Below, piece by piece: positions 1 through 64,000 of a stretch of 64,000 nucleotides of DNA. Both the position numbers and the translations under genes were made by a program. Source of the stretch: Haliotis rufescens. Its lineage: Eukaryota. The notes beneath the pieces are model-generated. The model was not told where the DNA came from and made no database searches. It saw nothing but the letters and a program-made list of their open reading frames with translations. Every line of letters begins with the position of its first letter. Positions within the stretch are counted from its first letter, which is position 1. The stretch is from positions 29,822,001 through 29,886,000 of the forward strand of contig NW_025963835.1 of the NCBI RefSeq assembly GCF_023055435.1, read 5' to 3'.

Positions 1-32
1 GTGCAATATAGGCTTAGTGCGTGATTGTGTAG

Positions 33-1512
33 GTACATCCATGACGATGTAAGTGTAAATATATATCATTGACAATGATAATGTTTCAACGATGACTCTG
101 TAAATGTGTACGTTAATGACGGTGATACTGTGTACATCCATGACAGTGACGGTGGGTACGTCCTTGTCAATGACAGTGCGTACATCCATGACGGTGTGTA
201 CGTTCATGACGGTGAAAGTGTGTACATCCATGACCGTGTGTACGTCCATGACGGTGTGTACGTTCATGACGGTGAAAGTGTGTACGTCCATGTCGGTGTG
301 TATGTCCATGACGGTGAAAGTGTAAATATATAGCATTGACAATGATAATGTTTCAACGATGACTCTGTAAATGTGTACGTTCATGACGGTGATACTGTGT
401 TCATCTATGACAGTGACGGTGGATACATCCATGTCAATGACAGTGCGTACATCCATGACGGTGTGTACGTTCATGACGGTGAAAGTGTGTACATCCATGA
501 CCGTGTGTACGTCTATGACGGAGTGTACGTTCATGACGGTGAAAGTGTGTACGTCCATGTCGGTGTGTATGTCCATGACGGTGAAAGTGTAAATATATAT
601 CATTGACAATGATAATGTTTCAACGATGACTCTGTAAATGTGTACGTTCATGACGGTGATACTGTGTTCATCCATGACAGTGACGGTGGATACATCCATG
701 TCAATGACAGTGCGTACATCCATGACGGTGTGTACGTTCATGACGGTGAAAGTGTGTACATCAATGACCGTGTGTACGTCCATGACGGTGTGTACGTCCA
801 TGACGGTGTGTACGTTCATGACGATGATACTGTGTACGTCCATGACGGTGATAGTGTGAACGTCCATGACCGTGTGTACGTTCATGACGGTGATATTGTG
901 TACGTCCATGACGGTGATAGTGTGAACGTCTATGACGGCGTGTACGTTCATGACGGTAATAGTGTGAACGTCCATGACGGTGATAGTGTGAACGTCCATG
1001 ACGGTGAAAGAGGGTACGTCCCTGACGGTGATAGTGTGTACGTCCATGTAGGTGTGTACGTCCATGACGGTGTGTACGTCCATGACGGTGTGTTCGTTCA
1101 TGACGGTGAAAGTGTGTACGTCAATGTTGGTGTGTATGTCCATGACGGTGAAAGTGTAAATATATAGCATTGACAATGATAATGTTTCAACGATGACGGT
1201 GTAAATGTGTACGTTCATGACGGTGATACTGTGTACATCCATGACAGTGACGGTGGATACATCCATGTCAATGACAGTGCGAACGTCCATGACGGTGTGT
1301 ACGTTCATGACGGTGTGTACGTTCATGACGGTGATATTGTGTACGTCCATGACGGTGATAGTGTGTACGTCCATGACGGTGATAGTGTGTACATCCATGA
1401 CGGTGGTAGTATGAACGTCAGTGACGGGGTGTATGTCCATAATGGTAACGGGGTGTACGTCCACGACTGTGATGTTTATACGTCCATGACGGGGGTGGTG
1501 TATTCTTCATAA
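33..1512. repeat. Minisatellite of 18/24-bp units (gtgtacgtccatgacggt, with or without gatagt) with a 267-bp higher-order period
   Basis: Unit visible directly. The block 'tgacaatgataatgtttcaacgatgac' recurs at 267-bp spacing (ORF starts 104, 371, 638) and again near 1171. Confidence 0.95.
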
Positions 1513-1807
1513 CGGTGAAAGTATACTTTAAAGATTCACTCACTTCCTTTGGCTGTTGAAATATTGATGAATAAAGTGTAAGTTCAGTTATAAACTAAGA
1601 ATGTCGCATAAACTATAACTTGAGTCAACTACTGCTTCTTGTGGCTAGTGATATATTGATTATTTCTCTTCATACAGTTAGTGATTTGAGTCTATTCCAT
1701 TTCGCTCTATATCTTATATTTACGTTATACTTATATTTTTTGTTCTCTTATCATATTCTCTGGAAATCCTAACGTATGTTAATACAAACCTGACTTTATT
1801 AAATACA

Positions 1808-1809
<2 letters not shown>

Positions 1810-1843
<34 letters not shown>
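1810..1843. repeat. (TA)n microsatellite
   Basis: Direct. Confidence 0.95.
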
Positions 1844-1845
<2 letters not shown>

Positions 1846-2065
1846 TTGCCCGTGCCTACAGACGCGTGTCAACACTCCGCCTTGTGTTGGAATGCTGTTA
1901 TATACAAGGGCTAATTACGCTAATAGACATGACAGTTTGCTGACTAAATACAGCAGAGCTACAGCGCTCCAGTGCTGTGACCATATCGTCCGCGCACCTG
2001 TCTGCACCACGTGACAAGTCTGCGACACACAGCTTCATCAGACGCCAATAGACCCGGCAGGAAGG

Positions 2066-2096
2066 ATGAACGCTAAAGGTCTGCCTGGATTAGAAG
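2066..2096 (+). CDS. Putative first coding exon (MNAKGLPGLE) of the coiled-coil gene
   Basis: aggATG, 10 codons + 1 nt, donor GAAG|gtaacg. Phase 1 matches the acceptor at 8442. Intermediate exons are not excluded. Confidence 0.45.
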
Positions 2097-2875
2097 GTAA
2101 CGCACATATTGACATTAGTGAAACACGATCAACGCACGTCAGTCATGTTCGTCTGTTTTTACAATTAGAACAAATGTTTTCAAATCAAAAGGCCATTTTT
2201 TTAATTGATTTCAACAAACGGTGATGGATGACCCGTGACAAAGTTGCTGTATCAATATCATAAAATCAGATCTTTACTCCGATACGATACCATTCACACA
2301 GAGAAGTTTTGTGTAGGAATACAAAATCTGATTTTATAAGATTATTGCTGTATAATGTTCATCAATATATGCGCCTCCTCTCAGACTACAGGAGGCGCCC
2401 GTTAAGATCTGGTTAATATGTAGACTGTCAAGGGTTTCGTCTTTACTATACGACTAATGCGGAGCGGGTCCATGTTAATGTAAGTAAAACTGTTAGTGTC
2501 AGTGGAACATGTATGCTTTCGCTGAAGAACATCAAATGTTTTGCCCATCAAAGAATGCCCTTGTTATATGACTGATTACAGACAGTATTCATGTCAATGT
2601 ATGCGATCATACTGTTCGCGTCAGTGAAACTCCATGGACAATGTCTAGACGCTGCGTGCCACTGTGGAATCGCAACACAGGCCATGTTTTATCTAGACCT
2701 ACTTAGAGGCCTAAACTCGGTCCGGGGTCTGCAGCAAGACCGTAAAAAAACCAAATAGGCATTGAACATTTCCCAATTCATGTGTCATGTTTATAAGTGA
2801 TGTTATAGTCTGTGTAGAGGTGACTTGTATGTCACTGATAACAGGACCAATACATCGAAAGAGGCTTTAATGCTT

Positions 2876-3058
2876 AGTGAGTGAGTGAGTGAGTGAGTGG
2901 GTGAGTATGGTTTTACGCCGTTTTAAGCAATATCCCAGCAATATCACGACAGGGGACACCAGAAACGGGCTTCGCACATTGTACCCATATGGTGAATTGA
3001 ACCCGGGTCTTCGGGGTGACGAGCGAACGCTTGAACCACCAGGCTACCCGATCGTCCC
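2876..3058 (-). mobile_element. tRNA(Asp)-like SINE family 1
   Basis: A/B boxes on the - strand, (CACT)n tail, flanking duplication tgcttagtg at 2871-2879 and 3065-3073. Confidence 0.9.
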
Positions 3059-3371
3059 TTTTAGTGCTTAGTGTTACAGTGTTAAAATTGAATGCTAATA
3101 TCACTTAATTATTTTTTTTATAAACATAAAGACTTTATCCAATTTGTCTGCCAAAGGCACTTAGTTTGGAATCCGAGATAAATCCTTGCATATACGTTCG
3201 TGATGTCTCGCTTGGCGGCAACACTCATGTCAGCCAACTCCGTCCATGTATTGTTGAGAAAATACCATGTGCTGCAGTCCTCTTCACGTTTGTCACAAGC
3301 GGCGGCTCGACCGTTAGGTTGATCGTTGTTGTTTCTGTATGGTTGATGTGAGTTTAAGAGTAAGGTCCTGA

Positions 3372-3533
3372 GTTAGTGAGTTTGGTTTTACGCCGCTTTT
3401 AGCAATATTCCAGCAATATCACGGCGGGGGACACCAGAAATGGGCTTCACACATTGTACCCATGTCGGGAATCGAACCCGGGTCTTCTGCGTGACGAGCG
3501 AACGCTTTAACCACTAGGCTACCCGACCGCCCC
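3372..3533 (-). mobile_element. tRNA(Asp)-like SINE family 1, full length with TSD
   Basis: Head ggggcggtcgggtagcctagtgg...ggttcgattccc. 12-bp TSD gtaaggtcctga at 3360-3371 and 3534-3545. Confidence 0.95.
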
Positions 3534-3886
3534 GTAAGGTCCTGAAGGAGCATCTGTGATTAACTCCCGAGATGTACGGCCGCCTTTATCGGCAAGAAGA
3601 TGTATTTCTGCGTTAATTCCTTCTCGGTGTTAATGATAAAACGGTGGTCATGTCGCCAAAGGCTTCGGAGTTAGCTTTGCAGAGTTGCGTTCCATGGACG
3701 TACCAGAATCCAATGATCGTGGTTTTAAACCAGTTTCGCCCTGATTAATGTGGGAGGAAAGGGTTTGTCAACACCATAACCGTTTAGCGACGTCATCAAG
3801 CTGGAGTGACTGCAACCAAGACTTAGTAATGAGTGGTATGATGCATGATATCCATGAAGTTGCACGTCTACTTATTTATTCACTGC

Positions 3887-4170
3887 GGGCACGGGTGGCC
3901 CAGATGTCTAAGGCGCCGCAATTCGCTCTGCAGAGTTGAGTCCCTTGGACACGCCAGAAACCTATGATCGTGCGTTCAAGTCCCGGTTCGTTTCGATTAT
4001 GTGTCTAAGGTCATATATCCGTGCACATTTGTTATCACCAAAGTGGTAAAAGTCTAAGACCTGCATCATTTCGGATTTCCTCCCACATCAAGCTGACACG
4101 CCGTATAAAACTGGAATACCCTTCAAGACACCGTGATATATGTGCAATACTGTTCAAATCGACGTTAACC
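3887..4170 (+). mobile_element. tRNA(Leu)-like SINE family 4 (degenerate copy also at about 3645-3790)
   Basis: Head gggcacgggtggcccagatgtctaaggcgcc, B box ttcaagtccc, body ending tttcctcccac. Homologous to 57404-57623 and 42965-43235. Confidence 0.8.
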
Positions 4171-5109
4171 TCATCTTATTATTAACTCACCAACGTCTAG
4201 AATGAGAAGCGGTGTAAAACCATACTCACTCACTCACTCAGTGAAATAACATCCACTCAAATGTTGCGACTGTCTTTCACATGTCACTTGCCGCATCTCC
4301 CTGTGTTCGGTGTTCTCTAGATCGCTATCACTGGTCGGCAAACCGTTCATACAGACGTTGTCGCCTACACGTGGAGACGTTCACGACGTCGTCTCTCTGA
4401 GGTATCAACCCATGCTTGGTAGTCTTAAAATGAAATCACAGATAATGTCGTCCTATATATCAAGTGCACTGAGGCAGTGAGGTTGTGATGGAACTGTTTG
4501 CTTCATTGGTACCGACAATAAAGTACAAGCGATGCCAGTATTTCGATAATACTACGAGAAGTACTTGTGTTATAGGCACGCTGGTGCCAACTTTGACGTT
4601 TCTGCGTTAGAATATCGACAAACGCTATGTTACATCAGAAAAGTGGATTGAAATGGTTAAGCTGTTTTCTCATTTCTCCAAACGAAATGTCCTTGTACCA
4701 TGAAATCATTGTATTGAGTGGACACGCCCAGGTATGAGCGTCATAACTCGTCAAGGATGAAATCCATACAGAAATACTACAGAAGACACAGCAAACATCC
4801 CGCTCTCCGCCAGCTCACAATACATCAATGGATCTGACAGAAGCTCATCAGTGAAGTCCTTCGGGCAATTACAGTCTCAAGTTCCCGATAGCTGCTGAGT
4901 ACTTGGTTAAGCCTGCGTGTGTGTATGTTCGTCGCATCTTCATCGATTCTAGATTCACATTTATCATTTGAGTACAGTATGCCTGTTGTGACACGGGGAT
5001 ACAAGGACGGGGTATGATGTATTGTTATGGGATATAGTAATAACTCAGTATGTAATTGTCAGCCGTGTACTACGGATAACCGTGTCTGGAAAGATAACAT
5101 AAGTTATGG

Positions 5110-6860
5110 AAACACAATGTCTAAATGGATAACACAGTATCTAAATGGATAACACCGTATCTAAATGGATAACACAGTATCTAAATGGATGACAAAATGT
5201 CTAAAGGGATAATACGGTATCTACATGGATGATACAATGTCTAAATGGATGACAAAATGTCTGAAGGGATAACACGGTATCTACATGGATAACACAGTAT
5301 TTAAATGGATGACAAAATGTCTAAAGGGATAACACGGTATCTACATGGATGATACAATGTCTGAATGGATGACAAAATGTCTGAAGGGATAACACGATAT
5401 CTTCATGGATGATACAATGTCTAAATGGATGGCAAAATGTCTGAAGGGATAACACGGTATCTACATGGATGATGCAATGTCTAAATGGATGACAAAATGT
5501 CTAAAGGGACAGCACGGTATCTACATGTATAACACCGTATCTAAATGGATAACACCGCATCTAAATGGATAACACGGTATCTACATGGATGACAAAATGT
5601 CTAAAGGGACAGCACGGTATCTACATGGATAACACAGTATCTTAATGGATAACACAGTATCTAAATGGATGACAAAATGTCTAAAGGGATAACACGGTAT
5701 CTACATGGATGATACAATGTCTAAGTGGATGACAAAATGTCTAAAGGGATAACACGGTATCTACATGGATGATACAATGTCTAAGTGGATGACAAAATGT
5801 CTAAAGGGATAACACGGTACCTACATGGATGATGCAATGTCTAAATGGATGACAAAATGTCTAAAGGGATAACACGGTATCTACATGGATGACACCGTAT
5901 CTAAATGGATAACACGGTATCTACATGGATGACAAATTGTCTAAAGGGACAGCACGGTATCTACATGGATAACACAGTATCTAAATGGATAACACAGTAT
6001 CTAAATGGATGACAAAATGTCTATAGGAACAATACGGTATTTACATGGATGATACAATGGCTAAATGGATGTTACAATGTAGAAATGGATAACACAGAAT
6101 CTAAATGGATGTGACAATGTATCCATGGATGTTACAATGTCTAAATGGATGTTTCAATGTATAAATGGATGACACAATATAAAAATGGATAACTGAGTAT
6201 CTAAATGGATGATACAATGTCGAAATGGATGGTACAATGTCTAAATGGATGTTACAATGTCTTAATGGATGACACAATGTAAAAATGGATAACTGAGTAT
6301 CTAAATGGATGATACAATGTCGAAATGGATGGTACAATGTATCAATGGATGACACAATGTAAAAATGGATAACACAGTATCTAAATGGATGATACAATAT
6401 ATAAATGGATGTTACAATGTCTAAATGGATGTTACAATGTCTAAATGGATGAAACAATGTAAAAATGGATAACTGAGTATCTAAATGGATGATACAATGT
6501 CGAAATGGATGGTACAATGTATCAATGGATGACACAATGTAAAAATGGATAACACAGTATCTAAATGGATGATACAATATCTAAATGGATAATACAATGT
6601 CTAAATGGATGTTACAATGTCTAAATGGATGTTACAATGTCTAAATGGATGACACAATGTAAAAATGGATAACAGTATCTAAATGGATGATACAATATCT
6701 AAATGGATGATACAATGTCTAAATGGATGTTACAATGTATCAATGGATGTCACAATGTCTAAATGGATGACACGGTATCTAAATGGATGATACAATGTTT
6801 ACATGGATGATACAATATCTTAATAGATGTTACAATGTAAAATGATTGACACAATGTAAA
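5110..6860. repeat. 20-bp minisatellite (gatacaatgtctaaatggat variants), about 85 units
   Basis: Direct. Confidence 0.95.
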
Positions 6861-7141
6861 AATGCTTGAAAATTTGAAAATGTATGGTTCAATGTGAAAA
6901 TGGTTAGCACAGTGTAAACATGGTATGAAACAGTTGATTTGACGAATAATTTTAGAATACTACTACTTTTACAGTCATTGTCGGAAGGCGTATTTAAATA
7001 CTTATATGTACAATTACATTCGATAAAATGCAAAGTTGCGGTTACGACAATATTCAAGGGATGTGTGGCGTTATGTTTCGTGCAAAACAAAATACGATAG
7101 AAATCTTCAAAGAGAATGTATTTCAAACTTGCTATTTGCCG

Positions 7142-7281
7142 CGGATTAAAGCGATCGCTCGTCACGCCGAAGACCGGGTTCGATTCCCGACATTGGTACA
7201 ATGTGTGAAGCCCATTTCTGGTGTCCCCCACCGTGATATTGCTGGAATATTTCTAAATGCAGCCTTAAATCATACTCACTC
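7142..7281 (+). mobile_element. SINE family 1, 5'-eroded
   Basis: cgctcgtcacgccgaagaccgggttcgattcccgac...gctggaatatt...tactcactc. Confidence 0.85.
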
Positions 7282-8442
7282 GATCACTATATACGACTGT
7301 GACGTCATATATATAAGATAAGCTCCGACGTTCATACAATGTTTGGCCCTCACTCTATGAAGGTTCATACTCCAATGAACTCACACAAAGTGAAAGTCAA
7401 TTCTTATAATTTTTGTATCACAATTTCTTACCTTAAAGGATGTAGGCCAAGGCCTAAACACAATTTTATTTAGTACGTGTGACTTCATGTCTACACTGAC
7501 AGCCATACAACAACCAGCTATATCGCGGAGTAAAATAGTTCCTCAAAAAGAGAGGTGACATGAGCGTATAGATGCACAACTTGCTCTTCAGAAACATCTT
7601 ACGCAGCAAATGTGTTCAAATCATATCCTCATTAGATGAGAAAGTTCTGTAAAGAACTACCTCAGTAAGTCAGTCACAATGAAAGCACTTCGTAAAACAT
7701 TTACATCAAGTACATGACGTCAATATGGCCGACACGATAAACGTGACGGGAGAAATTTCCGAAGTTGTTAATGAACCTGTGGCGATTACATGTGTTAGTC
7801 ATCATTGATCAACTGGCCGATCATTGAAAGGTGAATAAAGATGCGTCAAACAGACACTAAGGTAAATTCATAGATTGCTGGAGACAGTCAGTGTCAGCCG
7901 AAGACACGGATCGAGTCGATACTCCCGATAGTTTAGATGTGCATTTCTTCGTTTGTTCATTAGGATAGGCCGTAGCGAGGATATTCGTGAACAATCATGC
8001 AGTCACGCTCTCTGACATTTCTCAATGTATACTGAAACGCTGAGACCAAGAATAAAGGTTCTTAATGATCAGAAAGAACACTGTGGAAGTAGTCCGTCAG
8101 TGGTTACGTCATTTCAAGAACACAAATTGTGTCGTTCATACACCTATGAACGTCAATTCACGGTCATGTGACCGACCTCTCGTCCAGTGGAAAAGCCGTA
8201 TATCGTGTAAACTTCAAATTAAAAAATTATCTTACGTTACATTGAGCGATATGACGTCATAATAGTGACGCGCGGTGAACGAAGGCTTTGCAAGGCTTGC
8301 TTACGATTATCGTAGCTCTACGATCGCTTTGTGGAACGGTGTCCTGTGTTCTGTGAATCCCCAATGATCGTTGATATACAGCGTTGATATATGTTCAAAC
8401 AATTCTTACGAATAAAATCTGTATTCAACCTTGTATTTTCAG

Positions 8443-9323
8443 TGTTATTCCGGGAACAGACTCGACTGTCGAAGAAGCTGAGCGTGGATGAGTTGGCGGC
8501 TGTTAGACGCTACATAGAACAACGGGTGACATTCGAAAACCAGAGTCTTCTGTTCAAACTCCGCCACCTCAAGTCCACACAGGATCTCAGTGAGAGGGAA
8601 TATGAGCGATCCCTAACTACGCTGCAGCGAGAGTTGGATAAAGAAAAATGGATTGCTCAAGAGTTTCAGCGAGAGTTTGGAAGTCTCGCGAGAGTTCTTC
8701 AACAACGAGATGAAAGATATCGCATGAAGAACGACACATTGATCTCTGATTTGAAAAAGGCGAGACGTACTTTGTCTAGCGTCGATGACATGAAAGAAAG
8801 GATGAATAACGAAATTAAACAGAAAGACTGTGTTATTAAAGAGCAAGAACTGAAAATGAATCAGCTGAGGGATAATAACAGGAAACGGTATGAGATAGTG
8901 GAACTGAAATATTCCGAAGAGAGAGACAAAATGAATAAAGAAATATTGCGATTGAAATATATGTTAGATGAGAAGAATAAGGAAATAACAAATCTCAAAA
9001 TAGATTTGTATGAACGAAAGATGGTGGAGAAAAACGTGCGGTTCAAGGACACTTATTGTGACGCTGGCATGTGCAAAGCACGTGCAGACCTAGACCAATG
9101 TCGGACCCAGCTTGTCCACAAATGTACAGAAATAACGTCCCTGAACTTCCAGATCGAGCAAGGCAAACAGAAGATCCGCGAGCAGGCCAAGCTGCTGGAC
9201 TATCTCTCCCCCGTGTTGAGACAGAGAGACGATGCCAGGAACAACCATTGCTCCAACACACGGGCGAGGAGGCTGACGGCTTACACTCTCTCCAGCGTCA
9301 GGAAATCAGGCTCTAGGATTTGA
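8443..9323 (+). CDS. Main/terminal exon of an uncharacterised coiled-coil protein
   Basis: About 290 open non-repetitive codons, rich in E/K/R/L/Q with a heptad-like pattern. Acceptor ttgtattttcag|tg at 8442; TGA at 9321-9323. Confidence 0.8.
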
Positions 9324-9894
9324 TAGAGAGGTGGGACTTCATGTACTCCCTCCAGTGTCAGAACATCAGTGTCATGGTGACAGAGAGGTGTGGCTTCGTG
9401 TACACCAGTCATGATGTGTGTACCGTTTTCACGGAAAGGAAAATATGAAGCTAGAAAGTTTCAAAGGTTTCCAAAGCGACATGTAAATAGACATCTGCAG
9501 TTCGTTGAGGTGAGATTTCGGCCGACTCACAAAGGTGATGTGATCAACCCGCGGCGGTGATTTCATGATATTAGCATTGACATGCAGAGCTGTTATTAAA
9601 CTCTTTACTCTAAATAGTTTTCAAAGTTAAGGACTTTTGAATTTTCGATATTTTAAAAAGAGAATTGCAATGGCTCAGTGTTGTTCCATCATCCCATCTG
9701 TATCATGAGCAGTTTGCATTATTATGTCGTGTTCGTTGAAATAAACACACCGATTTGATTACAATGTTCTTGTGTTATTGTATACGTGTGTACTGTCCAG
9801 GCATTGTATTGGACTGTACCATGCGGGATGATGAGATAGGACAGTAGAGAAAACTCTGGTTCGTCACACTGAGCGAGTGAGTATGGTTTTGGTT

Positions 9895-10530
9895 CGTCAC
9901 ATTGAGTCACTTCCTCGTCACTCAACCAGGTCACACTGTCAATTCCTTGTCACTTAATCAAGTAACTTTGTCACTTTCTTGTGACTCAGCCAGGTCACAT
10001 TGTCAGTTCCTTGTCACTCAACCAGGTTATGTTGTCAGTTCCTTGTCACTCAACCAGGTTATGTTGTCACTTCCTTGTCACTCAACCCGGTCACATTGTC
10101 AGTTCCTTGTCACTCAACCAGGCTCATTGTCACTTCCTTGTCACTCAACCAGGTCACATTGTCACCTCCTTGTCACTCAACCAGGTCACATTGTCACTTC
10201 CTTGTTACTCAACCAAGTAACTTTGTCACCTCCTTGTCACTTAACCAGGCCACATTGTCACTTCCTTGTCACTCAACCAGGTCACATTGTCAGTTCCTTG
10301 TCACTCAACCAAGTAACGTTGTCACTTCCTTGTCACTCAGCCAGGTCCTATTGTCACTTCTTTGTCACTCAACCAGATCACATTGTCACTTCTTTGTCAC
10401 TCAACCAGGTCACATTGTCACTTTTTTGTTACTCATTCAGGTCACATTGTCACTTCCTTTTCACTCAACCAGATCACACTGTCACTTCCTTTTTTCACTC
10501 AACCAGGTCACACTGTCACTTTCTTGTCTC
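9895..10530. repeat. 32-bp minisatellite (tgtcacttccttgtcactcaaccaggtcacat)
   Basis: Direct. Confidence 0.95.
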
Positions 10531-10849
10531 TTTCTGGGGGAATTGAATAATTTAACTTCGCCTTGCTTTTTAACCGACATTAATCTATTGTTATAGATGT
10601 TCTTGTTCTAAACCTGATAACAATACTCATATTCTATCAGCTATATAGTCAAGGTATTTATTCATATGTAAAGCTATTTAAGCAAGATTTTACATTTTTA
10701 CAGGTTTAACATCTCATCTCTATCAACACCGTATAACATGTACCACGTATCCTGTATCATGGTTCAGGAAGACCATGTGTCGCTGGTGACTGCACAGATC
10801 TCCTGGAGGATTCCATCCTCGGGTGTAGCGGGGACAAAAAGGATAAATA

Positions 10850-11023
10850 CAGTAAACTACGGTTATAACGAACACGCTTATAACGAACTGACGGATATAA
10901 CGAACTACTTTTTTGGTCCCAATAATTAGCTGTATTATGCTGTATATATGCTTATAACGAACTACGGTTATAACGAACTAAAATAAGAAGTCCCTTTGAG
11001 TTCGTTATAACCGTACTTTACTG
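10850..11023. mobile_element. Tc1/mariner-pogo-type MITE with TA TSD
   Basis: TIR cagtaaactacggttataacgaac / gttcgttataaccgtactttactg, flanked by TA on both sides. Second copy at 48769-48943. Confidence 0.9.
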
Positions 11024-11046
11024 TATTTGCCTTTCTCTACACGTCA

Positions 11047-11140
11047 AGATCCTTTCAACACACCCTGAGATCCTTTCAACACACCCTGAGATCCTTTCAA
11101 CACACTCTGAGATCCTTTCAACACTCCCTGAGATCCTTCC
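11047..11140. repeat. 21-bp tandem repeat (gagatcctttcaacacaccct), 4-5 units
   Basis: Direct. Confidence 0.9.
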
Positions 11141-12149
11141 TGTGCCCCTTGGCATGCCCCGTGATACGCTTGAGTTACGCTGCCGAAGTTGGTCATTTCG
11201 GTTTACTCTCACTTTGCCAGCAGGCTGGGGAGATTAACATGTACGGTCATGTGACTTGCCAGCTATAGCCTGTTCTCATTATCTGAGCTCCTTCATGACT
11301 TAGCTGTGACCCACTGTGAGCCAAACTTAACTAATGAAGTGAACTGTGTTCAGCTTAACAGATATTAAGCTATATTATATTGTCTTGAAAATTTGTACAT
11401 CTGTACATAAATGTAATTTTTAATTAATAATTAATAAAAACCTATACTACTACATACATTTTGTGTGTTATATCTACCTAGACAGGCTGTAGTCTGGCTA
11501 TAGTCAGTCAGTGAAAGTGAAACAGTCTATAGTGTTAATCCCCATTGTTGTAGGGATTATCACGGGCTACTGATTTTTAAACTAGAACAATAGCTGCTGG
11601 CAAAGTGAGAACGCCTGTGTGTACCCTCGTAAAATAATGTACCCGAATTGGCCACTATACACTTGTGTATTCCCTGTCACGTTATATTGGCTAACCACTG
11701 ATATGTCACGGTACACCGTTGTGACAAAAATCATGAGTGTGTAACTGTACACTTCTTGTGTCACTTTACATCCATGCCAATATACACGGGTGTGTCGCAA
11801 TACACTAGCTTGCCACTTCAGACCTGGGTTTCACTATACACGTTTTTGACACTTCACACCTATGTGTCACTATACACTCGCATGACGTTTTACATAGGTG
11901 TGTCAGTGTCACTATACACTTGTGTGGCACTATGCACCTGTATGTCACTTTACATTTGCGTGTCACGTGACGCCAGTATGCCACATTGTACTGTTATCTC
12001 CCGTGATCCTGGTGTTAAACTTCACGCACGGTGTGTCGGAATGGATTAGCGTGAAACTATGCTTCATTATATCACTCTGTTCTGTGAAAATGTCCATCAA
12101 TTGTGCGTTCCATTGAAATCATGAAAAAGAGGCTAAGCATGTTATTAAC

Positions 12150-13075
12150 TCACTCCAGTAGCCCAATCCTCTTTGCCAATCAATCACTCACTGCCTTTTC
12201 CCCCGTCTTCTTCTTCTCCTCCTGCTCGAGTAGCCCTACCCTCATGGCCAGCTCACTCACTCACACATTCACTCACTCACTCACTCACTCATTCACTCAC
12301 TCACTCACTCACTGCCTTTCACCCGTCTTCTTCTTCTCCTCCTGTTCCAGTAGCCCTACCCTCTTGGTCAGCTCACTCACTCACATACTCACTCACTCAC
12401 TCACTCACTCACTCACTCACTGCCTCTTCCCCCTTCTTCTACTTCTCCTCCTGCTCCAGTAGCCCTACCCTCCTGGCCAGCTCACTCACTCACTCACTCA
12501 CTCACTCACTCACTGCCTCTTCCCCCTTCTTCTATTTCTCCTCCTGTTCCAGTAGCCCTACCCTCTTGGCCAGCTCGCTCACTCACTCACTCACTCACTC
12601 ACTCACTCACTCACTCACTGCCTTTCCCCCCTTCTTCTACTTCTCCTCCTGCTCCAGTAGCCCTACCCTCCTGGCCAGCTCACTCACTCACTCACTCACT
12701 CACTCACTCACTCACTGCCTCTTCCCCCCGTCTTCTTCTTCTCCTCCTGTTCCAGTAGCCCTACCCTCCTGGCCAGCTCACTCACTCACTCACTCACTGC
12801 CTTTTCCCCCTTTTTCTTCTTCTCCTCCTGCTCCAGTAGCCCTACCCTCCTGGCCAGCTCACTCACTCACTCACTCACTGCCTCTTCCCCCGTCTTCTCC
12901 TCCTCCTCCAGTAGCCCTACTCTCCTGGCCAGCTCACTCACTCACTGCCTTTTCCCCCTTCTTCTCCTCCTGCTCCAGTAGCCCTACCCTCCTGGCCAGC
13001 TCACTCACTCACTCACTCACTGCCTCTTCCCCCGTCTTCTCCTCCTCCTCCAGTAGCCCAACCCTCTTGGCCAGC
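12150..13075 (-). repeat. Tandem array of the K2P C-terminal coding end plus (GAGT)n
   Basis: About 10 extra copies of the last ~20 codons ([19 protein letters not shown]), separated by (GAGT)n runs. Confidence 0.9.
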
Positions 13076-13805
13076 TTGCGGAACTTGTAGCGGACCTCCT
13101 CCTGCATGAGGTGGAAGCACATGGCCTGCATGGCCATCCCGAACAGCAGGTACAGGCAGCACATCACCAGCTTCTCCTGGCTGCCCCACGAGTCGATGCT
13201 GCTCCCCGGGACGTAGTCGCCGAAGCCGATGGTGCTCAGTGTGATGAAGCAGAAGTAGGAGGCGATCAGGAAGTCCCAGTCCTTCTCCCACAATGCAAAC
13301 ATTATAGCGCCACCTATGATGTATCCGGTCATGATGAAGAGTGTTATCGACACTGGGACGCGAACCTCCGTCAGCTTAGTATGAACTGGCTCTTCGTCTA
13401 AGGGAGATAACTCTCCTTCAGTTTCATAGCACGTTATTTCTCGAGATTCCGATTCAACTGGTTGCTTGTTTTCATCTTCGGCTAGGAGTTCTGAATTATG
13501 GTCGGTTTTGACGTTCTCCCCGCAGGCCTCAGCGGTTCCCCCGTTCATCTGACGACTCCATTTCCTGGCTCTCTCGGCAGCTTCTCGTATCTTCGATAAT
13601 CTGCGAGACTTCCGCATCCTTCGTTTGAGGAGTAGCCATCTGCTCATGAGCCCTAAACAAGCATGTTTATAGACAAGCTTGACGCAGGAACTGAGCAAGG
13701 AGCCGATGTTCCGGAGACACAGAAACGTGAGGGGGATGCCGACGATTGCGTAGACGATAGTGACGATCCGACCCCAGCTGGTCTTCGGTGTGATGTGGCC
13801 ATAAC
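13009..13805 (-). CDS. Two-pore-domain (K2P/TWiK, KCNK18-like) potassium channel, exon 2
   Basis: Acceptor ttgacag|gt completes TTIG-YG. M2 ([15 protein letters not shown]), M3, second pore [19 protein letters not shown]4. TGA at 13011-13009. Confidence 0.95.
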
Positions 13806-13976
13806 CTGTCAATAAAGTAATGGGGAGTGTTATAGTAGTTTATACATACAAGCGAGCAGGGGACTTTGAGAAATGTGCCTTCAAAATGTTGTTTTTTTTT
13901 ACCTTGGTCAAATAAATGATATTAAACTTACATTGTAACTTGCAAGCGCCAATAATTGTGAGATTTTGTGAAGAGG

Positions 13977-14014
<38 letters not shown>

Positions 14015-14564
14015 GATGGACATGTATATATGAACATATTTACTGAAAAGAGGAAATACAATGTAAATCACCAATCAAATACTATGTAAATAAACCCTAT
14101 ATTTACTTATATCTCTGAAAAGAGGAAATGTAAATACATCACTAATAAAATACCATGTAAATAAACCCTATATATTACTACAAAAATCGTTGTTATCGTT
14201 ATTAAAAATAGAGGTGCCGTTTTCGCCCGACTCATAGTAGCCGTTTTCGCCAAATGCGGTGCCGTTTTCGCCAGAGAAATCGGTGACGTTTTGCTGAGGT
14301 GCCGTTTTAGCCTGCACCCGTTTTAAGTAGATGAAGCAAGTTGTTAGGACAGAAGCACTTGCATTTACACGAGGAAACGTGTGTCGTTGATGTGATAAAT
14401 TCAGTGAGTAATGTCTCTATTGTCATGTATAAATGGGAATATTATTATTATTTTTGCAATGTCATTAATTATGAATTAAGGAATGAATGAATAAATAACA
14501 TAACAATATAAATATTTCGTTTTTAATGATTTTATTACAAGGTACACACGGTTATTATCTATCG

Positions 14565-14676
14565 TGAAGACATCCGATTTTCGATCACAAATCACTTAAT
14601 TTCGTTAATCCGACATACTCGGTAATCCGACACAATCATGTGAAACCAACGATGTCGGATTAACGAGACTTGACTG
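14565..14676. mobile_element. End of a second TA-flanked MITE family (TIR cagtcaagtc...ttaatccgac); other end-fragment at 49228-49400
   Basis: gtcggattaacgagacttgactg-ta here is close to the reverse complement of ta-cagtcaagtctggttaatccgac at about 49226. Confidence 0.65.
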
Positions 14677-15894
14677 TATGTGTTTATACATTTCGTTGTT
14701 ACACGACAAATCAGACATATTTCAACTATATGACGGCGGCCTGTAAATGATCTAGTCTGGACCAGACAATCCTGTGATTGAGCATCGATCTATGAACCAG
14801 GGTCAGCGAACCTTACCACCCAGACCCGTTAATCGCCTTTTACAAGCTTGGGAAGACCACTTCAAATATTTTTTTTTTTCACTTTTTTTTTATATTTTTC
14901 AAAAAGACTTAATTTCAATAAGCATGAGTTACGACAAGCAAGGGAAGACCACTTCAATTTTTAATTATTTTTTTTAAATTTCAAAAAGAATTAATTTCAA
15001 TAAGCATGAGTTCATATATTTATCTCCTGGGGTGGCACGTTCAACGAATTTCTGTAGAAACATTGTCGTTAGAACTCGTCGTAGGTTTGTAATCCATTTA
15101 TGTTTAGAGACACGTGAAGTGTTGTGAAATTTTATATATACAGTGACTATGATACACCTCGAAGTGTTATTTTTGTTTGGCGTGGACACTGATCTGAATG
15201 AGCAAGACGACGACACTGACATGACACCCATTCCTTAGGAATGGTGGTCTTGGGACATTTTCACGAACACCTGGAGTCATCACTGATTTTCAGTGATCCA
15301 TTCATATAATTTTCACCTTTTTTTGCCTTTCACGCCTAGTGGAATCTGTTTCGTCGATGGATCAAAACTGTTTGTTCTCTAACGTTGGCGTTTTTTATTT
15401 ACCCAGTACTGGCAGACCTAGGACACTGGCACTAGTTAATGAGTAGTTATCATTGTCCGCTACTACTGATCCTAGGACACTGGCACTAGTTATCATGTAA
15501 TTTACACACCATGTCTATTGGAAACGTTTGTTGTTCTCGTTCAAGCAATATGTTCACAAACTAATCGAGTCTGGATTAAATAGTCCAAGGGTGTCATGCT
15601 ATACACCGCCGTCGTGGAACGATGGACCGACCGCAGTCAGCCGGGCCTGACCATCCGATTTGGTATGAAATCAGCATTGTTTCATTTTTTAAATCTCAAT
15701 TATTTTTTCACATACATAAACAGGTGCTCAGTTATTACCTTTAAACAAATATAAATAAAGAATTGTTTGCAAGGCAAGGGCACATTATATTGTTTCCTTC
15801 AATGCAAGGCGTACGCATTTCGTTCTCAGTAAATCAGAGGACGGAAACATCCCGATTTATGGTAAGCCCGTGTACAACCATTCACAGAAAGCTG

Positions 15895-16102
15895 TTTCTT
15901 TGCCTAGCACTCTCTACGACGTGTCTCCGCACCAGGCAGGTGAAATACAGTCTGAGATCTTTAGCTTTCTGTACACGTTCTGACACAGATGAATCAGCAA
16001 ACGTCGGACACTCTGAAACTCTGTGCTCCTCTTCACACCTATAGAACTTTGGTCTCTTCACTTGCTGCTGTGAAAACACACTCCTTTATCTATCCCTATG
16101 GG
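15895..16102 (-). mobile_element. BEL/Pao-type gag zinc-knuckle remnant
   Basis: Translates CEEEHRVSECPTF.DSSVSERVQKAKDLRLYFTCLVRRH, fitting the Pao gag pattern C..C...H....C..F......ER....K...LCF.CL..GH. Second copy at 24525-24720. Confidence 0.65.
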
Positions 16103-16324
16103 TTTGAGAGTTTGATGTCATACCAGTATTGCCTTTTACATGTTCCCCAAATCTAATCTAACTTAAAGGTCACTTCAACCCCCTAGGATCCGTAGCCATA
16201 AATTTCCACTGCTCTTTGAGGTGTGAAGACAGCCGTGCTACAAACATGTTGTCCGGTTCATAACTCTATACACAATCGCAATCGATATTCTTTGATGTAT
16301 ATGCTACAGTCAATGTATAAACAA

Positions 16325-16790
16325 GGGCCGTCATTCGTGATTGGGGTTTAAATAATCTCCGTTGTGCACCATTGGGAATCAAACAAGCTCAATCGTTCAC
16401 CATTGGGATTCAAACAAGCTCAGTACTTCTCATTTGGGATTCAAATCAGCTCCGTCGTTCACGATTGGGATTCAGACAAGCTCCGTCACTCACAACTGGG
16501 ATTAAAACAAGCTGAGTACTTCACGATTAGGATTCAAACAAGCTCAGTACTTCACGATTAGGATTCAAACAAGCTCGATACTTCACGATAAGGATTCAAT
16601 TAAGCTCGGTACTTCACGATTAGGATTCAAACAAGCTCGGTACTTCATAATTCAGATTCAAACAAGCTCGGTACTTCACGATTAGGATTCAAACAAGGTC
16701 GGTAACCCACCATTGGTATTCAAACAAGCTCCGTCGTTCGCCATTGGGTTTCCAAGATCCCTCGTTCACGATTGGGATTCAAACAAGGGG
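16325..16790. repeat. 31-bp minisatellite (gattaggattcaaacaagctcggtacttcac)
   Basis: Direct. Confidence 0.9.
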
Positions 16791-17324
16791 ATACAGTCTA
16801 TATCCATCAACGCTTTTGAACATGAATATGTCTGTCATGTGGCGGTTGAACTGTGATTTCTCCCGAGGAAAGGGTATTCATGAATAACCAGAGATCGCAC
16901 AAACAGTAATAGACCCTGGAACCTTACTTCTGTGGGAGTTTTAGTGGGGCCGCCATTTTCTCATTGTCGATCTGGAATAACGTATACGTATTTGGAGGTG
17001 AGTGATTAAGGAGAACATTGCCATATCTTTTTTTATTGTTTTGTCACATTGGTAAGGTATAACAGAAATAACCTTAAAATCTGCGCTAATGTGCCAATCT
17101 TCATGGAGAAACAATGAAACGTTTATGCGTTAGGCACCGGAAACAACCTAACACTCATTCCAACTTGCTGCCAAACGAACGGACAAAGGAGTGCGTCTGC
17201 ACGTCCGTCAAGCAGCGTGTTGATGGGGAATGAAACATAAAGCATGACAGACAATCATATTGGTAAACTTCGTAATAGAGATATAATCAGGGCGAATCTT
17301 GCATTTCAACCAACGAACATATAT

Positions 17325-17584
17325 GTTTGTTTGTTTGTTGTTTAATGCCACAAACAGCAATATTCCAGCTATATGACGTAGGTCTGTAAATAAGCGAGTC
17401 TGGACCAGACAATCCAGTGATTGATATCATGAGCATCGATCCACGCAATTGGGATCGATGACATACATCAACAAAGTCAGCGAGCCTGACCACCCTATCC
17501 CGTTTACGCTTTTTACGACAAGCCTAGTCGATTTTTACGGCAAGCATTTGTTGCTGAAGACCTATTCTACCCCGGATCTTCACG
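17325..17584 (-). mobile_element. SINE-like family 2 (non-tRNA head shared with the LINE 5' end; (CAAA)n tail)
   Basis: Homologous to 35433-35640 (+) and 35756-36002 (-), with partial copies at about 14695-14850, 30752-30960, 31833-31945 and 42278-42341. Confidence 0.85.
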
Positions 17585-17689
17585 AACTTACATGTAACTG
17601 AATGGAGTTTTAACACCTGATACAACGCAAACAATACCAGAGCGTTGGCTATTACAGTCATATCAAACTGCCATTACTATAATGGCTAA

Positions 17690-17880
17690 CTTGAAGATAG
17701 CATTCCTGAGTTGCAAGCAGGTTTCCGATCTTGCTTTCCACAACGCACCATATTTTACATTCTATCAAGAGCTTGTTTGATAAAGACCTAAAGAAAACTA
17801 TTTTACACCACTTTCGTAGATTTTAAGAAAATATTTGATTATGTTGAAAGAGATGCAATGCAACGTTTGTATAAATGTTT
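17690..17880 (+). mobile_element. Degenerate LINE reverse-transcriptase fragment
   Basis: Frameshifted QAGFR...HIF...FVDFKK.FD.V.R motifs. Confidence 0.6.
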
Positions 17881-18258
17881 TCTGGTAAATTATATTCAGG
17901 ACTGACAGTTAACCTCGAAAAAAACTAACGTTGTTTTAGAAAAGGTGGTATTTCATCTTCCAAGGAAAAACGGATGTACAAGGTAGCACACAGTCCACAG
18001 TTAACAATTATTAAGTTTTCAGGCGTCATTTTTTTCTGGCACTTTTCAAATTGCAAAATGCATCAATGAAATATCGGGGGGCCCAGTGGAAAAAAACTAA
18101 TATAAATTTCAACAATATTGGAATATTTGACCCAACATGTATGTTAGGATATAGGATTCACAGGTTTAACCCACCTTCTTACATGGCTCAAAATAGGGAA
18201 TTGCATCGGGTGTCATTTTTATCACAGGTGTATCAAATCTTGAAATCTTGTACACATG

Positions 18259-18660
18259 TCTACCATGAAACAGTGTTTGAACCTCTACCACGAAACAGTG
18301 TTTGAACCTCTACCACGAAACAGTGTTTGAACCTCTACCATGAAACAGTGTTTGAACCTCTACCACGAAACAGTGTTTGAACCTCTACCACGAAACAGTG
18401 TTTGAACCTCTACCACGAAACAGTGTTTGAACCTCTACCACGAAACAGTGTTTGAACCTCTACCATGAAACAGTGTTTGAACCTCTACCACGAAACAGTG
18501 TTTGAACCTCTACCATGAAACAGTGTTTGAACCTCTACCACGAAACAGTGTTTGAACCTCTACCACGAAACAGTGTTTGAACCTCTACCACGAAACAGTG
18601 TTTGAACCTCTACCATGAAACAGTGTTTGAACCTCTACCACGAAACAGTGTTTGAACCTC
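18259..18660. repeat. 25-bp minisatellite (taccacgaaacagtgtttgaacctc), about 16 near-identical units
   Basis: Direct. Confidence 0.95.
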
Positions 18661-19147
18661 AAATATATTCTAGCCTTGTCACTGAAATACATGCGCGTTT
18701 TATTTTAATGAAATTAAGATGGATATTATAACTCAACAAAAGATAAGGGGATGGCAATCAGATGAATCAGTTTTACGTATTTGCCCTGTTTGCGATGAAG
18801 ATTGAAGATGAGTATAATTGTGTACATATTTGTAAATATTATAAAATAAACTGTGGACAGGTTATCATCCAGAATGTCCTACTGCAAATAAATTTATAAG
18901 TTTTCTGTGAACGTCTCAGGATGAAACAAACGCCAGCAATATTGTATATACCATGCATTTTTAAAAAGATCCGAAATTTAAATTCCATGAAATATGTGTC
19001 ACGTAATATAGTCTTTTGCATTGAAAGACCTATAGGAAACTGTTGTGCGACGTCAGGCAACAAACACATTGTATATGTTTTATGCAAACTGTTAATGCGG
19101 GTGCTACTGGTAGGGCAGACAATGCTTACCCTTTTCTCGAACACCTG

Positions 19148-19251
19148 GCCCCGTTCCACAAAGCCATCTTACTGTTAAGGTGATCGTAACTCCCATACTT
19201 TAGCACTGGCTTACGATAGTCGTAGCTAAGATCGCTCCGTGGAGCGGTGCC
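19148..19251. mobile_element. PIF/Harbinger-type MITE (CTG TSD) inside a Penelope-like 3' remnant
   Basis: Same family as 56646-56752; ctg on both flanks. Confidence 0.7.
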
Positions 19252-19850
19252 CTGGTGTTATCCCTCAGTTTTAGTCGTTCACTCATTCAAATTTCACCGC
19301 TGTGCCTGTAATGGCCAATAGAAGTTGTTTCGGTGGATAGTCTTGACTGGTTATTCTCTGGCGTTGACGGTTTATGTACAGTGTATTTGGGTTAATATCC
19401 CAATTACAAATCAACGACGTTGACTTTGACTCATTGTAATGCACATTGTTTCCAAGAATTAAACTGATGATATCAATCACGGTTTTGTCTGGTCAAGACC
19501 CGATTGTTATATTTACAACCACCTTCATATTGCTGTAGTCTTGCAGAGTGCTACTTTAAACGCTACACGAAACAAAAATATCCTTTTATCATCCAAAACT
19601 GGCTCCCACAGGAGATATCGCTTGTGTGAGATCAAGCGATATCTACACTGTAGTTATCGCTGCAATGAAATTGCATCACAATGCTTTGCAGACCATTGTG
19701 ACATCACTGGTTACCATGACGTCACAATCAAATGACATCACTAATGGCTCTGCTACTGAAGCTGTTAGCAGTACTTTTTACACTGAAGACACTGCTAATT
19801 ACTGTCTACAAATCGAAAAAGTTGAAAGAATGATGTTGGATGATAAATAA

Positions 19851-19994
19851 AATCTCACCCTCGTGTCTTTTGACATCAAATATATCAACACTCGTTGATA
19901 AAAGTGGCAAACATCCTCGGCAAGCCTCGGAATTTTTCCACTTTTATCAACTCGTGTTGATATATTTGATATCAAAAGACACTCGGGTGAGATT
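19851..19994. mobile_element. Foldback/MITE-like near-perfect inverted repeat (about 65-bp arms)
   Basis: aatctcaccctcgtgtcttttgacatcaaatatatcaacac... / ...gtgttgatatatttgatatcaaaagacactcgggtgagatt. Confidence 0.75.
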
Positions 19995-20329
19995 CTCTAT
20001 CTCTCTACTTGTTTTGAGAAGGTTTTGCTGCTTTCTACAAAGTTAAAACAGCGTGTCTTTATGTAGTATTTTGACTTGTTTTTTCAGTTTTCACTTTATT
20101 CAGAACTTGTAGGCCACGGTCCTGTTTGTACAAACGAAATACAATTCAGGTGCAAACAGTATAAAATACAACACATTTCATTTTTGTTTTTTAACAATAG
20201 CAGTTTTAAGATAATGCATATTATCATAGTTGGAGTATTTGTGTTCTTACAGCAAGAGTATTAAACAGGTACTTTGCTGTATTCATATTGGTAAAGGGTC
20301 TTGCGATGACAGGAGTGTATTAACACTTC

Positions 20330-20600
20330 AGAATATTTGGAAAGATGTCACATTTAGATGTTATGTAATTTTGCCTAAGATGGCTATAAGGTGGACAATT
20401 AACAAAAGGAGATTTTCATTTTCTATATGGTTTAAGTAACAAGCTTCACATTTTCTTAATTCACGAGGAATATAAAAATGTTCAATTTCCAGATTGTGAG
20501 AACTAAGCCGAAAACGAGTCAATGTGGTCTTGAATTTATTTACAGTAATACTACTCAAATAGTTCGCACATGAAATGGATGTTTTAAACTGTGCACGCTA
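20330..20600 (-). mobile_element. LINE ORF2 C-terminal remnant (RTE-X/CR1-like)
   Basis: LTRFRLSSHNLEIE...PRELRKC..C...IENE motif. Confidence 0.65.
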
Positions 20601-20674
20601 AGCCGTTTAGGGGCTTTTGGGTGATTCAATATGTCAAACTTGTTTAAACTTGTTTATTTATAGACTCCACTCAC

Positions 20675-21101
20675 CGATAGTTGTGACGACGGTGATGGCA
20701 TACAACAACGCACCGGGAAACGACCACTGTAATTCATCTTCCGGTTCCTGACCATCCCAGCCACTGAAGGCTGTCAACTCGAAAACTTCCATCTGAAATT
20801 TCTCCACCAACTTGGTCGCGTTCTGCTGCCACATGGCATAACTCTCCGTGGTGTTCTTCAACGCCTGTGACAGCTCAACCAACTTCTTGGTGTACGTGAC
20901 TCTGGCCTTCTCAACTCGATCCCTTTGGATCCGTTCGCTTGGCGCCTCCAGACCCTTGAAAATGACACCACCTAGCATGCTGTAGGCGACCACAGCCGAC
21001 GTAAGTCCAACATGTGAGAAAAGGAACATGACGAAACGTTTAATTCCGGTGAGGATGGCATGACGTACCCGTTTAGCGCGTGACACAGTTGGTGTTTCCA
21101 T
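20675..21101 (-). CDS. K2P/TWiK potassium channel, exon 1
   Basis: METPTV..., M1 (FSHVGLTSAVVAYSMLGGVIFKGLE), cap helices, first pore WSFPGALLYAITVVTTIG. Phase-1 donor ATCG|gtgagt. Joined CDS is 1224 nt = 407 aa. The true start could lie further upstream. Confidence 0.93.
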
Positions 21102-22118
21102 TTTGGATGGAAAGCTGTAGAAATGGTGATTTTTCACCTGGTATATAGCACTGGTTTATCACTGTCTCTCCGCCCAATGGAATCTGGTTATTCACTGGCG
21201 TTGGTGTTTTGTATTATTTTTCAAAGTGCTGTGCAATTATGTTTGTATTTCGTGTTGTATTCTTACTGGAATTAAACAAGTAACATCATTTGGATGCGTG
21301 CCTGACAACCGATGGCTATTAACAATCCCTCTCTTATGTCTGGCGATCCGCTATATATCCGGTTGAATCAGTTATTCTTGGTTCGGATTGCAGGGTAGTG
21401 TATCAACAGACTTGACCCAGTCTGGCTCTTTGATTGCACCGCTCAACTTCCGTGACAATCACTCACTGCACTCAGAATCAGCAAACTTCATGAAACGTAT
21501 ACTTCTTTTGTAAATGAAACAGACTGTAATTCGCCATGAAAAGCCGCAGTCCTCTCTGTGTACACAACAGTAGCATAATAACACATCCTATCGCCACAAA
21601 CTTAGTCAAAAATATTTGTTTATACCTCGGAACATCTGTTCAAGGTTTCCAGGTGCAAAGTCGCTATCATTAAATATTTTTATACATTAACTTACGCTCC
21701 TCCGTCGAGTCTTCATCTTCTGATACTTTCTATAATAACATCGCCCCCTACCAGCACGTCTTCAGATAAACCAGGTATTCGTTGCTCTACAGACGACTGG
21801 TGGAATTTAATGGGAAAGGCAATTAAAGCCTAGCGTATTGAGTACTGTATCTGGAACATAAAGCAGGGGTTTTCTTTCCCCGATATTCGGTGGTTGTAAT
21901 CAGTGGCCTTAGTGTCTCCTGTCTTAATAGAAATACCAGAAGTGATGTACAGTGCCAGCCGAGAGAACACCTGACCACATCCCGCGATCAAACGCGAGAT
22001 TACATAGCCTGTGCCATGCGCGTAGTTGTTGCGTAAAAAACCATGGGAGCCGCGTGCCACCCTGGTTCTGCCAGACAGATTGCCTCCTGCTCTACCTGAA
22101 ACGTAGTATTTGCTGTTT

Positions 22119-22247
22119 TGTGTGCGAGTGTGTGTGTGCGAGTGTGTGTGTGTGCGAGTGTGTGTGTGCGAGTGTGTGTGTGCGAGTGTGTGTGTGCGAG
22201 TATGTGCGAGTGTGTGTGTGTGCGAGTCTGTGTGCGTGTGTGTGCGT

Positions 22248-22306
<59 letters not shown>

Positions 22307-22332
22307 TGTGTGTGGGCGCGCGCGCATGTGTG
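22119..22332. repeat. Compound (GT)n/(GTGC)n microsatellite
   Basis: Direct. Confidence 0.95.
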
Positions 22333-22619
22333 TAATAAGTGAGTGGGGGGGCTTGGTTTAACCCCTATGTGGAGAGTATTACATTTACTCGAAGTGATGC
22401 AGGTCTATGTTATTTTGATTAAACCAACAAGCACGGATGGGTGCTGACAAACCTCGAAAAATAATGTGCGCGAACTGGAATTGGAACCCACGATCAGAGG
22501 TTCCTGGCATGCCCAAGGTAGACAGGGCTCTAACAGAAGTAGCTCGCATATAACTATTGTATATGGTCTTATTAGGTTACGTATAACCTGTTGTAATGTT
22601 GTATACTCAATATAAGATG

Positions 22620-23800
22620 ACGTCATTGACATATTATTTGCACACTTTGACAACGTCGTGATAAATAATATTGTTTGTTCACTAAGGTGTTTGTACATAA
22701 TGTTGTTGCTCACACTGACAAGGTGATTGCACACAATGTTGTTTGTTCACAGAGTCTGGGTGATTTGTACATAATGCTGTTAGCTCACCTAGACAAGTCA
22801 TTGCATATAAGGGGGGCACGGGTGTCCCAGTCGTTTAAGGCGTCGCGAGTCGCTGTGCAGAGTTTCCTCCCTTATACACACAAGAAACTTAAAAATGATA
22901 GTGGTAGCTCACCTAGACAACGGCATTGGATATAATATTGTAGGCTCACCTAGACGTCATTGAACATAATGTTGTAAGCTCACCTATACCACATTGTAAA
23001 CTCACCTAGACAATGTCATTAGATATAATGTTGTAGGCTCACCAAACGTCATTGAACATATTGTTGTAAGCTCACCTATACCACGTTGTAAGCTCACCTT
23101 GACAATGTCACTAGATATAATGTTGTAAGCTCACCTAGACACGGGCATTGGATATAATATTGTAGGCTCACCTAGACGTCATTGGACATAATGTTGTAAG
23201 CTCACCTATACCACGTTGTAAGCTCACCTAGACACCGGCATTGGATATAATATTAGTAGCTCACTTAGACACCGGCATTGGATATAATGTTAGTAGCTCA
23301 CCTAGACACCGGCATTGGATATAATGTTAGTAGCTCACTTAGACACCGGAATTGGATATAATGTTAGTAGCTCACTTAGACACCGGCATTGGATATAATG
23401 TTAGTAGCTCACCTAGACACCGGCATTGGATATAATGTTAGTAGCTCACCTGTACATCGTCATTGTGCATAATATTGTTAGTACACTTACACAACGTCAT
23501 TGCATACTATGTTGTTAGCTCACCAAGGCAACATCATTGTATATAAAATTGTTAACTCACTAATATAACATCCTTGAATATACTATTCTTAGCTCACCTA
23601 GACAACGTAATTGAATACAAATTCGTTAGTTCACTAAGGCAACGTCACTGAAAATATATCTGCTTGATGTTGTTAGTTCGCTAGTACAACGTCAATGAAA
23701 CGAGTATTGCAGCTCACTCAATAACACTATGGAACTATGAAATTTGTTGTAAGCTCACCTAAATAAAGCCATTTTATGTTGTTATCTCACCTGGATAATT
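22620..23800. repeat. About 37-bp minisatellite (gctcacctagacaccggcattggatataatgttagta) with degenerate edges
   Basis: Direct. Interrupted by a SINE-4 head fragment at about 22812-22890. Confidence 0.85.
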
Positions 23801-24262
23801 TGTATGTAATACTAATGTTATATGTAGAGATATGATATGTGCTTTAACCTCACTATTAATAACTGGTTCAAAATAACGTTGCATTGTTTTCCTTGTTTGA
23901 GAAACGTCCTTTAGGAACGTGATATATCAGCTGATGATTACTTGAGCAACCAATCATATATGACTGCGGTCTGAAAACAATCCAGTGATTGCCATCGCGA
24001 GCATCGGACTACACAGTTAGGATACGATGACCAGGAAGTCATTGAGTTCGACCACTCGATCCATTAAGTCTTAAGACAAGTTTAAGTTTCTGGGGACCAA
24101 TTAAATTTACCCGGAATTCCTTACAGAGAGAGTACAGATTGACAGCTGATGTGGCTTTACTTAATTATTTTGTTGACAGCATTGAATTAAGGAATTACGC
24201 TTTCGCGTTGTCAATGTACATGTACCTGTATAACAGTATTTACCGTTTGAGTTTGGGTGATC

Positions 24263-24264
<2 letters not shown>

Positions 24265-24296
<32 letters not shown>

Positions 24297-24524
24297 CTGC
24301 CTGGACTAGTACTGACATACCATGCCTCAGTTTAACATAAATACGACACTCAGACACAGTGTACTGACTCCGAGCAGACCAGACCTTGTTTAATACCGAG
24401 CGCCAGGCAGGGTAACAACAAGTACCATCTTTCAAAGTCTTTTGTATGATGCAGCCGGGGATCGAACCCTGGACCTTCCGCTCTCCGGGCGGACGCTTTA
24501 CCACTAGACCACGGAGGCGGCCCC
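24265..24524 (-). mobile_element. tRNA-derived SINE family 3 (Meta-domain-like body); second partial copy at 24728-24920
   Basis: Head gccgcctccgtggtctagtggtaaagcgtccgccc...gggttcgatcccc, body aagatggtacttgttgttaccctg. Homologous to 55012-55365; degenerate copies at about 33570-33830 and 61015-61280. Confidence 0.85.
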
Positions 24525-24720
24525 CTAGGGATAGATAAAGGAGTGTGGTTTGACTTCATCAAGAGAAGACAGCAAGTGGTATGTGTGGGAAGAGGAGCCC
24601 AGTGTATCAGAGTGTCCGACATTTGTTGATTCATTTGTATCAGAACGTGTGCAGAGAGTTAAAGATCTCAGACAGTGTCTCACCTGTCTCGTGCGAAGAC
24701 AGAAGAGAGTGCAAGTCAAA
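24525..24720 (+). mobile_element. BEL/Pao-type gag remnant, copy 2
   Basis: EEEPSVSECPTFVDSFVSERVQRVKDLRQCLTCLVRR; inverted homolog of 15895-16102. Confidence 0.65.
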
Positions 24721-25954
24721 GAAACAACATGAACACCCCACTCAGACATAGTACACTTACTCCAGGCAGACCAGTCCTTGTTCTAGCCCCTTAATGCCAA
24801 GCGCTATGCAGGGTAACAACAAATACCATCTTTCAACGTTTTTTGGTTTGACGCGGCGATTGAACCCCGTACATTCCGCTCTGATGGCGGACACTCAACC
24901 ACTAGATTACGGAGGTGGTCTCATAGTGGACAGCGTCAGTATATAGCATTCTCACTTAGAGTTAGCAAGCCAGTGTATACCATTATTTGATTTCGTAGGA
25001 ACAGATGGTGTATTACATCACTAGTTCTCTTTACTCCGATACCATACCTCCTCGTGAACTTACTTACTTACTTTGGAGATTTAACGTGCGCTTTCCGACT
25101 GATGCGTATTTCGCACACGTGAAGACATGGCAACCTTTATATAGGAACTTTAAAATCGAACAATCAGTGTTGATGCTTCTAAATTCCTGGCATGAGTGAG
25201 CAACTTATCTAATTTCTGTACCACGAAAACGAAAGGAAACAGCCAGTTCCGTGTGTGAATAATAAAGGTCGGGCCGTTCTGTTGTTGATATTTTATACAC
25301 CCTGGACTTTTCTGAGCGCCATCGAATCTCCAACAATGAACCCGGTCATTTGACATCTTCAAGCGCATGGAGGTATCATATCGGAGTGAAATATCTTATG
25401 TTAATGAACTTATTAACACTCCATAGCACAAGGCAAGTGCACTCGTAAAATAGACCAATTACAACGTATTTATGTATAATGTGACTTATTCATATCAGTT
25501 GATAGTTTATGTTGAGACTTAAATATCTGTGTATAGCTTTTCTAACCAATATTTGACAAGGTCGATGTATGACTTACCTCGGATCACTTTGGCAGGGTCA
25601 GGATTTTGCATTGAGAACTCATGGTGGCAACGTCTGCCTAAGACACTGTTAGCTCTCTTTCGAAACATCAATGTATTTCATTGTGTACAGTGTACAGAAT
25701 ATTTAGCTCATCTTGGACACGCAGTGCTTAAATATAATATGCGCTCCTTAGACACGGCGACACATAACACTGCTAGCTCACCTTAAAACGGCAATACATT
25801 GTAGTGGTAGAAACTAACACTTTTAGTCCACTAGTCCTTATAATGATAACATGATAAAACCCTTAAAATGGCAAATGTTTTGGGCAGTTTGGCAAGGACT
25901 ATAGGACTAGTGCCAATTTCTAAAGCTGCATTGCAGTGTCAGCCCCCCCCCCCT

Positions 25955-27065
25955 CAAAACGTCAACGCAGGACAGTGTAAGATGTACTTAAAACGTCAAT
26001 GCAGGACAGTATAAGATGTACTTAAAACGTCAATGTAGAACAGTGTTAGATGTACTTACAACGTCAATGTAGAACAGAGTTAGATGTACGTAAAACGTCA
26101 ATGTAGAACAGAGTTAGATGTACGTAAAACGTCAATGTAGAACAGAGTTAGATGTACGTAAAACGTCAATGTAGAGCAGAGTTAGATGTACGTAAAACGT
26201 CAATGTAGAACAGAGTTAGATGTACTTAAAACGTCAATGTAGAACAGAATTAGATGTACTTAAAACGTCAATGTAGAACAGAGTTAGATGTACGTAAAAC
26301 GTCAATGTAGACCAGAGTTAGATGTACTTAAAACGTCAACGTAGAACAGAGTTAGATGTACGTAAAACGTCAATGTAGAACAGAGTTAGATGTACTTAAA
26401 ACGTCAATGTAGAACAGAGTTAGATGTACGTAAACGTCAATGTAGAACAGAGTTAGATGTACTTAAAACGTCAATGTAGAACAGAGTTAGATGTTTGAAA
26501 ACGTCAATGTAGAACAGAGTTAGATGTACGTAAAACGTCAATGTAGAACAGAGTTAGATGTACTTAAAACGTCAATGTAGAACAGAGTTAGATGTACTTA
26601 AAACGTCAATGTAGAACAGAGTTAGATGTACTTAAAACGTCAATGTAGAACAGAATTAGATGTACTTAAAACGTCAATGTAGAACAGAGTTAGATGTACG
26701 TAAAACGTCAATGTAGAACAGAGTTAGATGTACGTAAAACGTCAATGTAGAACAGAGTTAGATGTACGTAAAACGTCAATGTAGAACAGTGTTAGATGTA
26801 CTTAAAACGTCAATGTAGAACAGAGTTAGATGTACGTAAAATGTCAATGTAGAACAGAGTTAGATGTACTTAAAACGTCAATGTAGAACAGAGTTAGATG
26901 TACGTAAAACGTCAATGTAGAACAGAGTTAGATGTACTTAAAACGTCAATGTAGAACAGAGTTAGATGTACTTAAAACGTCAATGTAGAACAGAGTTAGA
27001 TGTACTTAAAACGTCAATGTAGAACAGAGTTAGATGTACTTAAAACGTCAATGTAGAACAGAGTC
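25955..27065. repeat. 34-bp minisatellite (aaaacgtcaatgtagaacagagttagatgtactt), about 32 units
   Basis: Direct. Confidence 0.95.
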
Positions 27066-27324
27066 AGCTCTCCTTAAATCGGCAATGCATGACAGTGTTA
27101 GCTCTCCTTAGCGCTGCTTTCATAGTATTATTCATTCTCCTTTAAAACGCCAATGTAAGGTATTGTAAAATGCACATAAAAGGGGGAATTAGTTAAGATT
27201 TCAATGATAAGATCAATTCATTGCTTTATGGCTCGAGTTGTAACAATACGTCATGGCGTGTGTGCACCGGGCTCTTATCTACATGGGCATATGGATCATA
27301 TATGACATATAAGAAATGGTGAAT

Positions 27325-27487
27325 GAGTGAGTGAGTGTGGTTTTACGCCGCTTTTAGCAATAGTCCAGCAATATCACGGCGGGGGACACCAGAAATGGGT
27401 TTCACTCATTGTACCCATGTCGGGAATCGAACCTGGGTCTTCGGCGTGACGAGCGAACGCTTTAACCACTAGGCTACCCGACCGCCT
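27325..27487 (-). mobile_element. SINE family 1
   Basis: Near-identical to 3372-3533. Confidence 0.9.
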
Positions 27488-27716
27488 CTATAAGATAGAT
27501 AGGACTAGAGTAATGTAGAAAATAAGTGTTTGTTGTAATATTGCGTTGTTGTTTTACAACTTTCTTACCGCGGGGTGCTGGGACAGGCTCCGGCAGAGAA
27601 GTGGGGTGGATTAGGTGTACTGGGGCAGAGGGTAGGGTGTGTGTTGCGGTGGGGGTGGGGGAGGGATGAAGTGTACTAAAACAGGGGGTAGTGGGGTGGG
27701 TGAGGTGTACTGGGGA

Positions 27717-27748
<32 letters not shown>

Positions 27749-27918
27749 GGGGGGGGTCAGAGTAAACGATCTGATAATAATTAGATTATACCAATGCGAT
27801 GATTTCAGCGGAAGGTGTAACCCGATGTTGAAGCTTTTGTCACAAACGATGCGTGTTATACAGAGAGAAAAATTCAGAGAAAATATTTTATTTCGAATTA
27901 CAAAATTTTAAATTGAAA

Positions 27919-28024
27919 TTATCCCACAATGGGAACAGGGCTCTGTGTCGTGGTGACGCCACAGAAGGATGGGTCCGTCATCTCCAGATCCAGCTTGTAA
28001 CACTTCGTCTTAGAAAATATGCAT
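27919..28024 (-). CDS. Kz1 exon 4 (Kazal-2 C-half plus tail ...TTTQSPVPIVG*)
   Basis: Acceptor gttttgtag|a, phase 2; CIFSKTKCYKLDLEMTDPSFC; TAA at 27921-27919; AATAAA about 25 nt downstream. Confidence 0.85.
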
Positions 28025-28682
28025 CTACAAAACACAATGATATGGATACTATGTTGTGTATGTCGTCAAAATAGAAACAGCTTGAACTTTCTTGAAAAAT
28101 ATAAATTGACCAGAAAACCACCAACCGCGCCTTATAAAATAAAAATAAAACGTTTTGAAAATATGGTGCTGAGAGTTGATAAAATAATCCGGCTCCTCCC
28201 TTCAAAGAGATATCATTTAAGGTCTTGACACAGTGACACCCTACTCTCTCACCCTAGCAATATGTTAAATGGACGAATAAAGTTTCATTAAAGCAGAATA
28301 GTGTCAAGATTCAGAATGCAGATTTATGCACTTTATGTCTTCTGTATTCAGCGTATGCATGTTTAATGTGTATTGTAATGTATCAGAATAATGCGATGAT
28401 CAGTATCATGCGATCTGTTGTGCGTTTTAGATACTCACGATTTATGTATAATGAATGCTCCCGCGCATATCAGCGCGCATGCGCATTTGTGCCTTGCTTG
28501 CTCGATGATACGAATGAGTCATGTTGTTCGGCGTGGAATAATTCAAATCAAAGATACAACATGCCCCCTCCGACTTATTGATATAAAATATTCTATATTT
28601 CTTTGAAAAAGCGTTTTCCATTTCAGAGGGTAAAATATAAGTTACAAAATATGAAATCAAATAGCACAGGTGTGCAGCTTAC

Positions 28683-29294
28683 GTATTGCTGTAGGTGCGT
28701 CCATCGGTACCGCATACGAGCAGAGTCGGCGAACTTCCACACGTGATGCTGTGTATGTTACGACAGAAGACTTCATGGATGATACCGAAAGCAGGGTCAA
28801 CGCCCTCCGTCGTGCTTGGAGCCACCGTTGATGCCGTGACGGCATCTGACGACATCGGAACCGTATCGGTCCGTGTCATGATGTCCGTTGACCTGATATC
28901 GTCCGTTGTTGACATCAGCATGTTAATGAGGTCACTTGTTGCCTTTACCGATAGTGACGGTTTGTCTGACGAGGTCGCTGGATTGGCTTTCTCAGATGTA
29001 TCGGTGCTGGTTTCCATGGAAACCATAGGTGTCACCATGGTAGCCGTCACCGCATCGGATGACATCGGTGTGTCCGTTGTCGCAGTTACCGGGAGAGACA
29101 TCTTTGGGGAGACTGCTGACGTCTTCCCTGCGTCAGTTGTTGCTGCTGTTGCGGACGGAGAAGATGACGGTTTCTCTGACACTCCAACTTTGCTGGTTGT
29201 AATTATGTCGTTAGTGACCGGAGATTGGGGACAGGGACCGTGATTCAAGAGTGTCACGTTCTCATTGTTACATCTGGCGTTAGCAAAGAGGCAG
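28683..29294 (-). CDS. Kz1 exon 3 (Kazal-1 C-half, about 155-aa Thr/Ser mucin-like linker, Kazal-2 N-half)
   Basis: Acceptor ttcctcag|c, donor ac|gtaagc; CLFANARC...HGPC ... FCRNIHSITCGSSPTLLVCGTDGRTYSN. Confidence 0.9.
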
Positions 29295-29379
29295 CTGAGG
29301 AAAAGAAGATTTGAATAACGTTTGAAAGCTGATACGCGATGTGGAGAAATCATGTCATTGTTATACAAAATACCATCAT

Positions 29380-29908
29380 GCATATACTCGCTGATTGCTA
29401 TAAAAATATGATCATCCATATACTAACTGATTGTTATACAATATACCGTCAAACATATACTCACATACTCACTGATTGTTATATAATATACCGTCAAACA
29501 TATACGCAAATACTCACTGATTATTATGCAATATACCGTCAAGCATATACGCAAATACTCACTGATTGTTATGCAATATATCGTCAAGTATATACGCAAA
29601 TACTCACTGATTGTTATGCAATATACCGTCAAACATATACGCAAATACTCACTGATTTTTATGCAATATACCGTCAAGCATATACGCAAATACTCACTAA
29701 ATGTTATGCAATATACCGTCAAGCATATACGCATATACTCACTGATTGTTATACAATATACCGTCAAGCATATACGCAAATACTCACTGATTGTTATGCA
29801 ATATACCGTCAAGCATATACTCGTATACTCACTGATTGTTATGTTATATACTCGTATACTCACTGATTGTTATACAATATACCGTCAAGAATATACTGAT
29901 ATACTCAC
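29380..29908. repeat. 45-bp minisatellite containing copies of the Kz1 exon-2 splice donor
   Basis: Unit atactcactgattgttatgcaatataccgtcaagcatatacgcaa; reads ...aatca|gtgagtat on the - strand. Confidence 0.9.
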
Positions 29909-30077
29909 TGATTGCTATACAGTACGAGGTCAGTACCGCACACGTTCTCGTCTCCGTGTGGTATGTGTGTAGCACAGGATATAGATAGAATTGAGGCACA
30001 CACCTCCTGTGTATACTTCATCATCAAGTTGTTTATGTCGTGAATAGTTTCCCCATGGTTGATCTTCGAGGCTATGA
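29909..30077 (-). CDS. Kz1 exon 2 (Kazal-1 N-half)
   Basis: Acceptor catcttccag|tc, donor ca|gtgagt; VCASILSISCATHIPHGDENVCGTDLVLYSN. Confidence 0.88.
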
Positions 30078-31199
30078 CTGGAAGATGAAAGCAACATGAC
30101 ACGTCAGTAAAGCTCATATGAAGTTTTATTGAAGACATGTGGAGGACATTTCCAAATTTGACGCATTAGTGACCAAAAGAATTATGTACGATGCATTTCC
30201 CTATTTTGATATGTACCATATGTTCCCGTGTGTTTTTTCAGGTGCAAAGTTGATTAGCCTTTGCATGTGTTTGTGACGGCACCTTTTCGTGAACACCTGG
30301 TATCATCACAATTTCATAATCATTCATGAACACGTGCTCATGATGTAGTTGTAATAGTACAATCGGCTTTTGAGCAGAGTTTGTTATGAATATGGAAATG
30401 GTTTTGTCGTTGTACGTTGTAGTTGACTCAGCATTATTGATAAATATTTCTGAGCTTATGGTGAAACAAGGGGACTACAGTTTACCAGCAGAGAAATCAG
30501 TTCAAGTAAATATAAAAAGACAACGCCAGAGAATAACCAGTCTCGATTATCCTCCGAAACAGATTTTATTGGGCGTAAAAGACAAATCAGAGACGAAAAA
30601 TATACGAATTCATAAAATTCTTAATGAAGCTGAACGGAATATTTTATCAGACTGTGATATTTTAACCCTTTCTTACAGCTTCACCCTGGGGTCGACCGGA
30701 CGCTGGGGCTTGCCGCATGTGACGTGAGTTTAAATTTGACTAGTTTGAATGTGGTTGGTTGTAGTTTAACGCCGCACCATGCAATATTCAAGCAATATGA
30801 CGGCGCTCCGTAAATAATTGGACCAGACCAGACCAGACAATCCAGTGATTGACATCGTGAGCATCTATCCAGGCTATTGAGATACGATGACATGTATCAA
30901 CCAAGTCAGCTAGTTCGACTACCCGACGCCAAGCATGGGTTTCTAACCCCGATCTGCGCGGATTATGTTTGGACTGTTTGTTGGTATTACAGCACGTCAA
31001 TGTCGATATGTATTTTGATCAATTGTCACGATTAGCATGTTTCCATAACCTACAACAAGGCTCGTCCTCCTCTAGAGGGCTGCCTTGCGTGGAAACGGCG
31101 CACGCCAATCAGAATGCGCGTCAGCATAACGGTACTTTGATCAACATAATCACAAGTAAACAACTTTCAGAAACAACTTATAAGACTTATAGGCCGAAA

Positions 31200-31480
31200 G
31201 TTCCAGGGTCATCTGTACTTCCTTCATCTTTGGAGATCGGACGAATAATTCAATTTAACCATTCCATTATTCGGGAAACATCCCAGTAGCAAAGATAAGA
31301 ATAAATAGTCTGGTATACAAGGGTGACAATGTATACACTGAAGAATCATTGCTATTGTTACCCTTTAGTAGTTTGATGGCGCATACAATTTCTTGTTCAC
31401 TTATGTCAGTGTTTAAAATATCATTGCAATTACTGACATCAAAATTACTATTATGATCATTCGGATCGTCAGCAATTGTC
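31200..31480 (-). mobile_element. LINE ORF2 remnant (pre-RT region)
   Basis: LNTDISEQEIVCAIKLLK...LF.LIF.TG.FPE.W motif. Confidence 0.6.
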
Positions 31481-31548
31481 ATCAAAGGAAAATAAGGACT
31501 ATATATAATTATAGATCCGTTAATATTTCATATTTAAGAGTGACGTAC

Positions 31549-31588
31549 CGTTGATCAGAGAGGAGAAAATTATGACTTTCACAATCAT
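31549..31588 (-). CDS. Kz1 exon 1 (signal peptide MIVKVIIFSSLIN-VIA)
   Basis: ATG at 31588, 13 codons + 1 nt, donor g|gtacgt. Joined CDS is 927 nt = 308 aa. Upstream tttatag and an Inr-like tcagtc. Confidence 0.7.
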
Positions 31589-32788
31589 AGTGTTAAGGCG
31601 AGGGCTGCTCTGACTGAAAATACCAAGCTGCTATCTCGGGCTACTCTATAAAATAAAATGTTTGCACGTCATAGGTCACAGCCAGAAGTAGTTCTGGCCA
31701 TGGAACGGCGACAGGGAGTGTGCGTCCACGTGACTAGCGTGACCTCTATGGCACTGTGTGGAGTTTCTGCATGGTGTATGCCAGTACAAGACGAGCGTCG
31801 ATGTTGGAAATAATCACTCATCTGTCTCTAATGTTGGTTTGTTTGTTGTTTAACGCCGCTCTCAGCAATATTCCAGCTATATGACAATGACTTGTAAATA
31901 TCGAGTGTAGATCAGACAATCCAGTGACTGATATTATGAGCAACGGTGCATACCCGTCAGCTTGGTATGGGAGGAAATCCGAAATTTTGAAGGTCTAGGT
32001 GTAACCTCTTTGGTGAAACTCAGGAGCACGGGTATGGAGTTGATAAACCAATGATTTTTCAATAATCAGGTCGATCCGGGATTAGATCCTCAAATCATAG
32101 ATTTCTGTCATTCCTACGGGAGTGTATCTCGTGTGAGGTTTGACTTAAGGGGCGATTTTAAATCTGATTACAACCATGCCAAAGAGCGATTTCATGAAAA
32201 TCAGATATTTTACACCCACAGCTTACGTGTGTGAATATTTTGGGACATCTACATAGGGACCTAAGTGAACTTTAACCGCTCAATCTAAATGAAATGAAAT
32301 CAGGTGTCAGCTTTCTGAAGCGATTCGACGTCTCTTCTTTAGCACTTCGATTCGGAAATTTGTATTTGTATAAAAGAAAACGTACACAGAACCCACATTC
32401 ATTACTTCGCTGGAGCCCAGCAGCGACAGGGGTATCACAGATCCACAACTATATAATAGAGCGGCCTTTATTATTTGGATTCGGAACTACTTGTTTAACT
32501 TCGTTAACTTCGATACATAAAATCAGATATGCGTTCACCCATACCGGGAATTTCGAAGCCTCGATGCTGATTGGATGATTAGAAAGTTCACCTGAGGCGA
32601 CCTCCTAAGGAGGTGTCAGATCAAGGAGAGGTATGGTATTGGATTATAATCAGATTATGCCAATGCAATAAATCCAGCGGAAAGGTGTATTCAGATGTTG
32701 AAGATTTTGCCACAAACGATGCGTGTTACACGAAGAGAAAAAATCAGATAAAGTATTTTATTTCGAATAACAGAATTTTCAATTGTGT

Positions 32789-32903
32789 TTATCCGAGCAG
32801 GGGGACAGGGTTCTGTGTCGTGGTGATGACGGGAAGTCCATGTCCTCCACAGTTCACCACCTCCAGGCCAGGCTTGAAGCACGCCACCTTGCTGAACATA
32901 CAC
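32789..32903 (-). CDS. Kz2 exon 4 (...CMFSKVACFKPGLEVVNC...PVPLLG*)
   Basis: Acceptor tctacag|g, phase 2; TAA at 32791-32789; AATAAA downstream. Confidence 0.88.
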
Positions 32904-32954
32904 CTGTAGACACCAGCACACAACCAATCACAGTAGATCCTTGTGTTAGTCCCC

Positions 32955-33243
32955 GTGAGCAATATCACAGCGGGAAACACGTGAACTGGGCTTCACAAAT
33001 TGTACCCATGTAGGGAATCGAACCCGTCTCTTCGGCGTGACGAGTGAACGCTTTAACCACTAGGCTACCCCTCCGCCCCTCTAGTCCTGGGCGGTGGGGT
33101 AGTCTAGTAGTTAAAGCGTTCGCTCGTCACACCGAAGGCCCGAGTTCAATTCCCTACATGGGTACAATTTGTGAAGCCCAGTTCACCCGCTCCCGCCGTG
33201 ATATTGCTGGAATATTGCTGCGGCGTAAAACCAAACTCTCTCA
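32955..33243. mobile_element. Head-to-head pair of SINE family 1 copies
   Basis: - copy 32955-33079, spacer of about 9 nt, + copy 33089-33243. Confidence 0.9.
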
Positions 33244-34053
33244 CCCACAAGCCCGGGAGAGTGAGACGCAAGGCATATAACAGAGATCAATGAAACAGCT
33301 TCATTTGTCAATTACGAGACACCCACGATTACCCAGTGCATTATGTCGTCATTATGTTAGGATAAAAAAACATGGAATCATTTGAGATCAAAACTTCGTG
33401 AGGTGGCGCCACCATCTCAAGCTCTCCTATTGACTACCATAGCACAGACTCAGACTTTTTCTCGCTCGTGTGATGTGACTGGACGACTATGTCCAGAGAA
33501 GGCGAGAAGGCGAGAAAACGATAATGTCTCTTACAGTATTCAATAGACATCCTATCATCGACTGAAGTAGAGAGTAGAATGTCGGTGGTTCAATCCCCTG
33601 ACTGTGTCATACCACAAGATGTAAAATGATGGTACGTGATGAAACATGGACTGGTCAGCTCGGAGTCAACATAACGTATCTGAGTGGAGTAGCCGTATTA
33701 AACTGCAGTAGGCACCTCAGTAGGCTAGCATTATAAACCCAGCCTAAGTTCGGACCTCTACAGGCTGACATACAGACGCACGCACGCACGCAAGTCATGA
33801 TACAAGTGAAATAATCTAGAACGCAACGGTATTGAGAAACCTAGAAACATGATCAGGGCGAACCGTTACTCGAACCCACTATCACGGCATCCTGACACGT
33901 CTAAGAAACGCAACTCTGCACCGCAAATTATGGTACCGTACCTCATATTCATATAGACTTATGTTGTGAAATTATGCGATTCAGTAACAATCCATCAGGG
34001 TCTCAGCGGTGTTATGGAATTCCCTTCCGAAAAGCCAAGGAAAAACTAAAATA

Positions 34054-34755
34054 CGAGGGCTGGCTGAAAGGTTCTAAGCCTAAGTGGGATATCTCAATCG
34101 GATGCCAAAGCTCTTGACAGCGGATCAGAAACGTGTCAGATTCCTGACGTCCCGTGACAATTTATGCCGTTTTGAAGCAGATCCCGATGATTTTTCGGCC
34201 CGATTTGTAACCATGGATGAGACCTGGATTCATCACTTCAAACCAGAAACCAAACTTCAGTATTAACAATGGAAGCATCCGGAATCACCCCCCTTCAGTC
34301 TTTTGGGATTTCAAGGGTATTCTGCTGATTGACTATCTTGAAAAAGACCATACTATCAATGGAAGATATTATGCTGACCTACTGAGACAGTTGCGTGAAG
34401 CTATCAAAGCTAAGCGACGGGGAATGCTCACTAAAGGAGTCCTGTTCCACCAAGACAATGCTCCTGTTCACAAATCGATGGTTGCCATGTCAGCGATCCA
34501 TGATTGTGGCTTCGAACCCATTGACCATCCCCCTTATTCACCCGATTTGGCCCCGTCAGACTTCCACCTGTTTCCCAAAATGAAAAAAGGAACTAGCCGG
34601 TCGCCATTTTCCTAGTAATGATGACGTCATTTCCGCTGTGAATGACTTTTTTAGGGTGGCTAAAGAAATTTTTTTTCTTGACCGGCATCCAGGCCTTGCA
34701 GCATCGATGGCAAAAGTGTGTAAACCTGGAAGGGGACTATGAGGGGAAATAAATG
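34054..34755 (+). mobile_element. Internally deleted mariner (DD34D) transposon relic
   Basis: TA + cgagggctggctgaaag TIR; VTMDETWIHH, FHQDNAPVH, HPPYSPDLAPSDFHLF; stops and frameshifts. Confidence 0.93.
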
Positions 34756-34763
34756 AAAACCAT

Positions 34764-34930
34764 CGTTTTGGTGTAGGTTCTAACACCGTTATCAAACATA
34801 TTCACTTGCTTGATAACGGTGTTAGAACCTTCACCGAAACGTCGCTCTTAATTGTAATAAAGAAGTTGTTCATCCATAAATTCGTATCCTTACTTAGTAC
34901 TCCAACTTCTAAATGCCTATCAAAGAAGAA
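34764..34930 (+). mobile_element. Penelope-like pLTR remnant with inverted duplication and minimal hammerhead motif
   Basis: 32-bp inverted repeat 34764-34795 / 34810-34841 (30/32 match); core ttgataa-c-ggtg...cacc-gaaac-gtc. Confidence 0.6.
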
Positions 34931-34937
34931 TACTTAC

Positions 34938-35276
34938 ATATTGGTGTAGACCTTCCCGTCAGAGCCACATATGTCACTATCAACTCGATTGCCACAGCTA
35001 ATTGCATCGATATTCCTGCAAAACACTTCTTTGATGAGGTCAAGACTAGGATCGTGACCCCAGGTGATGGTGTTCGATGTCGTGGTTGTCACAGTAGGAG
35101 TGGTTGTTGTGACCTTGTTTGACGGGGGGATCGTCTGTGAGGTGACAAGCAGCCCCTGGTCCTTTGTGCTGGGTGAAGGGGGAGTTGTGTGTGGCGCTGA
35201 TGTGATGGGGTCGCAGGCACCATACTTGACGAAATCAACGTCATGATGTTTGCAGCGAGCTTGTGCAAACTTGCAG
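34938..35276 (-). CDS. Kz2 exon 3 (Kazal-1 C-half, 64-aa Thr-rich linker, Kazal-2 N-half)
   Basis: Acceptor tgtttaag|c, donor at|gtaagt; CKFAQARC...YGAC...FCRNIDAISCGNRVDSDICGSDGKVYTN. Confidence 0.9.
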
Positions 35277-35432
35277 CTTAAACACAGGAAATATTCCTTT
35301 ACACAGATGCAACTGTCATATGTCAACCATTTCCACCAAATACAGCATTACAAATGTTATCATGTCAGGTTATAACCCAGTAGACGCCACGACGGACACA
35401 ATAATGTCACATCTGACATTCGTCGCACTTTA

Positions 35433-36002
35433 CCCGTGAAATCCGGATAGGAATAGGTCTTCAGCAACCCATGCCTGCATAAGAGCCGAATATGCTTGTC
35501 GTAAGAGGCGACCAAAGGAATCGGATGGCCAGGTTCCTTTACTTGGTTGATGCATGTCATCGTATCCCAATTGCGTAGATCGATGCTCATGATGTCAATC
35601 ACTGGATTGTCTGGTTCAGATTCGAGTATTTACAGACCGCAATCATGCCTTGGAAGAATGACGGTTAGAAATAGGCATGCATTGGAAAAATGACAGAAAA
35701 AAATAGACATGTCTTTGAAGGTTAACAGGTAAAAAGGGACATTTCTTGGAAAAGTTGGTTGGTTTGTTGTTTAACGCCGCACTCAGCAATATTCCAGCTA
35801 TATGACGGCGGTCTTTAAATAATCGAGTCTGGACCAGACAATCCAGTGATTAATATCATGAGCATCGATCCACGCATATTGGGATCGATGACATGCATCA
35901 ACCAAGTCATCGAGCCTGACCACCCGATCCCGTTAGTCGCCTTTTACGACAAGCATAGTCACCTTTTACGGCAAGCATGGGTTGCTGAAGACCTACTCTA
36001 CC
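35433..36002. mobile_element. Two SINE-like family 2 copies in inverted (tail-to-tail) orientation
   Basis: + copy 35433-35640, - copy 35756-36002. Confidence 0.85.
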
Positions 36003-36140
36003 TTGGAAAAGTGACAGGTAGAAATAATCATATTTTGGAAGAATGACAGATAGAAATAGGTATGTCTTGGAAGAATGAACTGATTTGTTTGTTTGTAAAG
36101 GACGCATGTTTTAGTCAACCAGAGAATCTATAAAACTTAC

Positions 36141-36366
36141 TGACTCTCGTATGTTTCGCTATTAGAGCCGCACACTTTACTATCAGCCGGCAAGGCGTCA
36201 CAGTGGAGGCCATGGATGTGTTGACACATCGCCGGGTTGTATTTGAGGATCACCTCGTTGATTTGGTCCACGACGCTCTCAGTGACCGGAGGTGTCTGTT
36301 GCTGGCCGCCATGGTGGACTTCGGGGTGGTTATTGGGATGCCCTTTCTGGTCAGTCAGCACAATAA
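36141..36366 (-). CDS. Kz2 exon 2 (His-rich N-terminus plus Kazal-1 N-half)
   Basis: Acceptor gcttcag|tt, donor ca|gtaagt; MCQHIHGLHCDALPADSKVCGSNSETYES. Confidence 0.88.
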
Positions 36367-36697
36367 CTGAAGCAGCACATTGGATGGAAGATGAAGGACT
36401 GAGTGCGCCCTAACAGCAATGCATCACTCGTGACGATTGAACTTATGAATTAATCGATACTTAAGAAGATTCTTAAGTACTATTAACTTTAGGAGTACTT
36501 TTTATGCTAAAACTTTTTTATGAAATTGTTAGATTAAAGAGTAACGTTTGGTATTTCTTAGAAATTTCTAAGACCTCTTTAGCACTCAATACATTTTCAT
36601 GAATACCACCCCAAGTATTGATTTCCACAAAGAGTGATCACTGAATACAAACTGAATTATTCACAATGATCACTATATCTCGAACCCCTAAGGATAC

Positions 36698-39600
36698 TCT
36701 GTGCTCTGAGTATGACCACTGTATGTTCTGTGTATGACATCTGTGTGTTCTGTGTATGGCCACTGTGTGTTCTGTGTTTGATATGTGTGTTCTGTGTATG
36801 GCCACTGTGTGTTCTGTGTATGACCACTGTGTGTTCTGTGTTTGACCATTGTGTGTTCTGTGTATGACATCTGTGTGCTCTGAGTATGACCACTGTATGT
36901 TCTGTGTATGACATCTGTGTGTTCTGTGTATGGCCACTGTGTGTTCTGTGTTTGACATCTGTGTGTTCTGTGTATGGCCACTGTGTGTTCTGTGTTTGAT
37001 ATGTGTGTTCTGTGTATGGCCACTGTGTGTTCTGTGTATGACCACTGTGTGTTCTGTGTTTGACCATTGTGTGTTCTGTGTATGACATCTGTGTGCTCTG
37101 AGTATGACCACTGTATGTTCTGTGTATGACATCTGTGTGTTCTGTGTATGGCCACTGTGTGTTCTGTGTTTGACATCTGTGTGTTCTGTGTATGGCCACT
37201 GTGTGTTCTGTGTATGACCACTGTGTGTTCTGTGTTTGACCATTGTGTGTTCTGTGTATGACAAATGTGTGTTCTGTGTATGACCAATGTGTGTTCTGTG
37301 TATGACCGCTGTGTGTTCTGTGTATGACCACTGTGTGTTCTGTGTTTGACATCTGTGTGTTCTGTGTATGGCCACTGTGTGTTCTGTGTTTGATATGTGT
37401 GTTCTGTGTATGGCCACTGTGTGTTCTGTGTATGACCACTGTGTGTTCTGTGTTTGACCATTGTGTGTTCTGTGTATGACATCTGTGTGCTCTGAGTATG
37501 ACCACTGTATGTTCTGTGTATGACATCTGTGTGTTCTGTGTATGGCCACTGTGTGTTCTGTGTTTGACATCTGTGTGTTCTGTGTATGGCCACTGTGTGT
37601 TCTGTGTATGACCACTGTGTGTTCTGTGTTTGACCATTGTGTGTTCTGTGTATGACAAATGTGTGTTCTGTGTATGACCAATGTGTGTTCTGTGTATGAC
37701 CGCTGTGTGTTCTGTGTATGACCACTGTGTGTTCTGTGTTTGACATCTGTGTGTTCTGTGTATGACATCTGTGTGTTCTGTGTTTGACCACTGTGTGTTC
37801 TGTGTTTGACCATTGTGTGTTCTGTGTATGACATCTGTGTGTTCTGTGTATGACCAATGTGTGTTCTGTGTATGACCAATGTGTGTTCTGTGTATGACCA
37901 CTGTGTGTTCTGTGTATGACCACTGTGTGTTCTGTGTATGACATCTGTGTGTTCTGTGTTTGACCACTGTGTGTTCTGTGTATGACATCTGTGTGTTCTG
38001 TGTTTGACATCTGTGTGTTCTGTGTATGACCAATGTGTGTTCTGTGTATCACCACTGTGTGTTCTGTGTATGACCACTGTGTGTTCTGTGTATGGCCGCT
38101 GTGTGTTCTGTGTATGACATCTGTGTGTTCTGTGTACAACATCTGTGTGTTCTGTGTACAACATCTGTGTGTTCTGTGTATGACCACTGTGTGTTCTGTG
38201 TTTGACCACTGTGTGTTCTGTGTTTGACCACTGTGTGTTCTGTGTATGACCACTGTGTGTTCCGGTTTGACATCTGTGTGTTCTGTGTATGACCACTGTG
38301 TGTTCTGTGTATGACCGCTGTGTGTTCTGTGTATGACATCTGTGTGTTCTGTGTATGACATCTGTGTTTTCTGTGTATGACATCTGTTTGTTCCGTGTTT
38401 GACCACTGTGTGTTCTGTGTATGACATCTGTGTGTTCTGTGTTTGACATCTGTGTGTTCTGTGTATGACCACTGTGTGTTCTGTGTATGACCACTGTGTG
38501 TTCTGTGTTTGACCACTGTGTGTTCTGTGTATGACCACTGTGTGTTCTGTGTATGACCACTGTGTGTTCTGTGTTTGACCACTGTGTGTTCTGTGTATGA
38601 CCACTGTGTGTTCTGTGTATGACATCTGTGTCCTGTGTATGACCAATGTGTGTTCTGTGTATGACTATCATGTGTCCTGTGTATGACCACTGTGTGTCCA
38701 GTGTATGACTATCATGAGTCCTGTGTATGACATCTGTGTGTTCTGTGTATGACCACTGTGTGTTCTGTGTATGGCCGCTGTGTGTTCTGTGTATGACATC
38801 TGTGTTTTCTGTGTATGACATCTGTTTGTTCCGTGTTTGATCACTGTGTGTTCTGTGTATGACATCTGTGTGTTCTGTGTTTGACATCTGTGTGTTCTGT
38901 GTATGACCACTGTGTGTTCTGTGTATGACCACTGTGTGTTCTGTGTTTGACCACTGTGTGTTCTGTGTATGACCACTGTGTGTTCCGGTTTGACATCTGT
39001 GTGTTCTGTGTATGACCACTGTGTGTTCTGTGTATGACCGCTGTGTGTTCTGTGTATGACATCTGTGTGTTCTGTGTATGACATCTATGTTTTCTGTGTA
39101 TGACATCTGTTTGTTCCGTGTTTGACCACTGTGTGTTCTGTGTATGACATCTGTGTTTTCTGTGTTTGACATCTGTGTGTTCTGTGTATGACCACTGTGT
39201 GTTCTGTGTATGACCACTGTGTGTTCTGTGTATGACCACTGTGTGTTCTGTGTATGACCACTGTGTGTTCTGTGTTTGACCACTGTGTGTTCTGTGTATG
39301 ACCGCTGTGTGTTCTGTGTATGACATCTGTGTTCTGTGTATGACATCTGTGTGTTCTGTGTATGACATCTGTGTTTTCTGTGTATGACATCTGTGTGTTC
39401 CGTGTTTGACCACTGTGTGTTCTGTGTATGGCCACTGTGTGTCCAGTGTATGACTATCATGTGTCCTGTGTATGACCACTGTGTGTTCTGTGTATGACTA
39501 TCATGTGTCCTGTGTATGACCACTGTGTGTCCAGTGTATGACTATCATGTGTCCTGTGTATGACATCTGTGTGTTCTGTGTATGACCACTGTGTGTTCTG

Positions 39601-41683
39601 TGTATGGCCGCTGTGTGTTCTGTGTATGACATCTGTGTTTTCTGTGTATGGCATCTGTTTGTTCCGTGTTTGACCACTGTGTGTTCTGTGTATGACATCT
39701 GTGTGTTCTGTGTTTGACATATGTGTGTTCTGTGTATGACCACTGTGTGTTCTGTGTATGACCACTGTGTGTTCTGTGTTTGACCACTGTGTGTTCTGTG
39801 TATGACCACTGTGTGTTCTGTGTATGACCACTGTGTGTTCTGTGTTTGACCACTGTGTGTTCTGTGTATGACCACTGGGTGTTCTGTGTATGACCACTGT
39901 GTGTTCTGTGTATGACCACTGTGTGTTCTGTGTTTGACCACTGTGTGTTCTGTGTATGACCACTGTGTGTTCTGTGTATGACCGCTGTGTGTTCTGTGTA
40001 TGACATATGTGTGTTCTGTGTATGACCACTGTGTTTTCTGTGTATGACATCTGTGTGTTCCGTATTTGACCACTGTGTGATCTGTGTATGGCCACTGTGT
40101 GTCCAGTGTATGACCACTGTGTGTTCTGTGTTTGACCACTGTGTGTTCTGTGTATGACATCTGTGTTCTGTGTATGACATCTGTGTTTTCTGTGTATGAC
40201 ATCTGTGTGTTCCGTGTTTGACCACTGTGTGTTCTGTGTATGGCCACTGTGTGTCCGGTGTATGACTATCATGTGTCCTGTGTATGACCACTGTGTGTTC
40301 TGTGTTTGACCACTGTGTGTTCTGTGTATGACCAATGTGTGCTCTGTGTATGGCCGCTGTGTGTTCTGTGTATGACACCTGTGTGTTCTGTGTACGACAT
40401 CTGTGTGTTCTGTGTATGACCACTGTGTGTTCTGTGTATGACCACTGTGTGTTCTGTGTATGACCACTGTGTGTTCTGTGTATGACCTCTGTGTGTTCTG
40501 TGTATGACCGCTGTGTGTTCTGTGTATGACATCTGTGTTCTGTGTATGACATCTGTGTGTTCTGTGTATGACATCTGTGTTTTCTGTGTATGACATCTGT
40601 GTGTTCCGTGTTTGACATCTGTGTGTTCTGTGTATGGCCACTGTGTGTCCAGTGTATGACTATCGTGTGTCCTGTGTATGACCACTGTGTGTTCTTTGTT
40701 TGACCACTGTGTGTTCTGTGTATGACCACTGTGTGTTCTGTGTATGACCACTGTGTGTTCTGTGTATGGCCGCTGTGTGTTCTGTGTATGACATCTGTGT
40801 GTTCTGTGTACAACATCTGTGTGTTCTGTGTACAACATCTGTGTGTTCTGTGTATGACCACTGTGTGTTCTGTGTATGACCACTATGTGTTCTGTGTATG
40901 ACCACTGTGTGTTTTGTGTATGACCACTGTGTGTTCTGTGTGTGACCACTGTGTGTTCTGTGTATGACCACTGTGTGTTCTGTGTATGACCACTGTGTGT
41001 TCTGTGTATGACCACTGTGTGTTCTGTGTATGACCTCTGTGTGTTCTGTGTATGACATCTGTGTGTTCTGTGTATAACATCTGTGTGATCTGTGTTTGAC
41101 CACTGTGTGTTCTGTGTTTGACCACTGTGTGTTCTGTGTATGACCACTGTGTGTTCTGTGTTTGACATCTGTGTGTTCTGTGTATGACATGTGTGTGTTC
41201 TGTGTATGACCACTGTGTTTTCTGTGTATGACATCTGTGTGTTCCGTATTTGACCACTGTGTGATCTGTGTATGGCCACTGTGTGTCCAGTGTATGACCA
41301 CTGTGTGTTCTGTGTTTGACCACTGTGTGTTCTGTGTATGACCACTGGGTGTTCTGTGTATGACCACTGTGTGTTCTGTGTATGACCACTGTGCGTTCTG
41401 TGTTTGACCACTGTGTGTTCTGTGTATGACCACTGTGTGTTCTGTGTATGACCGCTGTGTGTTCTGTGTATGACATATGTGTGTTCTGTGTATGACCACT
41501 GTGTTTTCTGTGTATGACATCTGTGTGTTCCGTATTTGACCACTGTGTGATCTGTGTATGGCCACTGTGTGTCCAGTGTATGACCACTGTGTGTTCTGTG
41601 TTTGACCACTGTGTGTTCTGTGTATGACCACTGGGTGTTCTGTGTATGACCAAGGTGTGTTCTGTGTATGACATCTGTGTGTA
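36698..41683. repeat. About 5-kb array of 22-bp units (tgtgtgttctgtgtatgaccac) in Kz2 intron 1
   Basis: Direct; roughly 225 units, with recurring variant blocks. Confidence 0.97.
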
Positions 41684-41708
41684 AATTATTGATACTTTTG
41701 TGTGTGTT

Positions 41709-41710
<2 letters not shown>

Positions 41711-41775
<65 letters not shown>
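41711..41775. repeat. (GA)n microsatellite
   Basis: Direct. Confidence 0.95.
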
Positions 41776-41779
<4 letters not shown>

Positions 41780-42066
41780 TAGATATCTACAGTAAATTAT
41801 TGATACTTTTCGTACTTATAATAGCGGTTCCCAATAAAATGTCCGGGGATCAAGTATTCACAAAAATGAATATCATAAAACGTAAACGCTTTATCCCTTG
41901 TTTCGTGAAATGATTTGTGTTCATTTTTCACTACCTCATGAAAGACTTTGCTCCACATTTTGGTGCCCATTTACAGTCAAGATGTTGATCACTTATCACT
42001 GCCCTGTGTGAACATGAGACATTGTGTGACAGATTGACAGACATAGAGACTGTTTGGTGTACTCAC

Positions 42067-42103
42067 GGGCAGACAGTAGGAGGCAGACGGTGGACGTACG
42101 CAT
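42067..42103 (-). CDS. Kz2 functional signal-peptide exon (MRTSTVCLLLSA-LIVLTDQKG)
   Basis: agcaacATG at 42103, 12 codons + 1 nt, donor c|gtgagt, phase 1 fits 36366. Upstream acceptor ttcctgtag at 42169. Joined CDS is 717 nt = 238 aa. Confidence 0.75.
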
Positions 42104-42687
42104 GTTGCTGATCGTGCACTCGCTGGACACTCGAGTACCTGTCGCCTGTCAAGCTGCCACGGCCCATCCTACAGGAAACCAGTCTATAGTACACTACTTT
42201 CAGATCCCGTGGAACACTGTGCGTTAGTGTAGATAAGAATGTTTCCCAGTACACAAGTGCATAGTCGCAGTGTGTGACCCCGTGGGGATCCGGGTTAGAA
42301 TTGGCCCCCAGTAACCTATGCTTGTCGAAATAAAAGCGACAAAACCCTTTCCATATTCATAAGAAATATGTGTCAAAAGCTGTCCACTGTACGATATCCG
42401 ACCATATCATGATCATATGTTTATCAATGCCTATCAATTAGTGATAACACCAGGAGTTTGCGAAAACGTGAGCGTATCCTGCCCCACCGTTGGCACCCTC
42501 ACAAACACATGCAAAGGCAAGTCAAATATTCACTTGAAAAAACCTGACTACCTGTACAATTAGGTAACACTACACTGTAGGTACACTTGGCTTACACTAG
42601 ACTACATGTACACTTAAGTAACACCCCACTGCAGGTACAGTCCGCTGTGCCGTTTATCAACATTCACGAAGCCGAGACCAGACTCAC

Positions 42688-42730
42688 CAATAGCCAGTCA
42701 AACAACCAGTGGTACCAAGGGACAGTGCAT
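42688..42730 (-). pseudogene. Disabled signal exon homologous to Kz3/Kz4 exon 1 (MHCPLVPLVV*LAI)
   Basis: Same 43-nt length and the same ctggctattg|gtgagtctgg end as Kz3. In-frame TGA at 42700-42698. Confidence 0.7.
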
Positions 42731-42964
42731 GGTGTGGAGGTGTGGAGGTGTGGAGATGTGAAGGTGTGAAGGTGTGAAGGTGTGAAGGTGTCAGAGTGAC
42801 GTATGCCTGAAGGAAATTCCTAGCACTCCTAATCTCCGGAGATGAGCCCAGAACACATGGCATGCACATTTTGCTACATACACTAAGACATGTAGCATTG
42901 GGTCTGGATCAGGCCATCTTATATTTTGGCTGGACTAACGAGTCTATGCATAGTCCAATCAAAA

Positions 42965-43235
42965 TCGTCTAAGGCGCTGCGATTCGCTGTGCAGAGTGGC
43001 GTCCCTTGGGCACGCCAGAAACCTATTATTATTATTATTAAACATATTTTATTGTCCAAAAAGACAAAGGGATTGGGCACAAGTGCGGCACTTATTACCG
43101 CCTTCTCCCTATTACCGCCTTCTCCGCCAGAAACCTATAATTGTGGGTTCGAATCCCGGTTCGCCCCGATTATGTTTCTAGGTTTGTCAGCACCATACCC
43201 GTACTCGTGGGTTTCACCGAAGTGGTTTACGTCTG
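42965..43235 (+). mobile_element. SINE family 4 interrupted by a 98-bp retro-insertion
   Basis: 14-bp TSD cgccagaaacctat at 43013-43026 and 43125-43138 around a - strand (TAA)n-tailed insert. Confidence 0.8.
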
Positions 43236-43649
43236 GCGAAATCGAAATCCGGTTCGTAAATTTCGGTCGATTGCAGGATTTACAAAGCATGTGTACCGCC
43301 AACTTGGCGTCAACAGACATTTTCCAAATCTTTTCATGTCTTTAATAAATGTGCTCACGTGATTTGATGCGCTTTGCGAAGTAAGACCCGTTTTATCATA
43401 ATATAGATCTTGATTATCGATCGAACGTCCTGACTGGGCGCCGCCATTTTGTTTGAAGCAAATGCAAGCGATACGAGAGGTGGCATCTGATTGGTCAATA
43501 GGAGAGGCATAGAAGGGACATAACCCGTAATAGATCGAGCCAAGAAAATCCAGCCTAGTTCGGCAAGGGTGGAAACGTGACATTTACAGTCAGTTAACTC
43601 TCTTGCCTCGGGAAGATGGAATCAGGCCAAAAACGACAACATTTTACCG

Positions 43650-45240
43650 GTCTGTACCTGGGCTGTCTACATAATCAGTATCTGTACCTGGACTGTCTGC
43701 AACATCAGTATCTGTACCTGGACTGTTTACATAATCAATATCTGTACCTGGACTGTCTGCAACATATGTATCTGTACCTGGACTATCAACAAAATCAGTA
43801 TCTGTACCTGGACTGTCCACATACTCAGTATCTGTACCTGGACTGTCTACATAATCAATATCTGTACCTGGACTGTCTGCAACATCAGTATCTGTACCTG
43901 GACTGTCTACAACATCAGTGTCTGTACCTGGACTGTTTGAAACATCAGTATCTGTATCTGGACTGTCTACATAATCAATTTCTGTACCTGGACTGTCTGC
44001 AACATCAGTATCAGTACCTGGACTGTCTACATAATCAGTATCTATACCTGAACTGTCTACATAATCAGTATCTGTCCCTGGACTGTCTGCAACATCAGTA
44101 TCTGTACCTGGACTATTAACATAATCAGTATCAGTACCTGGACTGTCTACATAATCAGTATCTATACCTGAACTGTCTACATAATCAGTATCTGTCCCTG
44201 GACTGTCTGCAACATCAGTATCTGTACCTGGACTATTAACATAATCAGTATCTGTATCTGGACTGTCTACATAATCAATTTCTGTACCTGGACTGTCTGC
44301 AACATCAGTATCAGTACCTGGACTGTCTACATAATCAGTATCTATACCTGAACTGTCTACATAATCAGTATCTGTCCCTGGACTGTCTGCAACATCAGTA
44401 TCTGTACCTGGACTATTAACATAATCAGTATCAGTACCTGGACTGTCTACATAATCAGTATCTATACCTGAACTGTCTACATAATCAGTATCTGTCCCTG
44501 GACTGTCTGCAACATCAGTATCTGTACCTGGACTATTAACATAATCAGTATCTGTACCTGGACTGTCTACATAATCAGTATCTATACCTGGACTGTCTGC
44601 AACATCATACCTGTACCTGGACTGTCTACATAATCAGTATCTATACCTGAACTGTCTACATAATCAGTATCTGTCCCTGGACTGTCTGCAACATCAGTAT
44701 CTGTACCTGGACTATTAACAAAATCAGTATCTGTACCTGGACTGTCTACATAATCAGTATCTGTACCTGGACTGTCTACACAGTCACTATCTGTACCTGA
44801 ACTGTCTGCAACATCAGTATCTGTACCTGGACTGTCTGAAGAATCAGTATCTGTACCTGGACTGTCTACGTAATCAGTATCTGTACCTGGAGTGTCTACA
44901 TAATCAGTATCTGTACCTGGACTGTCTACATAATCGGTATCTGTACCTGGACTGTCTACATAGTCGGTATCTGTACCTGGACTGTCTACATAATCAATAT
45001 ATGTACCTGGACTGTCTACAACATCAGTATCTGTATCTGGACTGTCTACAGCATCAGTATCTGTACCTGGACTGTCTACATAATCAGTATCTGTACCTGG
45101 ACTGTCTATATATTCAGTATCTGTACCTGGACTGTCTACATAATCAGTATCTGTACCTCGACTGTCTATAACATCAGTATATGTACCTGGACTGTCTATA
45201 ACATCAGTATATGTACATGGACTGTCGACAACATCACTAT
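43650..45240. repeat. 30-bp minisatellite (tctgtacctggactgtctacataatcagta), about 53 units, with a 120-bp sub-period
   Basis: Direct. Confidence 0.95.
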
Positions 45241-45560
45241 GTATATTTATACAAGCAGTAACCGGACTATCTGTGACGTACTGTACGATGACTCGCAATC
45301 AGCTGACCTGACTCCCCGATCAATTAAGTTGCTAACTGAGACCAGCATGTGTTGCATTCCAACCTGGAAGTCCCACGGTGAATAAATTCTTAATATTCAT
45401 CGCCGTGATACAGAAATTAATGTAAATCCATTTTGATCCTTGTTACTGGTGTTTAATACCACAGACATATTTACAGTACAGAAATCAGTGTCCGCATCGC
45501 TTAAATACAGGTCCATCATATGGTACTTGAAACATGCATTTCGTCATATTGGGCATGAAT

Positions 45561-45678
45561 TTATCCAATCAGAATAGACTTCGGTGTTGACTTCAAGGGG
45601 AGGCCGTTCTCGTGACACTTTGCGGGGTTGGTCGGCTCCAGGTCAGGCTTGAAACATTTCATTTTGGCAAAAAGGCAC
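45561..45678 (-). CDS. Kz3 exon 4 (CLFAKMKCFKPDLEPTNPAKC...KSILIG*)
   Basis: Acceptor ttatccaag|g, phase 2; TAA at 45563-45561. Confidence 0.87.
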
Positions 45679-45779
45679 CTTGGATAAAGAAACTTTGTGT
45701 CAGTAAAAAACAAAATAATACAAGGAAGTGCTGAGGTTCGTCTATCACTGAAACACACTGCAGGTCACACTTGTCTTTA

Positions 45780-45874
45780 ACTACTACTACTACAACAACT
45801 ACTGCTACTACTACCAAAACATCTACTACTACTGCTGCTTCTACAATAACAACAAGTACTACTACAACTACTAT

Positions 45875-45914
<40 letters not shown>

Positions 45915-45916
45915 GA

Positions 45917-45950
<34 letters not shown>

Positions 45951-45972
45951 GCAGCAACTACAACTACTACTA
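45780..45972. repeat. (CTA)n microsatellite in Kz3 intron 3
   Basis: Direct. Confidence 0.9.
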
Positions 45973-45994
45973 TTGATGATTATGATGATCCTAC

Positions 45995-46243
45995 TGGTTT
46001 GTGTACACCTTCCCATCCGTGGCACAGATGTCGGAGTCTACGTGATTCCCACAGATGATGGTGTTGATGTTGGTACAGAAAACGTCTTTGATCAGGTCAT
46101 ATCCCGGGTCATGGCCCCACGTGACGGTGCTTGGAAGGATGGTGGTCATGTGACTGGCTGGAGATGGCGTGACGTCACAGGCTCCTTTGTGATTGAACAG
46201 TATGGTGGAAGATGGCCGACATCTTGCTTTGGCAAACACGCAG
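45995..46243 (-). CDS. Kz3 exon 3 (33-aa linker)
   Basis: Acceptor cacattcag|c, donor ca|gtagga; CVFAKARC...KGAC...FCTNINTIICGNHVDSDICATDGKVYTN. Confidence 0.9.
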
Positions 46244-46682
46244 CTGAATGTGGATGGAAAAATAGAAGCAGTATTTTGGAACTGCAAATATATAGTTTAT
46301 TCGTGTAATAGTGGGAAAGTAATACATTTATATGTATGATGTGATCAAGATGTCATTTCTATATCTCCGGTCTAATATAGAATGAAAAGTAGCATATTCC
46401 TGGCGTAATATTGAATGTAAAGTAGCATATTCCTGGTGTACTATTGAATTGAAAGTTGATTTTCCTGGTGTGATATTGAATGGAAAGTAGGATCTCAATG
46501 CTGTAATATTGAACGCATAAATAGTCGAGCTGTATGGGCAAGCAGTATATCAATCAGTGGGGAGGGTGGATATGCCTGATGTGATATTATGTTATATTAA
46601 ACTGCAGTTATGTGGAAAGGAATATATTCCTGATGTATCGGCGAATGCGGTAATATACCCAGGGTAATACTGAATGGAAATA

Positions 46683-46835
46683 GTGAGTGAGTGAGTATGG
46701 TTTGTAATATCCCAGCAATATCACGGCGGGGGACACCAGAAATGGGCTTTTACACATTGTACTCATGTAGGGAATTGAACCCTGATCTTCGGCTTGATGG
46801 GCGAATGCTTTAACCACCTGGCTACCCAACCGTCC
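46683..46835 (-). mobile_element. SINE family 1, shared with the Kz4 paralog (58583-58735)
   Basis: TSD tgaatggaaata; same position in both paralogs. Confidence 0.85.
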
Positions 46836-47122
46836 TTTGAATGGAAATAACCAATATTCTATTCCTCATACAAATGTATACACTACGTTCCTCCATAAAT
46901 CATACGGCCGAGATACAGCTTAGTCGCTTAGTGGAACCTACGAGTCAAACCACGGTCTGGTTCAAGGAGATGTGAACAAGGGAATGTTCAGACCAAGTAG
47001 CGTTCAGATTAAATCGGCCCTACACATTGCTTCCATATCAGCCAACGGGAGGGTTCGAAAAAGGTTCATCGATAGAATTGTGCTTATCCGACTATATAGA
47101 TATACACGCAGTAGTATAGACG

Positions 47123-47300
47123 ATGAGTGAGTGAGTGAGTTAGTGAGTATGGTTTTACGCCGCTTTTAGCAATATTCCAGCAATATCACGGCGGGGGACA
47201 CCAGAAATGGGCTTCACACATTGTACCCATGTCGGGAATCGAACCCGGGTCTTCGGCGTGACGAGCGAACGCTTTAACCACTAGGCTACCCGACCGCCCC
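47123..47300 (-). mobile_element. SINE family 1, specific to Kz3
   Basis: TSD ta(t/a)agacgatgag; empty site in Kz4 at about 58925-58940. Confidence 0.9.
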
Positions 47301-47587
47301 TTATAAAGACGATGAGGGTTGTATAGACGATGTATCACCCCACCCTGGAACAGGTCCAGCTCCTGACAATGTGCCCTCACTTCGTTGCCAGACTCACAAT
47401 AGACACGTGTCACTGCTACACATATACCGGTAGTGTGTATTCACGGGTGAGAGGGAACGTAGTGAATGGAAACCCCTGAAGGGTTGAAGATGATGGCTAC
47501 CAGGAACTTGTGGTTCGCTGATTCTGTTTGCATCCTCCACATTTAGGCCTACTCATTTACGATTATTCTGCCCCTGAACACACTCAC

Positions 47588-47777
47588 TGGTCGGGGTAGG
47601 TGACTTGGTCGGTGCCACACATTGTCTCGTGGTCTGTGACTTTGTGAAGACTGCAGTCAAATTTCAAGATGGCGGCGCACAACGTGGCGGAGAAAGGATT
47701 TTTGTGTGGGTGGTTGAGGACCTCTTCCACTGGCCTCGCATGAGCATTCAGTGTCCATTGAATATCGGACAGAAGCA
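47588..47777 (-). CDS. Kz3 exon 2 (Kazal-1 N-half)
   Basis: Acceptor gttttag|tg, donor ca|gtgagt; LCAAILKFDCSLHKVTDHETMCGTDQVTYPD. Confidence 0.9.
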
Positions 47778-47870
47778 CTAAAACATATTTTGGTTACACT
47801 CCATAACATACACAATTGGGTTACATTACAGTTTATGTATAGATAATGCTATAAGTACATTTGGGTAACA

Positions 47871-49226
47871 TAATATGTCAAAAACATAGGAGATAGGGGG
47901 TCAATTTGCGTTACTAACACTTGGTAAAATCTGTTGGCCAGACATGCGATTTCTTCAAGACATGCTTCTGATGAGTCGACCAATGTCAGCTTACCTTATG
48001 TTATTCCACTCATCAGTAAGAGCAACACAGAGTTCATTAGAGTGTTAGGTGGATTTTGACGTTGACGTAACCGTCTGTCAATGACATCTCAGGCATGTCC
48101 AAAGGGGGGTAAAAAAGTGCTGTGTGATGGCCATGGCATGACATTGAGGTTTTGCTGTTGAAGGTATTGGGTCACGATCCTTGCACGATGGGTACGTGCA
48201 TTTTCATGTTAAATGTGCAAATGGCACTAGGAGCGTGTCCGTGACTGCCATGGACAATATGAAGCGCAGTCCAGCCAGTCATTGTGATACCAATCAATAC
48301 CATTATGGCCCCACCCCAAAACGATCCTGCTGTATGACGTTAACGCCCATAAAACCCTCATAGGTCGTCTCCAAACTCGATTCCTTCGGTCAGGGAAGTT
48401 GAGAGTGAACCGAGAATCGTCAGGACACATGGCAGTAGCCCAACATCGATTTTCCCACTTCTGACGTTACTCCATAGACGCCTCTGATTTAAATGACGTG
48501 CAGTACGTTGTGGGATGACATGTGGACGTCGTGCACGTAAATGCCATCTGTGTAGACGATTTCGCACCGTCTGGGCATGTACTCTCACAACATTTGCCTG
48601 TTGCAACCGATCCGTAATCGGAGTGGCGGTTTGCAAGGAATTTCTTAATGCCATCATTCTGATTAATCTGTCCTGTGCCGGAGTTGTTGCCCTTGGGCGT
48701 CCGGAGCGGTGGCAAGTACTGACGTTAGGCGTTTGTTGGTATCGAGCCCACAATCTGCTGATGACATACAGTAAACTACGTTTATAACGAACATGTTTAT
48801 AACGAACTGACGGATATAACGAACTTATTTTTTGGTCCCGGCCATTTGATGTATATATGCTGTATATATGCTTTTAACGAACTACGGTTATTACGAACTA
48901 AAATTAGTGGTCCCTTTGAGTTCGTTATAACCGTAGTTTACTGTATTGAGAAACATTAATAATTCTGACGTGTGCCCATTACTGCAATGTCGCTTCCTTA
49001 ATGATTAAATGTGTTAATAAAGTGTCTTTGGGTGTTTGGTTCCAATAAAGAATATGCCAAAAATATGTCATACCACCCCTTACACGTGCTGTCCGAGGTC
49101 ATGACTGTGACAGTGTTGTGTTTGGGTGATTGATTTCTCCAGACATTTTCATAAATCAATTACTTTCATGGCCAGAACCTATTCTTTCACCTCAAAACAA
49201 AATATCTCCTACTAATTTTGCGTAGT
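47871..49226 (-). mobile_element. Degenerate Tc1-like transposon (paralogous copy at about 59475-60980)
   Basis: RSGRPRATTPAQDRLIR...TVRNRL and DDSRFTL..DRRNRVWRR; imperfect TIR (taggagata / tatctccta). Confidence 0.85.
48769..48943. mobile_element. TA-flanked MITE nested in the Tc1 relic
   Basis: Same family as 10850-11023; empty site in the paralog at about 60421-60440. Confidence 0.92.
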
Positions 49227-49514
49227 ACAGTCAAGTCTGGTTAATCCGACAGTTGGTTTTATCCGACACTAATGATGGGAACCGATTAAATCAGTTCTAT
49301 TTAGCTTCGTTAATCCGAGGGTCTCGCACTCCGACTCCAGCACACCTAATTTGCAACGAATTACCGAAATCACTCATTAATAAGCCTCGTTAATCCGACA
49401 CAGTGATCAGCGTACTCCATGGTCATCTGCCCGCAAGCCCTGTGTTTTGATGCGAGTCGAGCCGGTTGATAGCTGCATATTACAACGGCAGCAGAGGTAA
49501 ACTTGCTTAACAAT

Positions 49515-51065
49515 AAACACTAAACTACCTTACACTTGGGTAACACTACACTGTAGGTGCACTTAGTTTACACTAAACTACCTTACACTTGGGTAATACT
49601 ACTCTGTAGGTGCACTTAGTTTACACTAAACTACCTTACACTTGGGTAACACTACACTGTAGGTGTACTTAGTTTACACTAAACTACCTTACACTTGGGT
49701 AATACTACTCTGTAGGTGCACTTAGTTTACGCTAAACTACCTTACACTTGGGTAATACTACTCTGTAGGTGCACTTAGTTTACACTAAACTACCTTACAC
49801 TTGGGTAACACTACACTGTAGGTGCACTTAGTTAACACTAAACTACCTTACACTTAGATAACAGTACACTGTAGGTACACTTGGTTCCCACTAAACTACC
49901 TGTACACTTAGATAACAGAACACTGTAGGTGCACTTAGTTTACACTAAACTACCTGTACACTTAGATAACAGTACACTGTAGGTACACTTTGTTCCCACT
50001 AAACTACCTGTACACTTAGATAACAGTACACTGTAGGTACACTTTGTTCCCACTAAACTACCTGCACACTTAGATAACAGTACACTGTAGGTGCACTTAG
50101 TTTACACTAAACTACCTTACACTTGGGTAACACTACACTGTAGGAACACTTGGTTCCCACTTAACTACCTGTACACTTAGATAACACTACACTGTAGGTA
50201 CACTTGGTTCCCACTAAACTACCTGTACACTTAGATAACACTACACCGTAGGTACACTTGGTTCCCACTAAACTACCTGTACACTTAGATAACAGTACAC
50301 TGTAGGTACACTTGGTTCACACTAAACTACCTGTACACTTAGATCACAGTACACTGTAGGTACACTTTGTTCACACTAAACTACCTGTACACTTAGATAA
50401 CAGTACACTGTAGGTACACTTTGTTCCCACTAAACTACCTGTACACTTAGATAACAGTACACTGTAGGTACACTTTGTTCACACTAAACTACCTGTACAC
50501 TTAGATCACAGTACACTGTAGGTACACTTTGTTCATACTAAACTACCTGTACACTTAGACAACAGTACACTGTAGGTACACTTGGTTCCCACTAAACTAC
50601 CTGTACACTTAGATAACAGTACACTGTAGGTACACTTTGTTCACACTAAACTACCTGTACACTTAGATAACAGCACACTGTAGGTACACTTTGTTCCCAC
50701 TAAACTACCTGTACACTTAGATAACAGTACACTGTAGGTGCACTTAGTTTACACTAAACTACCTTACACTTGGGTAACACTACACTGTAGGAACACTTGG
50801 TTCCCACTTAACTACCTGTACACTTAGATAACAGTACACTGTAGGTGCACTTGGTTCCCACTAAACTACCTGTACACTTAGATAACAGCGCACTGTAGAA
50901 ACACTTGGTTCCCACTTAACTACCTGTACACTTAGATAACAGTACACTGTAGGTGCACTTGGTTCCCACTAAACTACCTGTACACTTAGATAACACTACA
51001 CTGTAGGTACACTTAGTTAACACTAAACTACCTGTACACTTAGATAACACTACACTGTAGGTACT
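49515..51065. repeat. About 54-bp minisatellite (taaactacctgtacacttagataacagtacactgtaggtacacttggttcccac), about 29 units
   Basis: Direct. Confidence 0.95.
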
Positions 51066-51920
51066 CGAGGCGTACACATTACTGCAGTTCACTTCACTTA
51101 TTGTCTTGCTTGACGTTTTATTTTTACACAATACAACCGGTTCCCATGGGTAACACTATATGTTAGGCACACTTGGCTTACACTATTCCACATGCACGCC
51201 TGGATAATATGCATCTGTAATTCGCTATTGTTTTCAAAAATAAGTCGCAACTTTTTTCAGAAGACTTTTGAAGGGGGTGTGGGGGTGTGGAGGGTGCTTG
51301 TAAGCCTTAAGACATCCGATTTACTGACTTATCTTAGCTGAGTACCATTTACCTTCAAAAGTGGGTCGTTAGAGTCTGACGCAAATCGGGCCCTCGTTTC
51401 CGGAAATAAACCCCCGCCCCCTCTCAAAAACCAAAAAAAACCCAAAAAGACTGATTCATTTTAGCTAAATTTCTCCAAACAAACTTATCAAGAATTCAGC
51501 TGTTGGACACGAGTGACACGACGTATAGAATCGTTATGGAATCTAAATCTAAGATATAAATCTTCCCCTAACATGTATTCCAGGTTTTTTATTACAATCG
51601 ATAAGCCCCCTAGAAAAAAACAAGTCTCCTTCTCGATCTCCGCTGTCTATTAGCAATCGCCATTTTGTATCAGTATTAAAATTTAAGTAACCATGTAAGC
51701 TAACTTAAGTTTTACGCGGTTTCGACATCTTTTGGAGTAAACAAATGAACTCAGTTTTGTTTTAGAAATGCATTTTGACGAGTTTACTCATTAAAAACTT
51801 GAACTTAAGTTTGTTTCGAGAAATAACTGCATATAAACGCAGTTACATCTCGTGGTAGAGTTACAGACTTAAAGACGCTGTACCATGTTATCACAATCAA
51901 GAAGTTGAGGCCAGACTCAC

Positions 51921-51963
51921 CAATAGCCAGCTGAACACACAGCAGTACCCGAGAAAACCGCAT
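51921..51963 (-). CDS. Kz3 exon 1 (signal peptide MRFSRVLLCVQLAI-VLLS)
   Basis: ATG at 51963, 14 codons + 1 nt, donor g|gtgagt. Joined CDS is 600 nt = 199 aa. Confidence 0.85.
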
Positions 51964-52148
51964 GCTTTGTTTCAAGTGTGGAGAAGTCAGCGTGGCGTGC
52001 TGGTGGAGAAAAGTCTTTCCAATGCTGACCTCTTGAGATAAGGCCAAGCACTTTTGACATATATTGAATGATATTGCTTAAAGCCTGTTAACTTTTTGTA
52101 GAATCTGGTTTGTATGAGGTCAAATCCTTAAGGACAGAGGCACATGTA

Positions 52149-53468
52149 TATTTTTAGTAAATTTATAGTACCTAATAAAGTCGATATATTGAATTTAATA
52201 TCATATATACAAATATGAAATTTTGGAGCTCGATAGTCACATGATGTTGTTGTACAAAGGCATTGCAAACTGTTTGTTGTCGTGTCACATAAGGCCACAA
52301 GGTAGCACTGATCTCAGTATCTCGTGTGACAGCCCCGGGCAACAATCACGGCTCTTCATCTCCTCGGCGCTGACTGGATAAGTGTACGAATTCTGTCCTG
52401 CGGAAATCTGTGTCATTCTGTTTGTAACGCGTTGGTCAGTCTCGACGGCCAGGGCAAGTCGTTGATGTTGGCATTATGAAGGTAGTCTACCGTGACACGA
52501 GCTGTGAACGGTGGAGCGTTGTCCGGTTGAAACAGCTCACTTTGGCGGTCAATGTTTGGTAGAAGTTGAGGTTGTAGAATTTGATTCATGTAGCGATTGG
52601 CTGTCAAATCTCCCTGAACCACAACCACGTCAGATCTCGTGGAGTAGGATATGCCCCCTCCCCAATCCCCAACCATGACACTGAAATTGTCGAATTCAGG
52701 AACACAATATGGGGCAAAACGCTCATTTCGACAACGATAAACACGTTGTCTTCCATCTCGCCGGTGAAGAAGAAATTTTGATTCATCGCTAAATCATACC
52801 CGTCTCCTGTCGATGGATCTGTTGCAAAACAGGGACGATAACTGGTCTTCTGGATCGCATTCCAGCCTCGCGAAGATGGTTCCTGACAGTCTGGTCCGAT
52901 ATCCCCCTCAAACCAGGGGTGCGTCCTGTAGTCTCCGTAGCTGTTGCATTGCGATGACGTAGGTTGAACAGTCGAATGTAGCGATCCTGTGCAGGGGTGG
53001 TAACTCTTGGTCGGCCTGTTCTCGGACGGTCTGCAGTGCAATTGAACTGTGTGTATCGGTCACAAAGGCGGCAAATAATGCTGTGGTGGACTTTGAAGTG
53101 GCGTGCAACAGAAGAGGCGATTGCCCTCTTTTGCTACGTCCTATGGCGATGTTCCGATCGGCAGCTCTGAGTCTCGGCATTTTCAAACTTATTGGCTTGT
53201 GCTTTCCTTTTCATAGCCACTAACACGAGTTACAAATGCCATAACTTGCACATGGATTTTGCTTTACTGTTTTCCTCTATGACATTTTTGAACAAGTGTG
53301 AAAATAATGTGGTTTAAAACATTGCAAATCGACAATGGCTGCATTTTAACGCACCTTTTGTCGAATATCAGGCCACATTTTCCAATAACAGATATCCAAT
53401 TTATATACCGCATTGTTTGTGTTGTCAGGTTCTACATACTACCTGTGCGTTTCTATTTTTGAAAAGTG
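52149..53468 (-). mobile_element. Second Tc1-like relic, just upstream of Kz3
   Basis: MPRLRAADRNIAIG..., WGGGISY...QGDLTANRY..QIL, FQPDNAPPFTAR..., LPWPSR. Right end ...gaaaagtg-ta; left end approximate. Confidence 0.85.
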
Positions 53469-55011
53469 TACATGTTCATTCCCAAGCTGAAACGCGAAGA
53501 ATAAACAGAACTCAATTCTGGAATCAGTAAACAACCACATAAAATAAATGAACAATCACCAAATTATATTAAAACACTCAGGATTATGTCTACAAGCATA
53601 AAAGGCAATGCAAAGGGTCAAATATATGGCTGCAGCAATAAATAACAGGCCAGGGCCCTGTTACACAAGTCTGTGCACTCACGAATGTCCAGAATGTGTC
53701 ATGGTCGAATGTCTTGGACGAGGTACGTGCTCCGTTCTGGAACCCAGAAAACACTAAACAGCAGGAAACCTCGGAGCTTTCCGAAAGGTATCTTGTCCGG
53801 GCTTGGCAAGTAAATAAGTCGCGAGACAAATCGTAGAATGAGGCTCTCGCTCTCATATAAGGCCGGGCAAAAGAAAACATACACTTACAAACTGTCGTCC
53901 AAATTGTGCCCTGCAAGGTTCTTAAGACGTCATACGCATGTCATCAGTCGTGAGATATTCATGGATATGATGCATGTCATATCGCCGATCAAAAGCATTA
54001 CCATCAAATAATCATTTCTTTTTTGTTTCACTTTTGGCCACCATCAAATATGGACGTACACTTTCTTTTGCTGCGCATTTAGGTGCAGACAGTCTTCTAC
54101 AAACTTCGAGAAGTCAATCAGTCCTGTAAGTGAACAACAGTAAAAACGCGGAGTTATCTATACCGGGAGAGTAAAAAAATAAAAGCGAAAAACCCTTTCC
54201 ATATCTATAAGAAATCTCTCCCAAAAGCAGACTCTATTGAACGATTCAGACTATATCGTGAGTATGTGTTTATGAATCCCCATAAAAATGATGATACCAG
54301 GTGTTGGTGGCACCCGTCACAAACACACGCAAAGACGAGTCAAGGACTGGGATGGAGTTTGGACGATTACCAACCATGAGAGCATCACCAACAGAACACT
54401 TGATATTTTATGTGCACCTGCCACTAGCAATCATCAGAAATAGTCACAATATTTACTGACACAGTATTCTCTCCCCTTCATGATCCAGAGAAGAGAAGTT
54501 TAGGTGAACACCTCTTTAAAAAGGACACTTTTTCCATATTAAATATATTAAATGAACATAATATACATGTTTCCATGTTAAATGCATAAATAACTGCATG
54601 TGTGTACATGTCTGCTAATGTGTCTTAGCCCTTGACCCCGTGGGGACCTGGGGTAGAATGTGTTCCCAGCACCCCATTGCTGGTCGTAAGGGGCGACCAA
54701 ATTACGCTACCGGGTTTGCAGTAGGATTTGTCCCTGTGTCGGCGCAGGGCTGCAGTCTGGTGGTTGGGGGTACTGGTTCCAGGAGTGGCGTTCCTTTGCT
54801 CAATACACCACTTCGATCCATACTTCGCCTAGACGGGTGGTAGGATGGGCCCGGTTCTATCAATCGGCTAGTCATGGCAAGCCCTGAGCACCTACACCTA
54901 TGATTCAATCTCTTTTGAGGATGAGGACCCTCCAACACCCTTCATCAAACCTGATAATTGGGCGCGATTCCTTGTCATGTCTTCTCTTGATGTCTGTCTT
55001 CTAAAGTCGAA

Positions 55012-55365
55012 GACCGCCTCCGTGGTCTAGTGGAGCGTCCGCCCGGAGAACGGAAGGTCCGGGGCTCGGTCCCCGGCAGCGTCATACCAAAAGACGTTAA
55101 AAGATGGTACTTGTTGTTACCCTGTCTGACGCTCGGCATTAAGGGGATAAAACAAGGACTGGTCGGCTCGGAGTCAGTATACTGTGTCTGAGTGGGGTAT
55201 TCATGTTAAACTGCGGCATGATATCTCGGTGAGCTAGCACTATAAATCGGCATCAGTCCGGACTAGAACAAGCAGCCACACAGACACACACGTGCATGCA
55301 CGTCGCTATATAAGTGCAATAATCTGGGACGCGACGTTAAACCCCATTTCACCTCACCTCACCTC
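55012..55365 (+). mobile_element. SINE family 3, full length, nested in the LINE
   Basis: tRNA-like head, body as at 24265-24524, tail gacgttaaaccccatt(tcacc)n. Confidence 0.88.
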
Positions 55366-56645
55366 CAAAAGATTACCCTATGTGGAAAATGCAATAAAAA
55401 ATATTGTGAATCAAGCATGAGAGTAATATCTCTTTTCTGGATGAACAGAAAATTGTCCTAGCTCTGGAAAAAAACGGATGTCATATGAAGCTGCTGTTGT
55501 TTCTGTTTCAACTCCACCTCCTGCTATTGTTCCTAGAACTGTTTCGTGCCATTCAGTAGATGACAAGATCCAAATGTTCAATAAGTATGGATCCCTTGAG
55601 GATATGGATGTGTCTGACAACGGACATCATAGGACACAAAGCTTATCGCCCTCCAGGAAGGTAAGGGGTAGATATCCTGTCAATGCTCCGAAGAGATAGC
55701 TTCTTCACATATATTGTAATGGAATTGTAGAGAACTGAGGACTAATTTATTGAGTTACAGCTCTTTGTTCAGGATTCAGCAGTGTGTCTACAAGAAACCT
55801 TATCTAAAGCAGACACATCATTTTAACTAACGTTAGTTTCATGCATGTCGTTATTTTTCTCCTCTGGGAGATAGGGTTACTGCTACAGGTACTGATAAAA
55901 TTCATTATCAGTTACACAAACATTTACCTGATTCATGGAAAGAAACATTGTCAAATATGTTTTATCATATCTGGAGAACGGGAAATTTCCCTTCATAATG
56001 ACCTTATTACTAATATTCAAAGTGTTTTTCGAAAAAATAGATGTATAATTGTCCATTTGGTTAGATAGGAAACATTTGTTAAAAATGCTATCATCAATAA
56101 ACAACACACAGCAGTTTTCGATTTGGAAAAAGTGTCTGATACAACCTTGAAACATGGAATTTTAAAAGAACTTCATCAAATTAGATTGAGAGGAGGTTTG
56201 CCTTATTCCATATCAGAGTTTTAACAGGTGGAAATTTCCAGGTACGTGTGTGATCCACCTTGTCTGATGTTTACGATAAAAAAGATCAGGGTGTCCCACA
56301 AGGTAGCATATTATCGGTAACTTTGTTTGGTATAATAATTAATAGTTTATCTTAGGTGTTAAATGTTGATTTGCCGATGCTTTCAATGTTTCATGTCAAG
56401 GTAAACATATGCACACCATTGAGAGACAGCTGCAGCTTTGTCTTAATAAAATTTAGGATTGTCAGATGAGATCGGCTTTCAATTTTCCAAAACATATTGC
56501 ATTCAGTTTTTGTCAAAAATATAAACCACATAAGGACCCAGACGTACTATTAGCGGGCACTCAAATTAAAGTTGTAAATGAATCTAAATTTTGGAGAATA
56601 AGTTTTGATCATCATCTTACTTTCTTACCACATATTACATATCTG

Positions 56646-56752
56646 GGCCCACTTGCACAAAGCGATCTTAGCGCTACAACTATTGTAAGCCTATGTTAAA
56701 GTATGGGAGTTACGATCATCTTAGCGCTAAGATCGCTTTGTACAAGTGGGCC
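56646..56752. mobile_element. PIF/Harbinger-type MITE
   Basis: 31-bp TIR ggcccacttgcacaaagcgatcttagcgcta (1 mismatch) and 3-bp TSD CTG. Removing it restores the LINE frame HITYL-KAKCLK. Confidence 0.9.
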
Positions 56753-57403
56753 CTGAAAGCTAAATGTCTGAAGCCACTAGTTCTAGGTTAATTAAAAAAT
56801 GTTTCTAATTCCAAGTGGGGAGGAGATCAGTTGACCCTTCTTCACTTGTATAGATCAGTTATCTGTTCTAAACTCGATGATAGCGCCATCATTTATGGTG
56901 TTGCTTCCAAAAAGTAACCTTAAATTACTCGATCTAATGCATCAGCAAGGTCTAAGATCACAAAATTATATTCAAATGACTCAAACCCTGCATACCAACG
57001 TGTGATTAATCCCCTTCGTGAGGATCTTTACAAAAACATGTCATCTATTATACCGCCTCTTGGAATAAGAATTAAACCTTTTATTTCCGCTGCTAATATT
57101 GAACGCAATGACCTTACCTGACTACCCGATCGATTCAGTTACTAATTGACACCAGCAAGTATTGCGGGGAATCCATTCCAACCTGGAATTCCAATGTTGA
57201 ATAAAATCTTAATTTCCATCGCCGTGATACAGAAAACAATGTAAATTCATTTTGATCCTTGTTACTGGTGTTTAAATACCACAGGCATATTTACAGTACA
57301 GGAATCACTGTCAGCATTGCTGAAATACAGGTCCATCATATGGTACTTGAAATATGCATTTCGTCACATTGGACGTGAATTTATCCAATCAGAGTAGACT
57401 TCA

Positions 57404-57623
57404 ATGTCAGCTTAATGTGGGAGGAAACCCCGAAGTGATGCAGGTCTCAGACGTTTACCACTTCGGTGAAATCCACCGGCACGGGTATGGTGCTGACAAA
57501 CCAAGAAACATAATTGGAGCGAATCGGGATTCGAACCCACAATCAAAGGCTTCTGGCGTGCCCAAGGGACGCAACTCTGCACAGCGAATTGCGGCGCCTT
57601 AGACGACTGGGCCACCCGTGCCC
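57404..57623 (-). mobile_element. SINE family 4, 3'-truncated by the deletion that removed Kz4 exon 4
   Basis: Intact head gggcacgggtggcccagtcgtctaaggcgcc; the tail present at 4100-4170 is missing here. Confidence 0.88.
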
Positions 57624-58129
57624 ACTACAACAATTAAGCCTGACATGGGGGTCATGATCTTTCCCAACAACAGCAACAATCTTACTGGTTCGTGTACACC
57701 TTCCCGTCCGTGGCACAGAGATCGGAGTCTACAGTGTTCCCACAGACGATGGTATCGATGTTGGTACAGAAAACGTCTTTGATCAGGTCATATCCTGGGT
57801 CATGGCCCCACGTTGCGGTGATTGGAGGAATGGTGGTCATGTGACTGGCTGGAGATGGCGTGACGTCACAGGCTCCTTTGTGATTGAACAGTATGGTGGA
57901 AGATGGCCGACATCTTGCTTTGGCAAACACGCAGCTGAATGTGGATGGAAAAATAGAAGCAGTATTTTGGAACTGCAAATATATAGTTTATTCGTGTAAT
58001 GTAGAGTGGGAAAGTGATACATTTACATTCTTGGTGTAATCTTTAATAGAAGTATAGCATTCCTGTGTTAATATTGAATGGCAAGCATAGTATTGACTAT
58101 TGAATGGGAAGTGTTAGAAATGAATGAAA

Positions 58130-58365
58130 ATTAGTATATTCCTTGTGTAATATTGAATGAAAATTGGTATATTCCTGGTGTAATATTGAATGGAAAGTAG
58201 TATATTCCTGGTGTAATATTGAATGGAAAGTAGTATATTCCTGGTGTAATATTGAATGGAAAGTAGTATATTCCTGGTGTAATATTGAATGGAAAGTAGT
58301 ATATTCCTGGTGTAATATTGAATGGAAAGTAGTATATTCCTGGTGTAATATTGAATGGAAAGTAG
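58130..58365. repeat. 33-bp minisatellite (attcctggtgtaatattgaatggaaagtagtat), about 7 units
   Basis: Direct; degenerate counterpart in Kz3 at about 46370-46520. Confidence 0.9.
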
Positions 58366-60552
58366 GTGCCCAATACTGTAATATTGAACAAGTACATATT
58401 ATAGTTGAGCAGTCCTAAAGTATGAGCAAGCAGTATATCCATTGGCAATATTGAAGGGAGGGTGGATATGCCTGATGTTATGTTATATTGAACTGCAGTT
58501 ATGGTGAATGGAAAGTAATATATTCCTGATTTATCACCGAATGTGGTAATGTACCAAGGGTAATATTGAATGCAAATAGCGCTTGAGTGAGTATGGTTTT
58601 AGGCCACTTTTAGCAATATTCCAGCAATACCAAGGCCGGGAACACCAGAAATGGGCTTCACACATAGAACCCATGTGGGGAATCGAACCTGGGTCGAACC
58701 TTCGGCTGGACGATTGAATGCTAAAACGCAGCCCCTTGAATGGAAATAACCAACAGTATATACTTTATAAAACTGTATACACTACGTTCCTCCATTCTTC
58801 GTGAATACATGTGGTCGCGATGTAGTGTAGTTGCTAGTTGGAACCATATCAGCCAACGGTAGGATTTGCAAAAGGTTCATGGATGGACTTGTGATGATTT
58901 TACTTCAGTGAGTTACACACGGAGTAGTATAGACGATGGGGGTTCTACATCATAAGGACCAGGTCCAGCTCTTGACAATATGCCCCCACTTCAAAAACGG
59001 ACTTGTGTCACAGCTACACCGTATACCGTGTATTCACGGGTAATGAGGAACTTATTGAATACAAACACGTAAAGTGTTGAAGATTATCAGAGTTCATCAA
59101 GCACAAGTCATGGCTACCCGGCTTCTGTTTGCATCCTCTACATTTAGGCCTACTCATTTACGATTATTCGGCCCTGAACACACTCACTGGTCGGGGTAGG
59201 TGACTTGGTCAGTGCCACACATTCTCTCATGACCTGTGACTTTGTGTTGACTGCAGTCATACTTCAAGATGGCGGCGCACATCGTGGCGGAGAAGGGATG
59301 TCCGTGGGTGTGATTGAGGACCTGTTCCACTGAATGCGTCGCCCTTGCATCACCACTCAGTGTCCATTGGATATCGGACAGAAGCACCAAAACATATTTT
59401 GGTTACACTACATAACATACACTACAATATATGTAGACGTTGGTACATTACGCTATAAGTACACATTGGGAATATAATATGCCACAAACGTAGGAGATAG
59501 TGGCTCAACTTCGAAATTTGCACTCATCAGTGAGAGAAACACCGAGTTTGCACTTTGCTGGTACTTTACTATTATCGGGTAAAATCAACTCTGCTGGACA
59601 GACATGCATAAAGTTCTTCCAGAGATGCTTCTGGTGAGTCGACCTATGCTGGCTTGACTATTGTTGTTCCACTTATAAGTAAGAGCAACAGCGAGTTCAT
59701 TGAGAGTGGTAGGTGGGTTTTGACGTTGACGTTGACTGTCTGCCAATGACATCCCAGGCGTGTTCAATGGGGGGAAAGGCCTGAACTGAGTGTTGGCCAT
59801 GGCATGATATGGATGTTTTGCTGTTATAGGAACGGGGTCACAATCCTTGCACGATGATCATGTGCCTTTTCATGTTGAAAGTTGAAACGTTGCCCAACAC
59901 ATTGTGCAAATGGCACCACGAGTGGTGCAATGATGTTGACCTGATAGTATTGACCTGTGACTGCCATAGACAATATGAAGCGAAGTTCGGCCGGTCATTG
60001 TGATACCACCCCATACCATTCTGGTCTCAATCCACGATCATGCTGTACGACGTTAACGCCCATAAAACGGTCATTAGGTCTTCTCCAAACCCGATTCTCT
60101 GGTCATGGAAGTTGAGAGTGAACCTCGATTCGTCAGAAAACATGACTATAGCACATTATATCCATTATCCCAGTGCTTACATTCCCTACACCGTATCGTG
60201 CATGTAAATGTCATCTGTGCAGATGATGCACCGTCTGGGCATGTACTCGTACACCAGTTGCGTGTTGCAACCGGTCCGTTATCTGAGTGGCAGTTTGCAG
60301 CCGATTTCTTAATGTCATCGTTCTGATAAATCTGTCCTGTGCTGGAGTTGTTGCCCTTGGGCGTCCCGAGCATCGTCGATCGCCAACGTTATGTGTTCAC
60401 TGTTATCGGGCCAACAATCTGCTGATGACAGACTGAGAAATATGCAGTGTTTAGGCAACTATATTCTGATGTGTGCCCACCTGCTACATGATTTTGCCAT
60501 GTGTCGTTCAGCAAGTTGCAAAAGTCACTTGATCAATGCTCTTGCTTCCTTT

Positions 60553-60709
60553 GGGGCGGTCGGGTAGCCTGGTGGTTACGCCGAAGACCCGGGTTCGATT
60601 CCCGACATGGGTACAATGTGTGAAGCCCATTTCTGGTGTCCCCCGCCGCGATATTGCTGGAATATTGCTAAAAACAGTTGAAAACCATATTCACTCACTT
60701 ATTCACTCA
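60553..60709 (+). mobile_element. SINE family 1, specific to Kz4, nested in the Tc1 relic
   Basis: 14-bp TSD ctcttgcttccttt at 60539-60552 and 60710-60723. Confidence 0.92.
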
Positions 60710-61624
60710 CTCTTGCTTCCTTTGTGATTAAATGTGCTGAATAAAGTGTCTTTGGGCGTTTGGTTCCAATATAAATGTGTCTGCACACACCGAGTCCGAG
60801 TGCCAAATCTGTCATAACACCCATTTCACGTGCTGTCCGAGGCCACAAGCCTCAAGACTGTCACAATGTGTTTCAGAGCTTGATTTCTTCGGACATTTTC
60901 TTTCATTGCCAGACATTTGTATATGTTCCCTTTTCTTCCACCTCCAAACATACTACCCCCCTCTATTTTTGTATATTATACTCCATGGTAGGTACACTTG
61001 TGAACCACTACATGAAAAGCGCCTCAGTTGTCTAGTGGTCTGGAACCTAGTTTCTGCCCTGAAGGTATGTGGTTCGATCTCAGCTGAAGGATGTTATAAC
61101 TTGTTGTTACCCTTCCTTGGGTTCGGCGTTAGGGGATACAATAAGGACTAGACGGATCAGAGTTATCATAATGTGTCTGAGTTGGTTATCTGTGTCATGG
61201 TGTCTTAGTTGACTAGCAGTATAAAACAGGCATTAGTGTGAAGCAGTACAAGCAAACTGAATACACACGTTGGTACAAAGGGATTTCATGATATTACATA
61301 TTCACATGACTTATTCAATGCTAAAAGGTATCATTGACGTACACCAAACCAAGAGGCACTCTTTGCTGACAATGGACTAAAGGTACACTTAATTGGGATA
61401 CAGCTTTAGTGATACTGTACTGTAGGTATTGGTTTACACTAAACTACCTGTTCAATTGGGTAACACTACACTGTAGGTACGCAAGGCGCACATATTATTG
61501 CAGTGCACTTGGCTTATTGTCTGGCTTGACGTTTAATATTTATACCTTACTACCGGTAAACATGGGTAACACGACATTGTAGATACACTTGGCTTAAGTA
61601 CTTGGCTTGTACTTGTAGGTACAC

Positions 61625-62044
61625 TAGAAATAAAGGAGATCAGTGAGACCGCCTCATCTTTTATATATTTAAATCTATGCATACAGATTCAGAGTAAGGA
61701 AACACTCTGCCCAGGAAACTGTCCACTGTCAACTTTCCCTTCATGTTGAGCAATACTCAAGCAGCTCCAGCCTTTGGTGTTTACATTTCACAACTTTTGA
61801 GATACAATCGATCATACTTTTTCTACCAAGATTTCAAAGAGCGCCATAAGGCTCTTGCTCAGAAATTGTTGATCAAAGTTACAACATTCAAGGTCTCAGT
61901 AAATCTTTCAAAATGTTTTGTGGTGGACATTTGTTGGACATTTCCAAATTTGACGCATCAGTGACAATAACGATGTCGGATGCAGTTCCTTATTTTGACT
62001 TTTACAATATGTTCCCTTGTTTTTTCAGGTGAACAATTGACTTG

Positions 62045-62113
<69 letters not shown>

Positions 62114-62285
62114 CGGGTGACACCGGTGAGGCAGGATATGCTCACCTTTTCGCGAACACCTCGTAATGTTACTTTTTGATAGTGATTCGTAAACACAAGT
62201 TTATGATGTGGTCAGAATCGTACTATCGATTCTGCTTTATTCAGAAATTTCTACTGGACATGGAAAGGGTTTAGTCGCTTTGTTT
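61625..62285 (+). mobile_element. Penelope-like retroelement RT C-terminus and 3' region, with a (GT)n insert
   Basis: KEISETASSFIYL...VNFPFMLSNTQAAPAFGVYISQLLRY. Related 3' pieces at about 30130-30430, 19090-19147, 42345-42530 (-) and 54190-54345 (-). Confidence 0.7.
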
Positions 62286-64000
62286 ACTTAATTAAGTGAG
62301 CCAAACCACATGCACACTTGGATTACAAGTACACCTGATGTTCACACTCCAGTGACTCTTGTGACACAGGAGTCTTATCAAAACTCACGTGGCATGCATG
62401 TTATGTGCATTAAGTGTCAAACTAGATCACCTGACATGGACTCCTCGATGGAGTCACGGTCCTTTTATGCATGTTGGTGGGAAACTGATGCCAGTGGACG
62501 TTCACGCAAACATTCGCGTTTGCCTTCACAATTAAGTCACTTTTTATCAGAAGACTTTGTGCACCAATGTTTACAGCTTTAATGAGGTACATAATTAGTT
62601 GTTTCTTTTACTCCTAATTTAGCTATGCTTGGCTTGTACCTTGTTATTAATTGAAATTTAGTGGATGTGGAACTAACTTATTATGTTAAAGTCACCATCG
62701 TCTTTAGGGTAACATATTAAGAATGTTGAGGCACATGGTGCGAAGACAAGTCATTCTAACATTTGCACAAAACACTGCAGTCAATACTTATCAAGGGAAA
62801 TATTCATACATATAACTCGTCAACGCCAGACAACAACCAGTCTCCATTGTCTGCTGAAACAGATTCTAATTGGCGTAAAAAGGCAATAGTGGTGAAACTT
62901 ATATGAATGGATCACTAATAATCATTGCGGAAACCAGGGGTTCGCGAAAAGGGTTAGTATGTCCACATCTAATGCCATTGCTCAGTACAGCATGAAGTTG
63001 CGATATACGAGATCAATCAACTGATATTCCGGGAGAGAAGAGGGAGTGGGAGATTTTGTCGGGTGGGGTGGGGGTTGTTTGGTGGGTGGCTAGGGACAGA
63101 ATAGTTGTTTTGTACTGACTTATCTGACCTGATACCTGCAGTCACATCACATGGTACAGTTACAGATTAAAAGACTCTGTACCATGTGTACAGATTCAAA
63201 AAGTTGAGGCCAGACTCACCTATAGCCAGCTGAACAAACAGCAGTACCCGGGAAAACCACATGCTTTGTTTCAGGTGGGGAGAAGTCAGCGTGGCGTGTA
63301 CGTGGAGAATAGTCCTTGCAATGCTGACCTCTTGAGATAAGGCCAAGAACTTTTGACATATATTGAATGATATTGCTACACACGCTTAAAGAATCTGAAC
63401 TATTTGTAGAACGTGGTTTGTATCAGGTCAAATCCTTAAGAAGAGACTTGAATGGTTCAACTATCAGTGTTATATTCTCAAGTTGAAACGCGAAGGTTAA
63501 CCCAAAAATCGGTACGTACAGAACCTAATTGTGAAATCAGTAAATTGTTACTGTCGATTCCCATATTAAAACAATACGTGAAACCAACAAACAACCAACA
63601 AATGGTTTATAATCAACACATGTACTACAAAAAATCACTAATTTACAAATCAATACAAATTACTGCACAACAATTACAATGCCAGTACACAAGAGAGCAG
63701 TAGTACAATATTCAATGGCAATACATATTATGATAGCAGTGGTCTCGATCAAATACAAAAACACAGTGGTGATAGCAAAAGTCAGTGAAAATGAAATATA
63801 TACACTTAGCAGCGACAGCAGGCAATCTTCCGAGGCAGGCCGAAGAAGGGATTCGGTGATGAGTGATCCACACACGAAAGCTGGTCTTAATGTGATGAAA
63901 TGTGAGAGATACGTAAAACGACATTGTCCCGTTATATACAAGCTACTGGAAATGTCCATACCGTGCCCTCGCCGCATGAAAAAATTTCGATAACATACTG

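What the first reader, a model, noticed from the sequence alone, without database searches (positions are those of the whole stretch)
27919..63262. Tandem cluster of four secreted double-Kazal genes with an atypical Kazal fold and a tunable mucin spacer
Seen: four - strand paralogs can be spliced in frame with identical architecture (signal exon, phase 1; Kazal-1 N-half, phase 2; Kazal-1 C-half + linker + Kazal-2 N-half, phase 2; Kazal-2 C-half + tail). They give 308, 238 and 199 aa proteins plus one broken copy. All complete domains have C-x7-C-x8..11-C-x10-C-x6-C-x9..13-C. The Thr/Ser/Pro linker is about 155, 64, 33 and 33 aa. Established: C(G/A)(T/S)(D/N)..(T/V/L)Y...C.F....C is the Kazal signature, but canonical inhibitors have C2-x7-C3 ending in PVC. 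Here the loop is longer, PVC is absent, nominal P1 residues are T, S, A, N, L and Q, and each domain is preceded by an amphipathic helix (DLIKEVFC.NI..I.C; NNLMMKYTQEVC). Inference: a lineage-specific Kazal subfamily that may act as a bivalent, O-glycosylated cross-linker of variable reach (mucus, shell matrix or adhesive) rather than a classical protease inhibitor.
Basis: partly seen in the sequence, partly recalled or inferred. Interest (0 to 1): 0.85.

Follow-up and report, generated by a model that had tools for sequence, protein, structure and literature searches.

The report
Abalone tandem double-Kazal secreted protein genes
This stretch of the red abalone genome holds four copies (three intact, one dead) of a seven-copy tandem family of small secreted proteins with two ordinary Kazal domains joined by a mucin-like linker; all are already in RefSeq, none has a tested function, and the family is found only in molluscs.

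Summary
Four minus-strand paralogs share one 4-exon plan (intron phases 1, 2, 2). They give 308, 238 and 199 aa proteins plus one dead copy.

The window is Haliotis rufescens. The three intact models match RefSeq proteins XP_046351664.2, XP_046351665.1 and XP_046351667.1. These are named "uncharacterized", "tomoregulin-2-like" and "agrin-like". The dead copy is annotated as a 115-aa fragment.

The cluster is cut by the window edge. It has seven tandem copies, and two more lie on another contig.

The "atypical Kazal fold" is not supported:
- Pfam Kazal_1 and Kazal_2 score above threshold.
- The C-terminal half has the follistatin/agrin spacing.
- The AlphaFold model of domain 1 lies on turkey ovomucoid third domain (Z 6.1, 49 of 51 residues).

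What is real is a mollusc-wide subfamily (abalones, clams, an oyster) with:
- a helical C1-C2 segment,
- a His-rich N-terminus,
- a Thr/Ser/Pro linker of 17-155 aa,
- often a C-terminal hydrophobic-Gly end.

Paralogs are under purifying selection. Function is untested. The most likely role is a two-headed, glycosylated protease-binding protein of a secretion. The non-inhibitory cross-linker idea stays open. This is a new member of a known kind, of modest interest.

The parts
31549..31588 (-). Gene A exon 1: ATG plus 13 codons plus 1 nt (phase 1), donor GTACGT
   Evidence: N-terminus identical to the start of RefSeq proteins P0011/P0001.
29909..30077 (-). Gene A exon 2: end of signal peptide, N-terminal stretch, Kazal-1 N-half (C1-C3)
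28683..29294 (-). Gene A exon 3: Kazal-1 C-half, 155-aa Thr/Ser/Pro linker, Kazal-2 N-half
   Evidence: 100% identical to P0011 residues 71-273.
27919..28024 (-). Gene A exon 4: Kazal-2 C-half, tail ending in Gly, stop
42067..42103 (-). Gene B exon 1 in use (MRTSTVCLLLSA plus 1 nt, donor GTGAGT); unrelated to exon 1 of C and D
   Evidence: Same N-terminus in RefSeq P0009/P0003.
42688..42730 (-). Gene B dead ancestral signal exon, homologous to exon 1 of C and D, with in-frame TGA at 42698-42700
36141..36366 (-). Gene B exon 2 (His-rich N-terminal stretch, Kazal-1 N-half)
34938..35276 (-). Gene B exon 3 (Kazal-1 C-half, 64-aa linker, Kazal-2 N-half)
   Evidence: 100% identical to P0009 residues 89-200.
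32789..32903 (-). Gene B exon 4 (Kazal-2 C-half, tail, stop)
51921..51963 (-). Gene C exon 1 (MRFSRVLLCVQLAI plus 1 nt, donor GTGAGT)
   Evidence: Same N-terminus as P0025.
47588..47777 (-). Gene C exon 2
45995..46243 (-). Gene C exon 3 (33-aa linker)
   Evidence: 100% identical to P0025 residues 79-160.
45561..45678 (-). Gene C exon 4
63220..63262 (-). Copy D exon 1 (MWFSRVLLFVQLAI plus 1 nt)
59188..59386 (-). Copy D exon 2; the acceptor dinucleotide at 59387-59388 is GG where copy C has AG
57686..57934 (-). Copy D exon 3 (open; part of the truncated 115-aa RefSeq model P0019)
57403..57685 (-). Dispersed (SINE-like) repeat where intron 3 and the coding start of exon 4 of copy D should be
   Evidence: alignment with copy C. 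(other copies at 3887-4098, 42965-43235 and elsewhere).
57381..57402 (-). Remnant of copy D exon 4: last 6 codons and the stop, followed by a conserved 3' UTR

Best explanation
The region holds four of the seven tandem copies of a mollusc-specific gene family in Haliotis rufescens. Copies A, B and C are intact. Copy D is a species-specific dead duplicate.

Each intact 4-exon gene encodes a small protein with these parts in order:
- a signal peptide,
- a short His-rich N-terminal stretch,
- Kazal domain 1,
- a disordered Thr/Ser/Pro linker (33-155 aa), probably O-glycosylated,
- Kazal domain 2,
- a 13-19 aa tail ending in hydrophobic-Gly.

The domains are ordinary Kazal folds. Their C-terminal half is of the follistatin/agrin sequence type and their C1-C2 segment is helical.

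Most likely mechanism (inferred): the proteins are secreted into a glycan-rich fluid or gel, in the gut or on the surface. There they act as two-headed binders that hold a conserved partner through the C2-C3 loops. That partner is most probably a serine protease of elastase or subtilisin-like preference, which would make them specialised Kazal inhibitors. The glycosylated linker would keep the two heads apart and soluble.

Shown here: gene structure, domain identity, copy number, range of the family, purifying selection.
Inferred: secretion, glycosylation, protease binding.
For: Gene models.

Match to RefSeq proteins of H. rufescens: exon 3 of each is 100% identical, and lengths and N-termini agree.

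Domain identity:
- Pfam Kazal_2 37.5 bits against a cut-off of 22.8; Kazal_1 33.5 against 21.
- Profile hits in PDB: agrin 1e-37, follistatin 1e-14, FSTL3, then rhodniin and ovomucoid.
- AlphaFold: both domains pLDDT 72-92, linker below 50.
- Domain 1 against OMTKY3: Z 6.1, rmsd 2.2 A, 49 of 51 residues. Every Foldseek and VIA hit contains a Kazal domain.

Seven tandem copies plus two on C223.

One-to-one orthologs in H. cracherodii. Relatives in H. rubra, H. asinina, Mactra (three adjacent genes), Mercenaria and Saccostrea, with the same architecture.

dN/dS between paralogs: 0.13-0.54 in exon 4, 0.21-0.42 in exon 3 between intact copies (0.70 for the pair with dead copy D), and 0.4-1.3 in exon 2.

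Signs of an inhibitor-type ancestry:
- Domain 2 of the bivalve members has a 7-residue C2-C3 loop, ending in P(I/L)C in most of them; the two Mercenaria-type examples carry an acidic P1'.
- The Asn two residues before C4 is kept in domain 2.
Against: No expression or protein evidence could be obtained here. The tissue is unknown.

In Haliotis the C2-C3 loops have 8-12 residues, not 7, and lack Pro before C3.

The loops are not hypervariable. The domain-2 loop is nearly invariant among paralogs C-G. A domain-1 motif (H, then G, then D/H-E) is shared by abalones and bivalves. This is unlike Kazal inhibitor families that evolve under diversifying selection.

The nearest sequence relatives with solved structures (agrin, follistatin, FSTL3) are not protease inhibitors.
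Confidence: 0.55

Rival explanations
1. Non-inhibitory bivalent binder or cross-linker. The two Kazal heads bind a matrix, mucus or metal partner, and the O-glycosylated linker sets the reach. The protein would be structural, in mucus, an adhesive or the shell matrix.
For: - The follistatin/agrin type of Kazal domain is usually non-inhibitory.
- Loops are longer than canonical and conserved rather than hypervariable.
- A His/Gly-rich N-terminus is shared with bivalve members.
- Linker length differs five-fold between paralogs.
Against: - No evidence of presence in mucus or shell. The H. asinina shell proteome paper read here reports Kunitz and WAP inhibitors, not Kazal (PMC2989941).
- Linker length is fixed between orthologs.
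- Domain 2 of the bivalve members has a 7-residue loop, with Pro before C3 in most.
Confidence: 0.3
2. Follistatin-like antagonist of a secreted growth factor (a TGF-beta family ligand or similar), as the automatic names 'follistatin-like' and 'tomoregulin-like' suggest.
For: The profile matches follistatin and FSTL3. A different abalone Kazal gene named tomoregulin-2 varies with growth rate in H. discus hannai (PMC4661900).
Against: - There is no FOLN/EGF-like subdomain: only six Cys per domain.
- There is no EGF domain or membrane span.
- The Tsc20 primer from that paper maps about 27.8 Mb away on the same contig, to another Kazal gene.
- Nine fast-duplicating copies are unlike a conserved developmental regulator.
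Confidence: 0.08
3. The models are computational only, and the copies are not expressed or are decaying.
For: No RNA data could be examined here. Copy D is dead.
Against: - Open frames, intact splice sites and dN/dS well below 1 in exons 3 and 4.
- One-to-one orthologs of the same length in a second species.
Confidence: 0.04

Closest known systems
Follistatin/agrin-type Kazal-like domains (Pfam Kazal_2 PF07648; FS modules of agrin, follistatin, FSTL3, SPARC, tomoregulin)
   Same: Spacing C3-x10-C4-x6-C5-x9..13-C6 and a C2-C3 loop longer than 7. The motif CG(S/T)DG.TY.N.C.FA.A.C is shared. These are the best profile hits in PDB.
   Different: No N-terminal FOLN/EGF-like subdomain. C1-x7-C2 instead of C1-x3-C2 (from my reading of the follistatin sequence). 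The C1-C2 segment is helical. The proteins are small, consisting only of two such domains and a mucin-like linker.
Classical and non-classical Kazal serine protease inhibitors (ovomucoid third domain, the two-headed thrombin inhibitor rhodniin, infestin)
   Same: Same fold: Z 6.1 to OMTKY3, TM-score 0.79 (normalised to the target) to infestin 1. C1-x7-C2 as in ovomucoid. Two heads on one chain as in rhodniin. In domain 2 of the bivalve members the loop has 7 residues, ending in P(I/L)C in most.
   Different: C4-x6-C5 instead of x2-3. In Haliotis the C2-C3 loops have 8-12 residues without Pro before C3. The loops are conserved rather than hypervariable. The linker is long and Thr-rich.
Tomoregulin (TMEFF1/2), the name NCBI gave some copies
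   Same: Two follistatin-type Kazal modules in tandem.
   Different: No EGF domain, no transmembrane segment and no cytoplasmic tail. The protein ends 13-19 residues after the last Cys.
Other mollusc 'agrin-like' multi-Kazal proteins (Aplysia P0036, Plakobranchus P0038)
   Same: Same domain subtype (C1-x8-C2, x10, x6, x13), picked up by the family profile.
   Different: Three domains with short linkers, no His-rich N-terminus and no hydrophobic-Gly end. These are more distant relatives outside the family proper.

Membership tests
Kazal domain (Pfam PF00050 / PF07648) | Profile score above the curated threshold | tested here: met
   For P0001, the 96%-identical H. cracherodii ortholog of gene A: Kazal_2 37.5 bits (cut-off 22.8) and Kazal_1 33.5 bits (cut-off 21). 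Single exons hold only half domains and score below threshold.
Kazal domain (Pfam PF00050 / PF07648) | Six cysteines in the Kazal order, with the conserved Tyr after C3 | tested here: met
   7 / 8-12 / 10 / 6 / 9-13 spacing in every complete domain. C and Y are invariant in the alignment.
Kazal domain (Pfam PF00050 / PF07648) | Fold: short beta hairpin, one alpha helix, C-terminal strand | tested here: met
   AlphaFold models. Domain 1 against OMTKY3: Z 6.1, rmsd 2.2 A, 49 of 51 residues. Domain 2 shows the same secondary-structure order but was not superposed on its own.
Kazal domain (Pfam PF00050 / PF07648) | Disulfides 1-5, 2-4, 3-6 | not testable with these tools
   Model coordinates are not returned. 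Mass spectrometry or a solved structure is needed.
Standard-mechanism Kazal protease inhibitor | Canonical reactive-site loop: C2-x7-C3 with P1 two residues after C2, and usually Pro before the last loop residue | tested here: not met
   Haliotis domains have loops of 8-12 residues without that Pro. Domain 2 of the bivalve relatives does have 7 residues, with P(I/L)C in most.
Standard-mechanism Kazal protease inhibitor | Loop-supporting Asn two residues before C4 (Asn33 of OMTKY3) | tested here: inconclusive
   Kept in domain 2 (Y.N.C nearly invariant). Domain 1 has N, S or D at this position.
Standard-mechanism Kazal protease inhibitor | Measured inhibition of a serine protease | not testable with these tools
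   A bench assay is needed.
Follistatin (FS) module | N-terminal EGF-like FOLN subdomain with four extra cysteines before the Kazal part | tested here: not met
   Only six Cys per domain. The stretch before C1 is a helix without Cys.
Tomoregulin (TMEFF) | EGF domain and transmembrane segment after the two FS modules | tested here: not met
   The proteins end 13-19 residues after C6 of domain 2. Pfam finds only Kazal families.
Mucin-like O-glycosylated linker | Disordered, Thr/Ser/Pro-rich segment | tested here: met
   T+S+P is 0.30-0.52 of the linker. pLDDT is below 50.
Mucin-like O-glycosylated linker | Actual O-glycans | not testable with these tools
   Glycoproteomics is needed.

The most novel reading that the evidence does not exclude
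A family shared by gastropods and bivalves of helix-capped double-Kazal glycoproteins is not a protease inhibitor at all. It would have a conserved His/Gly-rich N-terminus, a domain-1 loop motif shared between gastropods and bivalves (His ... Gly-Asp/His-Glu), and a C-terminal hydrophobic-Gly end fit for alpha-amidation. It would act as a metal- or ligand-binding bivalent component of a molluscan secretion (gut mucus, crystalline style or pedal mucus), or as a secreted signal. The paralogs would differ mainly in spacer length.
Probability: 0.2. Interest if true: 0.55.

Novelty: new member of a known kind. Interest (0 to 1): 0.3.

Why it matters
It tidies up a set of RefSeq genes that carry misleading automatic names (tomoregulin-like, follistatin-like, agrin-like). 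They form one mollusc-specific family with a defined architecture.

It also gives a small, recent case of several gene-family processes in one place: tandem duplication, replacement of a signal exon, linker expansion, and death of one copy through a repeat insertion.

If the proteins turn out to be abundant in abalone gut or foot secretions, they would be candidates for protecting those secretions from proteases. That would interest abalone aquaculture and disease work. Nothing here changes what is known about Kazal domains.

Tried and rejected
RNA evidence:
- As a result, no junction or tissue evidence was obtained.

Exons were searched one by one by reference. Lengths and junction codons were worked out by arithmetic. 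The full-length proteins used for Pfam, PDB, AlphaFold and the tree are database proteins returned by the search tools.

Literature:
- No paper names these loci.
- Searches for Haliotis with Kazal, and for abalone with tomoregulin, agrin-like or follistatin-like, found no characterisation.
- The H. discus hannai 'tomoregulin-2' transcript Tsc20 is expressed mainly in hepatopancreas. I tested whether it is a member of this cluster. Its primers do not match the window. The forward primer maps with one mismatch about 27.8 Mb away on the same contig, to another Kazal gene. It is a lead for the wider group only.
- A 'tomoregulin-2-like' protein in the shipworm crystalline-style proteome (PMC8561940) could not be tied to this family.

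Rejected ideas:
- A new fold.
- Hypervariable reactive-site loops. Column entropy in the loops is only slightly above that of the scaffold.
- A recent tandem repeat as the origin of the long linker of gene A. Tandem Repeats Finder finds only a 20-nt trace.


Full report
WHAT IS THERE

A motif scan of all six frames finds eight Kazal N-half motifs (C..C..CG[TS][DN]..Y). All are on the minus strand, in four pairs, and there are none elsewhere in the window. Each is followed at the same codon position by a GT donor (GTGAGT, GTAAGT, GTAAGC, GTAGGA or GTAAGA) in phase 2. The matching C-halves (C-x6-C-x9..13-C) each start one base after an AG.

Signal exons end in phase 1 before GTGAGT or GTACGT. 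The stop of A and the ATG of D are the finding's two ends.

I did not build joined sequences for any search. Exons were searched singly by reference.

IDENTITY OF THE GENOME AND THE GENES

The exon-3 translation of A finds a 308-aa NCBI protein of Haliotis cracherodii at 96% identity. Its cluster mate from Haliotis rufescens, XP_046351664.2, is 100% identical over exon 3. Likewise:
- B matches XP_046351665.1, 'tomoregulin-2-like', 238 aa.
- C matches XP_046351667.1, 'agrin-like', 199 aa.
- D is annotated only as a 115-aa fragment, XP_048251833.1.

The N-termini of these proteins confirm the signal exons I found for A (31549-31588) and B (42067-42103).

THE BROKEN COPY AND THE REPLACED EXON

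Copy D has GG where C has the AG acceptor of intron 1. A 283-bp dispersed repeat (57403-57685) sits where intron 3 and most of exon 4 should be. Other copies of that repeat lie at 3887-4098 and 42965-43235. Only the last six codons, the stop and the 3' UTR of exon 4 remain.

On the tree D groups with copy E. It has no counterpart among the H. cracherodii proteins.

In gene B the exon homologous to exon 1 of C and D is still recognisable at 42688-42730 but carries an in-frame TGA. The exon in use lies about 600 bp downstream and is unrelated in sequence.

THE CLUSTER IS LARGER THAN THE WINDOW

A search of the whole assembly finds three more complete copies directly to the right of the window:
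- E at about 29,891,752-29,895,583,
- F at 29,898,081-29,901,250,
- G at 29,907,436-29,910,219.

Their products are XP_046351666.1, XP_046351669.2 and XP_046351670.2. Two further tandem copies lie on contig C223 (LOC124145430 and its neighbour). Nothing lies in the 10 kb to the left.

WHAT THE DOMAINS ARE

Single exons hold half domains and score below Pfam's thresholds. The full protein P0001, the H. cracherodii ortholog of A, scores Kazal_2 37.5 bits and Kazal_1 33.5 bits. Both are above the cut-offs.

A profile of 20 family members hits, in the PDB:
- agrin (1e-37, nine domains),
- follistatin (1e-14),
- FSTL3 (1e-11),
- and only then rhodniin, ovomucoid and other inhibitors.

That covers C3-x10-C4-x6-C5-x9..13-C6 and a C2-C3 loop longer than seven. 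C1-x7-C2 is the ovomucoid spacing.

AlphaFold models of B and C give pLDDT 72-92 for both domains and below 50 for the linker. Every Foldseek hit is a Kazal-containing chain. Domain 1 superposes on turkey ovomucoid third domain over 49 of 51 residues (rmsd 2.2 A, Z 6.1).

So the fold is not atypical. The one structural peculiarity is that the C1-C2 segment, and in domain 2 about ten residues before C1, is predicted helical at pLDDT around 80.

THE FAMILY

An exhaustive HMMER scan with exon 3 of C against 1.84 billion representatives gives only six true relatives. Profile searches add more. Members found:
- four Haliotis species,
- three adjacent genes in the clam Mactra antiquata,
- several genes in Mercenaria,
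- one in the oyster Saccostrea echinata.

The oyster protein has the whole architecture: signal peptide, His/Gly-rich start, domain 1 with the loop motif His...Gly-Asn-Glu, a Thr/Ser/Pro/Ala linker, the F-C-x-N...I-x-C start of domain 2, and a tail ending in Val-Val-Gly.

More distant three-domain 'agrin-like' proteins of Aplysia and Plakobranchus share the domain subtype but not the architecture.

On the tree the Haliotis copies form one group apart from the bivalves (support 92/92). H. rufescens and H. cracherodii have one-to-one orthologs for A, B, C, E, F, G and the C223 gene.

Linker lengths are 155 (A), 64 (B), 32-33 (C-G), 53-59 (C223) and 17-68 in bivalves. They are the same in both species for A (155) and B (64) and within one residue for the C-G group; the C223 ortholog differs (59 against 53).

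SELECTION

Between paralogs C-G, dS is 0.08-0.59. dN/dS is:
- 0.13-0.54 in exon 4,
- 0.21-0.42 in exon 3 between intact copies (0.70 for the D-E pair),
- 0.4-1.3 in exon 2, which holds the N-terminal stretch and the first half of domain 1.

The copies are therefore kept by selection, with the N-terminal part freest to change.

The C2-C3 loops are only slightly more variable than the scaffold. Mean column entropy is 1.9 and 1.7 bits in the loops against 1.5-1.7 bits in the C4-C6 parts. The domain-2 loop is nearly invariant among C-G.

FUNCTION

Nothing was found in the literature on these loci.

Two weak leads point to the digestive system for similarly named mollusc proteins:
- A different abalone Kazal gene is expressed mainly in hepatopancreas (PMC4661900). 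Its primer maps about 27.8 Mb away on the same contig.
- A 'tomoregulin-2-like' protein occurs in the shipworm crystalline style (PMC8561940).

Neither can be tied to this family.

I therefore rank the readings as follows.

(1) Secreted, glycosylated two-headed protease-binding proteins.
- The prior for proteins made only of Kazal domains favours this.
- Domain 2 of the bivalve members has a 7-residue loop that ends in P(I/L)C in most of them.
- The supporting Asn is kept in domain 2.

- The C-terminal half is of the follistatin/agrin type.
- The Haliotis loops are long and conserved.
- The N-terminus is His-rich.

(3) Growth-factor antagonists. This is unlikely, because the FOLN subdomain is missing.

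VERDICT

It is wrong on the 'atypical fold'. It is incomplete on the size of the cluster. The genes are already annotated. This is a new, uncharacterised member group of a very well known kind, and interest is modest.

Noticed in passing
window 36696-41682: A 5-kb satellite with a 22-bp unit, about 227 copies at 87% match. It fills most of intron 1 of gene B and creates long spurious ORFs on the minus strand.
   Followed up: partly
window 43651-45230 and 49517-51064: Two minisatellites. One has a 30-bp unit in 53 copies, between gene C and the signal exons of B. The other has a 54-bp unit in 29 copies, inside intron 1 of gene C.
   Followed up: partly
window 29420-29851, 58121-58365, 45780-45972: Intronic repeats inside the Kazal genes: a 45-bp unit in 9.6 copies in intron 2 of A, a 33-bp unit in 7.4 copies in intron 2 of D, and an (ACT)n run of 64 copies in intron 3 of C.
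   Followed up: partly
window 34084-34615 (+), 48358-48753 (-), 52604-53186 (-), 59585-60400 (-): ORFs that look like fragments of Tc1/mariner-type transposases, lying in introns and spacers of the cluster. This is judged from the translations only.
   Followed up: no
C-termini of the family proteins (window 27922-27960, 32792-32830, 45564-45600): All cluster copies, the oyster protein and one unnamed bivalve-like protein end in two hydrophobic residues plus Gly (LLG, IVG, LIG, LVG, VVG, IIG). A terminal Gly kept across gastropods and bivalves would fit C-terminal amidation, but this is speculation.
   Followed up: partly
domain-1 C2-C3 loop and N-terminal stretch (window exon 2 of A-D): A loop motif of His, then Gly, then Asp/His-Glu before C3 is shared by abalone and bivalve members. 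The stretch after the signal peptide is rich in His, and in His-Gly in bivalves. A metal-binding role is conceivable.
   Followed up: partly
L013 (G000:C57:2050614-2053633), minus strand around 1456-1686: Another Kazal exon with the same C-x7-C-x8-C-GTDGVTY layout lies 27.8 Mb away on the same contig. It matches the forward primer of the H. discus hannai 'tomoregulin-2' transcript Tsc20 with one mismatch.
   Followed up: partly
G000:C223:29498272-29507536 (L019, L022): Two tandem copies of a related double-Kazal gene (product XP_046371152.2, 210 aa) lie about 6.5 kb apart on another contig.
   Followed up: partly
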